The position numbers and the translations under genes are program-made. This document shows positions 1-64,000 of a stretch of DNA of 64,000 bases, one piece after another (position 1 is the stretch's first letter; every line of letters begins with the position of its first letter). The notes beneath the pieces are model-generated. The model ran no database searches and was not told the DNA's origin. It worked only from the letters and a program-made list of their open reading frames with translations. Location of the stretch: NCBI RefSeq assembly GCF_032444005.1, contig NC_091284.1, forward strand, positions 802,218,001 through 802,282,000. Reading direction: 5' to 3'. Source of the DNA: Ranitomeya imitator (Eukaryota).

Positions 1-197
1 GCCGGCAGATTCGTTCCAGAGTGAATTTTGATCACTGTGATAAAACCTCACAGTGATCAAAATAAAAAAAAAGTAAATGACCCCCCCTTTGTCACCCCCA
101 TAGGTAGGGACAATAATAAAATAAAGAATTTTTTTTTTTTTCCCCACTAAGGTTGGAGTTAGAACTAGGGTTAGGGTTAGGGGTAGGCTTAGGGTTA

Positions 198-480
198 GGA
201 ATGTGCACACGTATTCTGGTCCTCTGCGGATTTTTCCGCAACGGATTTCATTAATCCGCAGTGCTAAACCGCTGTGGATTTATCGCGGATTTACCGCGGT
301 TTTTCTGCGCATTTCACTGCGGTTTTACAACTGCGATTTTCTATTGGAGCAGTTGTAAAACCGCTGCGGAATCCGCAGAAAGAAGTGACATGCTGCGGAA
401 TGTAAACCGCTGCGTTGAACTGTAAACTCATGGGAAACTGCTGCGGATCCGCAGCATTTTCCGCAGCGTGTGCACATACC
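198..480. mobile_element. PIF/Harbinger-like MITE
   Basis: TIRs GGAATGTGCACAC / GTGTGCACATACC, left flank TTA, interior rich in ccgc/gcgg inverted repeats. Confidence 0.6.
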
Positions 481-490
481 TTTAGAATTA

Positions 491-834
491 GGCTATGTGC
501 ACACAGTGCGGATTTGGCTGCGGATCCGCAGCAGAGTTCCATCAGGTTTACAGTACCATGTAAACATATGGAAAACCAAATCCGCTGTGCCCATGGTGCA
601 GAAAATACCACGCGGAAACGCTGCGTTGTATTTTCCGCAGCATGTCAATTCTTTGTGCGGATTCCGCAGCCTTTTAGACCTGTTCCTCAATAGGAATCCG
701 CTGGTGAAATCCGCACAAAAAACACTGGCAATCCGCGGTAAATCTGCAGGTAAAACGCAGTGCCTTTTACCCACGGATTTTTCAAAAATGGTGCTGAAAA
801 ATGTCACACGAATCCGCAACGTGGGCACATAGCC
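491..834. mobile_element. PIF/Harbinger-like MITE
   Basis: TIR GGCTATGTGCACAC / GTGGGCACATAGCC with TTA TSD on both sides (488-490, 835-837). Confidence 0.8.
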
Positions 835-975
835 TTAGGGTTGGGTTGGAATTAGGGTTGTGGTTAGGGTTAGGGGTGTGTTGGGGTTAGGGTTGTGGTT
901 AGGGGTGTGTTGGGGTTAGGGTTGTGATTAGGGTTACGGCTACAGTTGGGATAAGGGTTAGGGGTGTGTTGGAGT
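835..975 (+). repeat. Degenerate TTAGGG-like array inside the TTAA element (same array also at 165-197, interrupted by the two MITEs)
   Basis: Repeated gggtta, ggttgt and ggggtgt units. Confidence 0.8.
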
Positions 976-2870
976 TAGAATTGAGGGGTTTCCACTGTTT
1001 AGGCACATCAGGGGGTCTCCAAACGCAACATGGCACCACCATTGATTCCAGCCAATCTTGTATTCAAAAAGTCAAATGGTGCTCCCTCACGTCCGAGCCC
1101 CGACGTGTGCCCAAACAGTGGTTTATCCCCACATATGGGGTACCAGCATACTCAGGACAAACTGCGCAACAATTACTGGGGTCCAATTTCTCCAGTTACC
1201 CTTGAGAAAATAAAAAATTGCTTGCTAAAACATCATTTTTGAGGAAAGAAAAATGATTTTTTATTTTCACGGCTCTGCGTTGTAAACGTCTGTGAAGCAC
1301 TTGGGGGTTCAAAGTGCTCACCTCATATCTAGATAAGTTCCTTTTGGGGTCTAGTTTCCAAAATGGGGTCACTTGTGGGGGGTTTCTACTGTTCAGCCAC
1401 ATCAGGGGCTCTGCATACGCAACGTGACGCCCGCAGAGCATTCCATCAAAGTCTGCATTTCAAAACGTCACTACTTCACTTCCGAGCCCCAGCATGTGCC
1501 CAAACAGTGGTTTACCCCCACATATGGGGTATCAGCGTACTCAGGAGAAACTGGACAACAAATATTGGGGTCAAATTTCTCCTGTTACCCTTGGGAAAAT
1601 TAAAAAATTCTGGACTAAAAAATTATTTTTGAGGAAAGAAAACGTATTTATTATTTTCACTGCTCTGTGTTATAAACTTTTGTGAAGCACTTGAGGGTTC
1701 AAAGTGCTCACCACACATCTAGATTAGTTCCTTTGGGGGTCTAGTTTCCAAAATGGGGTCATTTGTGGGGGATCTCCAATGTTTAGGCACACAGGGGCTC
1801 TCCAAACGCGACATGGTGTCCGCTAATGATTGGAACTAGTTTTCCATTTAAAAAGCCAAATGGCGTGCCTTCCCTTCTGAGCCGTGCGCCCAAACAGTGG
1901 TTTACCCCCACATATGGGGTATCTGCGTACTCAGGACAAACTGGACAACAAAATTTGTGGTCCAATTTCTCCTATTACCGTTGGCAAAATAGGAAATTCC
2001 AGGCTAAAAATCATTTTTGAGGAAAGAAAAATTATTTTTTATTTTCATGGCTCTGCGTTATAAACTTCTGTGAAGCAACTGGGGGTTTAAAGTGCTCAGT
2101 ATGCATCTAGATAAGTTCCTTGGGGGGTCTAGTTTCCAAAATGGGTTCACTTGTGGGGGAGCTGCAATGCATAGGCACACAGGGGCTCTCCAAACGCGAC
2201 ATGGTGTCCGCTAACAATTGGAGCTAATTTTCCATTCAAAAAAGTCAAAAGGCGCGCCTTCCCTTCCGAGCCCTGCCGTGTGCCCAAACAGTGGTTTACC
2301 CCGACATATGAGGTATCGGCGTACTCAGGAGAAATTGCCCAACAAATTTTAGGATCTATTTAATCCTATTGCCCATGTGAAAATGAAAAAATTAAGCGAA
2401 AAGAAATTTTTTGTGAAAAAAAAGTACTTTTTCATTTTTACGGATCAATTTGTGAAGCACCTGAGGGTTTAAAGTGCTCACTAGGCATCTAGATAAGTTC
2501 CTTGTGGGGTCCAGTTTCCAAAATGGGGTTACTTGTGGAGGAGCTCCAATTTTTAGGCACACGGGGGCTCTCCAAATGTGACATGGTGTCCGCTAAAGAG
2601 TGCAGCCAATTTTTCATTCAAAAAGTCAAATGGCGCTCCTTCCTTTCCAAGCCCTGCCGTGCGCCCAAACAGTGGTTTACCCCCACATATGAGGTATCAG
2701 CGTACTCATGACAAATTGTACAACAACTTTCGTGGTTCAGTTTCTCCTTTTACTATTGGGAAAATAAAAAAAATTGTTGCTGAAAGATCATTTTTGTGAC
2801 AAAAGTTAAATGTTCATTTTTTCCTTCCATGTTGCTTCAACTGCTGTGAAGCACCTGAAGGGTTAATAAA
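976..2870 (+). repeat. About five diverged tandem copies of a ~390-bp unit
   Basis: Anchor cccaaacagtggttta at 1110, 1499, 1889, 2283, 2664 (spacings 389, 390, 394, 381). Confidence 0.85.
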
Positions 2871-3541
2871 CTTCTGGAATGTGGTTTTGAGTACCTTGAG
2901 GGGTGCAGTTTTTAGAATGGTGTCACTTTTGGGTATTTTCAGCCATATAGACCCCTCAAACTGACTTCAAATGTGAGGTGGTCCCTAAAAAAAATGGTTT
3001 TGTAAATTTCGTTGTAAAAATGAGAAATCGCTGGTCAAATTTTAACCCTTATAACTTCTTAGCAAAAAAAAATTTTGTTTCCAAAATTGTGCTGATGTAA
3101 ATTAGACGTGTGGGAAATTTTATTTATTAACTATTTTGTGTCACATAACTCTCTGGTTTAACAGAATAAAAATTCAAAATGTGAAAATTGCATAATTTTT
3201 CAAAATTTTCGCCAAATTTCCGTTTTTATCACAAATAAATACAGAATTTATTGACCTAAATTTACCACTAACATGAAGCCCAATATGTCACGAGAAAACA
3301 ATCTCAGAATCGCTAGGATCCGTTGAAGCGTTCCCGAGTTATTACCTCATAAAGGGACACTGGTCAGAATTGCAAAAAATGGCAAGGTCTTTAAGGTCAA
3401 AATAGGCTGGGTCATGAAGGGGTTAAGAGGCGTAAAGCATCTTTATGATAATTGTCCTGATTGAGTATCAATTCCCCCCTCTCTTTCCCATTTTATCAGC
3501 TGGACATATCACTATTTTTTTTGTTATTTTGTAAAGACTTA

Positions 3542-4266
3542 AGGTACCGTCACACTAGACGATATCGCTAGCGATCCGTGACGTTGCAGCATCCTCGCTA
3601 GCGATATCGTCCAGTGTGACAGGCAGCAGCGATCAGGCCCCTGCTGTGCTGTCGCTGGTCGGGGAAGAAAGTCCAGAACTTTATTTGGTCGCTGGACTCC
3701 CCGTAGACATCGCTGAATCGGCGTGTGTGACACCGATTCAGCGATGTCTTCACTGGTAACCAGGGTAAACATCGGGTAACTAAGCGCAGGGCCGCACTTA
3801 GTAACCCGATGTTTACCTTGGTTACCATCCTAAAAGTAAAAAAAACAAACAGTACATACTTACCTACCGCTGTCTGTCCCCGGCGCTGTGCTCTGCACTC
3901 CTCCTGTACTGGCTGTGAGCGTCGGTCAGCCGGAAAGCAGAGCGGTGACGTCACCGCTCTGCTTTCCGGCCGCTGTGCTCACAGCCAGTACAGGAGGAGT
4001 GCAGAGCACAGCGCTGGAGGACAGATGGCTGTAGGTAAGTATGTAGTGTTTGTTTTTTTTTTTACTTTTAGGATGGTAACCAGGGTAAACATCGGGTTAC
4101 TAAGCGCGGCCCTGCGCTTAGTTACCCGATGTTTACCCTGGTTACCGGCATCGTTGGTCGCTGGAGAGCGGTCTGTGTGACAGCTCTCCAGCGACCAAAC
4201 AGCGACGCTGCAGCGATCCGGATCGTTGTCGGTATCGCTGCAGCTTCGCTAAGTGTGACGATACCT
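3542..4266. mobile_element. AGGTACC-family Harbinger-like palindromic MITE
   Basis: TIR AGGTACCGTCACAC / GTGTGACGATACCT, TSD TTA/TTA, two internal 33-bp-arm hairpins. Confidence 0.85.
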
Positions 4267-4429
4267 TTAATAGCCTTTCTTCTGGTGATTTAATCCTATT
4301 TGGAACAAGTGGTTTAAGTGTAAGCTTCTTTTACTATTTCTCATTTGATTCCATAGTGACAATTGTGTGGCTATTGTCTTTTGTTCTGCTGCTAAAACTC
4401 TTGTGCACATTAGTGCCACTGTACACAGA

Positions 4430-5175
4430 AAACATTTTCGTTATTGAGTTTGTTTTTTGCTCCCGTTTCCCAGAGGAATAACTTATTTTTCTGTCAATAT
4501 GGCCATGTGAGGGCTTGTGGTTTGCAGGACGAGTTGTACCTTTGAACGACATTATTTTTACCGTATCATATACTGGAAAACAGGAAAAAAAATTCCAAGT
4601 GCGGTGAAATTACAAAAAAAAAATTGCAATTCCACAACTGTTTTTTTTTTAATTGTCTCATTTTGAATGGGGCGAAAGGGGGGTGATTTCAACTTTTCTA
4701 TTTTAATATTTTTTAAAACTTCTCACTTGCTTCACTAGTCTCCATGGGAGACTAGAGGCTGTGATCTTCTGATAGCCTCTGATACACACAGGTGCCTGTG
4801 TGTAGCAGAAACGATCACTTGGTATGAGCACGGACCGCTGGGCGGTGCTCATAGCAATCTGGCAATGACGACAACCTGGGGTCTGCAGCAGATCGCTGTG
4901 GTTATGCCAACCAATCAGCGAACTGCGGTCATGTGACATGGGCGCTGATGGGCAGCACGATCACATTAAATGCCGTTGTCAGATTGACAGCAGCATTTAA
5001 CAGATTAACAGCCGCGAATGCATCGCGAATCCATTCCCGGCTTTTAGGGGCACATGTCCGCTGTTCAAAACAGCCGACATGTGCAGGGAAAAATATAGGC
5101 TCAGTGCCGGAGCCCACATCAAAAGGAGAGAGACGACACGCACAGTACGTGTACACGGTTCATATCGTGAAGGGG
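4430..5175. mobile_element. Fragment of a TTAA-ended non-autonomous DNA element
   Basis: Ends gtgaagggg|TTAA (5176-5179). Left part resembles the reverse complement of 48470-48600. Confidence 0.5.
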
Positions 5176-5879
5176 TTAACTTTTTTTGCGTCTTCTGTAT
5201 CACAGAAACATACCACATGACACGGAATATATTATGGTAAGAAATATGAACGAACAAAAGCAAAATTTTCAAACACTTTCTATCATTATATACCAAAATG
5301 TTGCAGTATGCACACAATACTGAACAGATAAGGAATCTAATCCTGAAATATTTGTATATGGTTTTTATGTTTTACATACCAAATAAAACCTCCAAGAAAG
5401 TATTAGATGATAACTATACCAAGTAGAAAACCAGAAAGAATTTAAAAAAAAACAACAAAAAACTTTGAATTAAAAGGCTTTTTTTTTTAATCATTAAAAC
5501 ATCATAAAATAGAGTAGACATCAATACCAGGGGGTCACTCCCATAATACAAAAACAGATGTCAAAATAGGGTTACCAGGATGGGGCAAAAAATACCTATT
5601 TCTCGCCCTACCGGGCTTTAATAGGTCCCTTCCTGGCTGCAGAGGTTGGCACCCCAATTGTAGACGTCATGGCGCCCCCGCTCAACATCGATAGCCCTAT
5701 ATGGCCCTAGAAACTAACCCAGGATACAAAAAAAAAAAAACACACGCATACATATAAAATGCGTCAGGTCCCTGGACCTCCATTTTCATTTGTAACTGGT
5801 GCCCCGGTCTGCACCTCAAACTGAGTAAACTGTGAAAACTGCACCCTGCTGTGTCCTCAGAGCTATTTACTGCGCCATT

Positions 5880-6189
5880 CATCCTGCACTACATCCATCA
5901 TCACCATCTTTAACAATGTAAATGCCCTGGGACTAAGCTCTACCTGTGGAGAGCTGTATCAACTCTGCTGCATCACCATCAGCCCCAGCGGTCTCTAAGC
6001 AGCATCGGCCATCCCTAGCCGAGTACCACATGTGGCATCACAAATCATCTTATAAACTTTATTTCCCCTTTAATCATCAATTTCCATTGGACAACCAGGG
6101 CCACGGACCGGGTCACTGCTGCCATGACACTTCCCTTTAAGAACCGGCCCAGTACAGAGTATCCCCAGGGCCCTGGCGGGCGCTCCACA
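5880..6189 (-). mobile_element. Probable LTR fragment
   Basis: Minus strand begins TGTGGAGCGCCCGCCAGGGCC and contains AATAAA. The other boundary is not resolved. Confidence 0.35.
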
Positions 6190-6535
6190 TGGGCCTGTAT
6201 GCATGCTCTGTTGATAATCCTGTCTTCTGACACCCTCTGGCAGTACTAAAAACCTGCTGAAAATATGACGCTAGCGGCAGGGCAACACAACCTCCAAGAC
6301 AGAGGGACAACTCATGCCAGCTGTCCAGCTTTGAGACCCAATAATTGATATAGATTTCAGTCTAAAAGAGGATTCACATTAGGTTCTCAGAGATGAAGAC
6401 TTTATTCTAAGAGGGGAATGGCATTATGTTAGGTCCTGGAAACGAAAGGCACCTTACCATGGCTTCCAAGTATACAGGAATTGGCCAAGTTATGCGCTAA
6501 GCTTACTCAATTTTTCTTATTTCTAGTGCAGTAAT

Positions 6536-7170
6536 TAGTGTTGAGCGATACCTTCCGATATTTGAAAGTATCGGTATTGGATTGTATTAGCCGATATCCG
6601 AAAAATATCGGATATCGCCGATACCGATATCCGATACCAATACAAGTCAATGGCACGCAAATATCGGAAGGTATCCTGTAATGGTTCCCAGGGTCTGAAG
6701 GAGAGTAAACTTTCCTTCAGGCCCTGGGATCCATACTCATGTAAAAAATAAAGAATAAAAAGAAAAAAAAAAATCGATATACTCACCCCTCCGACGGCCC
6801 CTGGCTATAAGCGGTGTAACCGGCAGCCTCTGTTCCTAAGAATGCAGGGTGAAGGACCTTCGATGACGTCGCGGCTTGTGATTGGACATGTGACCACTCA
6901 TGCGACCAATCACAAGCCACGACGTCACCGCAGGTCCTTCACTCGCTCATTCTTAGGAGGGGAGACTGCCGGTTACAGCGGTTTCAACCAGGGCGTGTCC
7001 GAGAGTGAGTATATCAATATTTTTTTTTTTTATTCTTTATTTTACACATGAATATGGATCCCAATACCGATTCCCGATATTGTAAAAATATCGGAACTCT
7101 GTATCGGAATTCCGATACCGCAAATATCGGCCGATACCCGATACTTGCGGTATTGGAATGCTCAACACTA
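6536..7170. mobile_element. hAT MITE (TAGTGTTGAGC TIR)
   Basis: TIR TAGTGTTGAGC / GCTCAACACTA, perfect 8-bp TSD GCAGTAAT (6528-6535, 7171-7178). Confidence 0.9.
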
Positions 7171-7315
7171 GCAGTAATGCAATTCAATTTTCAGATTTCA
7201 TGTTTGCAAGCTATAGCTCTACAGAGTGCTGCCTTATTTATTTAATCCAATATTTGAAAGTGTCAGAGGAATTAGGGAGTATGCTGGTTTGGTCTGCCAG
7301 GTATTGCTTGCCCAT

Positions 7316-7626
7316 TAGTGATTAGCGAGTATACTCATTGCTCGGGTTTTTCCTAGGACGCTTGGGTGATCTCTAAGTATTTGTTAGTGTTCGGAGATTA
7401 AGTTTTCATCGCGGCAGCTGAATGATTTACAGCTATTAGCCAGGCTGAGCACATGTGGGGGTTGCCTGGTTGCTAGGGAATCCCCACGTGTAATCAAGCT
7501 GGCTAATAGCTGTAAATCATTCAGCTGCGGTGATGAAAACTTAATCTCCGAACACTAACAAATACTCGGAGACCACCCGAGCGTGCTCGGGAAAACCTGA
7601 GCAACGAGTATACTCGCTCATCACTA
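7316..7626. mobile_element. hAT MITE (TAGTGATGAGCG-type TIR), whole element palindromic
   Basis: Long TIRs; 8-bp TSD TTGCCCAT / TTGACCAT with one mismatch. Confidence 0.85.
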
Positions 7627-8064
7627 TTGACCATCTTTAAAAACTTTTCCTTCCTTGTCAAACATGCCTGTCATCAGGCACAGGGTTGGTGTCATGAAAT
7701 TGACCCATGCCTTTTACAGAGTACCCCTACCTCTGCTGTGTGTCTCCCTGGCCTCTCCTCCTTAGTTGGACAAGGAAGCTTGCCCCCTGCCACCATCGTT
7801 GTCTGATGGGAATTTTTAAAACATTTTCAACAATGGCCTTCTGGTATAGCACCATTTTAGAAGATCTCTCCACCTCAGGAAGAAGAGATGCAAAATTCAC
7901 CTTGTAGTGTGGGTCTAGCAGGATGAACAACCAGTACTTTTATTTTTTTAGAGAAGGATATAACGACAGGGTCACGGCAAAGGAAACAGTGCATAAAGTC
8001 AGCCATATGTGCCAAGCTCCATACAGCCAACAAATCTGACTCCACCATGATGATGACTTTCATA

Positions 8065-8179
8065 GAATCATAGAATGTTAGAGTTGGAAAGGACCTCCTA
8101 GGTCATCTGGTCCAACCCTCTGCTCAAAGCAGGATTCACTAAACATCCCAGACAGATGTCTGTCCAGTCACTGTTTGAA
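8065..8179 (-). mobile_element. CR1 3' end (family 2), left part of a split fragment
   Basis: Plus strand catagaatcatagaatgttagag is a CR1 (attctatg)n tail in reverse. The sequence appears to resume at 41500. Confidence 0.75.
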
Positions 8180-8602
8180 CATAGACTTATAAAAAACAGC
8201 CGCACTCAAGGTATAGGTTATTAAATGCAAAATTGAGTGACATTTTATTGTATTCTCCATAGTAGCATAAGGGTGTTGAGGTAAAGTTTTGACCCCATAA
8301 TGGGCCTTTATCAAACCTCACTGGAAAAAACAATAGATACAGTACATTAGATGTGAACGTAGGTTGCAATCCATGATGCAGACATAAGAAGATATAAGCA
8401 TGATGTGGCGTAAGTGCAGGCAGAGGGCACCACATATAGTCTAAAATATGCAACAAAAGATAATTTGGGGAAGAGTAAACAAATGAACTGACCTTGTTGT
8501 AGAATCAATTATGAAAAGGAAACACCGTAGAGGATAAGTAAGGAAACACTGTAGAAAGGAAAACAATTATATGAAAAGGGCTCCTAGGTAGAGCTGTGGA
8601 AG
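8180..8602 (-). repeat. Inverted partial pLTR at the 5' end of the Penelope-like element
   Basis: Reverse complement of ~40818-41420 (and partly of 8840-9015) with a ~200-bp internal deletion. Head-to-head junction with the direct copy at 8602. Confidence 0.85.
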
Positions 8603-9124
8603 CTTACGCTACGTCATGCTTATATCTGCTTATGTCTGCATCATGGATTGCAACCTACATTCACCCTTATATGGGCATTGTTTGTATATATATATTGTAT
8701 ATATGTCACTGCATGTAGTTCCACATGCATTTTTCTATTGGTATCGGATCTTTCTATTTGACATCGGAACTTATTCTATCCGATTGGCATGTTTGTATAT
8801 CACATTTGTATATAGTTCTGGCATATTACTTTTTACTTCAACATCTAATGTACTGTATCTTTATTGCTTTTTCCAGTGAGGTTTGATAAAGGCCCATTAC
8901 GGGATCGAAACGTTACCTCACCCTTATGCTACTGTGGCGAATACAATAAAATGTCACTCAATTTTTGCATTTGAAAACCTATACCTTGAGTGTGACTTTT
9001 TTATAAGTCTATGATTTAACTGGATCTTATCCGGGTTCAGCCTGCACCTATCCTTACTTATCTGAGTGCACGCCATTTTTTCTTTAAATTATCTGCTTTG
9101 TTGGAATTGTTATCAAAGCCCTAG
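8602..9124 (+). repeat. 5' pLTR / leader of the Penelope-like element
   Basis: Direct repeat of ~41010-41490. Contains a hammerhead motif and precedes the ORF ATG at 9125. Confidence 0.85.
8876..8921 (+). ncRNA. Minimal type I hammerhead ribozyme, U3-A8 core variant
   Basis: GTGAGGT-TTGATAA-A-GGCCC..GGATC-GAAA-CG-TT-ACCTCAC; 7-bp stem I; one mismatch in stem II. Confidence 0.7.
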
Positions 9125-10307
9125 ATGTCTACCGAAACTTTTGTGTTTGATGAGTCTGCAGCTACACAAATTCTTGCTAAAGTGATCAACCCAGGTGACT
9201 TCCTGAAAATTCCAGGTCAAGAACTCCACACGAAGGACTACGAGCGCGAGCGTAGGTGTTTGGCATCTTTTGACCTACATTCTATAACCCTAGCAGAATA
9301 CTATAAATTAAGCAGGATTCCACGTGGCCTTAGGTGCCACTTAAGACCGACACTGAGAAACCAGATTATTGCGACAAATTCCAGAAGTTCCTAAATAAAT
9401 GCTCTTTGGACATTATTTTGCTGACTATTGATTTTCTCCAAACAGCCATTGTAGAGTCTGAAGAGAAACTTTCTTCTATTGAGAAGCAGCTATCCACATC
9501 ATTAATCAGCAGCCAATTGAAGCTCCCTGAAGGCCAAAACTGAAAGCGATCGAAGAGCACCGAAAATATCTACAAGAAAAGAAATGCTCTAAATTCCAGC
9601 GAGACTGAGGACTATGCCCAAAACCGTATCTACAAATGGAACGACTGCTTTCTCGGGTACCAGACGAGGCAACACTGGACCTCGACGCCAGGGATCATAC
9701 AGCACGGACAGAAACCACTCTACAAGCAGCCTTTCACAAAATTGTTTATCATCCAAGCGCCCGAGCTCAAGGCCCAATACTCGCCACAGAGGAGACCAAT
9801 ACAGAGGGCCTCCCGGAAGCACAGATCGTATAACAACGATTTATCGGTTTATCCTTCTGCCCTACCCCGACCATGGGACAAGTTCAAATTGTCTCAAGAC
9901 TTCAAATGGAGATTGCGGTAGAAATGCTGTAAGACTCATTTTGGACTATTGCAGGACTTACCAAGGAATAGGATCCCCACATCTGTGGAGAATCCTATAC
10001 CTGAATTAAGCATTGTGCGATTGGGTTTGTGCAATACCAGTAGTTTTAATCCTCCACATAGCTATCACGCAACTGAGGCGTACACATCGATCTAATTCAA
10101 AAGGATATTGATGTTATCCTGGAACACCACCATAAAGGTAGCTTTTCGACTCAACAATATCTCTCCCATCGAGAAACAAGCTCTTAGTTCTCTTAGCACC
10201 ATCAAGAGTATTACCATAAAACCAGCCGATAAAGGAGATGCTATTGTCATACAGAATACCACTGATTATTTTTCCGAGATCTCTAGACAATTGTCCGATA
10301 TAACTAC
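9125..10307 (+). pseudogene. Penelope-like ORF, N-terminal region to the start of RT (frameshifted)
   Basis: LHSITLAEYYKLSRIPRGLRCHL ... TIKPADKGDAIVIQN..YFSEISRQLSDIT; interrupted at 10308 by an LTR element. Confidence 0.85.
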
Positions 10308-10790
10308 TGTAGGGGTTGTACTCGCTCAGGTGCGACGGCTGACACTCAAGAGGCACGTTCCATTAAAAGTTCACAGGGTTTATTGCTCCATAAACCACAT
10401 AGTAAATAACAGAAAACAAATAGCCTTTAGCTCAGGAAAAGAAAATACAAGTGTCCAGTCCTTCAGGCTCAGTCCTGGAGCCTTAACACACTCTGGGGGC
10501 TTTCACCTCCACACACACACCCACCTGTGTTAAGCATTAGCCTTTCTTTTATAGATATAACTACACCCAGGAACCCATCACATGATTAGACATTTGGTTA
10601 TGACATTACCACAGGTCCTGAAACACAGATAGGCATGGTTATGCCTCTTACCCAGGGGTGAGGTATATGGGTAGTCAGACCCTCTCTGCTTTATGTGGAT
10701 CAAAGAAAACACTCCGGGTTACATTACAGCGACAAGCCACCTATGTGACACATACCTCCCATCAACTATACAACCTTTAGCCACGTTACA
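10308..10790 (-). repeat. 3' LTR of the Gmr1-like element
   Basis: Homologous to 20586-21071. PPT AGGCAGAGGGGGGAGGTA on the minus strand at 10791-10808. Confidence 0.9.
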
Positions 10791-10799
10791 TACCTCCCC

Positions 10800-11255
10800 C
10801 CTCTGCCTAAAGCCGTGGGGCTTGGCACTTTCCCCCACTAGACAAGGGATTCTTGATAGGGCATCAGCATTACCGTGCAGCTTCCCAGCCCTATGTTCCA
10901 CATGGAAACTGAAGTCCTGCAGGGCTAAGAGCCAACGGGTGACCCTAGCATTTCTACCCTTCGTTTCCCTCATCCATCTAAGTGGGGCATGGTCGGATAT
11001 CAGTCTAAATTTACGTCCCAGCAGATAGTACCATAGCGTGTTCACTGCCCACTTTATAGCCAAACACTCCTTCCCTATGACTGAGTAATTCCTTTCAGAT
11101 GAGGACAGCTTCCTACTCAGATAGAGAACAGGATGCTCCTCCCCATGTAGCTCTTGGGAAAGGACTGCTCCTACCCCAACAACTGAGGCATCTGTCTAAG
11201 AAAGTTTATTCTTCAAAGTCTGGGGCCATCAGAACGGGTTGCTTACATAGAGCCC
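10800..11255 (-). pseudogene. RNase H of the Gmr1-like pol
   Basis: ALCKQPVLMAPDF, DASVVGVGAVL and AIKWAV..YYLLGRKFRLISDHAPLRW motifs; frameshifts present. Confidence 0.85.
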
Positions 11256-12128
11256 TGTGAATTCTGCTTTTGGGTTCCCTCCGGTGGTTGTAGGTGGTAA
11301 TGCAGTTGTCCCTGAGTGGCAGTCCTGGTCAGGTGTTTCTGCTGATTGCAGTTCTGACTGGGGTATTTAGGTGTGCAGGATTCATTAGTCCTTGCCAGTT
11401 GTCCATTGTTCTGGGAGGTTTTGGATCTTTGTCTGGTTCCTCCTGCCTGGCTGCCAAATCAGCAAAGATAAGGGTCTGTTTTTTTGTTTCTGTGGCACAC
11501 ATGCTGTGTGCATAATTATTCAGTGCTATTCTTTTGTTTTTTCTTGTCCAGCTTAGATTGTGTCAGTGTTTTCTCAGTCTTGTTGGATTCTCAGGAGATG
11601 CAGATATACTTTCCACGTCTTTAGTTAGATGGTGGAATTTTTTGTATTATCTGCTGTGGATATTTTTTGGAAGGGTTTTAATACTGACCGCTTAGTATTC
11701 TGTCCTATCCTTTCCTATCTAGCTAGAGTGGCCTCTTTTGCTAAATCCTGTTTCCTGCCTGCGTGTGTCTTTCCTCTACTACTCACAGTCAATATTTGTG
11801 AGGGGCTGCCTATCCTTTGGGGTTCTGCTCTGAGGCAAGGTAGAATTCCTATTTCTATCTATAGGGGTATTTAGTCCTCCGGCTGTGTCGAGGTTTCTAG
11901 GATTTTTTAGGCACACCCCACGGCTACTTCTAGTTGCGGTGTTAAGTTCAGGATTTGCGGTAGTTTCCACCAACTCCAGAGAAAGTTTCATGCTGTTCCA
12001 AGGTCACCGGATCATAGCAGTACAACTGGCCAATAATGAGTTAAATGCATCTCAGAAGAAGGGAAGAAAGGTGTTGAGCCATTTTTTTCTGCAGTCTGCT
12101 TTTTCTTCTCTTCCCTCTTAATCTCTGG

Positions 12129-13476
12129 GTGGCTGAGGAATCTTGTGCTAGCATGGATGTTCAGGAATTAGCTTCTCGTGTAGACCAGCTTGCTGCTAGG
12201 GTACAGGGTATTTCTGATTATATTGTTCAGACTCCTGCTTTAGAGCCGAAGATTCCTACTTTTGATTTGTTTTTTGGTGACAGGTCCAAATTTTTGAGTT
12301 TTAAAAACAACTGTAAACTGTTTTTTGCTCTCAGACCTCGATCCTCTGGTGATTCCATTCAGCAGGTTAAAATCATCATCTCCCTGCTGCGTGGCGATCC
12401 ACAGGATTGGGCATTTTCCCTGGAATCTGGGAATCCAGCTTTGCTTAATGTAGACTCCTTTTTTCAGGCTTTAGGATTATTATATGATGAACCTAATTCT
12501 GTGGATCAATGTTATGACCTGGTGGTTAAGAGGCCACACTGATATGACCTGGTGGCTAAAACGCAACATGGGACGAGCTCTGAGAAGGTGGTATCTCTAC
12601 TGACCGCAGTCCCTAATCCTAACAACAACACTAGAAATAGCCGTGGGATGTTCCTGACTCTCCCTAGACACCTCTTCACAGCCTAAGAAATAACTTTCCC
12701 TAAAGAAGGAAATAGAAAGCTATCTTGCCTCAGAGAAACCCCCAAAAGGAAAGATAGCCCCCCACAAATATTGACTGTGAATGGAGAGGGAAATAACGTA
12801 CATAGAAATGAAATCAGAATTCAGCAAAGGAGGCCAATACTAAACTAGATAGAGAGAAAAGGATACTGTGCGGTCAGTATAAAAACTACAAAATCCACGC
12901 AGAGATTACAAAAATGAACTCCACACCGAATCACGGTGTGGAGGGGCAAATCTGCTTTCCCAGAGCTTCCAGCTAGCCTGAATAAGACATAGTGACAAGC
13001 TGGACAAAAAGAGACATATTTGCAAAGCAATAGAGTCCAAACAAATGGACAAACAAAATCAAGCAAAAACTTATCTTTTGCAGACAAGGACTGGCCATAT
13101 GAAAATTCCAAGGAGAGAACCAAATCCAACAAAGAACATTGCTCTGGGCTTTAGTCCATGCCTGTTGTCAGGTTTAAATAACAAACCCAGGCAAGGCGAT
13201 CAGTGAAGGCAGCTGCTACAGCTACCTAAAGGAGCAGCAGTTCCACTCGAAACCACCAGAGGGAGCCCAAGGGCAGAACTCACAAAAATACCATTAGCAA
13301 CCACAAGAGGGAGCTCCAGAAGGGAATTCACAACAGATCAAGCGGAGAAGACCTTGTTGGCCCTGTCTCAGGGTCAGGAGGCGGCAGAATTGTATTGTCA
13401 GAAATTTAGAAAATGGTCTGTGTTGACTAAATGGAATGATGATGCTTTGGCGACAATTTTCAGAAAGGGTCTTTCT
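12129..13476 (+). pseudogene. Chromovirus gag N-terminal part, split by a solo LTR
   Basis: EPKIPTFDLFFGDRSKF..LLRGDPQDWAF..DEPNSVDQ|AEKTLLALSQGQEAAELYCQKF. Confidence 0.8.
12510..13335 (-). mobile_element. Solo LTR (chromovirus-related family)
   Basis: TGTTATG...CACAACA termini, 6-bp TSD GATCAA. Confidence 0.9.
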
Positions 13477-14300
13477 GGGCATTGATTTGTCTTTTTCTTC
13501 TGCATTTCATCCTCAGACAAATGGCCAGACCGAGCGAACTAATCAGACTTTGGAGACTTATTTGAGATGCTTTGTGTCTGCTGATCAGGATGATTGGGTG
13601 GCCTTCTTGCCATTGGCCGAGTTTGCCCTTAATAATCGGGCTAGTTCGGCTACTTTGGTTTCGCCTTTCTTTTGTAATTTTGGTTTTCATCCTCGTTTTT
13701 CTTCTGGGCAGGTTGAGCCTTCTGACTGTCCTGGTGTGGATTATGTGGTTGACAGGTTGCAGCAGATTTGGGCTCATGTGGTGGACAATTTGGTGTTGTC
13801 TCAGGAGGAGGCTCAACGTTTTGCTAACCGTCGTCGATGTGTTGGTTCCTGGCTTCGGGTTGGGGATCTGGTCTGGTTGTCTTCCCATCATGTTCCTATG
13901 AAGGTTTCTTCCCCTAAGTTTAAGCCTCGGTTTATTGGTCCTTATAGGATTTCTGGGATTATTAATCCCGTGTCTTTTCGATTGGCGCTTCCGGCCTCTT
14001 TTGCTATCCATAATGTCTTCCATAGATCTTTATTGTGGAAATATGTGGTGCCCGTTGTTCCCTCTGTTGATCCTCCGGCCCCTGTGTTGGCTGATGGAGA
14101 GTTGGAGTATGTGGTTGAGAAGATTTTGGATTCTCCTATTTCGAGGCAGAGGCTTCAATACCTTGTCAAATGGAAGGGTTATGGCCAGGAGGATAATTCT
14201 TGGGTTTTTCCCTCTGATGTCCATGCTGCTGATTTGGTCCGTGCCTTTCATCTGGCTCGTCCTGATGGCTCTGGTGAGGGTTTGGTGACCCCTCCTCAAG
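13477..14300 (+). pseudogene. Integrase C-terminal core, GPY/F motif and chromodomain
   Basis: SAFHPQTNGQTERTNQTLE, FIGPYRI, EYVVEKILDS...QYLVKWKGYGQEDNSWV. Confidence 0.9.
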
Positions 14301-15111
14301 GGGGGGTACTGTTGTGAATTCTGCTTTTGGGTTCCCTCCGGTGGTTGTAGGTGGTAATGCAGTTGTCCCTGAGTGGCAGTCCTGGTCAGGTGTTTCTGCT
14401 GATTGCAGTTCTGACTGGGGTATTTAGGTGTGCAGGATTCATTAGTCCTTGCCAGTTGTCCATTGTTCTGGGAGGTTTTGGATCTTTGTCTGGTTCCTCC
14501 TGCCTGGCTGCCAAATCAGCAAAGATAAGTGTCTGTTTTTTTGTTTCTGTGGCACACATGCTGTGTCCATAATTATTCAGTGCTATTCTTTTGTTTTCTC
14601 TTTTCCAGCTTAGATTGTGTCAGTGTTTTCTCAGTCTTGTTGGATTCTCAGGAGATGCAGATATACGTTCCACATCTTTAGTTAGATGGTGGAATTTTTT
14701 GTATTATCTGCTGTGGATATTTTTTGGAAGGGTTTTAATACTGACCGCTTAGTATTCTGTCCTATCCTTTCCTATCTAGATAGAGTGGCTTCTTTTGCTA
14801 AATCCTGTTTCCTGCCTGCGTGTGCCTTTCCTCTACTACTCACAGTCAATATTTGTGGGGGGCTGCCTATCCTTTGGGGTTCTGCTCTGAGGCAAGGTAG
14901 AATTCCTATTTCTATCTATAGGGGTATTTAGTCCTCCGGCTGTGTCGAGGTGTCTAGGATTTGTTAGGCACACCCCACGGCTACTTCTAGTTGCGGTGTT
15001 AAGTTCAGGATTTGCTGTCAGTATAGTTTCCACCAACTCCAGAGAAAGTTTCATGCGGCTCCAAGGTCACCGGATCATAACAGAGCCCCTTTCATTTCTT
15101 GGAAGGCTGAC

Positions 15112-16631
15112 TGTTGTGAATTCTGTTGTCGGGCTCCCTCCTGTGGTCATGAATGGTACTTCGGCTGGTTCTGTCCATGGACTTCCTCTGGTGGGTGTTT
15201 GAGTTTCCTTTCACAGGTGACGAGGTTAATTCGTTAGCTGCTGCTCTAACTCCACTTCGATCTTTGCTCCACGCCACCTGTCAATGTTCCAGTATTGGTC
15301 TAGTTCACTCCTGGATCGTTCTTGTGACCTGTCTTCCCATCAGAAGCTAAGTTCCAGCTTGTATTTCTTTGGTTTGCTATTTTTCTGTCCAGCTTGCTAT
15401 TTAATTTGTTGTCTTGCTTGCTGGAAGCTCTGGGACGCAGAGGGAGCGCCTCCGCACCGTGAGTCGGTGCGGAGGGTCTTTTTGCGCCCTCTGCGTGGTC
15501 TTTTTGTAGGTTTTTGTGCTGACCGCAAAGTAACCTTTCCTATCCTCGGTCTGTTCAGTAAGTCGGGCCTCACTTTGCTTAACCTATTTCATCTCTGTGT
15601 TTGTATTTTCATCTTTACTCACAGTCATTATTTGTGGGGGGCTGTTGTGAGTTCTGTTTTTGTGCTCCCTCTGGTGGTTACTGATGGTACTGGGTGACTT
15701 GTGTTCTCTGCGGTCTCTGGTGTCCACCTGTTCTATCAGGTTATGGGAGTTTCCTATTTAACCTGGCTTTTTTGTCATTTCCTCGCCGGCTATCAATGTA
15801 ATCAGCGTGTCTTTTTACCTCTGCTCCCTGCGTCTGTTATCTTCAGGACAAGCTAAGTTTTGATTTTCCTGTTCCACGTTTTGCTTAATTTTTGTCTTAG
15901 TCCAGCTTGCAGATATGCGATTCCTTGCTGCTGGTTGCTCTAGTGGGCTGAAATTACTCCTCATGTTCCATGAGTTGGCACATGAGTTCAAGTAATTTCA
16001 GGATGTTCACTTTTGTATCCTCTGCTATCTAGCTTTAGCGGGCCTCATTTTTGCTGATTCTATTTTCATAACTACGTATGTGCTTTCCTCTCATTTCACC
16101 GTTATTACATGTGGGGGGCTGCTATTTCTGTGGGGTGTTTCTCTGGAGGCAAGTGAGGTCTGTGTTTCTTCTAATAGGGGAAGTTAATCCTTCGGCTGGC
16201 GCGAGACGTCTAGGAATCATCGTAGGCACGTTCCCCGGCTACTGCTAGTTGTGTGTTTAGGTTCAGGATCGCGGTCAGCTCAGGTTCCATCACCCTAGAG
16301 CTGGTTTTGTTTTTGTGCTTGTCCTTTTGTGATCCCCTGCCATTGGGATCATGACAGGGGGCTGCCTTTTCCTTTGGGGAATTTCTCTGAGGCAAGGTAG
16401 GCTTTATTTTCCTATCTTCAGGGCTAGCTAGTTTCTTAGGCTGTGCCGAGTTGCATAGGGAGCGTTAGGCGCAATCCACGGCTATTTCTAGTGTGGTTGA
16501 TAGGTTTAGGGATTGCGGTCAGCAGAGTTCCCACGTCCCAGAGCTCGTCCTTTATTATCAGTAACTATCAGGTCATTCCGTGTGCTCTTAACCACCAGGT
16601 CCATTATTGTCCTGACCACCAGGTCATAACA
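15112..16631 (+). mobile_element. Solo LTR (15112-15642 + 16363-16631) carrying a second solo LTR
   Basis: TGTTGTG...CATAACA, 6-bp TSD GCTGAC. The rejoined sequence is similar to the LTR at 46960-47768. Confidence 0.85.
15643..16356 (+). mobile_element. Solo LTR nested inside a solo LTR
   Basis: TGTTGTGAG...CATGACA, 6-bp TSD GGGGGC (15637-15642, 16357-16362). Confidence 0.85.
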
Positions 16632-17624
16632 GCTGACTGTCTCTTTGGACCATTTAACCATTACTGATTTTGTCCCCTTTAGCAGATCAGTCAGAGGCGC
16701 AGCCACCATGGCAAAGTTTGGGATGAACCTCATGTCATATCCCACGATCCCCAGAAAGGCTTTAACTTGTTTTTTGTAGAGTGGTTTTGGCCATGTTTTA
16801 ATTGTCTCCACTTTATGGATTTGGGGCTTTATTTCTCCACGTCCCACTACATATCCTAGGTACTTAGCTTCTTCCTTACCCAAGGCACACTTCTTCGGGT
16901 TTATTGTAAACCCCGCCTCCCTTCGAGCATCAAACACCACTTGGACTTTTTCCAGATGACTCTCCCAGTCCGGGCTAAAGATGACAATATCATCCAGGTA
17001 CGCAGCAGCGTATGGCTTATGGGGTGCAAGGATTCTATCCATAGCCCTCTGGAAGGTCGCTGGAGCTCCCTGTAGGCCAAATGGCATCCGGACATACTGG
17101 AAGCATCCATTTGGTGTAGAAAACGCAGTCTTGTCCTTGGCTTCCTGTGGCTTGGGGATCTGCCAATACTCCTTCGTCAAATCCAAGGTGGTTATATACC
17201 TGGCGTGCCCAAGTCTTTCGATGAGCTCATCAACGCGGGGCATGGGATATGCGTCGAACTTGGAGACCTCATTCAACTTCCGATAGTCGTTGCAAAACCT
17301 CCACTCCCCATCAGGTTTTGGGACCAGGACAATTGGGCTCAACCAACTGCTCTTGGATTCCTCAATGACTCCAAGCTTCAACATGCGCTCCACCTCCTTG
17401 GAGATTACTTCTCGACGGGCCTCAGGAATTTGATAGGGCTTCACGTTCACCCGCACATTTGGATCTGTCAGGACCTCGTGCTCTATGACCTTCGTGCACC
17501 CTGGCAACTCTGAAAACAGGTCCCTGTTCTTCTGGAGTAACTCCCGGCACTGCCGTTTCTGGGCCTTCGATAGCGTCTCTGCTATAGTAACCCCTCCAAC
17601 CTCACCTTCTGGGTGGCCCAGCAA
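16632..17624 (-). pseudogene. Reverse transcriptase of the Gmr1-like pol
   Basis: WRFCNDYRKLN, TTLDLTK, MPFGLQGAPATFQ, YLDDIVIFS. Confidence 0.92.
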
Positions 17625-17689
17625 AGATGGAGTTACTGCCGGCTCTCTATCTTGCCATGGCTTGATGAGGTTGACATGGTAAACTTGGA

Positions 17690-18790
17690 TTGGTTTCAGT
17701 CTTCCTGGTTGATGAATTTTATAGTTTACCTCACCAAGCTTCTAGACCACCTCATATTGCCCTTGCCATTTGGCCAAGAACTTGCTCTCCACCGTCGGAA
17801 CTAACACAAGAACTCGGTCTCTCGGATTGAACTGCCTAACTCTTGCAGACCGGTTGTAGACCCTAACCTGATCTTCTTGTGCCTGGTGGCGGTGTTCTTT
17901 CACAATCGGCATCACCTTTGCAATCCTCTGCTGCATCAGGGCCACATGCTCAATGACGCTTCTGTGGGGCGTAACTTCGGCTTCCCAGGTTTCCTTGGCT
18001 ATATCCAGGAGACCTCGCGGATGTCGGCCATATAGAAGCTCAAACGGTGAGAACCCTGTGGAGGCCTGTGGAACTTCACAAATGAAAAACATCAGCTATG
18101 GTAAGAGACAGTCCCAGTCTCTACAGTCTCTCTCTATAGCTTTTCTCAGCATGCTCTTCAGTGTCTTGTTAAATCTCTCAACAAGGCCATCCGACTGAGG
18201 ATGGTACACCGAAGTCCTCAACTGGGAGATCTTCAGGGCTTTGCATAACTCCCTCATCACCTTGCTCATGAAAGGTGTCCCCTGGTCAGTCAGGATCTCC
18301 TTCGGCAGACCTGTCCGGGAAAACACATGGACCAACTCACGGGCTATACTTTTCGAGGAAGAATTTCTCAGGGGAATTGCCTCAGGGTAGCGTGTGGCAT
18401 AGTCCAGAATGACTAGTACTGTATATACCGATGGCCCCGGGCTGATTTAACTAAGGGACTGACCAAGTCCATGGCAATTCTATCGAATGGCACCTCAATA
18501 ATGGGCAATGGCACAAGGGGGCTCTGGAAATGAGAAGTGGGGGCAGTTAGCTGACATGTAGGGCTGGACCTGCAATAGTTCACTATTTCCCGGTGACACC
18601 CAGGCCAATAGAACCTCTGCACAACCCGTTCCTGCATTTTTCCACCCCTAGGTGTCCACCCAAGTTATGTGAATGGGCCATGTCCAACACCTTCCGTCTA
18701 TATGGACCCGGCACTACCAACTGCTCTACCAACTCCTCCCTTATTTCCATGACCCGGTACAACAACTCCCCACTCATCAGAAAATAGGGA
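17690..18790 (-). pseudogene. Integrase of the Gmr1-like pol (upstream of RT)
   Basis: AHSHNLGGHLG, IEVPFDRIAMDLV, LTDQGTPF, VYHPQSDGLVERFNKTLK, KWQGQYEV; frameshifted. Confidence 0.88.
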
Positions 18791-18943
18791 AATCTTGTGT
18801 CTGCCCCGACTCCTGTACAACCCCATTAATAACTGACATTATTAAAGGCTTCCCTCAGAGTGGGGTCCCTATGTTGGGCAGTCTCAAAATTTTCTCCGGT
18901 CACCCCTAACTCCAGAATGTCAGATGCAGGGGACACTTCCTCC

Positions 18944-20300
18944 TCATCCTCTACCAGGACACAAAAAGGAAACCTGTCTGTCTGTCTCTGGGTGTGGCGA
19001 TACCTTTTTAGGGTTCATTGGTTCCCTACTCTTGCTAGGGAACTCAGAACCCTTTCCCCACAAATTCCAAAACAAACAGAAATACCGGCCAATAATTATA
19101 GGGTGCAACAAGTCCCGAACGACGCCGACTTCATGGGACTCAGTGCCACACGCCGTTTCAATATCCACCCTGGCCATAGGGTAGTCCTTTGCATCACCAT
19201 GTATGCACCGCACGCCAACCTTCTTTCCCGGGATCAGGTGGAGAGGAAAAGTGGCCCTCACCAGTGTCACTAAGCTCCCCGAGTCTAACAGCGCCGTTAC
19301 TGCTCGACCGTTCACCTTTACAGGACACACTTGAGGCACCTCGTTGGGCGGAGAGTTCACACTGCAGTCTGGATATGCATAGTATGAACTACAGCATCCC
19401 ATGCTGCAGTCCATCTGCTCAGTGGTCTGGGAACAATGGGCAGCTATATGTCCTGGCCTGTGGCACCTCCAGCAAATAATATCCCCCATAGGGACCTTGG
19501 AAACCACCTCCCCCGCCCTTTGTGACCTTGGACGCCCCACCCCTTTTTGGGACTCAGCCCCCTTCTGGGACCCCCAGTATGGCATGGGCTGCCTCCCGAA
19601 GGAGCCTTCCATCCCTTGGTATCTCTCGACCAGTCTGATCAGCTCATCGGCATTCTGGGGATCACCCTGGGCAAACCAAATCTGTATGGACCTTGGGAGG
19701 GAATGCACAAACCGATCCATCACCACTCATTTTATCATCTGTGCAGGTGTAGAGGACTGTAGCCATTTCTGGACCAGGTGCAACAGGTCAAATATTTGGG
19801 AGTGAGGCGGTTTGTCCCGGTGATAGGCCCAGCAGTGAATTCGCTGTGCCCTTAGAGTATGTGTCCACGTTCAGGATTGCATCAGGATTTGGTCAGGATT
19901 TTTCATCAGTATTTGTAAGCCAAAACCAGGAGTGGGTGATAAATGCAGAACTGGTGCATATGTTTCTATTATACTTTTCCTCTAATTGTTCCACTCCTGG
20001 TTTTGGCTTACAAATACTGATGAAAAATCCTGACCAAATCCTGATGCAATCCTGAACGTGGACACATACCCTAACAGTCAGTGTCACCCTCAAACATGTG
20101 AGAATCTCGGCTTTCAGTTTGTGATACTCCTTGGCATCCTGCAAGGTCAAGTCATAGTACGCCTTCTGGGGTTCTCCTGTCAGGTATGGCGCCAGTACCT
20201 CTGCCCACTGCTCTGGCGGAAGTTTTTCCCTCTCAGCGACCCTCTCAAACACCGTCATCCCCAGGGGTCATTTTCTGCAATGCGCATCTTACCATCTTCC
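18944..20300 (-). pseudogene. Gmr1-like gag (SCAN-like region, CCHC knuckle) and protease, split by a MITE
   Basis: EQWAEVLAPYLTGEPQKAYYDL, MDRFVHSLP, CWRCHRPGHIAAHC, ALLDSGS. Confidence 0.85.
19855..20071. mobile_element. Harbinger-like MITE in Gmr1 gag
   Basis: TIR G(A/G)GTATGTGTCCACGTTCAGG; flanks TTA/TAA. Removal restores TLTVRAQRIHCW. Confidence 0.8.
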
Positions 20301-20565
20301 GGACATGGGTGTCATCAGCCAGACCTGGGGTTGGGGCACTCGTCCTGCCCTGGATGGCAGTTGCCAGAAGCTGCATCTGCTGCCATTGCTCCTGCTGGCT
20401 CTGTTGTGTCTGCTGCAGCAACAGCCAGTTGGTCTCTTGCTGCTATGACTGCGACTGGACCAAGTGTTTCAGAAGGTCCTCCATTTTCCCTGGCAATGCT
20501 TGCTGGCTTGCAACAGACTTGACCCAGGACATTCAATAACAGACTTACGTCTCTGCTGGGAACCC

Positions 20566-20583
20566 TGCCCGCATTCTCCACCA
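20566..20583 (-). other. Primer-binding site complementary to the tRNA-Ala 3' end
   Basis: Plus strand TGCCCGCATTCTCCACCA, 2 nt from the 5' LTR; matches the vertebrate tRNA-Ala(AGC) 3' end plus CCA as recalled. Confidence 0.75.
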
Positions 20584-20585
20584 AT

Positions 20586-21071
20586 TGTAGGGGTTGTACT
20601 CGCTCAGGTGCAACGGCTGACACTCATGAGGCATGTTCCATTAAAAGTTCACAGGGTTTATTGCTCCATAAACCATACATAGTAAATAACAGAACACAAA
20701 TAGCCTTTAGCTCAGGAAAAGAAAACAAGTGTCCAGTCCTTCGGCTGTCCTGCAGCCTTAACACACTCTGGAGGCTTTCACCTCTACACACACACACACC
20801 TGTGTTAAATCTATAAAAGAAAGACTAATGCTTAACTACACCCAGGAACCCATCACATGATTAAACATGTGGTTATGACATCACCACAGGTCCTGAAACA
20901 CATATAGATAGGCATGGTTATGCCTCTTACCCAGGGGTGAGGTATATGGGTAGTCAGACCCTCTCATTGCTGTATGTGCATCAAAGAAAACACTCCGGGT
21001 TACATTACAGCGACAAGCCACCTATGCGACACATACCTCCCGTCGACTATACAACCTTTAGCAACGCTACA
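20586..21071 (-). repeat. 5' LTR of the Gmr1-like element
   Basis: Homologous to 10308-10790, adjacent to the PBS. Confidence 0.9.
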
Positions 21072-21075
21072 CTAC

Positions 21076-22630
21076 ATATAAGAAAATCCCATCTGACCCC
21101 ACTCCTACCATCAAAGCACAGATTAACTCAGTTCTTCACAAATATCAATCCCTCAATACAATGGATTCCAAGACGGCGACTTTTCTCACCAATCCTCATC
21201 CTGTTACTCCTGTTATATATACACACACTCTACCCAAAATCCACAAGTCCCTCATGAAACCTCCTGGTGGACAGATTGTCGCCTCCACTGATTCTATTCT
21301 GGCCCCCATTTCCATCCATTTAGAAAAGATACTCCCCCCACTGACTAGGAAAATGGGTTAATTTATCCTTCATACAGACCATTTTCTCCAAGCCTTGAAA
21401 CAATTCTCCCCCACCCAGCATAAAAAGTTTATATACCTCCATCAAACATGACTTAAGGTACCTTCACACTGACCAACTTAACAACGATATCGCTAGCGAT
21501 CCGTGACGTTGCAGCGTCCTGGCTAGCGATATCGTTGTGTTTGACACGCAGCAGCGATCTAGATCCTGCTGTGACATCGTTGGTCGGAGCAGAAAGGCCA
21601 GAACTTTATTTCGTCGCTGGATCTCCGGCAGACATCGCTGAATCTGCGTGTGTGACGCCGATTCAGCGATGTCTTCACTGGTAACCAGGGTAAACATCGG
21701 GTTACTAAGCGCAGGGCTGCGCTTAGTAACCCGATGTTTACCCTGGTTACCAGTGTAAATGTAAAAAAACAAACACTACATACTTAAATTACGATGTCGG
21801 TCGCGTCCCCTGTCGTTCTGCTTCCCTGCACTGTCAGCGCCGGCTGGCCGTAAAGCAGAGCACAGTGATGATGTCACCGCTCTGCTTTACGGCCGGCGCT
21901 TACAGTGCAGGGAAGCAGAACGACGGGGGACGCGACAGACACAGGAATGTAAGTATGTAGTGTTTGTTTTTTTACATTTACACTGGTAACCAGGGTAAAC
22001 ATCGGGTTACTAAGCGCGGTCCTGCGCTTAGTAACCCGATGTTTACCCTGGTTACCAGGGGACTCCGGCATCGTTGTTCGCTGGAGAGCTGTCTGTGTGA
22101 CAGCTCTCCAGCGACCAAACAGCGACGCTGCAGCGATCGGCATCGTTGTCTTGATCTCTGCAGCATCGCTAAATGTGACGGTACCTTTAGGCCTACAGGC
22201 GGTGGGTGATCTTCAGCAGTCTGAGTTCTCTGGTAATTCTAGACATCTATGCCTGGATCTCCTATCTTTGATCCTACACAACAATTTTTTTCTTTTCGGT
22301 GACCAACATTATCTGCAGACCTAGGGCACCGCTATGGGTGTCAACGTAGCTCCGGCATGCGCTTTTATATGAATGCCTATGAACATGCGTATATCTATGA
22401 CAACCCTTTTTCAAACCCATAGTCTATGTTGGCTTAGTTACATAGACGATATTTTTTGTCTATGGACAGACCCCCATGATACCCTACTTATCTTCACGGA
22501 ATACCTCAACTCTATTCTGCCGGAACTTCAATTTACACTGAATTGTGACCCAACACATCATTTCTGGATACTTTGGTCATCAGGGAGCCCAATGGCTCTC
22601 ACCACTGATGTTTTCTCTAAACCAACAGAC
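21076..22630 (+). pseudogene. Penelope-like RT core (split by a MITE)
   Basis: LPKIHKSL..PPG..IVAS, IKHDL|GLQAVG, YLQT*GTAMG, YIDDIFCLW, TTDVFSKPTD. Confidence 0.88.
21456..22186. mobile_element. AGGTACC-family MITE
   Basis: TIRs AGGTACC...GGTACCT, TSD TTA/TTA. Confidence 0.9.
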
Positions 22631-23057
22631 TAAGGGTATGTTTCCACGTACAGGATTGCATCAGGATTTGACGCAGGTAAAATCTGCACCAAATCTGTAC
22701 CTGAGGTCACTGGCAGGTCACCTGCATTTTTTTCATGCGTTTGACGCATCAAAAAACACGTTTTTTTTTTTCATGTGAATTTGTGTGTTTTTGTAAGCTC
22801 AATAAAGATATACAAAAAAAAATGTTTTATGTAACTTCTTGTCCAACCTTCATTTACATACTCCAATGAAGAATATACACGCACAGCTAGATAGATTGAT
22901 AGATACGTTAGATGAATACAATAGATCAGTGTAAGGATTTCCTTATTGCACAGGCCATTAAATGCTTGCCTGTCCAAGTGATGCAACTATCACCTGTGCA
23001 ATACTAAGGAAATCCTGAAAACATGACCTGTTGGTGGCTCTTGAGGACCGGACTTGG

Positions 23058-24300
23058 GGAACACTGCAATAGATGGATAGATATTTAGATACGATAGATA
23101 GATCCATAGATAGATCCGATACATATCTATCGTATCTATCTATGGTATCTATCGATATATTTATAGATAGATACATCGGTAGATAATAGATAGATATATC
23201 TATATATAGATATATCGATAGATATATTGATAGATAGATATATTGATAAATAGATAGATAAATAGATAGAGATAGATGGATACAATAGATAGATGCGATA
23301 GTAATCTATCATATCTATCTATCTATCTATTGTATCCATCTATTGTATCTATCACATCTATCTATTGTATCCATCTATCGATATATCGATCTATAAATAT
23401 ATCCAACTATATATAGATACAGTACAGACCAAAAGTTTGGACACACCTTCTCATTTAATGATTTTTCTGTATTTTCATGACTATGATAATTGTAAATTCA
23501 CACTGAAAGCATCAAAACTATGAATTAACACATGTGGAATTATATACTTAACAAAAAAGTGTGAAACAACTGAAAATATGTCTTATATTCTAGGTTCTTC
23601 AAAGTAGCCACCTTTTGCTTTGATGACTGCTTTGCACACTCTTGGCATTGTCTTGATGAGCTTCAAGAGGTAGTCACTGGGAATGGTCTTCCAAGAATCT
23701 TGAAGGAGTTCCCAGAGATGCTTAGCACTTGTTGGCCCTTTTGCCTTCACTCTGCGGTCCAGCTCACCCCAAAACATCTCGATTGGGTTCCGGTCTGGCC
23801 AGGTCATCTGGCATAGCACCCCATCACTCTCCTTCTTGATCAAATAGCACTTACACAGTCTGGAGGTGTGTTTGGGGTCATTGTCCTGTTGAAAAATAAA
23901 TGATGGTCCAGCTAAACGCAAACGGGATGGAATAGCATGCCGCTGCAAGATGCTGTGGTAGCCATGCTGGTTCAGTATGCCTTCAATTTTAAATAAATCC
24001 CCAACAGCAAAGCACCCCCACACCATTACACCTCCTCCTCCATGCTTCACGGTGGGAACCAGGCATGTAGAGTCCATCCGTTCACCTTTTCTGCGTCACA
24101 CAAAGACACGGTGGTGATGCCTTCGTTGTGAATTTACAATTTTCATAGTCATGAAAATACAGAAAAATCTTTAAATGAGAAGGTGTGCCCAAACTTTTGG
24201 TCTGTACTGTATATTGATAGATCAATAGATAGATAATAGATAAATAGATAGATACGATAGATAGATAAATAGATGACTGATAGAGACGATAGATGATACG
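23058..24300. repeat. Degenerate (GATA)n/(TATC)n microsatellite, interrupted by a Tc1 derivative
   Basis: gata/tatc runs at 23058-23419 and 24212-24300. Confidence 0.85.
23420..24209 (-). mobile_element. Internally deleted Tc1/mariner element retaining the C-terminal transposase half (23583-24077)
   Basis: TIR CAGTACAGACCAAAAGTTTGG at both ends, TA TSD; [32 protein letters not shown]. Confidence 0.9.
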
Positions 24301-24306
24301 AGAGAT

Positions 24307-24680
24307 GGATCACACAAGCGAGAAACTCAGACGAGTCTCGCATCTTAATACCCAGCACTGCCGCCGGCACTCGGGAGCGGAGCGTGCAGCTGCATGTATT
24401 TCTATGCAGCTGCACGCTCCGCTCCTGAGTGGTGGCGCCAGTATCGGGTATTGAGATGCGAGACTCGTCTGAGTTTCTCGCATGTGTGATCCCGGCCTTA
24501 AATTAAGACACAAAATCTGCATTAGGCCGGGGTCACAATCGCGAGAAACTCAAGTCCCTCGGTTCAATACTCGGCACTGCCACCAGCACTTGGGAGCGGA
24601 GCGTGCGGCTGCATGTATTTCTATGCAGCTGAATGCTCCAGTCCCGAGTGGCCGCGGCAGTGCTGGGTAATGACCACGGC
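24307..24680. mobile_element. Two adjacent related Harbinger-like MITEs (GGCCGGGATCACAC-type)
   Basis: Palindromic interiors; TTA after the first and on both sides of the second. Confidence 0.5.
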
Positions 24681-24929
24681 CTTAAACGCAATGTTTTTTT
24701 TTTTCAAATTTTTTTTTTTTAAATTAATGGCGTGGGCTCCCGCGCAATTTTCTGCACCAGAGAGGGAAAGCCAGCAACTGGGAAGGGGTTAATACCCATA
24801 CCCATTGAGCTTCCCAGGCTATAAATATCAGCCCACAGCTGTCTGCGTAGCCTTTACTGGCTATAAAAATAGTGGGGGAAAAAAAAATTAAAATGAAAAA
24901 AGGAGAAATGGAAAAAAAATGAATGAAGG

Positions 24930-25008
24930 TATATAGTGTAATCCGTAAACACTGGCCCATGCTGAAACGTTCATATCCTCACATTAAGGCATTCAACACC
25001 ACCACTTA
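24930..25008 (+). pseudogene. Penelope-like ORF piece (RT-endonuclease linker)
   Basis: KVYSVIRKHWPMLKRSYPHIKAFNTPPL joins MCKRRPNIRD at 27339 across the Tc1 TA site. Confidence 0.75.
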
Positions 25009-25219
25009 CAGTGGGGCAAAAAAGTATTTAGTCAGCAATAGTGCAAGTTCCACCACTTAAGATGAGAGGCGTCTGTAATTTACATCATAGGTAGACCTCA
25101 ACTATGGGAGACAAACTGAGAAAAAAAAAAATCCAGAAAATCACATTGTCTGTTTTTTTAACATTTTATTTGCTTATTATGGTGGAAAATAAGTATTTGG
25201 TCAGAAACAAAATTTCATC

Positions 25220-26242
25220 TCAATACTTTGTAATATATCCTTTGTTGGCAATGACAGAGGTCAAACGTTTTCTGTAAGTCTTCACAAGGTTGCCACACAC
25301 TGTTGTTGGTATGTTGGCCCATTCCTCCATGCAGATCTCCTCTAGAGCAGTGATGTTTTTGGCTTTTCGCTTGGCAACACGGACTTTCAACTCCCTCCAA
25401 AGGTTTTCTATAGGGTTGAGATCTGGAGACTGGCTAGGCCACTCCAGGACCTTGAAATGGTTCTTACGAAGCCACTCCTTCGTTGCCCTGGCGGTGTGCT
25501 TTGGATCATTGTCATGTTGAAAGACCCAGCCACATTTCATCTTCAATGCCCTTGCTGATGGAAGGAGGTTTGCACTCAAAATCTCACGATACATGGCCCC
25601 ATTCATTCTTTCATGTACCCGGATCAGTCGTCCTGGCCCCTTTGCAGAGAAACAGCCCCAAAGCATGATGTTTCCACCACCATGCTTTACAGTAGGTATG
25701 GTGTTTGATGGATGCAACTCAGTATTCTTTTTCCTCCAAACACGACAAGTTGTGTTTCTACCAAACAGTTCCAGTTTGGTTTCATCAGACCATAGGACAT
25801 TCTCCCAAAACTCCTCTGGATCATCCAAATGCTCTCTAGCAAACTTCAGACGGGCCCGGACATGTACTGGCTTAAGCAGTGGGACACGTCTGGCACTGCA
25901 GGATCTGAGTCCATGGTGGCGTAGTGTGTTACTTATGGTAGGCCTTGTTACATTGGTCCCAGCTCTCTGCAGTTCATTCACTAGGTCCCCCCGCGTGGTT
26001 CTGGGATTTTTGCTCACCGTTCTTGTGATCATTCTGACCCCACGGGGTGGGATTTTGCGTGGAGCCGCAGATCGAGGGAGATTATCAGTGGTCTTGTATG
26101 TCTTCCATTTTCTAATTATTGCTCCCACTGTTGATTTCTTCACTCCAAGCTGGTTGGCTTTTGCAGATTCAGTCTTCCCAGCCTGGTGCAGGCCTACAAT
26201 TTTGTTTCTGGTGTCCTTTGACAGCTCTTTGGTCTTCACCAT
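25220..26242 (-). CDS. Tc1 transposase, 340 aa, uninterrupted, DD34E
   Basis: Paired-like HTH N-terminus, [26 protein letters not shown]. Confidence 0.92.
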
Positions 26243-26380
26243 AGTGGAGTTTGGAGTCAGACTGTTTGAGGGTGTGCACAGGTGTCTTTTTATACTGATA
26301 ACAAGTTTAAACAGGTGCCATTACTACAGGTAATGAGTGGAGGAAAGAGGAGACTCTTAAAGAAGAAGTTTAAAGAAGAA

Positions 26381-27089
26381 GATCCTAGTTAATGATAAAC
26401 TTACCTGGAGCAGCCAGTGCCAGGCAGCAGCTGCCAAGGCAAACAGGATCATGGGGTGCATTAAAAGAGGTCTGGATACACATGATGAGAGCATTATACT
26501 GCCTCTGTACAAATCCCTAGTTAGACCGCACATGGAGTACTGTGTCCAGTTTTGGGCACCGGTGCTCAGGAAGGATATAATGGAACTAGAGAGAGTACAA
26601 AGGAGGGCAACAAAATTAATAAAGGGGATGGGAGAACTACAATACCCAGATAGATTAGCGAAATTAGGATTATTTAGTCTAGAAAAAAGACGACTGAGGG
26701 GCGATCTAATAACCATGTATAAGTATATAAGGGGACAATACAAATATCTCGCTGAGGATCTGTTTATACCAAGGAAGGTGACGGGCACAAGGGGGCATTC
26801 TTTGCGTCTGGAGGAGAGAAGGTTTTTCCACCAACATAGAAGAGGATTCTTTACTGTTAGGGCAGTGAGAATCTGGAATTGCTTGCCTGAGGAGGTGGTG
26901 ATGGCGAACTCAGTCGAGGGGTTCAAGAGAGGCCTGGATGTCTTCCTGGAGCAGAACAATATTGTATCATACAATTAGGTTCTGTAGAAGGACGTAGATC
27001 TGGGGATTTATTATGATGGAATATAGGCTGAACTGGATGGACAAATGTCTTTTTTCGGCCTTACTAACTATGTTACTATGTTACTATGT
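26381..27089 (+). mobile_element. 5'-truncated CR1 (family 1) inserted in the Tc1 leader
   Basis: ORF2 C-terminus (RPHMEYCVQFW, LFSLEKRRLRGDLI), (GTTACTAT)n tail; near-identical to the 3' end of the CR1 at 42626-46860; AAGTT duplication. Confidence 0.92.
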
Positions 27090-27338
27090 AAGTTACAGGT
27101 CTGTGAGAGCCAGAAATCTTGATTGTTTGTTTCTGACCAAATACTTATTTTCCACCATAATATGCAAATAAAATGATAAAAAAAAAACAGACAATGTGAT
27201 TTTCTGGATTTTTTTTTCTCAGTTTGTCTCCCATAGTTGAGGTCTACCTATCATGTAAATTACAGACGCCTCTCATCTTTTTAAGTGGTGGAACTTGCAC
27301 TATTGCTGACTGACTAAATACTTTTTTGCCCCACTGTA

Positions 27339-27783
27339 TGTGCAAACGAAGACCTAATATTAGGGATAGAGTAGTCAAGGCTGATGTGGGCAGTTCTTCC
27401 AGATTACCAAGACAAACTTTCCTTAACACTGAAAGGTTTGGTACGTTCCCCTGCCTAGGTTGTGCATGCTGCTCAAATGTAATCAAATCCAGCTCAATCA
27501 CCCACCCTCACTCTGGTAAACAATATAGGATCAAGGGATTTTTTACGTGCGACTCCAATAACGTCGTGTATGATAAAATGCCCCTGCTTTACATTGGCGA
27601 GACGACATCACATCCGCGATAGGATTGCTTCTCACAAATTACCATACATTTTTTGTAAGAAAACGTGGCTTCCCCTTCCTCATCAATTTGCAGTTGCCAA
27701 TCATTCCGTCTCCCAAATACGTTTTCAGGTACTTCAGCAGGTTGACAGACCACGCAGGGGTGGTAATCACATTAAACCATTAA
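27339..27783 (+). pseudogene. Penelope-like GIY-YIG endonuclease (frameshifted)
   Basis: FPCLGCACC, FTCDSNNVVY, LLYIGETT, IRDRIASH, RFQVLQQV..RRGGNHIK. Confidence 0.88.
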
Positions 27784-28569
27784 CCTGCTGTTCTATTCAT
27801 TTCCACTTCACACTTGTACTGCTCCGGTCATTTTTGACCGGACCTATTAAAATGCTGTTTTAGCTACTTAAAATTTTTTTTTTTTGAATACCTGTTGCAT
27901 TATTATACTGTATGTGACCATCGCCCGACCGCCCCCCCCCCTACCTCTGTGTAGTGGTAAGTGCTAGCACCCTTTTTCCACCAGCATACTTAATGGCATT
28001 ACTATAGAATCCCACTGCTTTGGGGTGACCTTGGTTGGATAGTGTAGGTGCTTTTTCTTATGCATACCATTACAAGGGTATTTATATCTGGGGGAGTGGG
28101 GGGATGGGCGCTTTTCCAGCATTCCTGGGACATTCATCCTGTGCTCTAGTCATTAGATAATGTAATATTTTTATATATGTTTTTGTATTATTTATGGCAA
28201 TTCAAGTTTGTTTTATAAATCATTGCTCTGAATTGCTCTCCTTTTGGCATGTATGTGAGCATGGTTGGTCATTATAAAAAAAAAATACGTAAAAAAAAAA
28301 TCAAATTTATTTATTTTATGTTTATAAAGGTTACAAGGGCTTATTGAATTCTGCACAGAAATTAAAAATTTGAGCTTAGCCAACTAAAACAACTGCTACT
28401 ACCACTACTACTATAACAACTATAACTAACTATAACTAAAATTAACAGTAGTATAAAATTTAACTGCGAGCAAACATTTTGAAAAAAAATAGTAAAAAAT
28501 TTTTAAAAAAATCTTCACAATTCTATTGTTTACATTCAGGACAACAATAACACACATGTCTCTTGCACA

Positions 28570-28790
28570 AATATTTTAGGCTGGCAGCTGTGCTGGTGGA
28601 GGATATTGATTCAGTTGCATTGCTGGTGGAGACTGTGGTTTGAGCATGTTGCTGGATGCTTTGAACAATGGCAAGTGCTCTTTCACTTCTGGGATTCACA
28701 TGTCTCTCTTTAATAAAAGGCCTATTTAGCCATATGCTTTGGCAATGCTAATATGTACATAGTCCTGCCAACAAAGCTCATTTGAATTGA
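28570..28790 (+). mobile_element. 3' end of an unclassified LINE with a (TTGAA)n tail
   Basis: catatgctttggcaatgctaa...cctgccaacaaagctcatttgaattgaat; same family as 39195-39265. Confidence 0.55.
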
Positions 28791-29639
28791 ATGGATTGTC
28801 CTAATTCTTCCAGAAACAGTCTTCTTTTATGTAGATTCTCTTGATTAACAAAGAATCAATCAACTTGAACACGTGCCATGCAAGCTGCAAAAAGTGATTG
28901 CCATCATTGCACACAAGCAGGGAGTGACAATTATCTTACATCATGGCAGTAATCAAGCAATGCATAAGCAATATAAAAATAATTGTTGCTTTACAATAAG
29001 CAACAGAAATTAATAATTTGAGAAAAGCATCTACTATATAATTGTCTAAGGGTCACTTCCATCTGTCCTGTGTCTGTCACGGTTATTCATTCGCTGATTG
29101 GTCTCGCCAGCTGCCTGTCATGGCTGCCGTGACCAATCAGCGACGGGCACAGTCCGGAAGAAAATGGCCGCTCCTCACTCCCCGCAGTCAGTGCCTGTCG
29201 CCCGCATACTCCCTCCGGTCACCTCTAACACAGGGTTAATGCTGGCGGTAACGGACCACGTTATGCCGCGGGTAACGCAGTCCGTTACCGCCGCTATTAA
29301 CCCTGTGTGTCCCCAACTTTTTACTATTGATGCTGCCTATGCGGCGTCAATGGTAAAGAATGTAATGTTAAAAATAATTAAAAAAAAAAACCTGCTATAC
29401 TCACCCTCTGTAGTGCGCTGAGCCACTCGCGCCGGCCGCCATCTTCCGTTGCAGGTTCCGGTGGCAAAGATGGTATGGGAGAAGGACCTGCCATGACGTC
29501 ACGGTCATGTGACCGCGACGTCATCACAGGTCCTGCGCTCATACCAACCCTGGGACCGGAAGCTGCCGTGGACTACAACGGGCCCTCGGAAAGGTGAGTA
29601 TATGTTTATTTTTAATTTTTTTTAACCTTTGACAAACGT

Positions 29640-30210
29640 GGCTGGCCAATATACTACGTACCTGGGCAATATACTACGTGACTGGCCAATATACTACGTG
29701 GCTCTGTCCTGTATACTACTTCGCTGTGCAATATACTAAGTGGCTCTGTGCTGTATACTACGTCACTGGGCAATATACTACGTGGCTCTGTGCTGTATAC
29801 TACGTCACTGGGCAATATACTATGTAACTAGGCAATATACTACGTGGCTGGTTAATATGCTACGTCACTGAGCAATATACAATGTAACTAGGCAATATAC
29901 TACGTGGCTGTGCAATATGCTACGTCACTGAGCAATATACTATGTGGCTGCGCAATATACTACATGGCTGGGCAATATACTATGTAACTGGACAATATAC
30001 TACGTGGCTGTGCAATATATTATGTCACTGGGCAATATACTACGTCACTGGGAAATATACTACGTGGCTGGACAATATACTACGTGACTGGGCAATATAC
30101 TACGTGGCTGGGCAATATACTACGTGGCTGGGCAATATACTACGTGGCTGGGCAATATACTACGTGGCTGGGCAATATACTACGTGGGCTGTGCAATATA
30201 CTATGTGGAC
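29640..30210 (+). repeat. 20-bp minisatellite (GGCAATATACTACGTGGCTG), roughly 25-28 units, inside the Helitron derivative
   Basis: Exact 20-bp period visible at 30111-30180. Confidence 0.9.
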
Positions 30211-30239
30211 ATGCATATTCTAGAATACCCGATGTGTTA

Positions 30240-30965
30240 AGGTACCGTCACATTCTAGATTGCTGCAGCGTCACTGTGTGGTCGCTGGAGAGCTGTCACA
30301 CAGACAGCTCTCCAGCGACCAACAATTCCGAAGTCCCCGGGTAACCAGGGTAAACATCGGGTTACTAAGCGCAGGGCCGTGCTTAGTAACCCAATGCTTA
30401 CCCTGGTTACCAGTGTAAATGTAAAAAAAAGAAAAAACAACTACATACTTACATTCCTGTGTCTGTCACGTCCCCCGGCGTTCTGCTTCCCTGCACTGTA
30501 AGCGCCGGTCGTAAAGCAGAGCGGTGACGTCACCGCTGTGCTCTGCTTTACAGCCAGTCGGCGCTGACAGTGCAGGGAAGCAGAACGCCGGGGGACGCGA
30601 CAGACACCGGAATGTAAGTATGTAGTGTTTGTTTTTTTTTTACATTTACACAGGTAACCAGGGTAAATATCGGGTTACTAAGCGCAAGGATCGGGTTACT
30701 AAGCGCGGCCCTGCGCTTAGTAACCCGATGTTTACCCTGGTTACCAGTGAAGACATCGCTGAATCGGCGTCACACGCCGATTCAGCGATGTCTGCGGGAG
30801 ATCCAGCGACAAAATAAAGTTCTGGCCTTTCTGCTCCAACCAACAATGTCACAGCAGGATCCAGATCGCTGCTGCGTGTCAAACAACGATATCGCTATCC
30901 AGGACGCTGCAACGTCACGGATCGCTAGTGATATCGTTGTTAAGTTGTTCAGTGTGACGGTACCT
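30240..30965. mobile_element. AGGTACC-family MITE
   Basis: TSD TTA/TTA; sits inside the Helitron 3' hairpin. Confidence 0.9.
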
Positions 30966-31605
30966 TTAGAATCAGGCCACCATCTAGTAGTTTATAAGCC
31001 TCATGCCTGTACAGATTTGCATTCAAGGCTCAGATTTCTCCAGATATTCTCTCCAACAAAACTCAGGCTTTAGTGGCTAGCTGAACTGATTACTTACTGA
31101 TTACATAACAAAAGAGACACCAGAAACCACCCCCCCTGGAATAATGAGATAAGAGGGAAGAAAACAAAAAGCTTTTCAGGTTTGCTTTGAACAGTCAGAG
31201 AAACAGCACAAGGAAAAAAAACTGTTTTCTTTTACAATATCCAATCTTGAAAAAAATTGCACAGAACTGTACTGAAAGCCAATGTGTATGGTTTGTACTG
31301 AAAGCATGTGTAAATCTGCATCTAAAGCAACTGTTTACTTCATAAACAATAGTAGATGCAGTAAGTAGTCTCAAAAGAAATGACTCATTTGTCATTTGTT
31401 TTACTCAAAAAATGGCTGAAATTAGCATAAAATGCTATTCGGTCATTTTTGACCGGAAAAGTAAAAGTGTAAAAAAATAATGTGGCGCAAAAACTAAACA
31501 AACAAAAAAAAAAGGTACCCTTAGAAAGAACCCCTCTAATTCCCTCTTTGACCACTTACAATCTGGTTTCCGATCACACCATTCCACTGAAACTGCACTA
31601 AATAA

Positions 31606-32394
31606 AGGTACCGTTATACTAAATGATTTACCAACGATCACGACCAGCGATACGACCTGGCCGTGATCGTTGGTAAGTCGTTGTGTGGTCGCTGGGGAGC
31701 TGTCACACAGACAGCTCTCTCCAGTGACAAACGATCAGGGGAAAAACTTCAGCATCGTTGAAACTGTCTTCAACAATGCCGAAGTCCCCAGGTAACCAGG
31801 GTAAACATCGGGTTACTAAGTGCAGGACCGCGCTTAGTAACCCGATATTTACCCTGGTTACCATTGTAAAAGTAAAAAAAAAAACACATACTCACATTCC
31901 GATGTCTGTCACGTCCCCCATCAGCTTCCCTGCACTGTGTAACGCCGGCCGTAAAGCAGAGCGGTGACGTCACCGCTGTGCTCTGCTTTACGGCCGGCCG
32001 GCGCTGACACAGTCAGTGCGGGAAGCTGATGCCGGGGGACATGACAGAGAACAGAATGTGAGTATGTACTGTTTTCATTTTTTAACTTTTACAATGGTAA
32101 CCAGGGTAAATATCGGGTTACTAAGCGCGGCCCTGCGCTTAGTAACCCAATATTTACCCTGGTTACCAGTGAACACATCGCTGGATCGGCATCACACATG
32201 CCGATTCAGCAATGACAGCAGGTTATCAGCGACCAAGCAAAAAAGGTCCTGATCATTCCCCAGCGACCAACGATCTCCCAGCAGGGGCCTGATCGTTGGT
32301 CGCTGTCACGCATAACGATTTCGTTAACGATATCGTTGCTACGTCACAAAAAGCAACGATATCGTTAACGAAATCGTTATGTGTGAAGGTACCT
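31606..32394. mobile_element. AGGTACC-family MITE in L2
   Basis: TSD TAA/TAA. Confidence 0.9.
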
Positions 32395-32769
32395 TAAGGT
32401 CACCAATGACCTTTTAACTGCCAAGAGCAAGCGACACTACTGTCCCCCTCGACCTGTCGGCTGCCTTTGACACAGTGGACCATTCCCTATTACAGATCCT
32501 CTCATCCCTTGTCATCACAGACTTGGCCCTACCCTGGATCTCATCATACCTAACAGACCGAACATTCAGCGTCTCCCTCTCACACACCACCTCCTCACCT
32601 CGCCCCCCATCTGTCGGAGTCCCACAAGGTTCAGTCTTAGGGCCCCTGCTCTTGTCCATTTACACCTTTGGCCTGGGACAGCTCATAGAATCTCATGGCT
32701 TTGAGTGTCACCTCTATGCTGATGACACACAGATCTACATCTCTGGACCAGATATCACCTCCCTACTAA

Positions 32770-33107
32770 GGCTGGGATCACATTGCGTTTCGGGTGTCCG
32801 TTTAACGGACTACGTTACACCGCTGCATAACGCGGTGTAACGTAGTCAGTTAACGCCACCATTGCTAGTAATGGCAAACGCATCGCTAGCGCATGCCCAC
32901 ATTGGGCGTGCGCTAGCGATGTGCCGTCATTTGAGTGACAGACCCGAGACGCTGGCTGCAGTGTTTCCGGGTCCCCACTGCTAGCGCAGATGAAGCTAGC
33001 AGAAGCTCCACCTGCACTAGCGTGATGTAGCGCAGGCACTTGCACTAGCAGCAGCCCGTTAGCGGATGTGCTGAACGGGCTGCTGCTAACGCAATGTGAC
33101 CCTAGCC
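32770..33107. mobile_element. Harbinger-like MITE (GGCTAGGGTCACATTGC-type TIR) in L2
   Basis: TSD TAA/TAA; removal restores SLLTRIPQCL. Confidence 0.88.
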
Positions 33108-33474
33108 TAACCAGAATCCCTCAATGTCTGTCCACTATTTCATCCTTCTCTGCTAGATTTCTGTAACTTAACATGGACAAAACAGAATTCATCATCTTTC
33201 CCCCATCTCACGCGACCCCCCCAACGAACCGATCCGTTACAGTAAATGGCTGCCCACTCTACCAGTCTCACAAGCTCGCTGTCTCGGGGTAATCCGTGAC
33301 GCTGATCTCTCCTTCAAACCACATATCCAAGCCATTTCCACTTCCTGCCGACCAACTCAAAAATATTTCACAAATCCGTTCATTCCTCAAACAAGAATCT
33401 GCAAAAACCCTAGTCCATGCCCTTATCTCACGCCTTGACTACTGCAACCTCCTGCTCTGTGGCCTCCCCTCTAA

Positions 33475-33883
33475 AGGTACCTTCACACTGAACGATATAG
33501 CTAGCGATCCGTGACGTTGCAGCGTCCTGGCTAGCGATATCGTTCAGTTAGACACGCAGCAGCGATCAGGATCCTGCTGTGATGTCGTTGGTCGCTGCAG
33601 AAAGTCCAGAACTTTATTTTGTCGCTGAACTTCCTGCAGACAGACATCGCTGAATCGGCGTGTGTGACGCCGATTCAGCGATGTCTTCGCTGATAACCAG
33701 GGTAAACATTGGGTTACTAAGCGCAGGGCCGCGCTTAGTAACCCGATGTTTACCCTGGTTACCGGCATCGTTGGTCGCTGGAGAGTTGTCTGTGTGACAG
33801 CTCTCCAGCGACCAAACAGCGACGCTGCAGCGATCGACATCGTTGTCGGTATCGCTGCAGCATCGCTGAGTGTCAAGGTACCT
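33475..33883. mobile_element. AGGTACC-family MITE (short deletion form) in L2
   Basis: TSD TAA/TAA. Confidence 0.9.
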
Positions 33884-34636
33884 TAACACTCTCGCACCCC
33901 TCCAATCTATTCTAAACTCTGCTGCCCGACTAATCCACCTGTCCCCCCCGCTATTCCCTGGCCTCTCCCCTCTGTCAATCCCTTCACTGGCTCCCCATTG
34001 CCCAGAGACTCCAGTACAAAACCCTAACCATGACGTACAAAGCCATCCACAACCTGTCTCCTCCATACATGTGACCTCGTCTCCCGGTACTTACCTACAC
34101 GCAACCTCCGATCCTCACAAGATCTCCTTCTCTACTCCCCTCTTATCGCCTATTCCCACAATCGTATACAAAGATTTCTCTCGCGTATCACCCCTACTCT
34201 GGAACCCTCTACAACAACACATCAGACTCTCGCCTACCATCGAAACCTTCAAAAAGAGCCTGAAGACCTACCTCTTCCGACAAGCCTACAACCTGCAGTA
34301 ACCACCGATCGACCAAACCGCTGCATGACCAGCTCTATCCTCGCCTACTATATTCTCACCCATCCCTTGTAGATTGTGAGCCTTCGCAGGCAGGGTCCTC
34401 TCCTCCTGTACCAGTTATGACTTTTAAACAATACAAGTATTGTACTTGTTTTTATTATGTATACCCCTCCTCACATGTAAAGCGCCATGGAATAAATGGC
34501 GCTATAACAATAAATAATAATAATAATTAGGAAAATGGAAGTAACCACAAGTTTCAGAACCGCATAATTAATTTTTTAAAAAATATCAAAGTTCGAAAAC
34601 GGTCATTTTTGACCTAACAGAACAGCACGGTTTTAA

Positions 34637-35800
34637 GGGAACGTGAATCTCACTGGATATACACTTCGCAAACTCTTACACCAAAAGGCCTAAAATCGGA
34701 AACTTGACCTAGTTTTCTGAAAGTGTACCTTAGCCACCGGGTCTCCTGCTGTATTCGAACTACATATTCTATAGTTTGTTTGAATGCATATTTCTATGAT
34801 TATGCTATATATTTTTTCAATATACTGTTGTTGGCGGTTTAGTGTTTAACAGACTGACCTGTTGGTTTCTTGTGCACTAACTTTTTTCACTGCTTTCAGG
34901 CTGTTACACCCGACTGGGGTAAGTACCCAGAACACAAAAAATACATTTTCCCTATTTTTTTCATTTTATTTATATTTTCTTCATTAATTAATTTTTTTCA
35001 TTTTTTCTATTTTATTTTTTTTACACTTTTCAATTTTTTCACTTGTTCTCTTTTTTCAATTTATTTTTATCTTCATTTTTTCCATTTCTCCTTTTTTCAT
35101 TTTAGTTTTATTTGTATTCTTATTTTTGACTCCCACTTTTCATCTTATTTTTATTTAGTACTTATTTTCTTATCATTGTTTTTCATTGTTACTTCTATTT
35201 TTCACTTTTCCATTTTTCATTTTACATTCCCTTTTAATTTTTCTAGGTTTTTTCTATGTTCACTTTTCATTTAATTTATTTTATTTTTATTTTTTTATCC
35301 CATTCGCCATCCGATTTATTATTACCTTTCATCACATGTTCATCATTCATTAATCTATTAGTCCCCTTCCCCCTTCTTTTTCAATCATTTTTTTTTCACA
35401 ATTTTTTTTATTTCCTTTTCCCTTCTTTCAATCTTTATTGTTCATATCACCTTTTCACCTTATTTCTTGCGTTCATCTGGCTCCTATCCTTTCTTTCATC
35501 TACCATCATACTTCACTCTCATCTCCCCCTCTATTTTGCAAGTTACACTCCCAGCGCTTCTCTTCAGAGTGCTTTGCGCACGCATACACAGTTCCTCCTG
35601 TGGATGCCCGCCTCTCCCAGCGCCTCTTCGCCTTTGACTTACTCTGCACACTCCAGCCATTCTCCTTGCAATCGCGCAGGCGCCCACCTGGTTGAGCGTT
35701 CCAAACCTCTCCCTCAAGCTATCCACTGTGCATGCACCATCTCCACGCGATTTCTCTGCTTTTCCTGCCCGGGCACTAGAACTTCCCACTGACCACCAAT
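34637..35800 (+). mobile_element. Penelope-like ORF end and T-rich 3' region
   Basis: RERESHWIYTSQTLTPKGL followed by a long T-rich low-complexity tract (34940-35520). The right boundary is uncertain. Confidence 0.65.
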
Positions 35801-36849
35801 GCCAGCGCCCATCACCACAGGGATCTTATCGCCCGGACCCGCAGGTAGAGCGCTTGCCCTCCACTTGGATTCTTATTACTACACTTCTGGGCCATATTTC
35901 TCATTACTGGAAACGAAACCTCCGCTCGTGACCTGTCACATGGCGCTATCATGTGACCGCGACGTCATGAAGGTCCTTCTGAGGAAAGGTCCTGAATTAG
36001 TGATGGGCAGTCCGGCTCTTTTTTGGTGATCCGGCTTATTCGGCTCTGCTCACCATAAAGAGCCGTCTTTCGGCTCGCGAACTGGCTCTTATTCAAAATA
36101 AAAATCCGTTTTCCACAGTCCTCGCTCCAGGTCTTTGCCTGTAGAGTGACAGCCTCATTATACCCCTGTATATGGATCTAGTGAAGCAGCACAGACTGGT
36201 TTCAGCATTGCTATTTCCTCAGATTGTCAGCTCTTGTGAACAGGGCCCTGCTACTCAGTTGTAGTCTTATGTATTACTTTCTAATATGGGGCATTTTTTT
36301 GTACACGTCCTTTCTGAATTAGTAAGTGCTGTGATGTACTGGCGCTGTAAGATTATAATTCATAAAAATAAAGGCATGTAACACGCACTGGTGAAAGTGA
36401 AAGAAAATAAAAATTAGGCTCCGAGCCTGCGCAGCATGAAATTCGCATGCAGATTGGATACAGTCATCCAGATTCGGGTGCGTCTACATTGACAATCATA
36501 TGTTTTTTGGATGCGCTGCCACGTACCAGGATGTCTGCAGATTTTTTAACACCCAAAATTCACAACAAGCTGCGTTTTGGGAGCACATGACAAATCCTGA
36601 TGCATCCTGATCCTGATGCAAACGCAGGTCCATGCGTCCTTATGTTAAGTATAGAGATGCAATCTGGATCAGGATTGCTACACATCACAACGCACCGTAC
36701 CAAAGCGCTAGTGTGAAAGCAGAGCCACTCATGCAGACCCTAACCAGGTGCCCCCATGTTATATACAGGCCCCCAATCCATGTTATTACCATTAGCACAC
36801 TATAACATAGGGCACAAGCCGCTCACTGCACAGCATGCATAGTCTCCAT

Positions 36850-38095
36850 TAACTAATTAACTAATTACTAACTATGTGTGTGGTTTTTTGTCCTATATTT
36901 TTTTTATCTGATGGCGCTTTATGGCAGTAGGAATAGAATTATGATATCTGTTTTTTATGTTATTTTTTTATGTTTTTTTGTTTTATGTTTTTTATGTATA
37001 CTTTTATATACAGTGTAGTTTTTATATGTGTAGTTTATTGTTTATTTAGTTCTGTGTATGTGGATTGTTGTACGATTAGTATATCATGTGACTGTTGTTC
37101 TAATTGTTATGCACGTGCACATTTTTCTGTATATATTGTACATATATTGTGAGATATATATTCTCTATGTTGGCACATACCCACTATAGCATGACCTTGA
37201 GGGAGTTTGGATTGGGAATTATCCCCCTTTATATCATGGTCATCTATTGAGTAATTTCACATCCTTGTTCTGCTCTGTGGTCCTCAAAGATTTTCTCACG
37301 GTAAAGGGCCGCTATTTCTTTATATGCACTTTTTGCACTTTAATTATATATTATGACAGTTGGCATACATTGTCAACTGTATGAGTTTGTGGATAATTGG
37401 GTAGGGAATTACTCTTTTTTGACATCACTACCTCCTTGTTTGTTCTATGAGATCGGCGTTCTCCCTGCTGCCATTAGCGTTTCCCTCGAGTAAAATGGCC
37501 GTTACTGCACGCGCACATGTGCTCCACGGTGGGGCTTACTGATCATCATCCCCGGCATTCATTTGCGGTGGAGCAGGAAATGATGTCTGGAGGGTTTTCC
37601 CTCGGCCTGCTCTGTACGCCGGAAGTACCGGAGATGTTGTGTGCAGCGTCCCAGATGATGGCGGTGCGCATGCGCCAATCATTTTGCAGCACGGTCATCG
37701 CAGCTGTCGATATGCCCTTAAATATAACCCCAGGTAAGCATAGAAACACGACCCCCCGAGGAAGCTTACGCGAAACGTGCGTCGGGGCCGCCGGACACAC
37801 ACTGGCACCACTAGTTTTCGGGTAAGATTGGCAAAGCTTTATTACCATTACCTATTTTAGGTCTGATTAGTATCAACATATATGGCGGTATTAGGGATTC
37901 GCATGTCCCTTAAGAGCACTATGCACTTTACTAACGTATCTATGATGACTGATATGCCCCCATAAGCCATTGTTGCTCTTGTCCTCTCTATGCCCTAGGT
38001 GTTATTTGCAGTGTATGTTGTCTGCCGTACATGTACTATACGTGTCCCTTGTATGTCATGTCTGTTATTTTATATGATGATATATAATAAAATTT
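36850..38095 (+). mobile_element. pLTR-like fragment of a second Penelope-like family
   Basis: T-rich lead-in, GC-rich core, hammerhead motif at 37752-37787, AATAAA near 38086. Confidence 0.55.
37752..37787 (+). ncRNA. Minimal type I hammerhead ribozyme (CCGAGGA core variant)
   Basis: CCCC-CCGAGGA-A-GC-TTAC-GC-GAAA-CGTGCG-TC-GGGG. Confidence 0.65.
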
Positions 38096-39194
38096 GTTAC
38101 GCTTTTTAGCCTGTTACGCTCTTTGGGTTTATTGATACTCCATAGTTTTTCTGTAGGATTAATAGTCTCCATTATGTCTGCATACTGTTCCCATACAGGG
38201 TCATCACTTTCCCATAAAGCACATCCCCTGCTTCCGAGCATGCTCAGTCCCACATAACAGATCCGTGCTCCATGGTAATTCCAGACGTGTAGCCACAGGT
38301 CCGTGCGGGTCCCTGTGCCTGCGTGTTTTTCAGATGACACAAAGCTGCAACAAGTTGTGTTTTTCTGCGTCTGGTAAAATTATGCAGACACACGGATCTG
38401 TGGGAAAATGGTGACAACTGGATGCACACGCAAGTCCCATCCGTCACCATTGAAAGTCAATGGAGACTAAAACGGATCAGTGTGCAGCCATTGTCACACA
38501 CAATGCGAAATATGCAAGTGTGAAACCAGCATAACTATATATAATGATTGGAGCTGTGAAACACAGGTTTTGCCTAAAATCACTTTATATTACCCTCAGC
38601 AGCAACAACCGACATCGTCCATCCTCCTCCCTATATGTTCCTTTCCTGAATCCTCCTCAGTCCTGACTAATACTATGTTACCAAACAATCTGCTGAGTCC
38701 CTCCTCCTATACATACATATATGTACATGCCATGGATGAGGCCACTATGCTGTCGCTCCTCCTATACATATACACAGTATATAATGCCATGGATGAGGCC
38801 AGTAAAGTATATCTTTATTTGGGACTAAGGTAACTCAGATCCTGACTCCAGCACTGAAGGATGGTGTAACACTAATGCTTGCATTAGACTGATGGCACTT
38901 AAGGGTTACACAATAGGAAGCCCTTTTTTTCTTTTCTCATCCACCCTGTCCTGTGCTTGTCTGCACCATTTCTCCAGTACTCACAGGCATTTACTAACAG
39001 TCCACAGATACCTCTCTCCTCACTGCTCCTCCCACATGAGTCACAGTCAGGGTTCACTGAATCTGATAAGCTCCAGGCACCAGCCAAGAAAGAAAAACAA
39101 AAGACTTGGCTCACTCACACTCCAGAGCCCACTCCTTTCATTCACAGCAGGGAGCCGGCTCTTTGTGTTGGCTCATTCATTCATTCAAGGACAC

Positions 39195-39265
39195 ATCAAT
39201 TCAATTCAATTCAAATGAGCTTTATTGGCAGGACTAAGTACAGGTTAGCATTGCCAAAGCATATG
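39195..39265 (-). mobile_element. LINE 3' tail fragment ((TTGAA)n), inverted relative to 28570-28790
   Basis: Plus strand attcaattcaattcaaatgagctttattggcagg. Confidence 0.6.
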
Positions 39266-39442
39266 GTAAAAATACAGGGGTGGGGGAGGGAGGCATATAG
39301 AGGTCCAGGATATATAAGACTCCTTTTAGAGGATAGGGGTCACATCACTATCCTGAATAGTTGGTGCAGCTGTGTCTGTGACTGGTCACTGGCGGACACT
39401 GTGCAGCCTCGTCTCAGGCACCAGAGAGTACGTGAACAGCAG

Positions 39443-40474
39443 ATGATGGATGCCCTCACAGAGGCCCTTGCAGGGAGCTTCGCGGTTTCTTCCCACCTCA
39501 ATAGTACTTCAGCTCCTCATCCAAGATTAGCGCAGTATAAAGGCAAATCCAGCTCTCTGGAGCAGAGCGAGCGCAGGAGGAAACTGCTGGAACTACAGAA
39601 ACTAAAGCGCTTGGACTATATCAACCATGCTCGCCGGCTCGCATCTGGGGATTGGACAGACCAAGATGAAGAGAAGGATGAGGATGGGAAACAAACAGAA
39701 GACGAAGACGCAGAGGACATGAATGTGGAGCCTTGCAAAAAGAAACCCAGACATTATGCTAACCAAATTATGCTTCCTGAGTGGCTAATAGAAATTCCTC
39801 CAGATCTGGCTGATTTTTGGATTCTTGTAGTCTGCCCCACTGGAAAGCGTTCTTTAGTTGTGGCTTCACAGGGTTCTACTGCAGCTTACAATAAAAGTGG
39901 GTACTGCGTGAACAGGTTTCCATCATTACTACCAGGTGGAAATCCGCATAACAGTGCTACTGGTAAAGACTACACTATCCTGGACTGCATATATAACGAG
40001 GAGTCTCACACATATTACGTGTTAGATGTCATGTGTTGGAGGGGAGACTCGGTGTACGACTACCACACTGACTTTCGTTTTTACTGGCTCCAAGCAATGC
40101 TGCAGGAAGATGGGTTTGGTAATATTTCCAAGATCAACCCTTTCAAGTTCGTTAGTCTGCCGAATTTCCCCTGTTCGTTGGATTCCATTCAGAGTGTCCT
40201 CACACAGTCCTATCCCTACAAGGTGGACGGCCTGTTATTTTACCACAGGCGCACACACTATATTCCAGCTAGTACTCCGCTGGTTGGGTGGCTCCATCCA
40301 TACATGGCACCTGAAATTCTAGGATTTCCTGCCCCACCAGGACCCCTTACAGAAAAGCCAGCATATGCACAAGAGCAAATGCGACAGATTCTTGAACACA
40401 AGAAGGATGGGAAAGGAGCAGCGGAGGGTGGACGTTATGAACTGGAACATCTGTCAACAATCCCTCCATCCTAA
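39443..40474 (+). CDS. SNUPN: Snurportin-1 intronless retrocopy with an open reading frame (343 aa from the first ATG); function unproven
   Basis: IBB region [68 protein letters not shown]. Colinear with the vertebrate SNUPN sequence as recalled, with no introns. Confidence 0.93.
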
Positions 40475-40814
40475 GAAAAGACTGCTGGCACACGCTCTCC
40501 TGGATGGTGCGCACATTCATTGCTGCTGTTCATATAACACCACCTGTGCTTTGACCTTAATATTGTTCTGGACCTGATATGGAGTTAATGTACAGCGGTG
40601 CACTATTTATAAACCTGCAGAATACATTTTATAGCTTTTTTTTATAAAGATACATTTTCATATTTCTCATTACTATGTATGCATTCCTCTAGCTCGTATG
40701 GGTATGGTGAGATTGCGGTACTAGTCCATGTGTTGCCAGTAGGTACTTTTTTGTTTTTCTCATTTCCCTTTGGTTCTTTCCTTCCCCTCTTTTTTTCTTT
40801 ATTCAGCATCTCTT

Positions 40815-41497
40815 TTCCTTCCACAGCTCCACCTAGGAGCCCTTTTCATAGAATTGTTTTCCTTCTGCGGTGTTTCCTTTTCATAATTCATTCTACAACA
40901 AGGTCAGTTCATTTGTTTACACTTCCCCGGTATATTGACTCGTCAAATTATCTTTTGTTGCATATTTTAGACTATATGTGGTGCCCTCTGCCTGCGCTTA
41001 CGCCATATCATGCTTATATCTGCATCATGGATTGCAACCTACGTTCACCCTTATATGGGCATTGTGTGTATATATTGTATATATTATACATGTATTTGAT
41101 ATATGTCACTGTATGTAGTTCCACATGCATTTTTCTATTGGTATCGGATCTCTCTCTATTTGATATCGGAACTTATTCTATCCGATTGGCATGTTTGTAT
41201 ATTGCTTTTGTATACAGTTCTGGCATATTACTTTTTACTTCAACATCCAATGTACTGTATCTTTATTGTTTTTTCCAGTGAGGTTTGATAAAGGCCCATT
41301 ATGGGGTCGAAACGTTACCTCAACACCCTTATGCTACTGTTTTGAATACAATAAAATATCACTCAATTTTTGCATTTGAAAACCTATACCTTGAGTGCGG
41401 CTGTTTTTTTATAACTATGATTTAACTGGATCTTATCCGGGTTCAGACTGCACCTATCCTTACTTATCTGAGTGCACGCCATTTTTTTCATAAATAA
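40815..41497 (+). repeat. 3' pLTR of the Penelope-like element
   Basis: Direct repeat of 8602-9085 and inverted repeat of 8180-8602; ends about 45 nt short of the position equivalent to the ORF ATG. Confidence 0.85.
41279..41322 (+). ncRNA. Minimal type I hammerhead ribozyme, U3-A8 core variant (best-preserved copy)
   Basis: TGAGGT-TTGATAA-A-GGCCC-attatg-GGGTC-GAAA-CG-TT-ACCTCA; predicted cleavage after 41316. Confidence 0.75.
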
Positions 41498-41499
41498 GT

Positions 41500-41660
41500 C
41501 AGCCTCTGTTTGAAGACTTCCATTGAAGGAGAACTCACCACCCCTCGTGGCAGCCTGTTCCACTCATTGATCACCCTAACTGTCAGAAGTTTTTTTCTAA
41601 TATCTAATCGGTATCTCCTCCCATTCAGTTTCATCTCATTGCTTCTAGTCTTTCCTAGTC
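41500..41660 (-). mobile_element. CR1 (family 2), right part of the split fragment
   Basis: cagcctctgtttgaagacttccattgaagg continues the sequence ending at 8179 with a 15-bp overlap. Confidence 0.75.
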
Positions 41661-41866
41661 TTTTTTAGTCTGCTACTCCTCTCTTCCTCCTCATTCCCAT
41701 CCTCCGCCCATCCACATGGGTGAGACAGGACAAAGGTTGTGTAGCTTCTAGCCTCTGTTGCGCTAGCCACCAGCTCCTGCAAGACACAAGAAGAATGCAC
41801 ATATGTATAGGGAACACCCAAACAAGTTAAACACTCAATTTATTATAGAAAAAGTCATAACACTAA

Positions 41867-42556
41867 AGGTACCGTCACATTTAGCGACGCTGCAGCGATC
41901 AAGACAATGATGCCGATCGCTGCAGTGTCGCTGTTTGGTCCCTGGAGAGCTATGCCGAAGTCCCCTGGTAACCAGGGTAAACATCGGGTTACTAAGCGCA
42001 GGGCCACGCTTAGTAACCCGATGTTTACCCTGGTTACCAGTGTAAATGTAAAAAAACCTAACACTACATACTTACATTCCGGTGTCTGTCCCGCCCCCCA
42101 TCGTTCTGCTTCCCTTCACTGTAAGTGCCGGCCGTAAAGCAGAGCGGTGACGTCACTGCTGTGCTCTGCTTTACGGCCAGCCGGTGCTGACAGTGCAGGG
42201 AAGCAGAACGACGGGGGACGCGACAGACACCGGAATGTAAGTATGTAGTGTTTGTTTTTTACATTTACACTGGTAACCATGGTAAACATCGGGTTACTAA
42301 GCGCGGCCCTGCGCTTAGTAACCCGATGTTTACCCTGGTTACCAGTGAAGACATCGCTGAATCGGCGTCACACACGCCGATTCAGCGATGTCTGCGGGAG
42401 ATCCAGCGATGAAATAAAGTTCTGGCCTTTCTGCTCCGACCAACGATGTCACAGCAGGATCTAGATCGCTTCTTCGTGTCAAACTCAACGATATCGCTAT
42501 CCAGGACGCTGCAACGTCACGGATCGCTAGCGATATCGTTCAGTGTGAAGGTACCA
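41867..42556. mobile_element. AGGTACC-family MITE
   Basis: TSD TAA/TAA; last TIR base mutated. Confidence 0.88.
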
Positions 42557-43051
42557 TAAGGACACAACAATTTAATAACATTTAAAACTATTTTGAAAAT
42601 CCAAAAAGGCCATGCCCAATAATATACATAGTAACATAGTTAGTAAGGCCGAAAAAAGACATTTGTCCATCCAGTTCAGCCTATATTCCATCATAATAAA
42701 TCCCCAGATCTACGTCCTTCTACAGAACCTAATAATTGTATGATACAATATTGTTCTGCTCCAGGAAGACATCCAGGCCTCTCTTGAACCCCTCGACTGA
42801 GTTCGCCATCACCACCTCCTCAGGCAAGCAATTCCAGATTCTCACTGCCCTAACAGTAAAGAATCCTCTTCTATGTTGGTGGAAAAACCTTCTCTCCTCC
42901 AGACGCAAAGAATTCCCCCTTGTGCCCATCACCTTCCTTGGTATAAACAGATCCTCAGCGAGATATTTGTATTGTCCCCTTATATACTTATACATGGTTA
43001 TTAGATCGCCCCTCAGTCGTCTTTTTTCTAGACTAAATAATCCTAATTTCC

Positions 43052-45499
43052 CTAATCTGGGTATTGTAGTTCTCCCATCCCCTTTATTAATTTTGTTGCC
43101 CTCCTTTGTACTCTCTCTAGTTCCATTATATCCTTCCTGAGCACCGCTGCCCAAAACTGGACACAGTACTCCATGTGCGGTCTAACTAGGGATTTGTACA
43201 GAGACAGTATAATGCTCTCATCATGTGTATCCAGACCTCTTTTAATGCACCCCATGATCCTGTTTGCCTTGGCAGCTGCTGCCTGGCACTGGCTGCTCCA
43301 GGTAAGTTTATCATTAACTAGGATCCCCAAGTCCTTCTCCCTGTCAGATTTACCCAGTGGTTTCCCATTCAGTGTGTAATGGTGATATTGATTCCTTCTT
43401 CCCATGTGTATAACCTTACATTTATCATTGTTAAACCTCATCTGCCACCTTTCAGCCCAAGTTTCCAACTTATCCAGATCCATTTGTAGCAGAATACTAT
43501 CTTCTCTTGTATTAACTGCTTTACATAGTTTTGTATCATCTGCAAATATCGATATTTTACTGTGTAAACCTTCTACCAGATCATTAATGAATATGTTGAA
43601 GAGAACAGGTCCCAATACCGACCCCTGCGGTACCCCACTGGTCACAGCGACCCAGTTAGAGACTATACCATTTATAACCACCCTCTGCTTTCTATCACTA
43701 AGCCAGTTACTAACCCATTTACACACATTTTCCCCCAGACCAAGCATTCTCATTTTGTGTACCAACCTCTTGTGCGGCACGGTATCAAACGCTTTGGAAA
43801 AATCGAGATATACCACGTCCAATGACTCACCGTGGTCCAGCCTATAGCTTACCTCTTCATAAAAACTGATTAGATTGGTTTGACAGGAGCGATTTTTCAT
43901 AAACCCATGCTGATATGGAGTTAAACAGTTATTCTCATTGAGATAATCCAGAATAACATCCCTCAGAAACCCTTCAAATATTTTACCAACAATAGAGGTT
44001 AGACTTACTGGCCTATAATTTCCAGGTTCACTTTTAGAGCCCTTTTTGAATATTGGCACCACATTTGCTATGCGCCAGTCCTGCGGAACAGACCCTGTCG
44101 CTATAGAGTCCCTAAAAATAAGAAATAATGGTTTATCTATTACATTACTTAGTTCTCTTAGTACTCGTGGGTGTATGTCATCTGGACCCGGAGATTTATC
44201 CATTTTAATCTTATTTAGCCGGTTTCGCACCTCTTCTTGGGTTAGATTGGTGACCCTTAATATAGGGTTTTCATTGTTTCTTGGGATTTCACCTAGCATT
44301 TCATTTTCCACCGTGAATACCGTGGAGAAGGTGTTTAATATGTTAGCTTTTTCCTCGTCATCTACAACCATTCTTTCCTCACTATTTTTTAAGGAACCTG
44401 CATTTTCAGTTTTTATTCTTTTACTATTGATATAGTTGAAGAACAGTTTGGGATTAGTTTTACTCTCCTTAGCAATGTGCTTCTCTGTTTCCTTTTTGGC
44501 AGCTTTAATTAGTTTTTTAGATAAAGTATTTTTCTCCCTATAGTTTTTTAGAGCTTCAATGGTGCCATCCTGCTTTAGTAGTGCAAATGCTTTCTTTTTA
44601 CTGTTAATTGCCTGTCTTACTTTGTTTAGCCACATTGGGTATTTCCTATTTCTAGTCCTTTTATTCCCACAAGGTATAAACCGCTTACAGTGCCTATTTA
44701 GGATGTTCTTAAACATTTTCCATTTATTAGCTGTATTCTTATTTCTGAGGATATTGTCCCAGTCTACCAGATTAAGGGCATCTCTAAGCTGGTCAAACTT
44801 TGCCTTCCTAAAGTTCAGTGTTTTTGTGACTCCCTGACAAGTCTCCCTAGTGAAAGACAGGTGAAACTGTACAATATTGTGGTCGCTATTTCCTAGATGC
44901 CCGACCACCTGCAGATTTGTTATTCTGTCAGGTCTATTAGATAGTATTAGGTCTAAAAGTGCTGCTCCTCTGGTTGGATTCTGCACCAATTGTGAAAGAT
45001 AATTTTTCTTGGTTATTAGCAGAAACCTGTTGCCTTTATGGGTTTCACAGGTTTCTGTTTCCCAGTTAATATCCGGGTAGTTAAAGTCCCCCATAACCAG
45101 GACCTCATTATGGGTTGCAGCTTCATCTATCTGCTTTAGAAGTAGACTTTCCATGGTTTCTGTTATATTTGGCGGTTTGTAACAGACCCCAATGAGAATT
45201 TTGTTACCATTTTTCCCTCCATGAATTTCAACCCATATGGACTCGACATCCTCATTCCCTTCGCTAATATCCTCCCTTAAAGTGGACTTTAGACAAGACT
45301 TTACATAGAGACAAACCCCTCCTCCTCTCTGATTTTTACGATCCTTTCTAAACAGACTGTAACCCTGTAAGTTAACTGCCCAGTCATACCTTTCATCTAA
45401 CCAGGTCTCGGTTATTCCCACTATGTCAAAGTTACCTGTAGATATTTCTGCTTCTAGTTCTTCCATCTTGTTTGACAGGCTTCTGGCGTTTGCGAGCAT
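43052..45499 (-). CDS. CR1 ORF2 (APE endonuclease + RT); frameshifted near the C-terminus, remainder to 42729
   Basis: [50 protein letters not shown]. Confidence 0.92.
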   Translation of the reverse strand: MLANARSLSNKMEELEAEISTGNFDIVGITETWLDERYDWAVNLQGYSLFRKDRKNQRGGGVCLYVKSCLKSTLREDISEGNEDVESIWVEIHGGKNGNKILIGVCYKPPNITETMESLLLKQIDEAATHNEVLVMGDFNYPDINWETETCETHKGNRFLLITKKNYLSQLVQNPTRGAALLDLILSNRPDRITNLQVVGHLGNSDHNIVQFHLSFTRETCQGVTKTLNFRKAKFDQLRDALNLVDWDNILRNKNTANKWKMFKNILNRHCKRFIPCGNKRTRNRKYPMWLNKVRQAINSKKKAFALLKQDGTIEALKNYREKNTLSKKLIKAAKKETEKHIAKESKTNPKLFFNYINSKRIKTENAGSLKNSEERMVVDDEEKANILNTFSTVFTVENEMLGEIPRNNENPILRVTNLTQEEVRNRLNKIKMDKSPGPDDIHPRVLRELSNVIDKPLFLIFRDSIATGSVPQDWRIANVVPIFKKGSKSEPGNYRPVSLTSIVGKIFEGFLRDVILDYLNENNCLTPYQHGFMKNRSCQTNLISFYEEVSYRLDHGESLDVVYLDFSKAFDTVPHKRLVHKMRMLGLGENVCKWVSNWLSDRKQRVVINGIVSNWVAVTSGVPQGSVLGPVLFNIFINDLVEGLHSKISIFADDTKLCKAVNTREDSILLQMDLDKLETWAERWQMRFNNDKCKVIHMGRRNQYHHYTLNGKPLGKSDREKDLGILVNDKLTWSSQCQAAAAKANRIMGCIKRGLDTHDESIILSLYKSLVRPHMEYCVQFWAAVLRKDIMELERVQRRATKLIKGMGELQYPD

Positions 45500-45634
45500 G
45501 CAGTTTAGAGGATTTTGTTTTGTTCCAATCTCCTCCCTGTGGATTGTTTTAGAAATGTTCTTACCTCCCTTCTGAGTAGGTTTTCCTGGGTCTTCTTTGT
45601 TCGAGTAATGTTTTTCTTCCCGTCCCCTCTTCTT

Positions 45635-46594
45635 CTAGTTTAACGCCCTCCTGATGAGTGTAGCGAGTCTTCTGGCAAATGTGTGTTTCCCAGGTTTGTT
45701 GAGGTGTAGTCCGTCTCTGGCGAGGAGTCCATCGTACAAGTAATTCACACCGTGGTCCAGGAATCGGAATCCGAATCCTTGTTGTCTGCACCATCGTCTT
45801 AGCCAGTTGTTTGCATCAAGGATCCTGTTCCATCTCCTGTTGCCATGCCCGTCTACTGGAAAAATAGAAGAAAATACTACCTGTGCATCCAGTTCCTTTA
45901 CTTTCTTCCCCAACTCTTCAAAGTCTTTGCAGATTGTCGGCAGGTCCTTCCTTGCCGTGTCATTGGTGCCAACATGTATCAGAAGAAATGGGTGGACGTC
46001 CTTGGAGCTGAAGAGCTTTGGTATCCTATCGGTCACATCCTTGATCATCGCACCTGGAAGGCAGCATACTTCTCTTGCAGTTATGTCCGGTCTGCAGATG
46101 GCTGCTTCTGTGCCTCTCAGTAGTGAGTCTCCCACCACCACCACTCTTCTTTGCTTCTTGGCTGTACTTTTTGCTGTCACTTGTTGCTGTGTGCCCTTTT
46201 CTTTTTTGCTTGCTGGTATTGCTTCATCCTTAGGTGTGCCATCTTCATCCTCTACAAAGATTTGATATCGGTTCTTCAGTTGTGTGGTTGGTGATTTCTC
46301 CATGGTCTTCTTGCTTCTTTTGGTCACATGCTTCCACTCATCTGCTTTTGGAGGTTCTCTGACACTTTTTTCACCTTCTGTGACCAGTAGAGATGCTTCT
46401 GTTCTATCTAGAAAGTCTTCATTCTCTTTGATGAGTTTCAAAGTTGCTATTCTTTCTTCCAGACCCCGCACCTTTTCTTCTAAAAGGGCCACTAGTCTAC
46501 ACTTCTGACAGGTGAAATTTGATTCTTCTTCTGGTCGATCTGTGAACATGTAGCACATGCTGCAGCTCACCATGTAGGTTGTCACATCTGCCAT
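45635..46594 (-). CDS. CR1 ORF1 (Cys-rich N-terminus, coiled coil, SGNH esterase-like domain), 319 aa
   Basis: CSMC..CQKC, VVGDSL, HVGTND, DGLHL. Confidence 0.9.
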   Translation of the reverse strand: MADVTTYMVSCSMCYMFTDRPEEESNFTCQKCRLVALLEEKVRGLEERIATLKLIKENEDFLDRTEASLLVTEGEKSVREPPKADEWKHVTKRSKKTMEKSPTTQLKNRYQIFVEDEDGTPKDEAIPASKKEKGTQQQVTAKSTAKKQRRVVVVGDSLLRGTEAAICRPDITAREVCCLPGAMIKDVTDRIPKLFSSKDVHPFLLIHVGTNDTARKDLPTICKDFEELGKKVKELDAQVVFSSIFPVDGHGNRRWNRILDANNWLRRWCRQQGFGFRFLDHGVNYLYDGLLARDGLHLNKPGKHTFARRLATLIRRALN

Positions 46595-46959
46595 GTTGCT
46601 CCTAGATCCTGCTGACTTGCTGTGTGTTTTCCTTCTTGTGTAATCTACTCAGCCAAGCTTTCTTGCAATAATGTCCTACAGGCAAGCAGCTGGTCCCGGC
46701 TGTACCCAACGATCTTCTAGCTTAGGGAGACTCTTCGCTTTTCCCAGAAGGCACCTGGAATATGCAATTTAGCCTCCTCAAGCTTGAATCCCTGGTTTGG
46801 TGATGCTTTCCAAGCAGCTGGTCCCGGCTGTACCCAACGATCTTCTAGCTTAGGGAGACTCCCTGCGTGCTTCCCTGAGACCCCCGGAGTAACACGATGT
46901 TATCGCGTTGCTCTGAGCGTCTTACCTCCTCTTCCTGCTCAGAGCAGGCATCAGGAAGC

Positions 46960-47768
46960 TGTTATGTTAACCAATTCAGTACCACAATGGACATAGCGGT
47001 CAGAACACATACAGTGATCTGACAAACACCCAAAATAATAGAACGAGCTCTGAGACGTGGGAACTCTGCAGACCGCAATCCCTAATCCTATCAAACCACA
47101 CTAAAAGTAGCCATGGAGCGCTCCTGACCAGAACCTAGGCGCCTCGTCACAGCCTGAGAAACTAGCTAGCCCTGAAGATAGAAAAATAAGCCTACCTTGC
47201 CTCAGAGAAATTCCCCAAAGGAAAAGGCAGCCCCCCACATATAATGACTGTGAGCAAGATGAAAACACAAACAGAGATGAAACAGATTTAGCAAAGTGAG
47301 GCCCGACTAGCTGAATAGAACGAGGATAGGGAAGATAACTTTGCAGTCAGCACAAAAACCTACAAATAACCACGCAGAGGGGACAAAAAGACCCTCCGCA
47401 CCGACTAACGGTACGGAGGTGGTCCCTCTGTGTCTCAGAGCTTCCAGCAGGCGAGAAAAACCAATAAAGCAAGCTGGACAGAAATATAGTAACAAAATAA
47501 CATAAGCAAAACTTAGCTATGCAGAGCAGCAAGCCACAGGAAAGATCCAGGGAGAAACAAGTCCAACACTGGAACATTGACAGGAAGCATGGATCAAAGC
47601 ATTAGGTGGAGTTAAGTAGAGAAGCACCTAACGAGCTCACAAGATCACCTGAGGGAGGAAACTCAAGCCGCAGTACCACTTTTCTCCACAAACGGAAGCT
47701 CCCAGAGAGAATCAGCCGAAGTACCACTTGTGACCACAGGAGGGAGCTCTGCCACAGAATTCACAACA
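46960..47768 (-). mobile_element. Solo LTR (chromovirus-related family)
   Basis: TGTTATG...CACAACA, 6-bp TSD GGAAGC. Confidence 0.9.
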
Positions 47769-48768
47769 GGAAGCCTGGAGCTGTGCACTTCAGATCGCCG
47801 ATCTGACAGTGCACAGCAAAGTGTCAGATCAGCGATGTTACACTATAACATGATGCCCTCCCTGGGGCAATGTTATAGTGTAAAAAAAACAAAATTCCAA
47901 ATAAAAAAAAAAAAATGTATTTAAAAGGAACAATATTTTATTTAAATAAAAAAAATAAATAAATAAAAGTACACATTTAGTATTGCCGTGTCCGTAACGA
48001 CCCCACCTATAAAACTGTCCCACTAGTTAACCCCTTCAGTGAACACCGTAAAAAAAAAAACCGAGGCAAAAAAGAAAGCTTTATTATCATACCGCCAAAC
48101 AAAAAGTGGAATAACACGCGATCCAAAAGACGCATATAAATAATCATGGTACCGCTGAAAACGTCATCTTGTCCCGCAAAAAACAAGCCGCCATACAGCG
48201 TCAAAGAAAAAATAAAATAGTTATAGTCCTCAGAATAAAGCGATGCAAAAATATATATTTTTTCTATACAATAGTTTATTGTATAAAAGAGCCAAAACAT
48301 AAAAAAATGATATAAATGAGGTATCGCTGTAATCGTACTGACCCGAAGAATAAAACTGCTTTATCAATTTTACCAAACGCGGAACGGTATAAACGCCTCC
48401 CCCAAAAGAAATTCATGAATAGCTGGTTTTCGGTCATTCTGCCTCACAAAAATCAGAATAAAAAGGGATCAAAAAATGTCACGTGCCTGAAAATGTTACC
48501 AATAAAAACGTGAACTCGTCCCGCAAAAAACAAGACCTCACATGACTGTGGACCAAAAGATGGAAAAATTATAGCTCTCAAAATGTGGTAACGCAAAAAA
48601 TATTTTTTGCAATAAAAAGCGTCTTTCAGTGTGTGACGGCTGCCAATCATAAGAAACCGCTAAAAAACCCGCTATAAAAGTAAATCAAACCCTCCTTCAT
48701 CACCCCCTTAGTTGGAAATAAATACATTTTTTTAATTTTTTGCTATTTTCCCATTAGGGTTAGGGTTA

Positions 48769-48995
48769 TTATTATTATTTATTGTTATAGCGCCATTTAT
48801 TCCATGGTGCTTTACATGTAAGGAGGGGTATACATAACAACAAGTACAATAATCTTAAACACAACTGTGAGCCTTCGTGGGCAGGGTCCTCTCTCCTCCT
48901 GTACCAATCTACAAAGGATGGGTGAGGAGGTGAGGATACAGTAGGTGAGGATAGAGCTGGTCATGCAGCAGTTTGGTCGATCGGTGGTTACTGCA
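48769..48995 (-). mobile_element. L2 3' end fragment
   Basis: Reverse complement of ~34310-34527 including the (AAT)n tail. Confidence 0.8.
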
Positions 48996-49009
48996 GGTTG
49001 TAGGCTTGT

Positions 49010-49220
49010 CATTAGGGTTAGGGCAAGGGTTAGGTTTAAGGCTACAGTTAGGTTTTGGGCTAAAGTTAGGGTTCGGGTTGGGGCTAAAGTTAGGGTTAGG
49101 GTTTGGATTACATTTATGGTTGGGAATAGGGTTGGGATTAGGGTTAGGGGTGTGTCGGGGTTAGGGGTGTAGTTAGGGTTACCATTGGGATTAGGGTTAA
49201 AGATGTGTTTGGATTAGGGT
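49010..49220 (+). repeat. Degenerate TTAGGG-like array
   Basis: 6-bp units gggtta, gggcta and gggttc. Confidence 0.85.
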
Positions 49221-50330
49221 TTCAGTTATAATTGGGGGGTTTCCACTGTTTAGGCACATCAGGGGCTCTCCAAACGCGACATGGCGTCCGATCTCAATTC
49301 CAGCCAATTCTGCGTTGAAAAAGTAAAACAGTGCCCCTTCCCTTCCGAGCTCTCCCGTGCGCCCAAACAGGGGTTTAACCCAACATATGGGGTATCAGCG
49401 TACTCAGGACAAATTGTACAACAACTTTTGGGGTCCAATTTCTCCTCTTACCCTTGGAAAAATACATATTTGGGGGCTAAAATATAATTTTTGTGGAAAA
49501 AAAAAAAGATTTTTTATTTTCACGGCTCTGTTATAAACTGTAGTGAAACACTTGGGGGTTCAAATTTCTCACAACACATCTAGACCAGTTCATTGAGGGG
49601 TCTAGTTTCCAATATAGGGTCACTTGTGGGGGGTTTCTACTGTTTAGGTACATTAGGGGCTCTGCAAACGCAATATGACGCCTGCAGACCAATCCATCCA
49701 AGTCTGCATTCCAATTGAAGCTCCTTCCCTTCCGAGCTCTGTCATGCGCTCAAACGGTGGTTCCCCCCCACATATGGGGTATCAGCATACTCAGTTGAAA
49801 TTAGATCCCAAAAGTTATTGTCCAATTTGTCCTGTTACCCTTGGAAAAATACATAACCGGGGGATAAAATATAATTTTTGTGGCAAAAAAAAGAATTTTT
49901 ATTTTCACGGCTCTGCGTTATAATTTGTAGTGAAACACTTGGGGGTTCAAAGCTCTCACAACACATCTAGATGAGTTCCTTAGAGGGTCTACTTTCCAAA
50001 ATGGTGTCACTTGTGGGGGGTTTCAATGCTTAGACACATCAATGGCTCTACAAACGCAACATGGCGTCCCATCTCAATTCCTGTAAATTTTGCATTGGAA
50101 AGTCAAACTGCGCTCCTTCCCTTCCGGGCTCTCCCATGCGCCCAAACAGTGGTTTACCCCCACATATGGATATCAGCGTACTCAGGACAAATTGTAAAAC
50201 AACTTTTGGGGTCCATTTTCTCCTGTTACCCTTGGTAAAATAAAGCAAATTGGAGCTGAAGTAAATTGTTTGTGAAAAAAAGTTAAATGTTCATTTTTAT
50301 TTAAACATTCCAAAAAATCCTGTGAAACAC
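49220..50330 (+). repeat. About three copies of the ~390-bp unit
   Basis: Anchor at 49362, 49749, 50141. Confidence 0.8.
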
Positions 50331-50884
50331 CTGAAGGGTTAATAAACTTCTTGAATGTGGATTTGAGCACCTTGAGGGGTGCAGTTTTTAGAATGGCGTC
50401 ACACTTGGTTATTTTCTATCATATAGACCCCTCAAAATGACTTCAAATGAGATGTAGTCCCTAAAAAAATGGTGTTGTAAAAATGAGAAATTGCTGGTCA
50501 ACTTTTAACCCTTATAACTCCCTAACAAAAAAATTTTGGTTCCAAAATTGTGCTTATGTAAAGTAGACATGTGGGAAATGTTACTTATTAAGTATTTTGT
50601 GTGACATCTCTGATTTAATTGCATAAAAATTCAAATTTGGAAAATTGTGAAATTTTCAAAATTTTCGCCAAATTTCTGTTTTTTTCACAAATAAACGCAG
50701 GTAATATCAAAGAAAATGTTACCACTATCATGAAGTGCAATATGTCATGAGAAAACATTGTCAGAATCACCGGGATCCATTGAAGCGTTCCAGAGTTATA
50801 ACCTCATAAAAGGACAGTGGTCAGAATTGTAAAAATTGGCCTGGTCATTAACGTGCAAACCACCCTTGGGGGCAAAGGGGTTAA

Positions 50885-51120
50885 GTAGGCACAGAAGTGT
50901 TATCATTACGCTGACTATGGCATCATTGCCGCCCACCATCTTTGTCGCATCATCCAAGTCTTGGAGAACCAAACAAATGTTAATCAATGCCCACTCTTCA
51001 GTTATGTGCAGAGGCTGATCAGAGTACCGATGGGTGTGATGGAGCTGGTACTCAACCACTGGCCTCTTCTGGTCACAAAGCCTTCCCAGCGTGTGCATTA
51101 TGGAGTAGAGAGGAGCAAAC
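50885..51120 (-). pseudogene. hAT transposase relic (region after the RW motif)
   Basis: STxMHTLGRLCDQKRPVVEYQ..EEWALI..CLVLQDLDDATKMV..AIVSV; family assigned from recalled motifs. Confidence 0.7.
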
Positions 51121-51342
51121 CTAAGGCTACCTTAGGCCGAACATATCCAAATCCCATTGATTTCATAAGGAGGCAAAACCAAAACGCATAGACAACACCT
51201 TAAGTGGGGCCCAAAAGCTGCCAAAACAGCTCATTTTAGAGGCAGACAAGGAAAAATGGCAACAGTTGACCCAAAGTACCAACAGTATAATTATGCAGCA
51301 TGAATGCATGGGACAGGGCTTAGACCAGCATTTGTAGCTTAA

Positions 51343-52732
51343 CCCCTTAACTACCGCTGATACGCCTTTTAACGGCGGTAGTTAAGGGTAATTAAAGTGT
51401 ATAGCAGTCAGATTTTCTCTGTGGTCTCAGTTGCCGGGGTAGTCGAGAACCCTAAGAACATGATCGGGGTCGGTTTTTACTGACCCCTGTTTTGCGATCA
51501 CTGATAATTAATAGTTTACCTGCGACCGCAAAAAAATAAGTGATGTGTGTCATTCTCTGTCCTGATGTGATCACACATCAGAGGACAGAGAAAAAGGGGA
51601 TCGGGGACCCAGTCATACTTACCGGTGTCCCTGGGTCCTCCTGTGTCCCGCCGTGATCTGCCAGCAGAGGAAATTCTTCCTCTTGTTTGATTTTGGTCAC
51701 TGTGATAGACATTGTCACATTGTCACAGTGATCAAAATAATAAAAAAAATAGTAAATAACCCCCCCCCCCCCCCCCCCCAGGGCATAAAAATTCAAAGTT
51801 TGAAAATTGCTAAATTTTAAACATTTGCGTCATATTTCCATTTTTTTTTTTCATAAATCATTGCAAGTAATATCAAAGAAATGTTACCACTAACATGAAG
51901 TACAATATGTCGTGAAAAAACAGAATCAGCAGGATCCGTTAAAGCGTTCCAGAGTTAACACCTCATAAAGTGACAATGGTCAGCATTGTAAAAATTGGCT
52001 CGGTCATTAAGTAGCAAATTGGCTGTCACGAAAGGCCCCTTCACACACAGCGACGCTGCAGCGATACCGACAACGATCCGGATCGCTGCAGCGTCGCTGT
52101 TTGGTCGCTGGAGAGCTGCCACACAGACAGCTCTCCAGCGACCAACGATCCCGAAGTCCCCGGGTAACCAGGGTAAACATCGGGTAACTAAGCGCAGGGC
52201 CGCGCTTAGTAACCTGATGTTTACCCTGGTTACCAGCGTAAAAGTAAAAAAAACAAACAGTACATACTTACCTACCGCTGTCTGTCCCCGGCGCTCTGCT
52301 TCTCTGGTCTGGCTGTGAGCACAGCGGCCGGAAAGCAGAGCGGTGACATCACCGCTCTGCTTTCCGGCTGACCGACGCTCACAGCCAGACCAGAGAAGCA
52401 GAGCGCCAGGGACAGACAGCGGTAGGTAAGTATGTACTGTTTGTTTTTTTTACTTTTACGCTGGTAACCAGGGTAAACATCGGGTTACTAAGCACGGCCC
52501 TGCGCTTAGTTACCCGATGTTTACCCTGGTTACCAGTGAAGACATCGCTGGATCGGTGTCACACACGCTGATCCAGCGACGAAACAAAGTTCTGGACTTT
52601 GTTCAGCGACCAACGATCTCCCAGCAGGGGCCTGATCGTTGGTCGCTGTCACACAGAACGATATCGTTGCTACGTCACAAAAAGCAACGATATTGTTAAC
52701 GATATCGTTGTGTGAAGGTACCTTAAGTGGTT
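51343..52732. mobile_element. Short TTAA-ended element with a MITE in its right TIR
   Basis: TTAA|CCCCTTAACTACC start; right end gtcac(taa)gtggtt is degenerate. Confidence 0.6.
52033..52723. mobile_element. AGGTACC-family MITE
   Basis: TIRs AGGCCCCTTCACAC / GTGTGAAGGTACCT; flanks GAA/TAA. Confidence 0.8.
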
Positions 52733-52967
52733 GAACATTGATTCAGGTGGATGAGTAACAGCTGTAGGAATGGTGTTCTGAGACCCCTGCCAAAATTCAA
52801 GCAACACACATGAAGGAGACCCAACTTGGAGTGCAAACATTTCTAAAAATTAGGAGCAGACACCAGGAAACTTGGCAACAATTGACCCACAGTAGAAATG
52901 TTATAATTTCACAGCAGTCAGGCATGGTTCATGCATGAGACAGGGTCTGAACCAGCATATACAGCTT

Positions 52968-53508
52968 TGAAATTAAGAGGTGGATGAGGGACTGATTTGG
53001 GCCTGCTGTGCTGTGTTGAAGACGAGATTTTCTCTCACTCGAACCAACCTCAGGTATCTATTCATAGGCACCTAGAATTGGGAAGAACTAAATCAGAGAG
53101 ACAGACACGTGTTTTCTTTCCAAGATAATAACGTATCCGCCTTTATTTTCAGTGAGCCCATCTTTTATACCCCAAAATGGGAAAAACAACGGTACATAAT
53201 AAGTTGGCACAGATGAATGTCTTACACAATGAGTTGTCAAAAACATCCTGGGATACAAGATAGATTAGGCGAAAGAATGCGGGGAGTCGTTGCACATATC
53301 TGCGGTTTTATGGGATGCTGGCTGGAACTAAGCATTTTTGGGTGTTTTCAGACAAATACAGATGTCCTTGACATTTTCTGGGAATTATTGACCACTGTTA
53401 TGTATGATATCCGGGAAATGGAAACTCAGATGATAACCTTGCACAATACTTTGTTTTTCTGCTATTTTCTGCTATTTAACAAAATGAAGATTAACCATTT
53501 CTTTAACA
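52968..53508 (-). repeat. 3' LTR of an endogenous retrovirus
   Basis: Minus strand TGTTAAAG...TTTCA; PPT AAAAAGAGGGGA at 53511-53522; TATAAAA (53163-53169) and AATAAA (53142-53147). Confidence 0.75.
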
Positions 53509-53736
53509 ATTCCCCTCTTTTTATCATCTGATCTACCTTGCCCTAACTGATTCCTTCCTATCCTTAGGCCTGCAAGATAGCCCTACTTCACAAAATACAT
53601 GGCTTTTCCTGTGTATATCATGGGATACCAGTCCTGCTGCGTATCCATTCAGACTATACATGATTCCAGGCCTACCTTTCCCTTCGCATCCCTATCCTTA
53701 TAGGAACCACTATATAAGGGGATACTGATATATGTA

Positions 53737-53914
53737 NNNNNNNNNNNNNNNNNNNNNNNNNNNNNNNNNNNNNNNNNNNNNNNNNNNNNNNNNNNNNNNN
53801 NNNNNNNNNNNNNNNNNNNNNNNNNNNNNNNNNNNNNNNNNNNNNNNNNNNNNNNNNNNNNNNNNNNNNNNNNNNNNNNNNNNNNNNNNNNNNNNNNNNN
53901 NNNNNNNNNNNNNN
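53737..53914. other. Assembly gap (178 N)
   Basis: Run of n. Confidence 1.
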
Positions 53915-54015
53915 ATAGAGAATAAATGAATCTTCCTATTAATTGTCATAATCAGAAAAAGTCCATATAAAAGTTCTTTTGGTCAAGTAGCTCTCAAATT
54001 CTTGTGAATTTTCCT

Positions 54016-56572
54016 TTAGACCATGGGCTTTCCGCAGTGCATGCAATCAGCCAGGTCCACAGATGTTTGCTTGTTGCAGAATATACATTCATGCTGTAGT
54101 GCAGTTATGAAAGTAGTCATCATCACTTGGATAGGCTTTATCTCTACGTCAGTGTTAGTATCAATCTTAGTTCGGTATTTACCTGGAAAACATTTGCAGT
54201 TAGAGCCAAGAATTTTCTTAATCAACATCACAAATAGCTTTATCAGTATTGCAATGATCAGGATTATAAAGACTGTCTGAATACGGAAATGCAGCACCCC
54301 TGGAACCCATCCACCTACTCCCTTGAACCAATTTAAAGGGTTTAACCAAGACAGCCATTCAGGAAACGGTAAGTCCTCAAGGGAGTTAGCCTTTCGCACC
54401 CCTTCCTTGATCAACCTGGCCTGCTCAATGTCATGTGTGACCCTCAGAAGTCCAGCGGGATCTATATAATGACAACAGGAAGGTCCTACCACCTGACAGA
54501 ATCCCCCTTGAGATGGTTAGATAATCAAGTACCATTGAATGCTGATTAGTAATGACTATTAGCTGTTACATATATGCAGACTCGACATTGAGGGCATCAA
54601 ACAGATATTCGGTCACGTTGTCAAAAATGTCACCCAACTCTTCTATCATCTGGGCATTTCTTATAGTCCCAAACATAACTCCAAGAGGGCCTGTCAATAC
54701 CATTCCTGTCTTAAGGTACCATGAGGCATGCATTAAATGCTTTTCCTGGACGGGAGGTGCACTACGCTTGGCTATCATATGGCTTGGGATATTCTTGTAG
54801 GGGAAATCTTTTTCATCCCACACCCATGTTGCTGGCACTAATCTAGCCAAGGTACAAGCACCCTCTGCCCCTTGGGGAATCCATCTGTAGGCATTACTAC
54901 CACACACTATGTATATGCCCCTGGTCAGCTCAAATTGGTATTCACTAATTAGTTTCAATCGCAATTGCACTATCAGTGTGGTATCAGTGTAAAGACACGA
55001 GGAGTCAGTTAAATCAGTAGTCACTAGTGTTGAGCGATACCGTCCGATACTTGAAAGTATCGGTATCGGATAGTATCGGCCGATACCCGAAAAATATCGG
55101 ATATCGCCGATACCGATATCCGATACCAATACAAGTCAATGGGACATCAAGTATCGGAAGGTATTCTCATGGTTCCCAGGGTCTGAAGGAGAGGAAACTC
55201 TCCTTCAGGCCCTGGGATCCATAGGGAGGTGTAAAATAAAGAATAAAAATAAAAAATATTGATATATTTACCTCTCCGGCGGCCCCTGAACTCAGCGCGG
55301 GTAACCGGCAGGCTTCGTTGTTCAAAATCAGCGCTTTTAGGACCTGAGAATCACGTCCCGGCTTCTGATTGGTCGCGGGCCGCCCATGTGACCGCCACGC
55401 GACCAATCACAAGCCGCGACGTCACCGCAAGCTATTGACGCGCTTATTTTTAAAAATTTTTAAAAATGAGCGCGTCAATAGCTTGCGGTGACGTCGCGGC
55501 TTGTGATTGGTCGCGGGCCGCCCATGTGACCGCCACGCGACCAATCAGAAGCCGGGACGTGATTCTCAGGTCCTAAAAGCGCTGATTTTGAACAACGAAG
55601 CCTGCCGGTTACCCGCGCTGAGTCCAGGGGCCGCCGGAGAGGTAAATATATCAATATTTTTTATTTTAATTCTTTATTTTACAGATCCCTATGTATCCGA
55701 TACCCGATACCACAAAAGTATCGGATCTCGGTATCGGAATTCCGATACCGCAAGTATCGGCCAATACCCGATACTTGCGGTATCGGAATGCTCAACACTA
55801 GTAGTCACTGATCTATAATAACGCAATGGTGAACATTGGGGATTGGTGTTGATGCTTCTAGAAATATCAGGTGCTCCATCCCCATATTGGCCTTCCCTAG
55901 TTTCTTCATCTACAGTACATGGACTGCTTCTCTTTCTTTACACACCTCAGTGTCACCTCCTATGAAGAAATAATCTCTAGACCAGTTAGAATCATGCAGC
56001 GTACGTTCTAAACAGACTTGTCTATAGCATTGCAATTTACCCTCCTTAGGAAAAGGGATTTTTGCTGAGAAACTGATTTTTAGCTCCTGATCGGGAACTT
56101 TTCCTATATAATTTTTGTCCATCTCTTTATTTCCCCAGGTACCATCATTATCTTTAAATTCAAACAAATTATCTGGATGTTTCTTTGAGGGATCTTGGTT
56201 TCTTGTAAGATTAATTTGGAACTATGGCTGCCTAGTCCACCCTGTGATGGGCAAGGCAGCGGCAGTCTTACTCTGCTGGTCTGTTAGTTCTAAGGCCCGC
56301 ATTTCCCAGCACCTTCCACCAAACAAGTCTCTTTCAGAGACAGGGGTAACAAAATAAGGCATGGTTTTGGCAGCTATAGAAGCATGGGAACATATCCAGC
56401 AATTTGACAGGTTTCGGGCCTGAGCAATATAATTATGATACTGGATAAATTTATTAGTCAATTGCTTTGACATTTCACTATCCCATTGCTCGAGTATCTC
56501 ATTATTCTGTTTACCATGCACAAGAAAAATAAGCATTAAAAGGGTAAAGGGATAGTATTTTCCTAGCGACAT
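54016..56572 (-). pseudogene. env: ERV envelope (gamma-type SU/TM) with stops, a frameshift and a hAT MITE insertion
   Basis: Signal peptide MSLGKYYPFTLLMLIFLVHG, CWIC, IAKR|S cleavage site, VLDYL, CQVVGPSCC (CX6CC), hydrophobic TM. Stops at 56222 and 55910. Confidence 0.88.
55025..55800. mobile_element. hAT MITE in env
   Basis: TAGTGTTGAGC TIRs, perfect 8-bp TSD GTAGTCAC, large central palindrome. Confidence 0.92.
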
Positions 56573-56577
56573 TGTCT

Positions 56578-57290
56578 TTAGTTCTTGTGAAATCTTTTGC
56601 AGTGTGATGCGTGAATCCAGGCAGACTTTCCTTCCAACTTGACAGATGTTGGTGTGGTCAGCTGGACTTGGTAAGGCCCCTCGAATCGGGGATCAAGGCT
56701 TTTTCTCAAATGCTTTCGAGTCACAACCCAGTCTCCAGACTTAAGGTCATGCGCCCCTGGCAAGGAGGAGGGATCTGGAATAGAACTGAAAACACGAGTA
56801 AGAATTTGCTGCAATGCTTGCTGCAAAGCACCAACATAAACTGTCAGATTTGAATGAGACACCTGCAATTGCTGGGGGAAATACAACCCTGTTTTCGGAG
56901 GCCCCCCAAACAAAATCTCATATGGGCTCAGAATTGTCTTCCTGTTGGGTGTGACCCTAACAGTATACAGTGCTATGGGGAGACAGTCCACGGTTTACCG
57001 GTCTCAGCCATTGCCTTCTGTGTTTTCATTTTCAAAGTACCATTCAACCTCTCCACCTTACTGCTGCTCTGTGGGTGATATGGAGTGTGGAATGATTGCT
57101 CAATTCCTAGAGCTCGGGTGATCTCCTGACACACTTGAGAAGTAAAGTGACTACCTCTGTCACTTTCAATGACCTCTGGTACCCCATATCTGCAAACCAT
57201 TTCTGATAGCAATTTCTTTGCAACAGTACGTGCATTGGCACAAGAACAAGGCCACGCTTCTGGCTATACCTGCTTTTCTGCTCAGCCACA
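56578..57290 (-). pseudogene. pol: ERV integrase core and C-terminus (epsilon/gamma-like), 5' truncated
   Basis: RYGVPEVIESDRGSHF, PYHPQSSSKVERLNGTLK, SPYEILFG, GPYQVQLTTPT, WIHASHCK. Confidence 0.88.
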
Positions 57291-57899
57291 CTCGGGAGGC
57301 AGAAACATCAGCTTTGTAGACTACGATTGTTAGGAACATTTAAGGATAGTTACACAGTTCGTTGACAAAGTGTAGGCCTGCCAGTCTGGGAGCCCTAATG
57401 CTACAGGCAACACACACGAAGGAGACCAAACTTGGATTCACCACATTTCAAAAAAATTAAGGGCAGACAACAGGAAAGGGGTATCATTTGATCCACAGTA
57501 GAAATGTTATAATGGCACAGCATTGGTGGGTAGGATAGGGCTTTGCCCAGCATTTCTTGCTTACAAATTGATCAGTAGGAGGTACCTGAGTGACGAGTAT
57601 AGGCCTGGTGCTCCAAGACGCCTTCCACTATAGGCAACCCACCAGATGGAGACCCAATTTGAAGTCTTCACATTTCAAAACATTATTGGCACAAACGAAA
57701 GTTGCATTAATTTCCCCAGAAGTAAATAGTATAATGGGGCTCTGACGCCCCTTCCACTACAGGAAACACAACAAGGAGATCCAAATAAGTCTCCATTTGC
57801 CAAAAATATAGCTTGTTTTGACTCCGGGGGAAGCAAAAGGAGGAGGAATATTAGTGGCTTTAAAAAAAAAAATTGTAAAAGTAATAGCGGGAGACACCT

Positions 57900-58560
57900 T
57901 CTGATTGTTGTAACTAACACGTTCTTCCCAAGTTCATTGGAGACAGCCAATGCTCAAACTCAGCCTTTATAGCTGTCCACAACTATTGTACTGTTTGATC
58001 ACCAAGACATTAAATTGAACACTGCCTGATTGTGGTGAGCCATTCCTGCACAGTACAGAGGTGCGGGGAGATTCTCTACACTGTTGGAACGTGTGTCTCA
58101 TTAAGGCAGAGGTTGAGAGCACATGTGGAGTCCGTAGAGGAGGAGGAGGGAAAGGAGGAAGTGTTCATACAGAGGTTTGTCCCGCAAGCCTAGGAGAAGA
58201 TTTCAAGACTTATGGAGCAGCCCTTTCCCCGCCTGCCCCTGCAACCACCAGTCACCCAGTGCCCAGTCAGTGAGATGTAACACCCCTGCCCATGCTTGCT
58301 CATATAGGTGTCAGTGGCAAAATGCACCCCGAGAGATTTTTTTCAGGAAATGGGTAAGGTCTACAACATGCTGGTGTAGCGCAGGTACAGCTTTCTTGGA
58401 GAAATAACAGTGACTGGACAACTGGTACTGGGGAACTGCAATGACCATAAGCTTTTAGAAACAGTCTGTGTCCTCCGGATGGAAAGGCAGCACTTACATG
58501 GCCAACAGTTTGAAGATGGTGAAGTTCAAGCTCTTTGTTTACCCCTATACATACCAAAAC
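57900..58560 (-). pseudogene. hAT transposase relic (first catalytic D region)
   Basis: Stop-riddled frame: KLLAM*VLPF, YFSKKAVPALHQHV, HFATDTYMSKHGQGCYISLTGHWV, LWTAIKAEFEHWLSP. Confidence 0.7.
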
Positions 58561-58879
58561 TTTCTTTTGCGTGACCACAACTGCAGGACCAAGAGCTGGC
58601 TGCTGTGCTGAGAGCATGAAGAGTATGAAGAACAGGACAAACTGCTGTACCATTAATGTGGTGCAGGCGGAGATGTTATGGTAGATTGAGAAAGATGTAG
58701 TGTGCTCATCTGAATCCATTTCCTTTTTTGTCTTGGTTAAGTTACATGCTGGGGTGGTTTTAGGGCTTCCATGGCTACTCATTCACAATCCTGTTATTGA
58801 TTGGTGTAGAAATGAAATTGATAAGTGGGGCCCCAATTGTCATAAGTAATGTCCAAGTCCTATACAAGTATGCTCTGCA

Positions 58880-59065
58880 AATCTGTGGGGGGCTGCCAGG
58901 GTACCTCAAAGACTTCAAAGATGTGTTTTCAGAAAAAGAGGTGGGGAGAATCATTACATCTCCATCATCCTTATGACTGTGCTATTGATCTTGTTCCTGG
59001 TGCCAAGTTACCTAAAGCTCACCTTTACAATTTATCAGGACCTGAGAGGAGTACTCTTTCACTTT
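58880..59065 (+). pseudogene. Gypsy (chromovirus-type) pol fragment upstream of RT
   Basis: YLKDFKDVFS, YDCAIDLVPGAKLPK..LYNLSGPE. Confidence 0.7.
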
Positions 59066-59479
59066 GGCTCTCTGGATTTCTTGGGTCATCCTTGGAACAC
59101 CAGTCTCCTGGAGACTGTAGATGACAATTTTAAGGGCCTTGTGTTTCATACAGTGCAAAGGTCTCAATCTCTTTCAGGCTCACTCCACAAGATCCACATG
59201 ATTCCTTCATCTGTATATGGAACTGAACCGCCAGGTCAAGTACATGCAATAGAGAAATACAACACAGTGCTGCCTGCATCACACCTACAAGATGAAGCTT
59301 CGAACTTTACATCATTACCGTCAATTTGTGAAAAGGGGGAGAATGATGTCGGACATGTCATGTGGAGTGAGCCACATCTCATAAATCCATATATTTAGGA
59401 GTCGCTTGTTGAGGTCTTATTCAGCTCCGAACTCTTGCCTCCTACATTGGCAGAGCTCAAGCCACGCCCCCATTAACCC

Positions 59480-60200
59480 GAACCAGCGACCACATACATG
59501 TCCATTGCTTCAGTCATGGACAGTGAACAAGCTGTATTGTACCCATTGGAGTTTCTGAATGCTTTGGTGCCTCCTGGATGTCAACACAGACTCACCTTAA
59601 AAACTGTAGCTCCAATAAATTTGCATATGAATCTTGACAAAACCAAAACTAATTGCACAAGGTTGTGTGCAGAGTCTCATGCCCAAAGCTATTGTAACCA
59701 CTATTCTTATGGGAGACACCAAGGGAGAATGTTAACATTCAGCACATCCCCCCTTGCTGCCAAGTGACATGTCCTTCCATTTGAGGGTATGTGCACACGT
59801 TCAGGTTTTTTCGCTTTTTTTCGTGTTTCACAATAAAAATGCGATAAAACCACATTAGAAACTGCAGACATATGCATCCTATCATTTAGAATGCATTCTG
59901 CAATTTTTGTTCACATGTGCTTTTTTCCGCGAAATAAACGCATTGCGGTAAAAAAAAAAAAAACCAGCATGTTCATTAATTTTGCTTTTTTTTGCAAGAA
60001 AAACGCATCAAAAACATGCAAAAAACGCATCAAAAATGTGCAAAAAAAACGCATGCGGAATTCTGGCAGAAATGTCAGGTCTTTGTCTGGAAAATTTCTG
60101 CCAGAAATCCTGACGTGTGCACATAGCCTTAAGCTTCTGCAGTTCCCAATCCCACTTGCATTTGCTCTGACTATAAACAAAGCACAAGGTCAAAATCATT
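59480..60200 (+). pseudogene. Helitron PIF1-like helicase relic, split by a MITE
   Basis: YPLEFLNALVPPG..HRLTLK, QFPIPLAFALTINKAQGQ. Confidence 0.8.
59785..60128. mobile_element. Harbinger-like MITE (GG.TATGTGCACACG TIR)
   Basis: TIRs clear; TSD not clean. Confidence 0.75.
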
Positions 60201-60203
60201 TAA

Positions 60204-60362
60204 CCCCTTAGTGACAGAGCCAATTTGCTACTTAATGACCAGGCCAAGTTTTACAATTCTGACCACTGTCACTTTAAGAGGTTATAACCCTGGAACGCTT
60301 TAACAGATCCCACCGATTCTGAGATTTGTTTTTGTGACATTGTACTTCATGATCATGGTAAA
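60204..60362. mobile_element. Truncated left end of a TTAA element
   Basis: TTAACCCCTTAGTGACAGAGCC, the inverse of the right ends at ~50880 and ~52030. Confidence 0.65.
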
Positions 60363-63300
60363 AAACTAAAACTTGTTTTAATTTAGAGATGTAAGAAGAA
60401 GCTTTACATTCAAATGGATTTAGTTGCAGGCCCTGTACCAGATATAGCTGTAGAACAAGGTTCTCAAGTTTTTATGGATGAGTCCTATCTATAGGTTAGA
60501 ACATAGTGTAATTGTAGATAGTGTTCGATAATATTTGGGGAATATTCAAATAAATATTTAAATATTAAATGTAATAGTTTACAATGCGCATTGATAATTA
60601 GGATACAATATTTTGGGTTAATATACATGTATTCTTATTCTTTGTAAGTGAAATATGTATTGTAAACTTCTGTGTGTCACAGTCTGAGTAACAGATGACA
60701 GATGAGCGTATGAGCAGCTGCTAAGAGTGAAGTGTAACGTAAGACTAATGTGGAATGTACAGTATGTAAGAGGCCTCATGATTTATGGTATGTTGAGGAA
60801 AAAACCCTTGTGTTTATGAATTAAGATTCAGTTAATTAGAATATTAAGATATAGAAATATATGTTGAGTAAACATTATTTAAATATTTCTTTAGTAATTA
60901 TTTCTTGATTTAGTTAAGTGAATAAGTGCAATCACACCAATATGGTTTATCAAGAAAATCTACATTTAGAACATTTTCCCAAACGATAATTTTATGATAT
61001 TCAGTGTTTTTCTTCTTTACATAGATGGGTACACATCTTCAAACAAATATATGACAAGCTGATATGACAGTTATAAAAAATAAAATTAATTTGTAAAAAA
61101 CAAAATTAATAATTTCATAAAATAATTTTTTGATATTAAGGGGGAAGTGTGTTTTTGATTACATCACCACATTTCTTCAATACCTCTTCTTCACACATTT
61201 TAATAAAGAAGAAATATTAATGAGGTATTATTGGGTATAATTAAGTGTTATAGAAGTATTTTTTTTTCTCTAATGAAGGATATTACATGCAAAGCTGCAT
61301 AATTTCAATATTTCAGTAATCCAAGGTTATGACAACATCCAAATGATGGATATTTTAAGGGAATGTGTTATTGAGACATAACCTCTGCATTTATCATCAA
61401 CATACAAAGGCCTGATTCTTATTTTTATTTTTCATTTTTCACTTTCTTCAATTTTTATTTTCTCTCAAGAAGAAAAAAAAAAATCAATCAATATTTAATA
61501 AAATAATGTCTAATACAAGAATATTGCTTTATTGAATATAATGATCATATGGTTTCATATATAAGAAATGTTTCAATTCTGAGTTAAATACAACAATTCA
61601 TTCATTTATTCTTATTTTGGTTCATGGGTATACATTCTTACATATTATTGGTCTAATAATAAAGATGGAAATACTTGTTACATAATAAGACACACTGACA
61701 TCTATGGGTTCAAAAAGAAATTACATCTATGACATTAAAATGTCCCATCACATGAAGAATATGGTTAATGTATAATTTATTATTATTATATTTTTCCAAA
61801 TATGAATTCCATATTAATATTCTGATAATTATATGGATATTATTGATTGCTATGGTAAGCTATGATATAGGTTAGGAAAATTATCAGATTTGGTATAGAA
61901 TAGGGAATGAAGACTTCTATTAAGATACTGAAGTTACGTTAATAAAGAACTTTTCATTTTTTTTAAATTCAATTGATTCTTATACGTTGCAAGAAGAAAA
62001 GCCGTTATCCAGAAGTTCCACAAGGTAACAAAGCTATGATTTCTGAATAATAATAATAGTGTCAAATACAATTCATGTCACCACTCACAACTACAGCAAC
62101 CATCACTGACAACTATGATTACAGTATCTAAACTGACAATCACAATTGGAGGATGATGATCATATGATGCTAAGATGAACTGTGTTATTACATTTTTATC
62201 ACGTTACAGTGGTTTCCAATCACCTATAAGACTTCCATGAAAGCTGGTTAACAATCAGGTAATTATCAGGATTCAGGACGCTACAACCCTGACATGTGTC
62301 CTGTGTACTAAGGACTGGTTATGGTGCTATGATTAGCAGAGAAGAGTCAATGTGACCCTTGCTGTGCTGACTAAATACGTCACATCTGTTCCAAGACCAG
62401 TGCGGATGATATGGAAGGATTCCAGATGATTTCCAAGGTGAGCCAATGTAAGTCCAGGTTTTTAAAAGGTGACACTGCACAGATATTAAAGCTACATTTC
62501 ATCTATGAACTTTGTTTTCTTATCAACATTTGAATTCATGGATTTTGATTGACACATGACAGTCTCTACAATATATGCATGCTATCATCTATTTCAAAAG
62601 AATTATAATAAAGTTTGTTTAAAAAGAACCAAGAAGAAGACATCAAGATGAAGACCAGATGACATCAGACCTGAGATGCTTTAAGTAGATATAGGGAAGT
62701 ATAATTGTATATTTTATATGAATATTAGTCACGGCTTACCATAACATGAATTTACATATCATTATATTATTGAGTACGTATAACATTATTATTATTACAA
62801 ACATTAAATTATTTTGCTGAAGAAGAAGAAGAGAGATCTTATTAATAAGTTTACTTTGAGGGTTCCAATCAATGTCTGTAACCCTCAAAAAGGAGGAATT
62901 GTTAAATATTAATTATTGAATTATTCATATTCTCAATCCTGTACTGAGCACATTGCTTCTTGCTGACATTACAAAAAAATATTTCTGTGTATGCATAAGT
63001 TAACACCATATACAGGGAACACGTGGTCTGTGGGACACATTTATAAACGTCTTAGGAGGGTGTGGGGGCTTTTTGTCACGTGGGGGATGTCACCTCCTGC
63101 CATCACCATCATTCTCCATGGACGTCAGACAAGGAGGGAACAGCTGATAGCCATGATGACCTTCAGATTTCAGACAGAGCTTTTACTATTCAGAACTTTG
63201 GGAAAGATGAGTAACAAAAGCAGATATTTACACATGGACAATCTGTTCGTAACTATTTCATCTATTTTTATGTTTTGCTGCAATGTGTTTTTTCTGTGGA

Positions 63301-64000
63301 CAATTCAATAAACCACTACATATTTTATGAGAATATCATGACATTTTTCTTTAAGAGTAACGCACCTGGTAAAGTCCTGATTAAATAAATGTGCGAAATA
63401 AGCATATTTAACAATATGTCAATGTTAATAAGAGGGGCTTCCATGTTACCGGTAGTAGAAAGGCTCTGGAGAAACGCTATGGCTCCTCGCCCCGCCAAAA
63501 GAAATCCAGCAAATTCTGCATGCCCCCCATTCTAAGCCCCTGTGTGCCTTAATCACATATAGAATCCATGTGTTTGGCGTTTCTGTAGTGATGAGAGCCG
63601 CCTAATTTACTGGGTGCATGTCTCCAGAAGCAAAAGCTGGGCACAATGTACGGGGCACTAAGGAAAACAATTAAACATTTGCAATTCTCTCCGTAACATC
63701 CTCTGCTGCTTGTTTGTGGAAACCACCAATAGAGTCAAAAATCAATGCTACACCTGTAGATATAGTCCCATAGTGGTGCAATTTCCATAATGGCGTAATT
63801 TGTAGGGTAATTTTGCTCTGTCACCATTTAGGAGCTCTGTATATGTAATCTGAATACAATTCTCTGATGGTTTTGTAAGGTCTGCCTGAGGTCACGTGCT
63901 CAAAAGGCTGCCTAGGACAAACTTGGCACAAGCCGCTCCGTCTGGCAGACTCCAGAGAAATCCCAATACCCTTTAACCCCTGTACAGGGATCTGGATTTA

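Follow-up and report, generated by a model that had tools for sequence, protein, structure and literature searches.

How did a stretch of the Ranitomeya imitator genome come to carry two fragments of a CR1 LINE some 33 kb apart, each adjoined on its inner side by terminal repeats of a Penelope-like element (PLE)? The locus lies within a window of 64,000 nucleotides, the whole stretch of DNA analyzed here. A preliminary description, made from the sequence alone, had proposed that one PLE insertion later grew to 33 kb and encloses a host gene copy; its coordinates and junctions were all recovered to within a few bases (Table 1). We favor, with a probability of roughly 0.85, a single old PLE insertion inside a CR1 that was later split by nested insertions, among them a block bearing a copy of the snurportin-1 gene, SNUPN. 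This reading of one event and later expansion is preferred because the two CR1 pieces are neighbors in ORF2 with a 15-bp target-site duplication (TSD) in common, because the ends show the canonical PLE arrangement, and because all of the coding pieces are collinear with an independent full-length PLE protein. The element is of a known kind, a well-preserved textbook PLE with nothing new in type. The span between the two TSD copies is today 33,320 bp, of which the PLE contributes only ~5.6 of 33.3 kb; foreign DNA makes up 83% of the span of this PLE copy, which is dead. What is new here is that the intronless SNUPN copy sits in a block with a perfect 16-bp direct repeat of its own on either side.

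Table 1. Features of the composite, in window positions (P0016, 819-aa R. imitator PLE protein)
Feature	Position	Strand	Details
CR1 LINE, 3′-terminal piece	8061–8179	−	ORF2 end FKQ*LDRHLSGMFSESCFEQRVGPDDLGGPFQL*, then terminal ATTCTATG repeats
TSD, left copy	8165–8179		CAGTCACTGTTTGAA
Inverted 5′-truncated pLTR copy	8180–8603	−	176-nt internal deletion; lacks last ~80 nt (“tail”) of direct copies
Direct upstream pLTR	8604–9096	+	3′ end of 5′-truncated tandem unit
PLE 5′ part	9097–10307	+	Short 5′UTR, ATG 9125, decayed N-terminal region; up to P0016 residue 236
Gmr1-type LTR retrotransposon	10308–21071	−	TSD CTAC; LTRs 10308–~10790 and ~20586–21071, ~90–91% identical
Chromodomain Ty3/gypsy remnant, nested in Gmr1-type element	11256–15083		LTRs 97% identical; TSD GAGCC
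Further LTR-like debris in Gmr1-type element	15100–16500
PLE RT piece	21076–21455	+	ORF 21071–21358 = P0016 236–326; 21360–21449 = P0016 358–367
MITE	21456–22186		Ends AGGTACC...GGTACCT; TSD TTA
PLE RT piece with YIDD motif	22190–22630	+	P0016 378–520
Non-PLE filler	22631–24925		In place of ~92 aa of thumb (P0016 521–612)
PLE piece	24926–25008	+	P0016 613–639
Tc1/mariner element	25009–27336	−	TSD TA at 25007–8 and 27337–8; ends CAGTGGGG...CCCCACTG
PLE GIY-YIG endonuclease piece	27339–27783	+	P0016 641–792; one frameshift
TTAA-flanked non-autonomous element	27784–34632		TSD TTAA; short imperfect TIRs CCTGCTGTTCT... and ...AGAACAGCACGG
PLE ORF end	34637–34707	+	RERESHWIYTSQTLTPKGLKSET; stop 34705–34707; P0016 793–814
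Presumed PLE 3′UTR, part 1	34708–35908	+	T-rich; last 16 nt = left copy of SNUPN-block repeat
SNUPN block	35909–40658	+	4,750 bp; perfect 16-bp direct repeat CATATTTCTCATTACT at 35893–35908 and 40659–40674
Presumed PLE 3′UTR, part 2	40675–40814	+	Upstream of start of pLTR homology
Direct downstream pLTR	40815–41499	+	3′ end of full unit; ~80-nt tail at 41420–41499
TSD, right copy	41500–41514		CAGCCTCTGTTTGAA
CR1 LINE, upstream piece	41500–41740	−	ORF2 ...GKTRSNEMKLNGRRYRLDIRKKLLTVRVINEWNRLPRGVVSSPSMEVFKQRL; 5′-truncated near 41740

The CR1 target and its duplicated site

The two CR1 pieces lie on one strand and in one frame. Read along the minus strand, the right piece closes with ...SPSMEVFKQRL, and the left piece begins FKQ*LDRHLSGM..., reaches the stop and is followed by CATTCTATGATTCTATG terminal repeats (minus strand, ~8061–8077). 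ATTCTRTG octamer repeats occur at the CR1 3′ terminus, and the fragments combine repeats of this kind with the conserved ORF2 C-terminus. Four independent CR1 ORF2 C-termini, from birds and an ENA contig, align without gaps as PSMEVFK[IAK][RC][LV]D[RGV]A[LF].., with FKxRL running directly into DxxLS (pattern ...PSMEVFKxRLDxxLS); the pieces here are 62–67% identical to the avian and ENA sequences. Alignment thus bears out the earlier supposition that the pieces are consecutive: they are adjacent in ORF2 and, anchored on two reference proteins (P0001 and P0002), overlap by exactly 5 residues, or 15 bp.

The two 15-mers that had been described as a 13/15 overlap are present at these breakpoints, at the exact ends of the pLTR homology, and encode FKQRL. 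We read the 15-mer as the TSD of the whole PLE complex because the CR1 pieces are adjacent in ORF2 and FKQRL-coding bases stand at both breakpoints. When up to two mismatches were allowed, the whole window held only one further match to the 15-mer, against a chance expectation of 0.16 hits. The duplication is not perfect, in that 2 of its 15 positions differ between the copies.

Terminal repeats and coding pieces of the PLE

Just inside both breakpoints, alignment confirms the terminal repeats of one PLE family that had been reported there. The three pLTR copies are 92.5–92.8% identical and are laid out as an inverted and a direct copy on the left and a direct copy on the right; that is, direct pLTRs in partial tandem, with an inverted 5′-truncated copy at the 5′ end. 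This inverted/direct/direct layout has been described for PLEs (PMC3846280, PMC8557442), as has the “tail” (PMC11167929). The locus resembles canonical EN+ PLEs (Penelope/Poseidon/Neptune; Arkhipova et al. 2013, PMC3846280; Craig et al. 2021, PMC8557442) in its single ORF for RT with a GIY-YIG domain at the C-terminus, in its partial tandem with two direct pLTRs, in the inverted 5′-truncated copy that abuts the upstream pLTR, in a possible 3′ “tail” extension at one end only, and in a flanking TSD, whose length varies among PLEs. It departs from them in several respects: the TSD is 15 bp rather than the 8–10 bp of rotifer examples, the direct pLTRs outrun the inverted copy by ~80 nt at the 3′ end whereas published tails measure 30–40 bp, and the presumed 3′UTR is long (~2 kb). 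The pLTRs also gave no Rfam hammerhead match, either at the gathering score or at E≤10; by eye, all three show a variant of the core, TTGATAAA-[GGCCC..GGGGTC]-GAAAC, and a helix I (TGAGG/CCTCA) may be present.

The coding pieces were mapped on P0016, which has Pfam RVT_1 (39.5 bits against a cut-off of 29.6) and, at 716–767, a GIY-YIG match that is marginal and falls short of the gathering score (E=0.0014). The short PLE pieces of the window matched no Pfam family on their own; a protein search with 21071–21358 returned 490 matches (best E=1e-49), and this piece, the YIDD piece and others map on P0016 236–520, as for a PLE-type reverse transcriptase; 27338–27785 is 51–59% identical to P0016 641–792, which places a GIY-YIG domain at the C-terminus. 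All of the pieces map collinearly and without redundancy, and P0016 residues abut across the Gmr1-type (236/236), Tc1 (639/641) and TTAA (792/793) inserts. The preliminary description had claimed a single in-frame ORF once the inserts are removed. Its four junctions (DITT/YKK, HDL/GLQ, PPL/MCK and KPL/RERE) do rejoin in frame, but elsewhere the ORF is decayed, with several frameshifts and stops, and is not open. The missing part of the thumb region that it had placed between 22630 and 24930 is indeed gone, P0016 residues 521–612 being absent. The two stretches at 34708–35908 and 40675–40814 probably represent the PLE 3′UTR; with the SNUPN block taken out, ~2.05 kb is left here, close to the ~2.4 kb from the end of one ORF to the start of the next in a related R. 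imitator PLE tandem.

It is worth considering whether the two ends could have separate origins, with independent PLE copies, or a PLE and a solo pLTR-type retrozyme, lying near CR1 fragments with no relation to each other, so that a conserved CR1 motif and not a TSD would account for the 13/15 match. The 15-mer does encode a conserved LINE motif, FKxxL, and its one further match in the window is the homologous motif of an L2-like ORF, with 2 mismatches. However, pLTR homology breaks off precisely at each 15-mer; the CR1 pieces, in their shared strand and frame, give one uninterrupted ORF2 C-terminus and 3′ end with exactly one copy of the motif; the coding pieces are collinear and non-redundant; and the direct pLTRs of the left and right ends resemble one another as closely as they resemble the inverted copy. 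We therefore regard two events as very improbable. An assembly artefact, in which repeats of this repeat-rich frog genome were mis-joined, seems to us less credible still. Tandem and inverted PLE structures are a known source of confusion in assemblies (PMC8557442), and the best read runs contain no more than about half of the words sampled from 38900–41700, but there is no N gap within 8165–41514 (the sole N run is at 53737–53914), an independent R. imitator gene model shows the same arrangement of 37517–40474, and the two ends of every nested element carry matching TSDs, a result that mis-joins would not produce. Of two 31-mers that overlap a junction, one is also present in runs under three other organism labels, a weak point against mis-joining.

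Nested inserts and the SNUPN block

The TSDs by which the Gmr1, MITE, Tc1 and TTAA inserts had been defined are present, and each, as read from the sequence, is typical of its class. Domains of the Gmr1-type element follow the minus-strand order gag/PR, integrase, RT, with Integrase_H2C2 (18664–18416) and rve (18446–18099) upstream of RVT_1 (17741–16509). Gmr1-like Ty3/gypsy retrotransposons were reportedly described by Goodwin and Poulter in 2002; the element shares with them this domain order, LTRs of the form TG...CA and a 4-bp TSD; unlike them, it breaks off after RT and has other LTR elements inserted in it. The MITE family has further copies at ~30260–30940, 31665–32230, 33470–33885 and 41870–42560. 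The filler holds a MITE-like end, ATAG microsatellites, palindromic repeats (24330–24680) and an internally deleted Tc1-like element (TIRs 23410–23514 and 24115–24219). Within the Tc1/mariner element the transposase is intact (340 aa, 25220–26242; HTH_SB, HTH_Tnp_Tc3_2 and DDE_3), and a young CR1-like LINE, represented by its 3′ end, interrupts the element at ~26345–27090. The TTAA-flanked element is a 6.85-kb composite of a 20-bp tandem array (~29640–30265), three MITE copies and the 3′ part of an L2-like LINE (32475–~34530); as regards a possible piggyBac-type identity, TTAA and the short imperfect TIRs stand at its ends, no transposase remnant was found in it, and its excision restores the PLE frame.

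The host gene copy, whose enclosure had been noted correctly, can be placed more precisely within the 4,750-bp block and its own flanking repeat. The block consists of a 5′ part without annotation, a CpG-rich stretch resembling a promoter (~37440–37830), an intronless SNUPN CDS with an open frame (39443–40474, plus strand) and a 3′UTR, and the gene model P0155 reproduces its 37517–40474 arrangement. The copy carries the Pfam domains Snurportin1 and SPN1_m3Gcap_bd and matches frog SNUPN transcript L001 in one 1,038-nt HSP; the parent SNUPN model of R. imitator spans 17.7 kb. Like vertebrate processed retrocopies, its CDS follows a spliced frog mRNA collinearly, with no introns and an open frame. 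It is at odds with a simple L1-type retrocopy, because the end of its 3′UTR, 12 nt past a TATAAA, has no poly(A) or A-run, and because the repeat does not flank the mRNA copy directly but takes in a further 3.5 kb of upstream DNA, the promoter-like stretch among it.

A different origin for the block would be capture by the PLE at insertion, through an RT template switch onto host RNA between the ORF/3′UTR and the 3′ pLTR, so that the composite bore the gene from the start, much like the host-DNA “spacers” of rotifer Pen1_Av. PLEs with host spacers and host genes between their pLTRs are known (PMC3846280); here the ORF and the 3′ pLTR enclose the block, which has PLE orientation and no poly(A), and the retro-specific amino-acid divergence of 7.6% (~0.035 per site under neutrality) resembles the ~0.04 per copy of the pLTRs. 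The likeness to the Adineta vaga cases is one of position and orientation; their genes keep introns and are framed directly by pLTRs, whereas this gene is spliced and its block has a flanking repeat of its own. That repeat is perfect and brackets the block exactly, its right copy adjoining the end of the SNUPN 3′UTR, and the homology ends at 16 nt, a length reached in only 3 of 2000 shuffles. Moreover, between the block and the start of pLTR homology lie ~140 nt that are not SNUPN, and no pLTR-like sequence was found in the block. Capture is on balance unlikely. Because of its own perfect 16-bp repeat, the block is most simply seen as a separate, later insertion into the PLE 3′UTR that the PLE did not bring.

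Proposed history and relative ages

We suggest that target-primed reverse transcription inserted the PLE at nicks with a 15-bp stagger, which would have duplicated CAGCCTCTGTTTGAA and left a product of ~5.6 kb with the structure common among PLEs: an inverted 5′-truncated copy, then a partial tandem copy with the upstream pLTR, then the full unit with the downstream pLTR. This copy would have decayed, and no fewer than six primary insertions or rearrangements would have split it, namely the Gmr1-type element, the TTA-flanked MITE, the thumb-replacing filler, the Tc1 element, the TTAA element and the SNUPN block. The last, carrying the processed SNUPN copy in 4.75 kb, probably entered the 3′UTR later; without it this region would run ...TTCTGGGC-CATATTTCTCATTACT-ATGTATGC..., with a single 16-mer. 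Several secondary insertions would have followed. K2P divergences fit such a nested history: 0.08 for the pLTRs, 0.094 for the Gmr1 LTRs (the same within error) and 0.026 for the LTRs of the inner gypsy remnant. By nominal value the Gmr1 LTRs slightly exceed the pLTRs in divergence, although the nested element must be the younger; the difference lies within sampling error.

The interrupted CR1 and its duplicated target

The composite at 8165-41514 was initially thought to separate two consecutive parts of one CR1, and comparison at the protein level bears this out. The window is vertebrate DNA rich in transposons. The left part (8061-8179) starts with CATAGAATCATAGAATG. CR1 LINEs terminate in ATTCTATG repeats, of which this is the reverse complement; hence the CR1 lies on the minus strand with its 3′ end at the left. 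Because self-BLAST found no second copy of the CR1 flanks in the window, adjacency was tested on proteins. In minus-strand translation the right piece (41664-41500) reads KRLGKTRSNEMKLNGRRYRLDIRKKLLTVRVINEWNRLPRGVVSSPSMEVFKQRL and the left piece, from 8179 downwards, reads FKQ*LDRHLSGMFSESCFEQRVGPDDLGGPFQL and then a stop; when the 15-mer CAGCCTCTGTTTGAA, which encodes FKQRL, is counted once, both pieces form a single frame. In the protein collection, the right piece matches the C-termini of four independent CR1 ORF2 sequences, two from hoatzin, one from an egret and one from an ENA contig, with 62–67% identity and E values of 5e-9 to 5e-11, all of them running ungapped through the pattern PSMEVFK[IAK][RC][LV]D[RGV]A[LF]... 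On P0001 and P0002, independent proteins with this C-terminus, the end of the right piece and the start of the left piece overlap by exactly five residues (FKxRL, 15 bp). The refuting condition set in the preliminary description, two pieces that are not neighbors in CR1, thus does not hold, and the 15-mer is a target-site duplication (TSD). The right copy retains the ancestral reading (FKQRL), whereas in the left copy two bases have changed, turning AGG into TGA on the coding strand. With two mismatches allowed, the 15-mer occurs in the window at the two breakpoints and at one FKKSL motif of an L2-like ORF, which is homologous; the chance expectation is 0.16.

The Penelope-like element and its inserts

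A three-way alignment assigns the terminal repeats (pLTRs) at both ends of the composite, namely an inverted and a direct one on the left and a direct one on the right, to a single family, as had been proposed. The left direct and the inverted copies are, respectively, 92.5% and 92.8% identical to the right copy (K2P about 0.08), and both direct copies extend about 80 nt past the 3′ end of the inverted one. This layout is the canonical product of a Penelope-like element (PLE): a partial tandem forming the pLTRs, an adjoining inverted and 5′-truncated copy, and an extension, or “tail”, at one end (PMC3846280, PMC8557442, PMC11167929), although the tail-like extension is longer here than the 30–40 bp published for PLEs. 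Rfam searches of the window at gathering score, and of the right pLTR at the permissive E<=10, gave no hammerhead or other family. All three pLTR copies contain a hammerhead-like variant core, TTGATAAA...GAAAC, that matches no Rfam hammerhead model, even at E<=10. All testable defining features of a PLE are present other than the hammerhead and the tail length, which are ambiguous.

The short coding pieces match no Pfam family, and the identity of the element was therefore taken from full-length homologues. The piece at 21071-21358 has 490 protein matches at E<=0.001 (best E=1e-49), and P0016, an 819-aa R. imitator PLE protein with an RVT_1 domain and a marginal C-terminal GIY-YIG match, served as an independent ruler with which all of the pieces are collinear. 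The ATG lies at 9125, the N-terminal part (9125-9920) can be aligned to two other PLE proteins, P0005 and P0008, and the ORF ends at 34705-34707. The claim that excising the inserts rejoins a single ORF holds at the three big junctions, where P0016 residues meet at 236/236, 639/641 and 792/793, but it fails elsewhere: several frameshifts and stops lie outside the junctions, which rules out an intact ORF and shows that this copy is dead. The reported loss of part of the thumb is confirmed, since P0016 residues 521-612 have no counterpart in the window. The closest PLE proteins come from GCA_958301615.1, an assembly that also contains the best protein match of the snurportin-1 copy; the source of the window is therefore most likely a dendrobatid poison frog near to that assembly, though not the same.

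Coordinates of the PLE parts, of the inserts and of related stretches
Feature	Coordinates	Remarks
Inverted pLTR copy	8180-8603	5′-truncated; 176-nt internal deletion; ends ...TATAAGTCTATG
Left direct pLTR	8604-9096	starts deeper within repeat; continues into 5′UTR
Right direct pLTR	40815-41499	longest of three copies
Hammerhead-like core	41279-41322, 8866-8910, 8255-8300 (minus)	T and A replace usual C3 and G8
PLE piece	9922-10092	P0016 111-164
PLE piece	10096-10308	P0016 186-236
PLE piece	21071-21358	P0016 236-326
PLE piece	21360-21449	P0016 358-367
PLE piece	22190-22321	P0016 378-413
PLE piece	22373-22630	P0016 445-520
PLE piece	24923-25009	P0016 613-639
PLE piece	27338-27619	P0016 641-736
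PLE piece	27570-27785	P0016 720-792
PLE piece	34636-34703	P0016 793-814
LTR element, TG...CA	10308-21071	TSD CTAC; LTRs ~90-91% identical
Chromodomain Ty3/gypsy remnant within LTR element	11256-15083	LTRs 97% identical; TSD GAGCC
MITE	21456-22186	TSD TTA; 4 more family copies in window
Filler in place of thumb	22631-24925	includes internally deleted Tc1-like element
Tc1	25009-27336	TSD TA
Tc1/Sleeping-Beauty-type transposase ORF	25220-26242 (minus)	intact, 340 aa, all three Pfam domains
TTAA-flanked composite	27784-34632	short imperfect TIRs; 20-bp tandem array, three MITEs, L2-like 3′ part
Tandem array in TTAA element	29640-30265	~30 units of 20-bp repeat, CTGGGCAATATACTACGTGG-like
Stretches matching PLE gene models	44150-44371 (minus); 55027-55161; 6523-6657	P0016 residues 1-75; P0013 (PLE model) residues 309-358

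Among the inserts, the LTR element reads, in minus-strand order, gag/protease, Integrase_H2C2 with rve, and RVT_1, which is the Gmr1 order; further LTR debris lies inside it. The 5′ region of the Tc1 is interrupted by the 3′ end of a CR1-like LINE (26357-27081, plus strand). A second such 3′ end at 42626-43154 (minus strand) is 99–100% identical to it, so that the family is very young and probably active; the C-terminus of this LINE (..NSVEGFKRGLDVFLEQNNIVSYN) is paralogous to the split CR1. Three short stretches listed in the table match R. imitator PLE gene models, at the N-terminus or internally, with 80–95% identity; they represent other repeats that have become fused into the models. In addition, 24879-24923, just left of the point at which PLE sequence starts again beyond the missing thumb, matches 35072-35113 in the T-rich presumed PLE 3′UTR over 44 nt in inverted orientation (about 40/42). 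It may be a low-complexity chance match or the trace of a rearrangement; as proof of the latter it was rejected, being short and of low complexity.

The two TSD copies are 33,320 bp apart, and about 5,570 bp (17%) of this distance are PLE; the one run of N in the window (53737-53914) is outside the composite. If 1-2e-9 substitutions per site per year are assumed, then at a K2P of 0.08 among the pLTRs the PLE would have inserted some tens of millions of years ago. The preliminary description's reconstruction is correct and careful, and the underlying process is ordinary, leaving what is known of PLEs unchanged. The composite is nonetheless a clean, fully resolvable case, in a large frog genome, of a 5.6-kb retroelement insertion enlarged six-fold by nesting, and the locus helps in the curation of PLE, Gmr1, Tc1 and MITE families and in relative dating.

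Structure and arrival of the snurportin-1 block

Within the presumed PLE 3′UTR, positions 39443-40474 contain a complete open snurportin-1 (SNUPN) frame of 343 codons (Pfam E=4e-80 and 1e-17). A single HSP aligns this frame collinearly with a spliced SNUPN transcript of another frog, whereas the parental R. imitator model spans 17.7 kb, and the copy is thus processed; the UTRs of the distant frog transcript gave no alignment with the window. A reading in which the copy adjoins the pLTR was rejected because about 140 nt and a 16-bp repeat lie in between. That repeat, CATATTTCTCATTACT, is a perfect 16-mer present at both 35893-35908 and 40659-40674, where it brackets a block of 4,750 bp (35909-40658). 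At up to two mismatches these are its only sites in the window (expected 0.05), no homology continues past it on either side, and its length was reached in 3 of 2000 shuffles. The right 16-mer follows the SNUPN 3′UTR directly, 12 nt past TATAAA, and there is no poly(A) at the 3′ end of the copy. Also within the block are 3.5 kb upstream of the CDS. They include a CpG-rich stretch (37440-37830) with the NRF1-, ETS- and CCAAT-like motifs GCGCATGCGC, CCGGAAGT and CCAAT, ending in GTAAG, and a 1.6-kb spacer (37826-39418) ending in ...TCTCAG just before the SNUPN start. These could be a retained parental first exon and intron.

The 16-bp repeat looks like a TSD, and on the simplest reading the block entered the PLE 3′UTR in an insertion event of its own that generated a TSD. 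Without the block, about 2.0 kb of 3′UTR remain in a unit of about 4.9 kb; in a related R. imitator PLE tandem, about 2.4 kb separate successive ORFs. In rotifers, too, host DNA lies between the ORF and the 3′ pLTR of a PLE (PMC3846280), but the present block differs in having its own flanking repeat, and this repeat favors a later event over capture by the PLE. A further idea is that Penelope enzymes acting in trans inserted the block from a partly processed host transcript, and that Ranitomeya-type frogs have since retained it as an open snurportin retrogene that may be functional. Behind this idea stand the promoter-like CpG-rich 5′ part, the GT...AG-bounded spacer, the spliced CDS and the lack of poly(A), and the 16 bp are much like the PLE’s own 15 bp; we nevertheless consider it very improbable. 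If true, dispersal of a host gene by a PLE would be seen here for the first time in a vertebrate.

Sharing and constraint of the copy

The best protein match of the SNUPN copy is an R. imitator protein with 98% identity. The R. imitator gene model P0155, 424 aa long and covering 2,966 bp, joins the window ORF 37517-37825, as first exon, to the SNUPN copy; the block is therefore shared with R. imitator, and so is the PLE in which it is nested. Of the two words sampled from the 60-nt right junction, one also occurs in runs from the organisms B, D and E, which is too little for a shared junction to be claimed. Across 291 columns the copy has 22 amino-acid changes of its own, 16 of them at positions invariant among five other anuran sequences, compared with about six real changes in the parent, which indicates relaxed constraint. 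The copy contains no stop or frameshift, and in neutral simulations at d=0.035, with the indel-to-substitution ratio taken from the window’s own repeats, the frame stayed open in only about 1%; there may be some selection on it. R. imitator has another intronless copy, P0165, in which 8 of 12 of these copy-specific changes recur. The wider interest of the locus lies in this copy, which has no poly(A), has its own 16-bp repeat, is common to R. imitator and is still open; it is a candidate retrogene open to testing, on which one can also examine which reverse transcriptase generates retrocopies in frogs.

Two repeats also touch the block. Positions 29451-29566 and 35929-35980 have in common a palindromic motif with the CRE-like TGACGTCA (GACCTGT..CATGTGACCGCGACGTCAT..AGGTCCTTCT), which belongs to a repeat and is included in gene model P0007, and 39201-39270, a small repeat, forms a 71-nt inverted match of 91.5% identity with 28725-28795 in the TTAA element.
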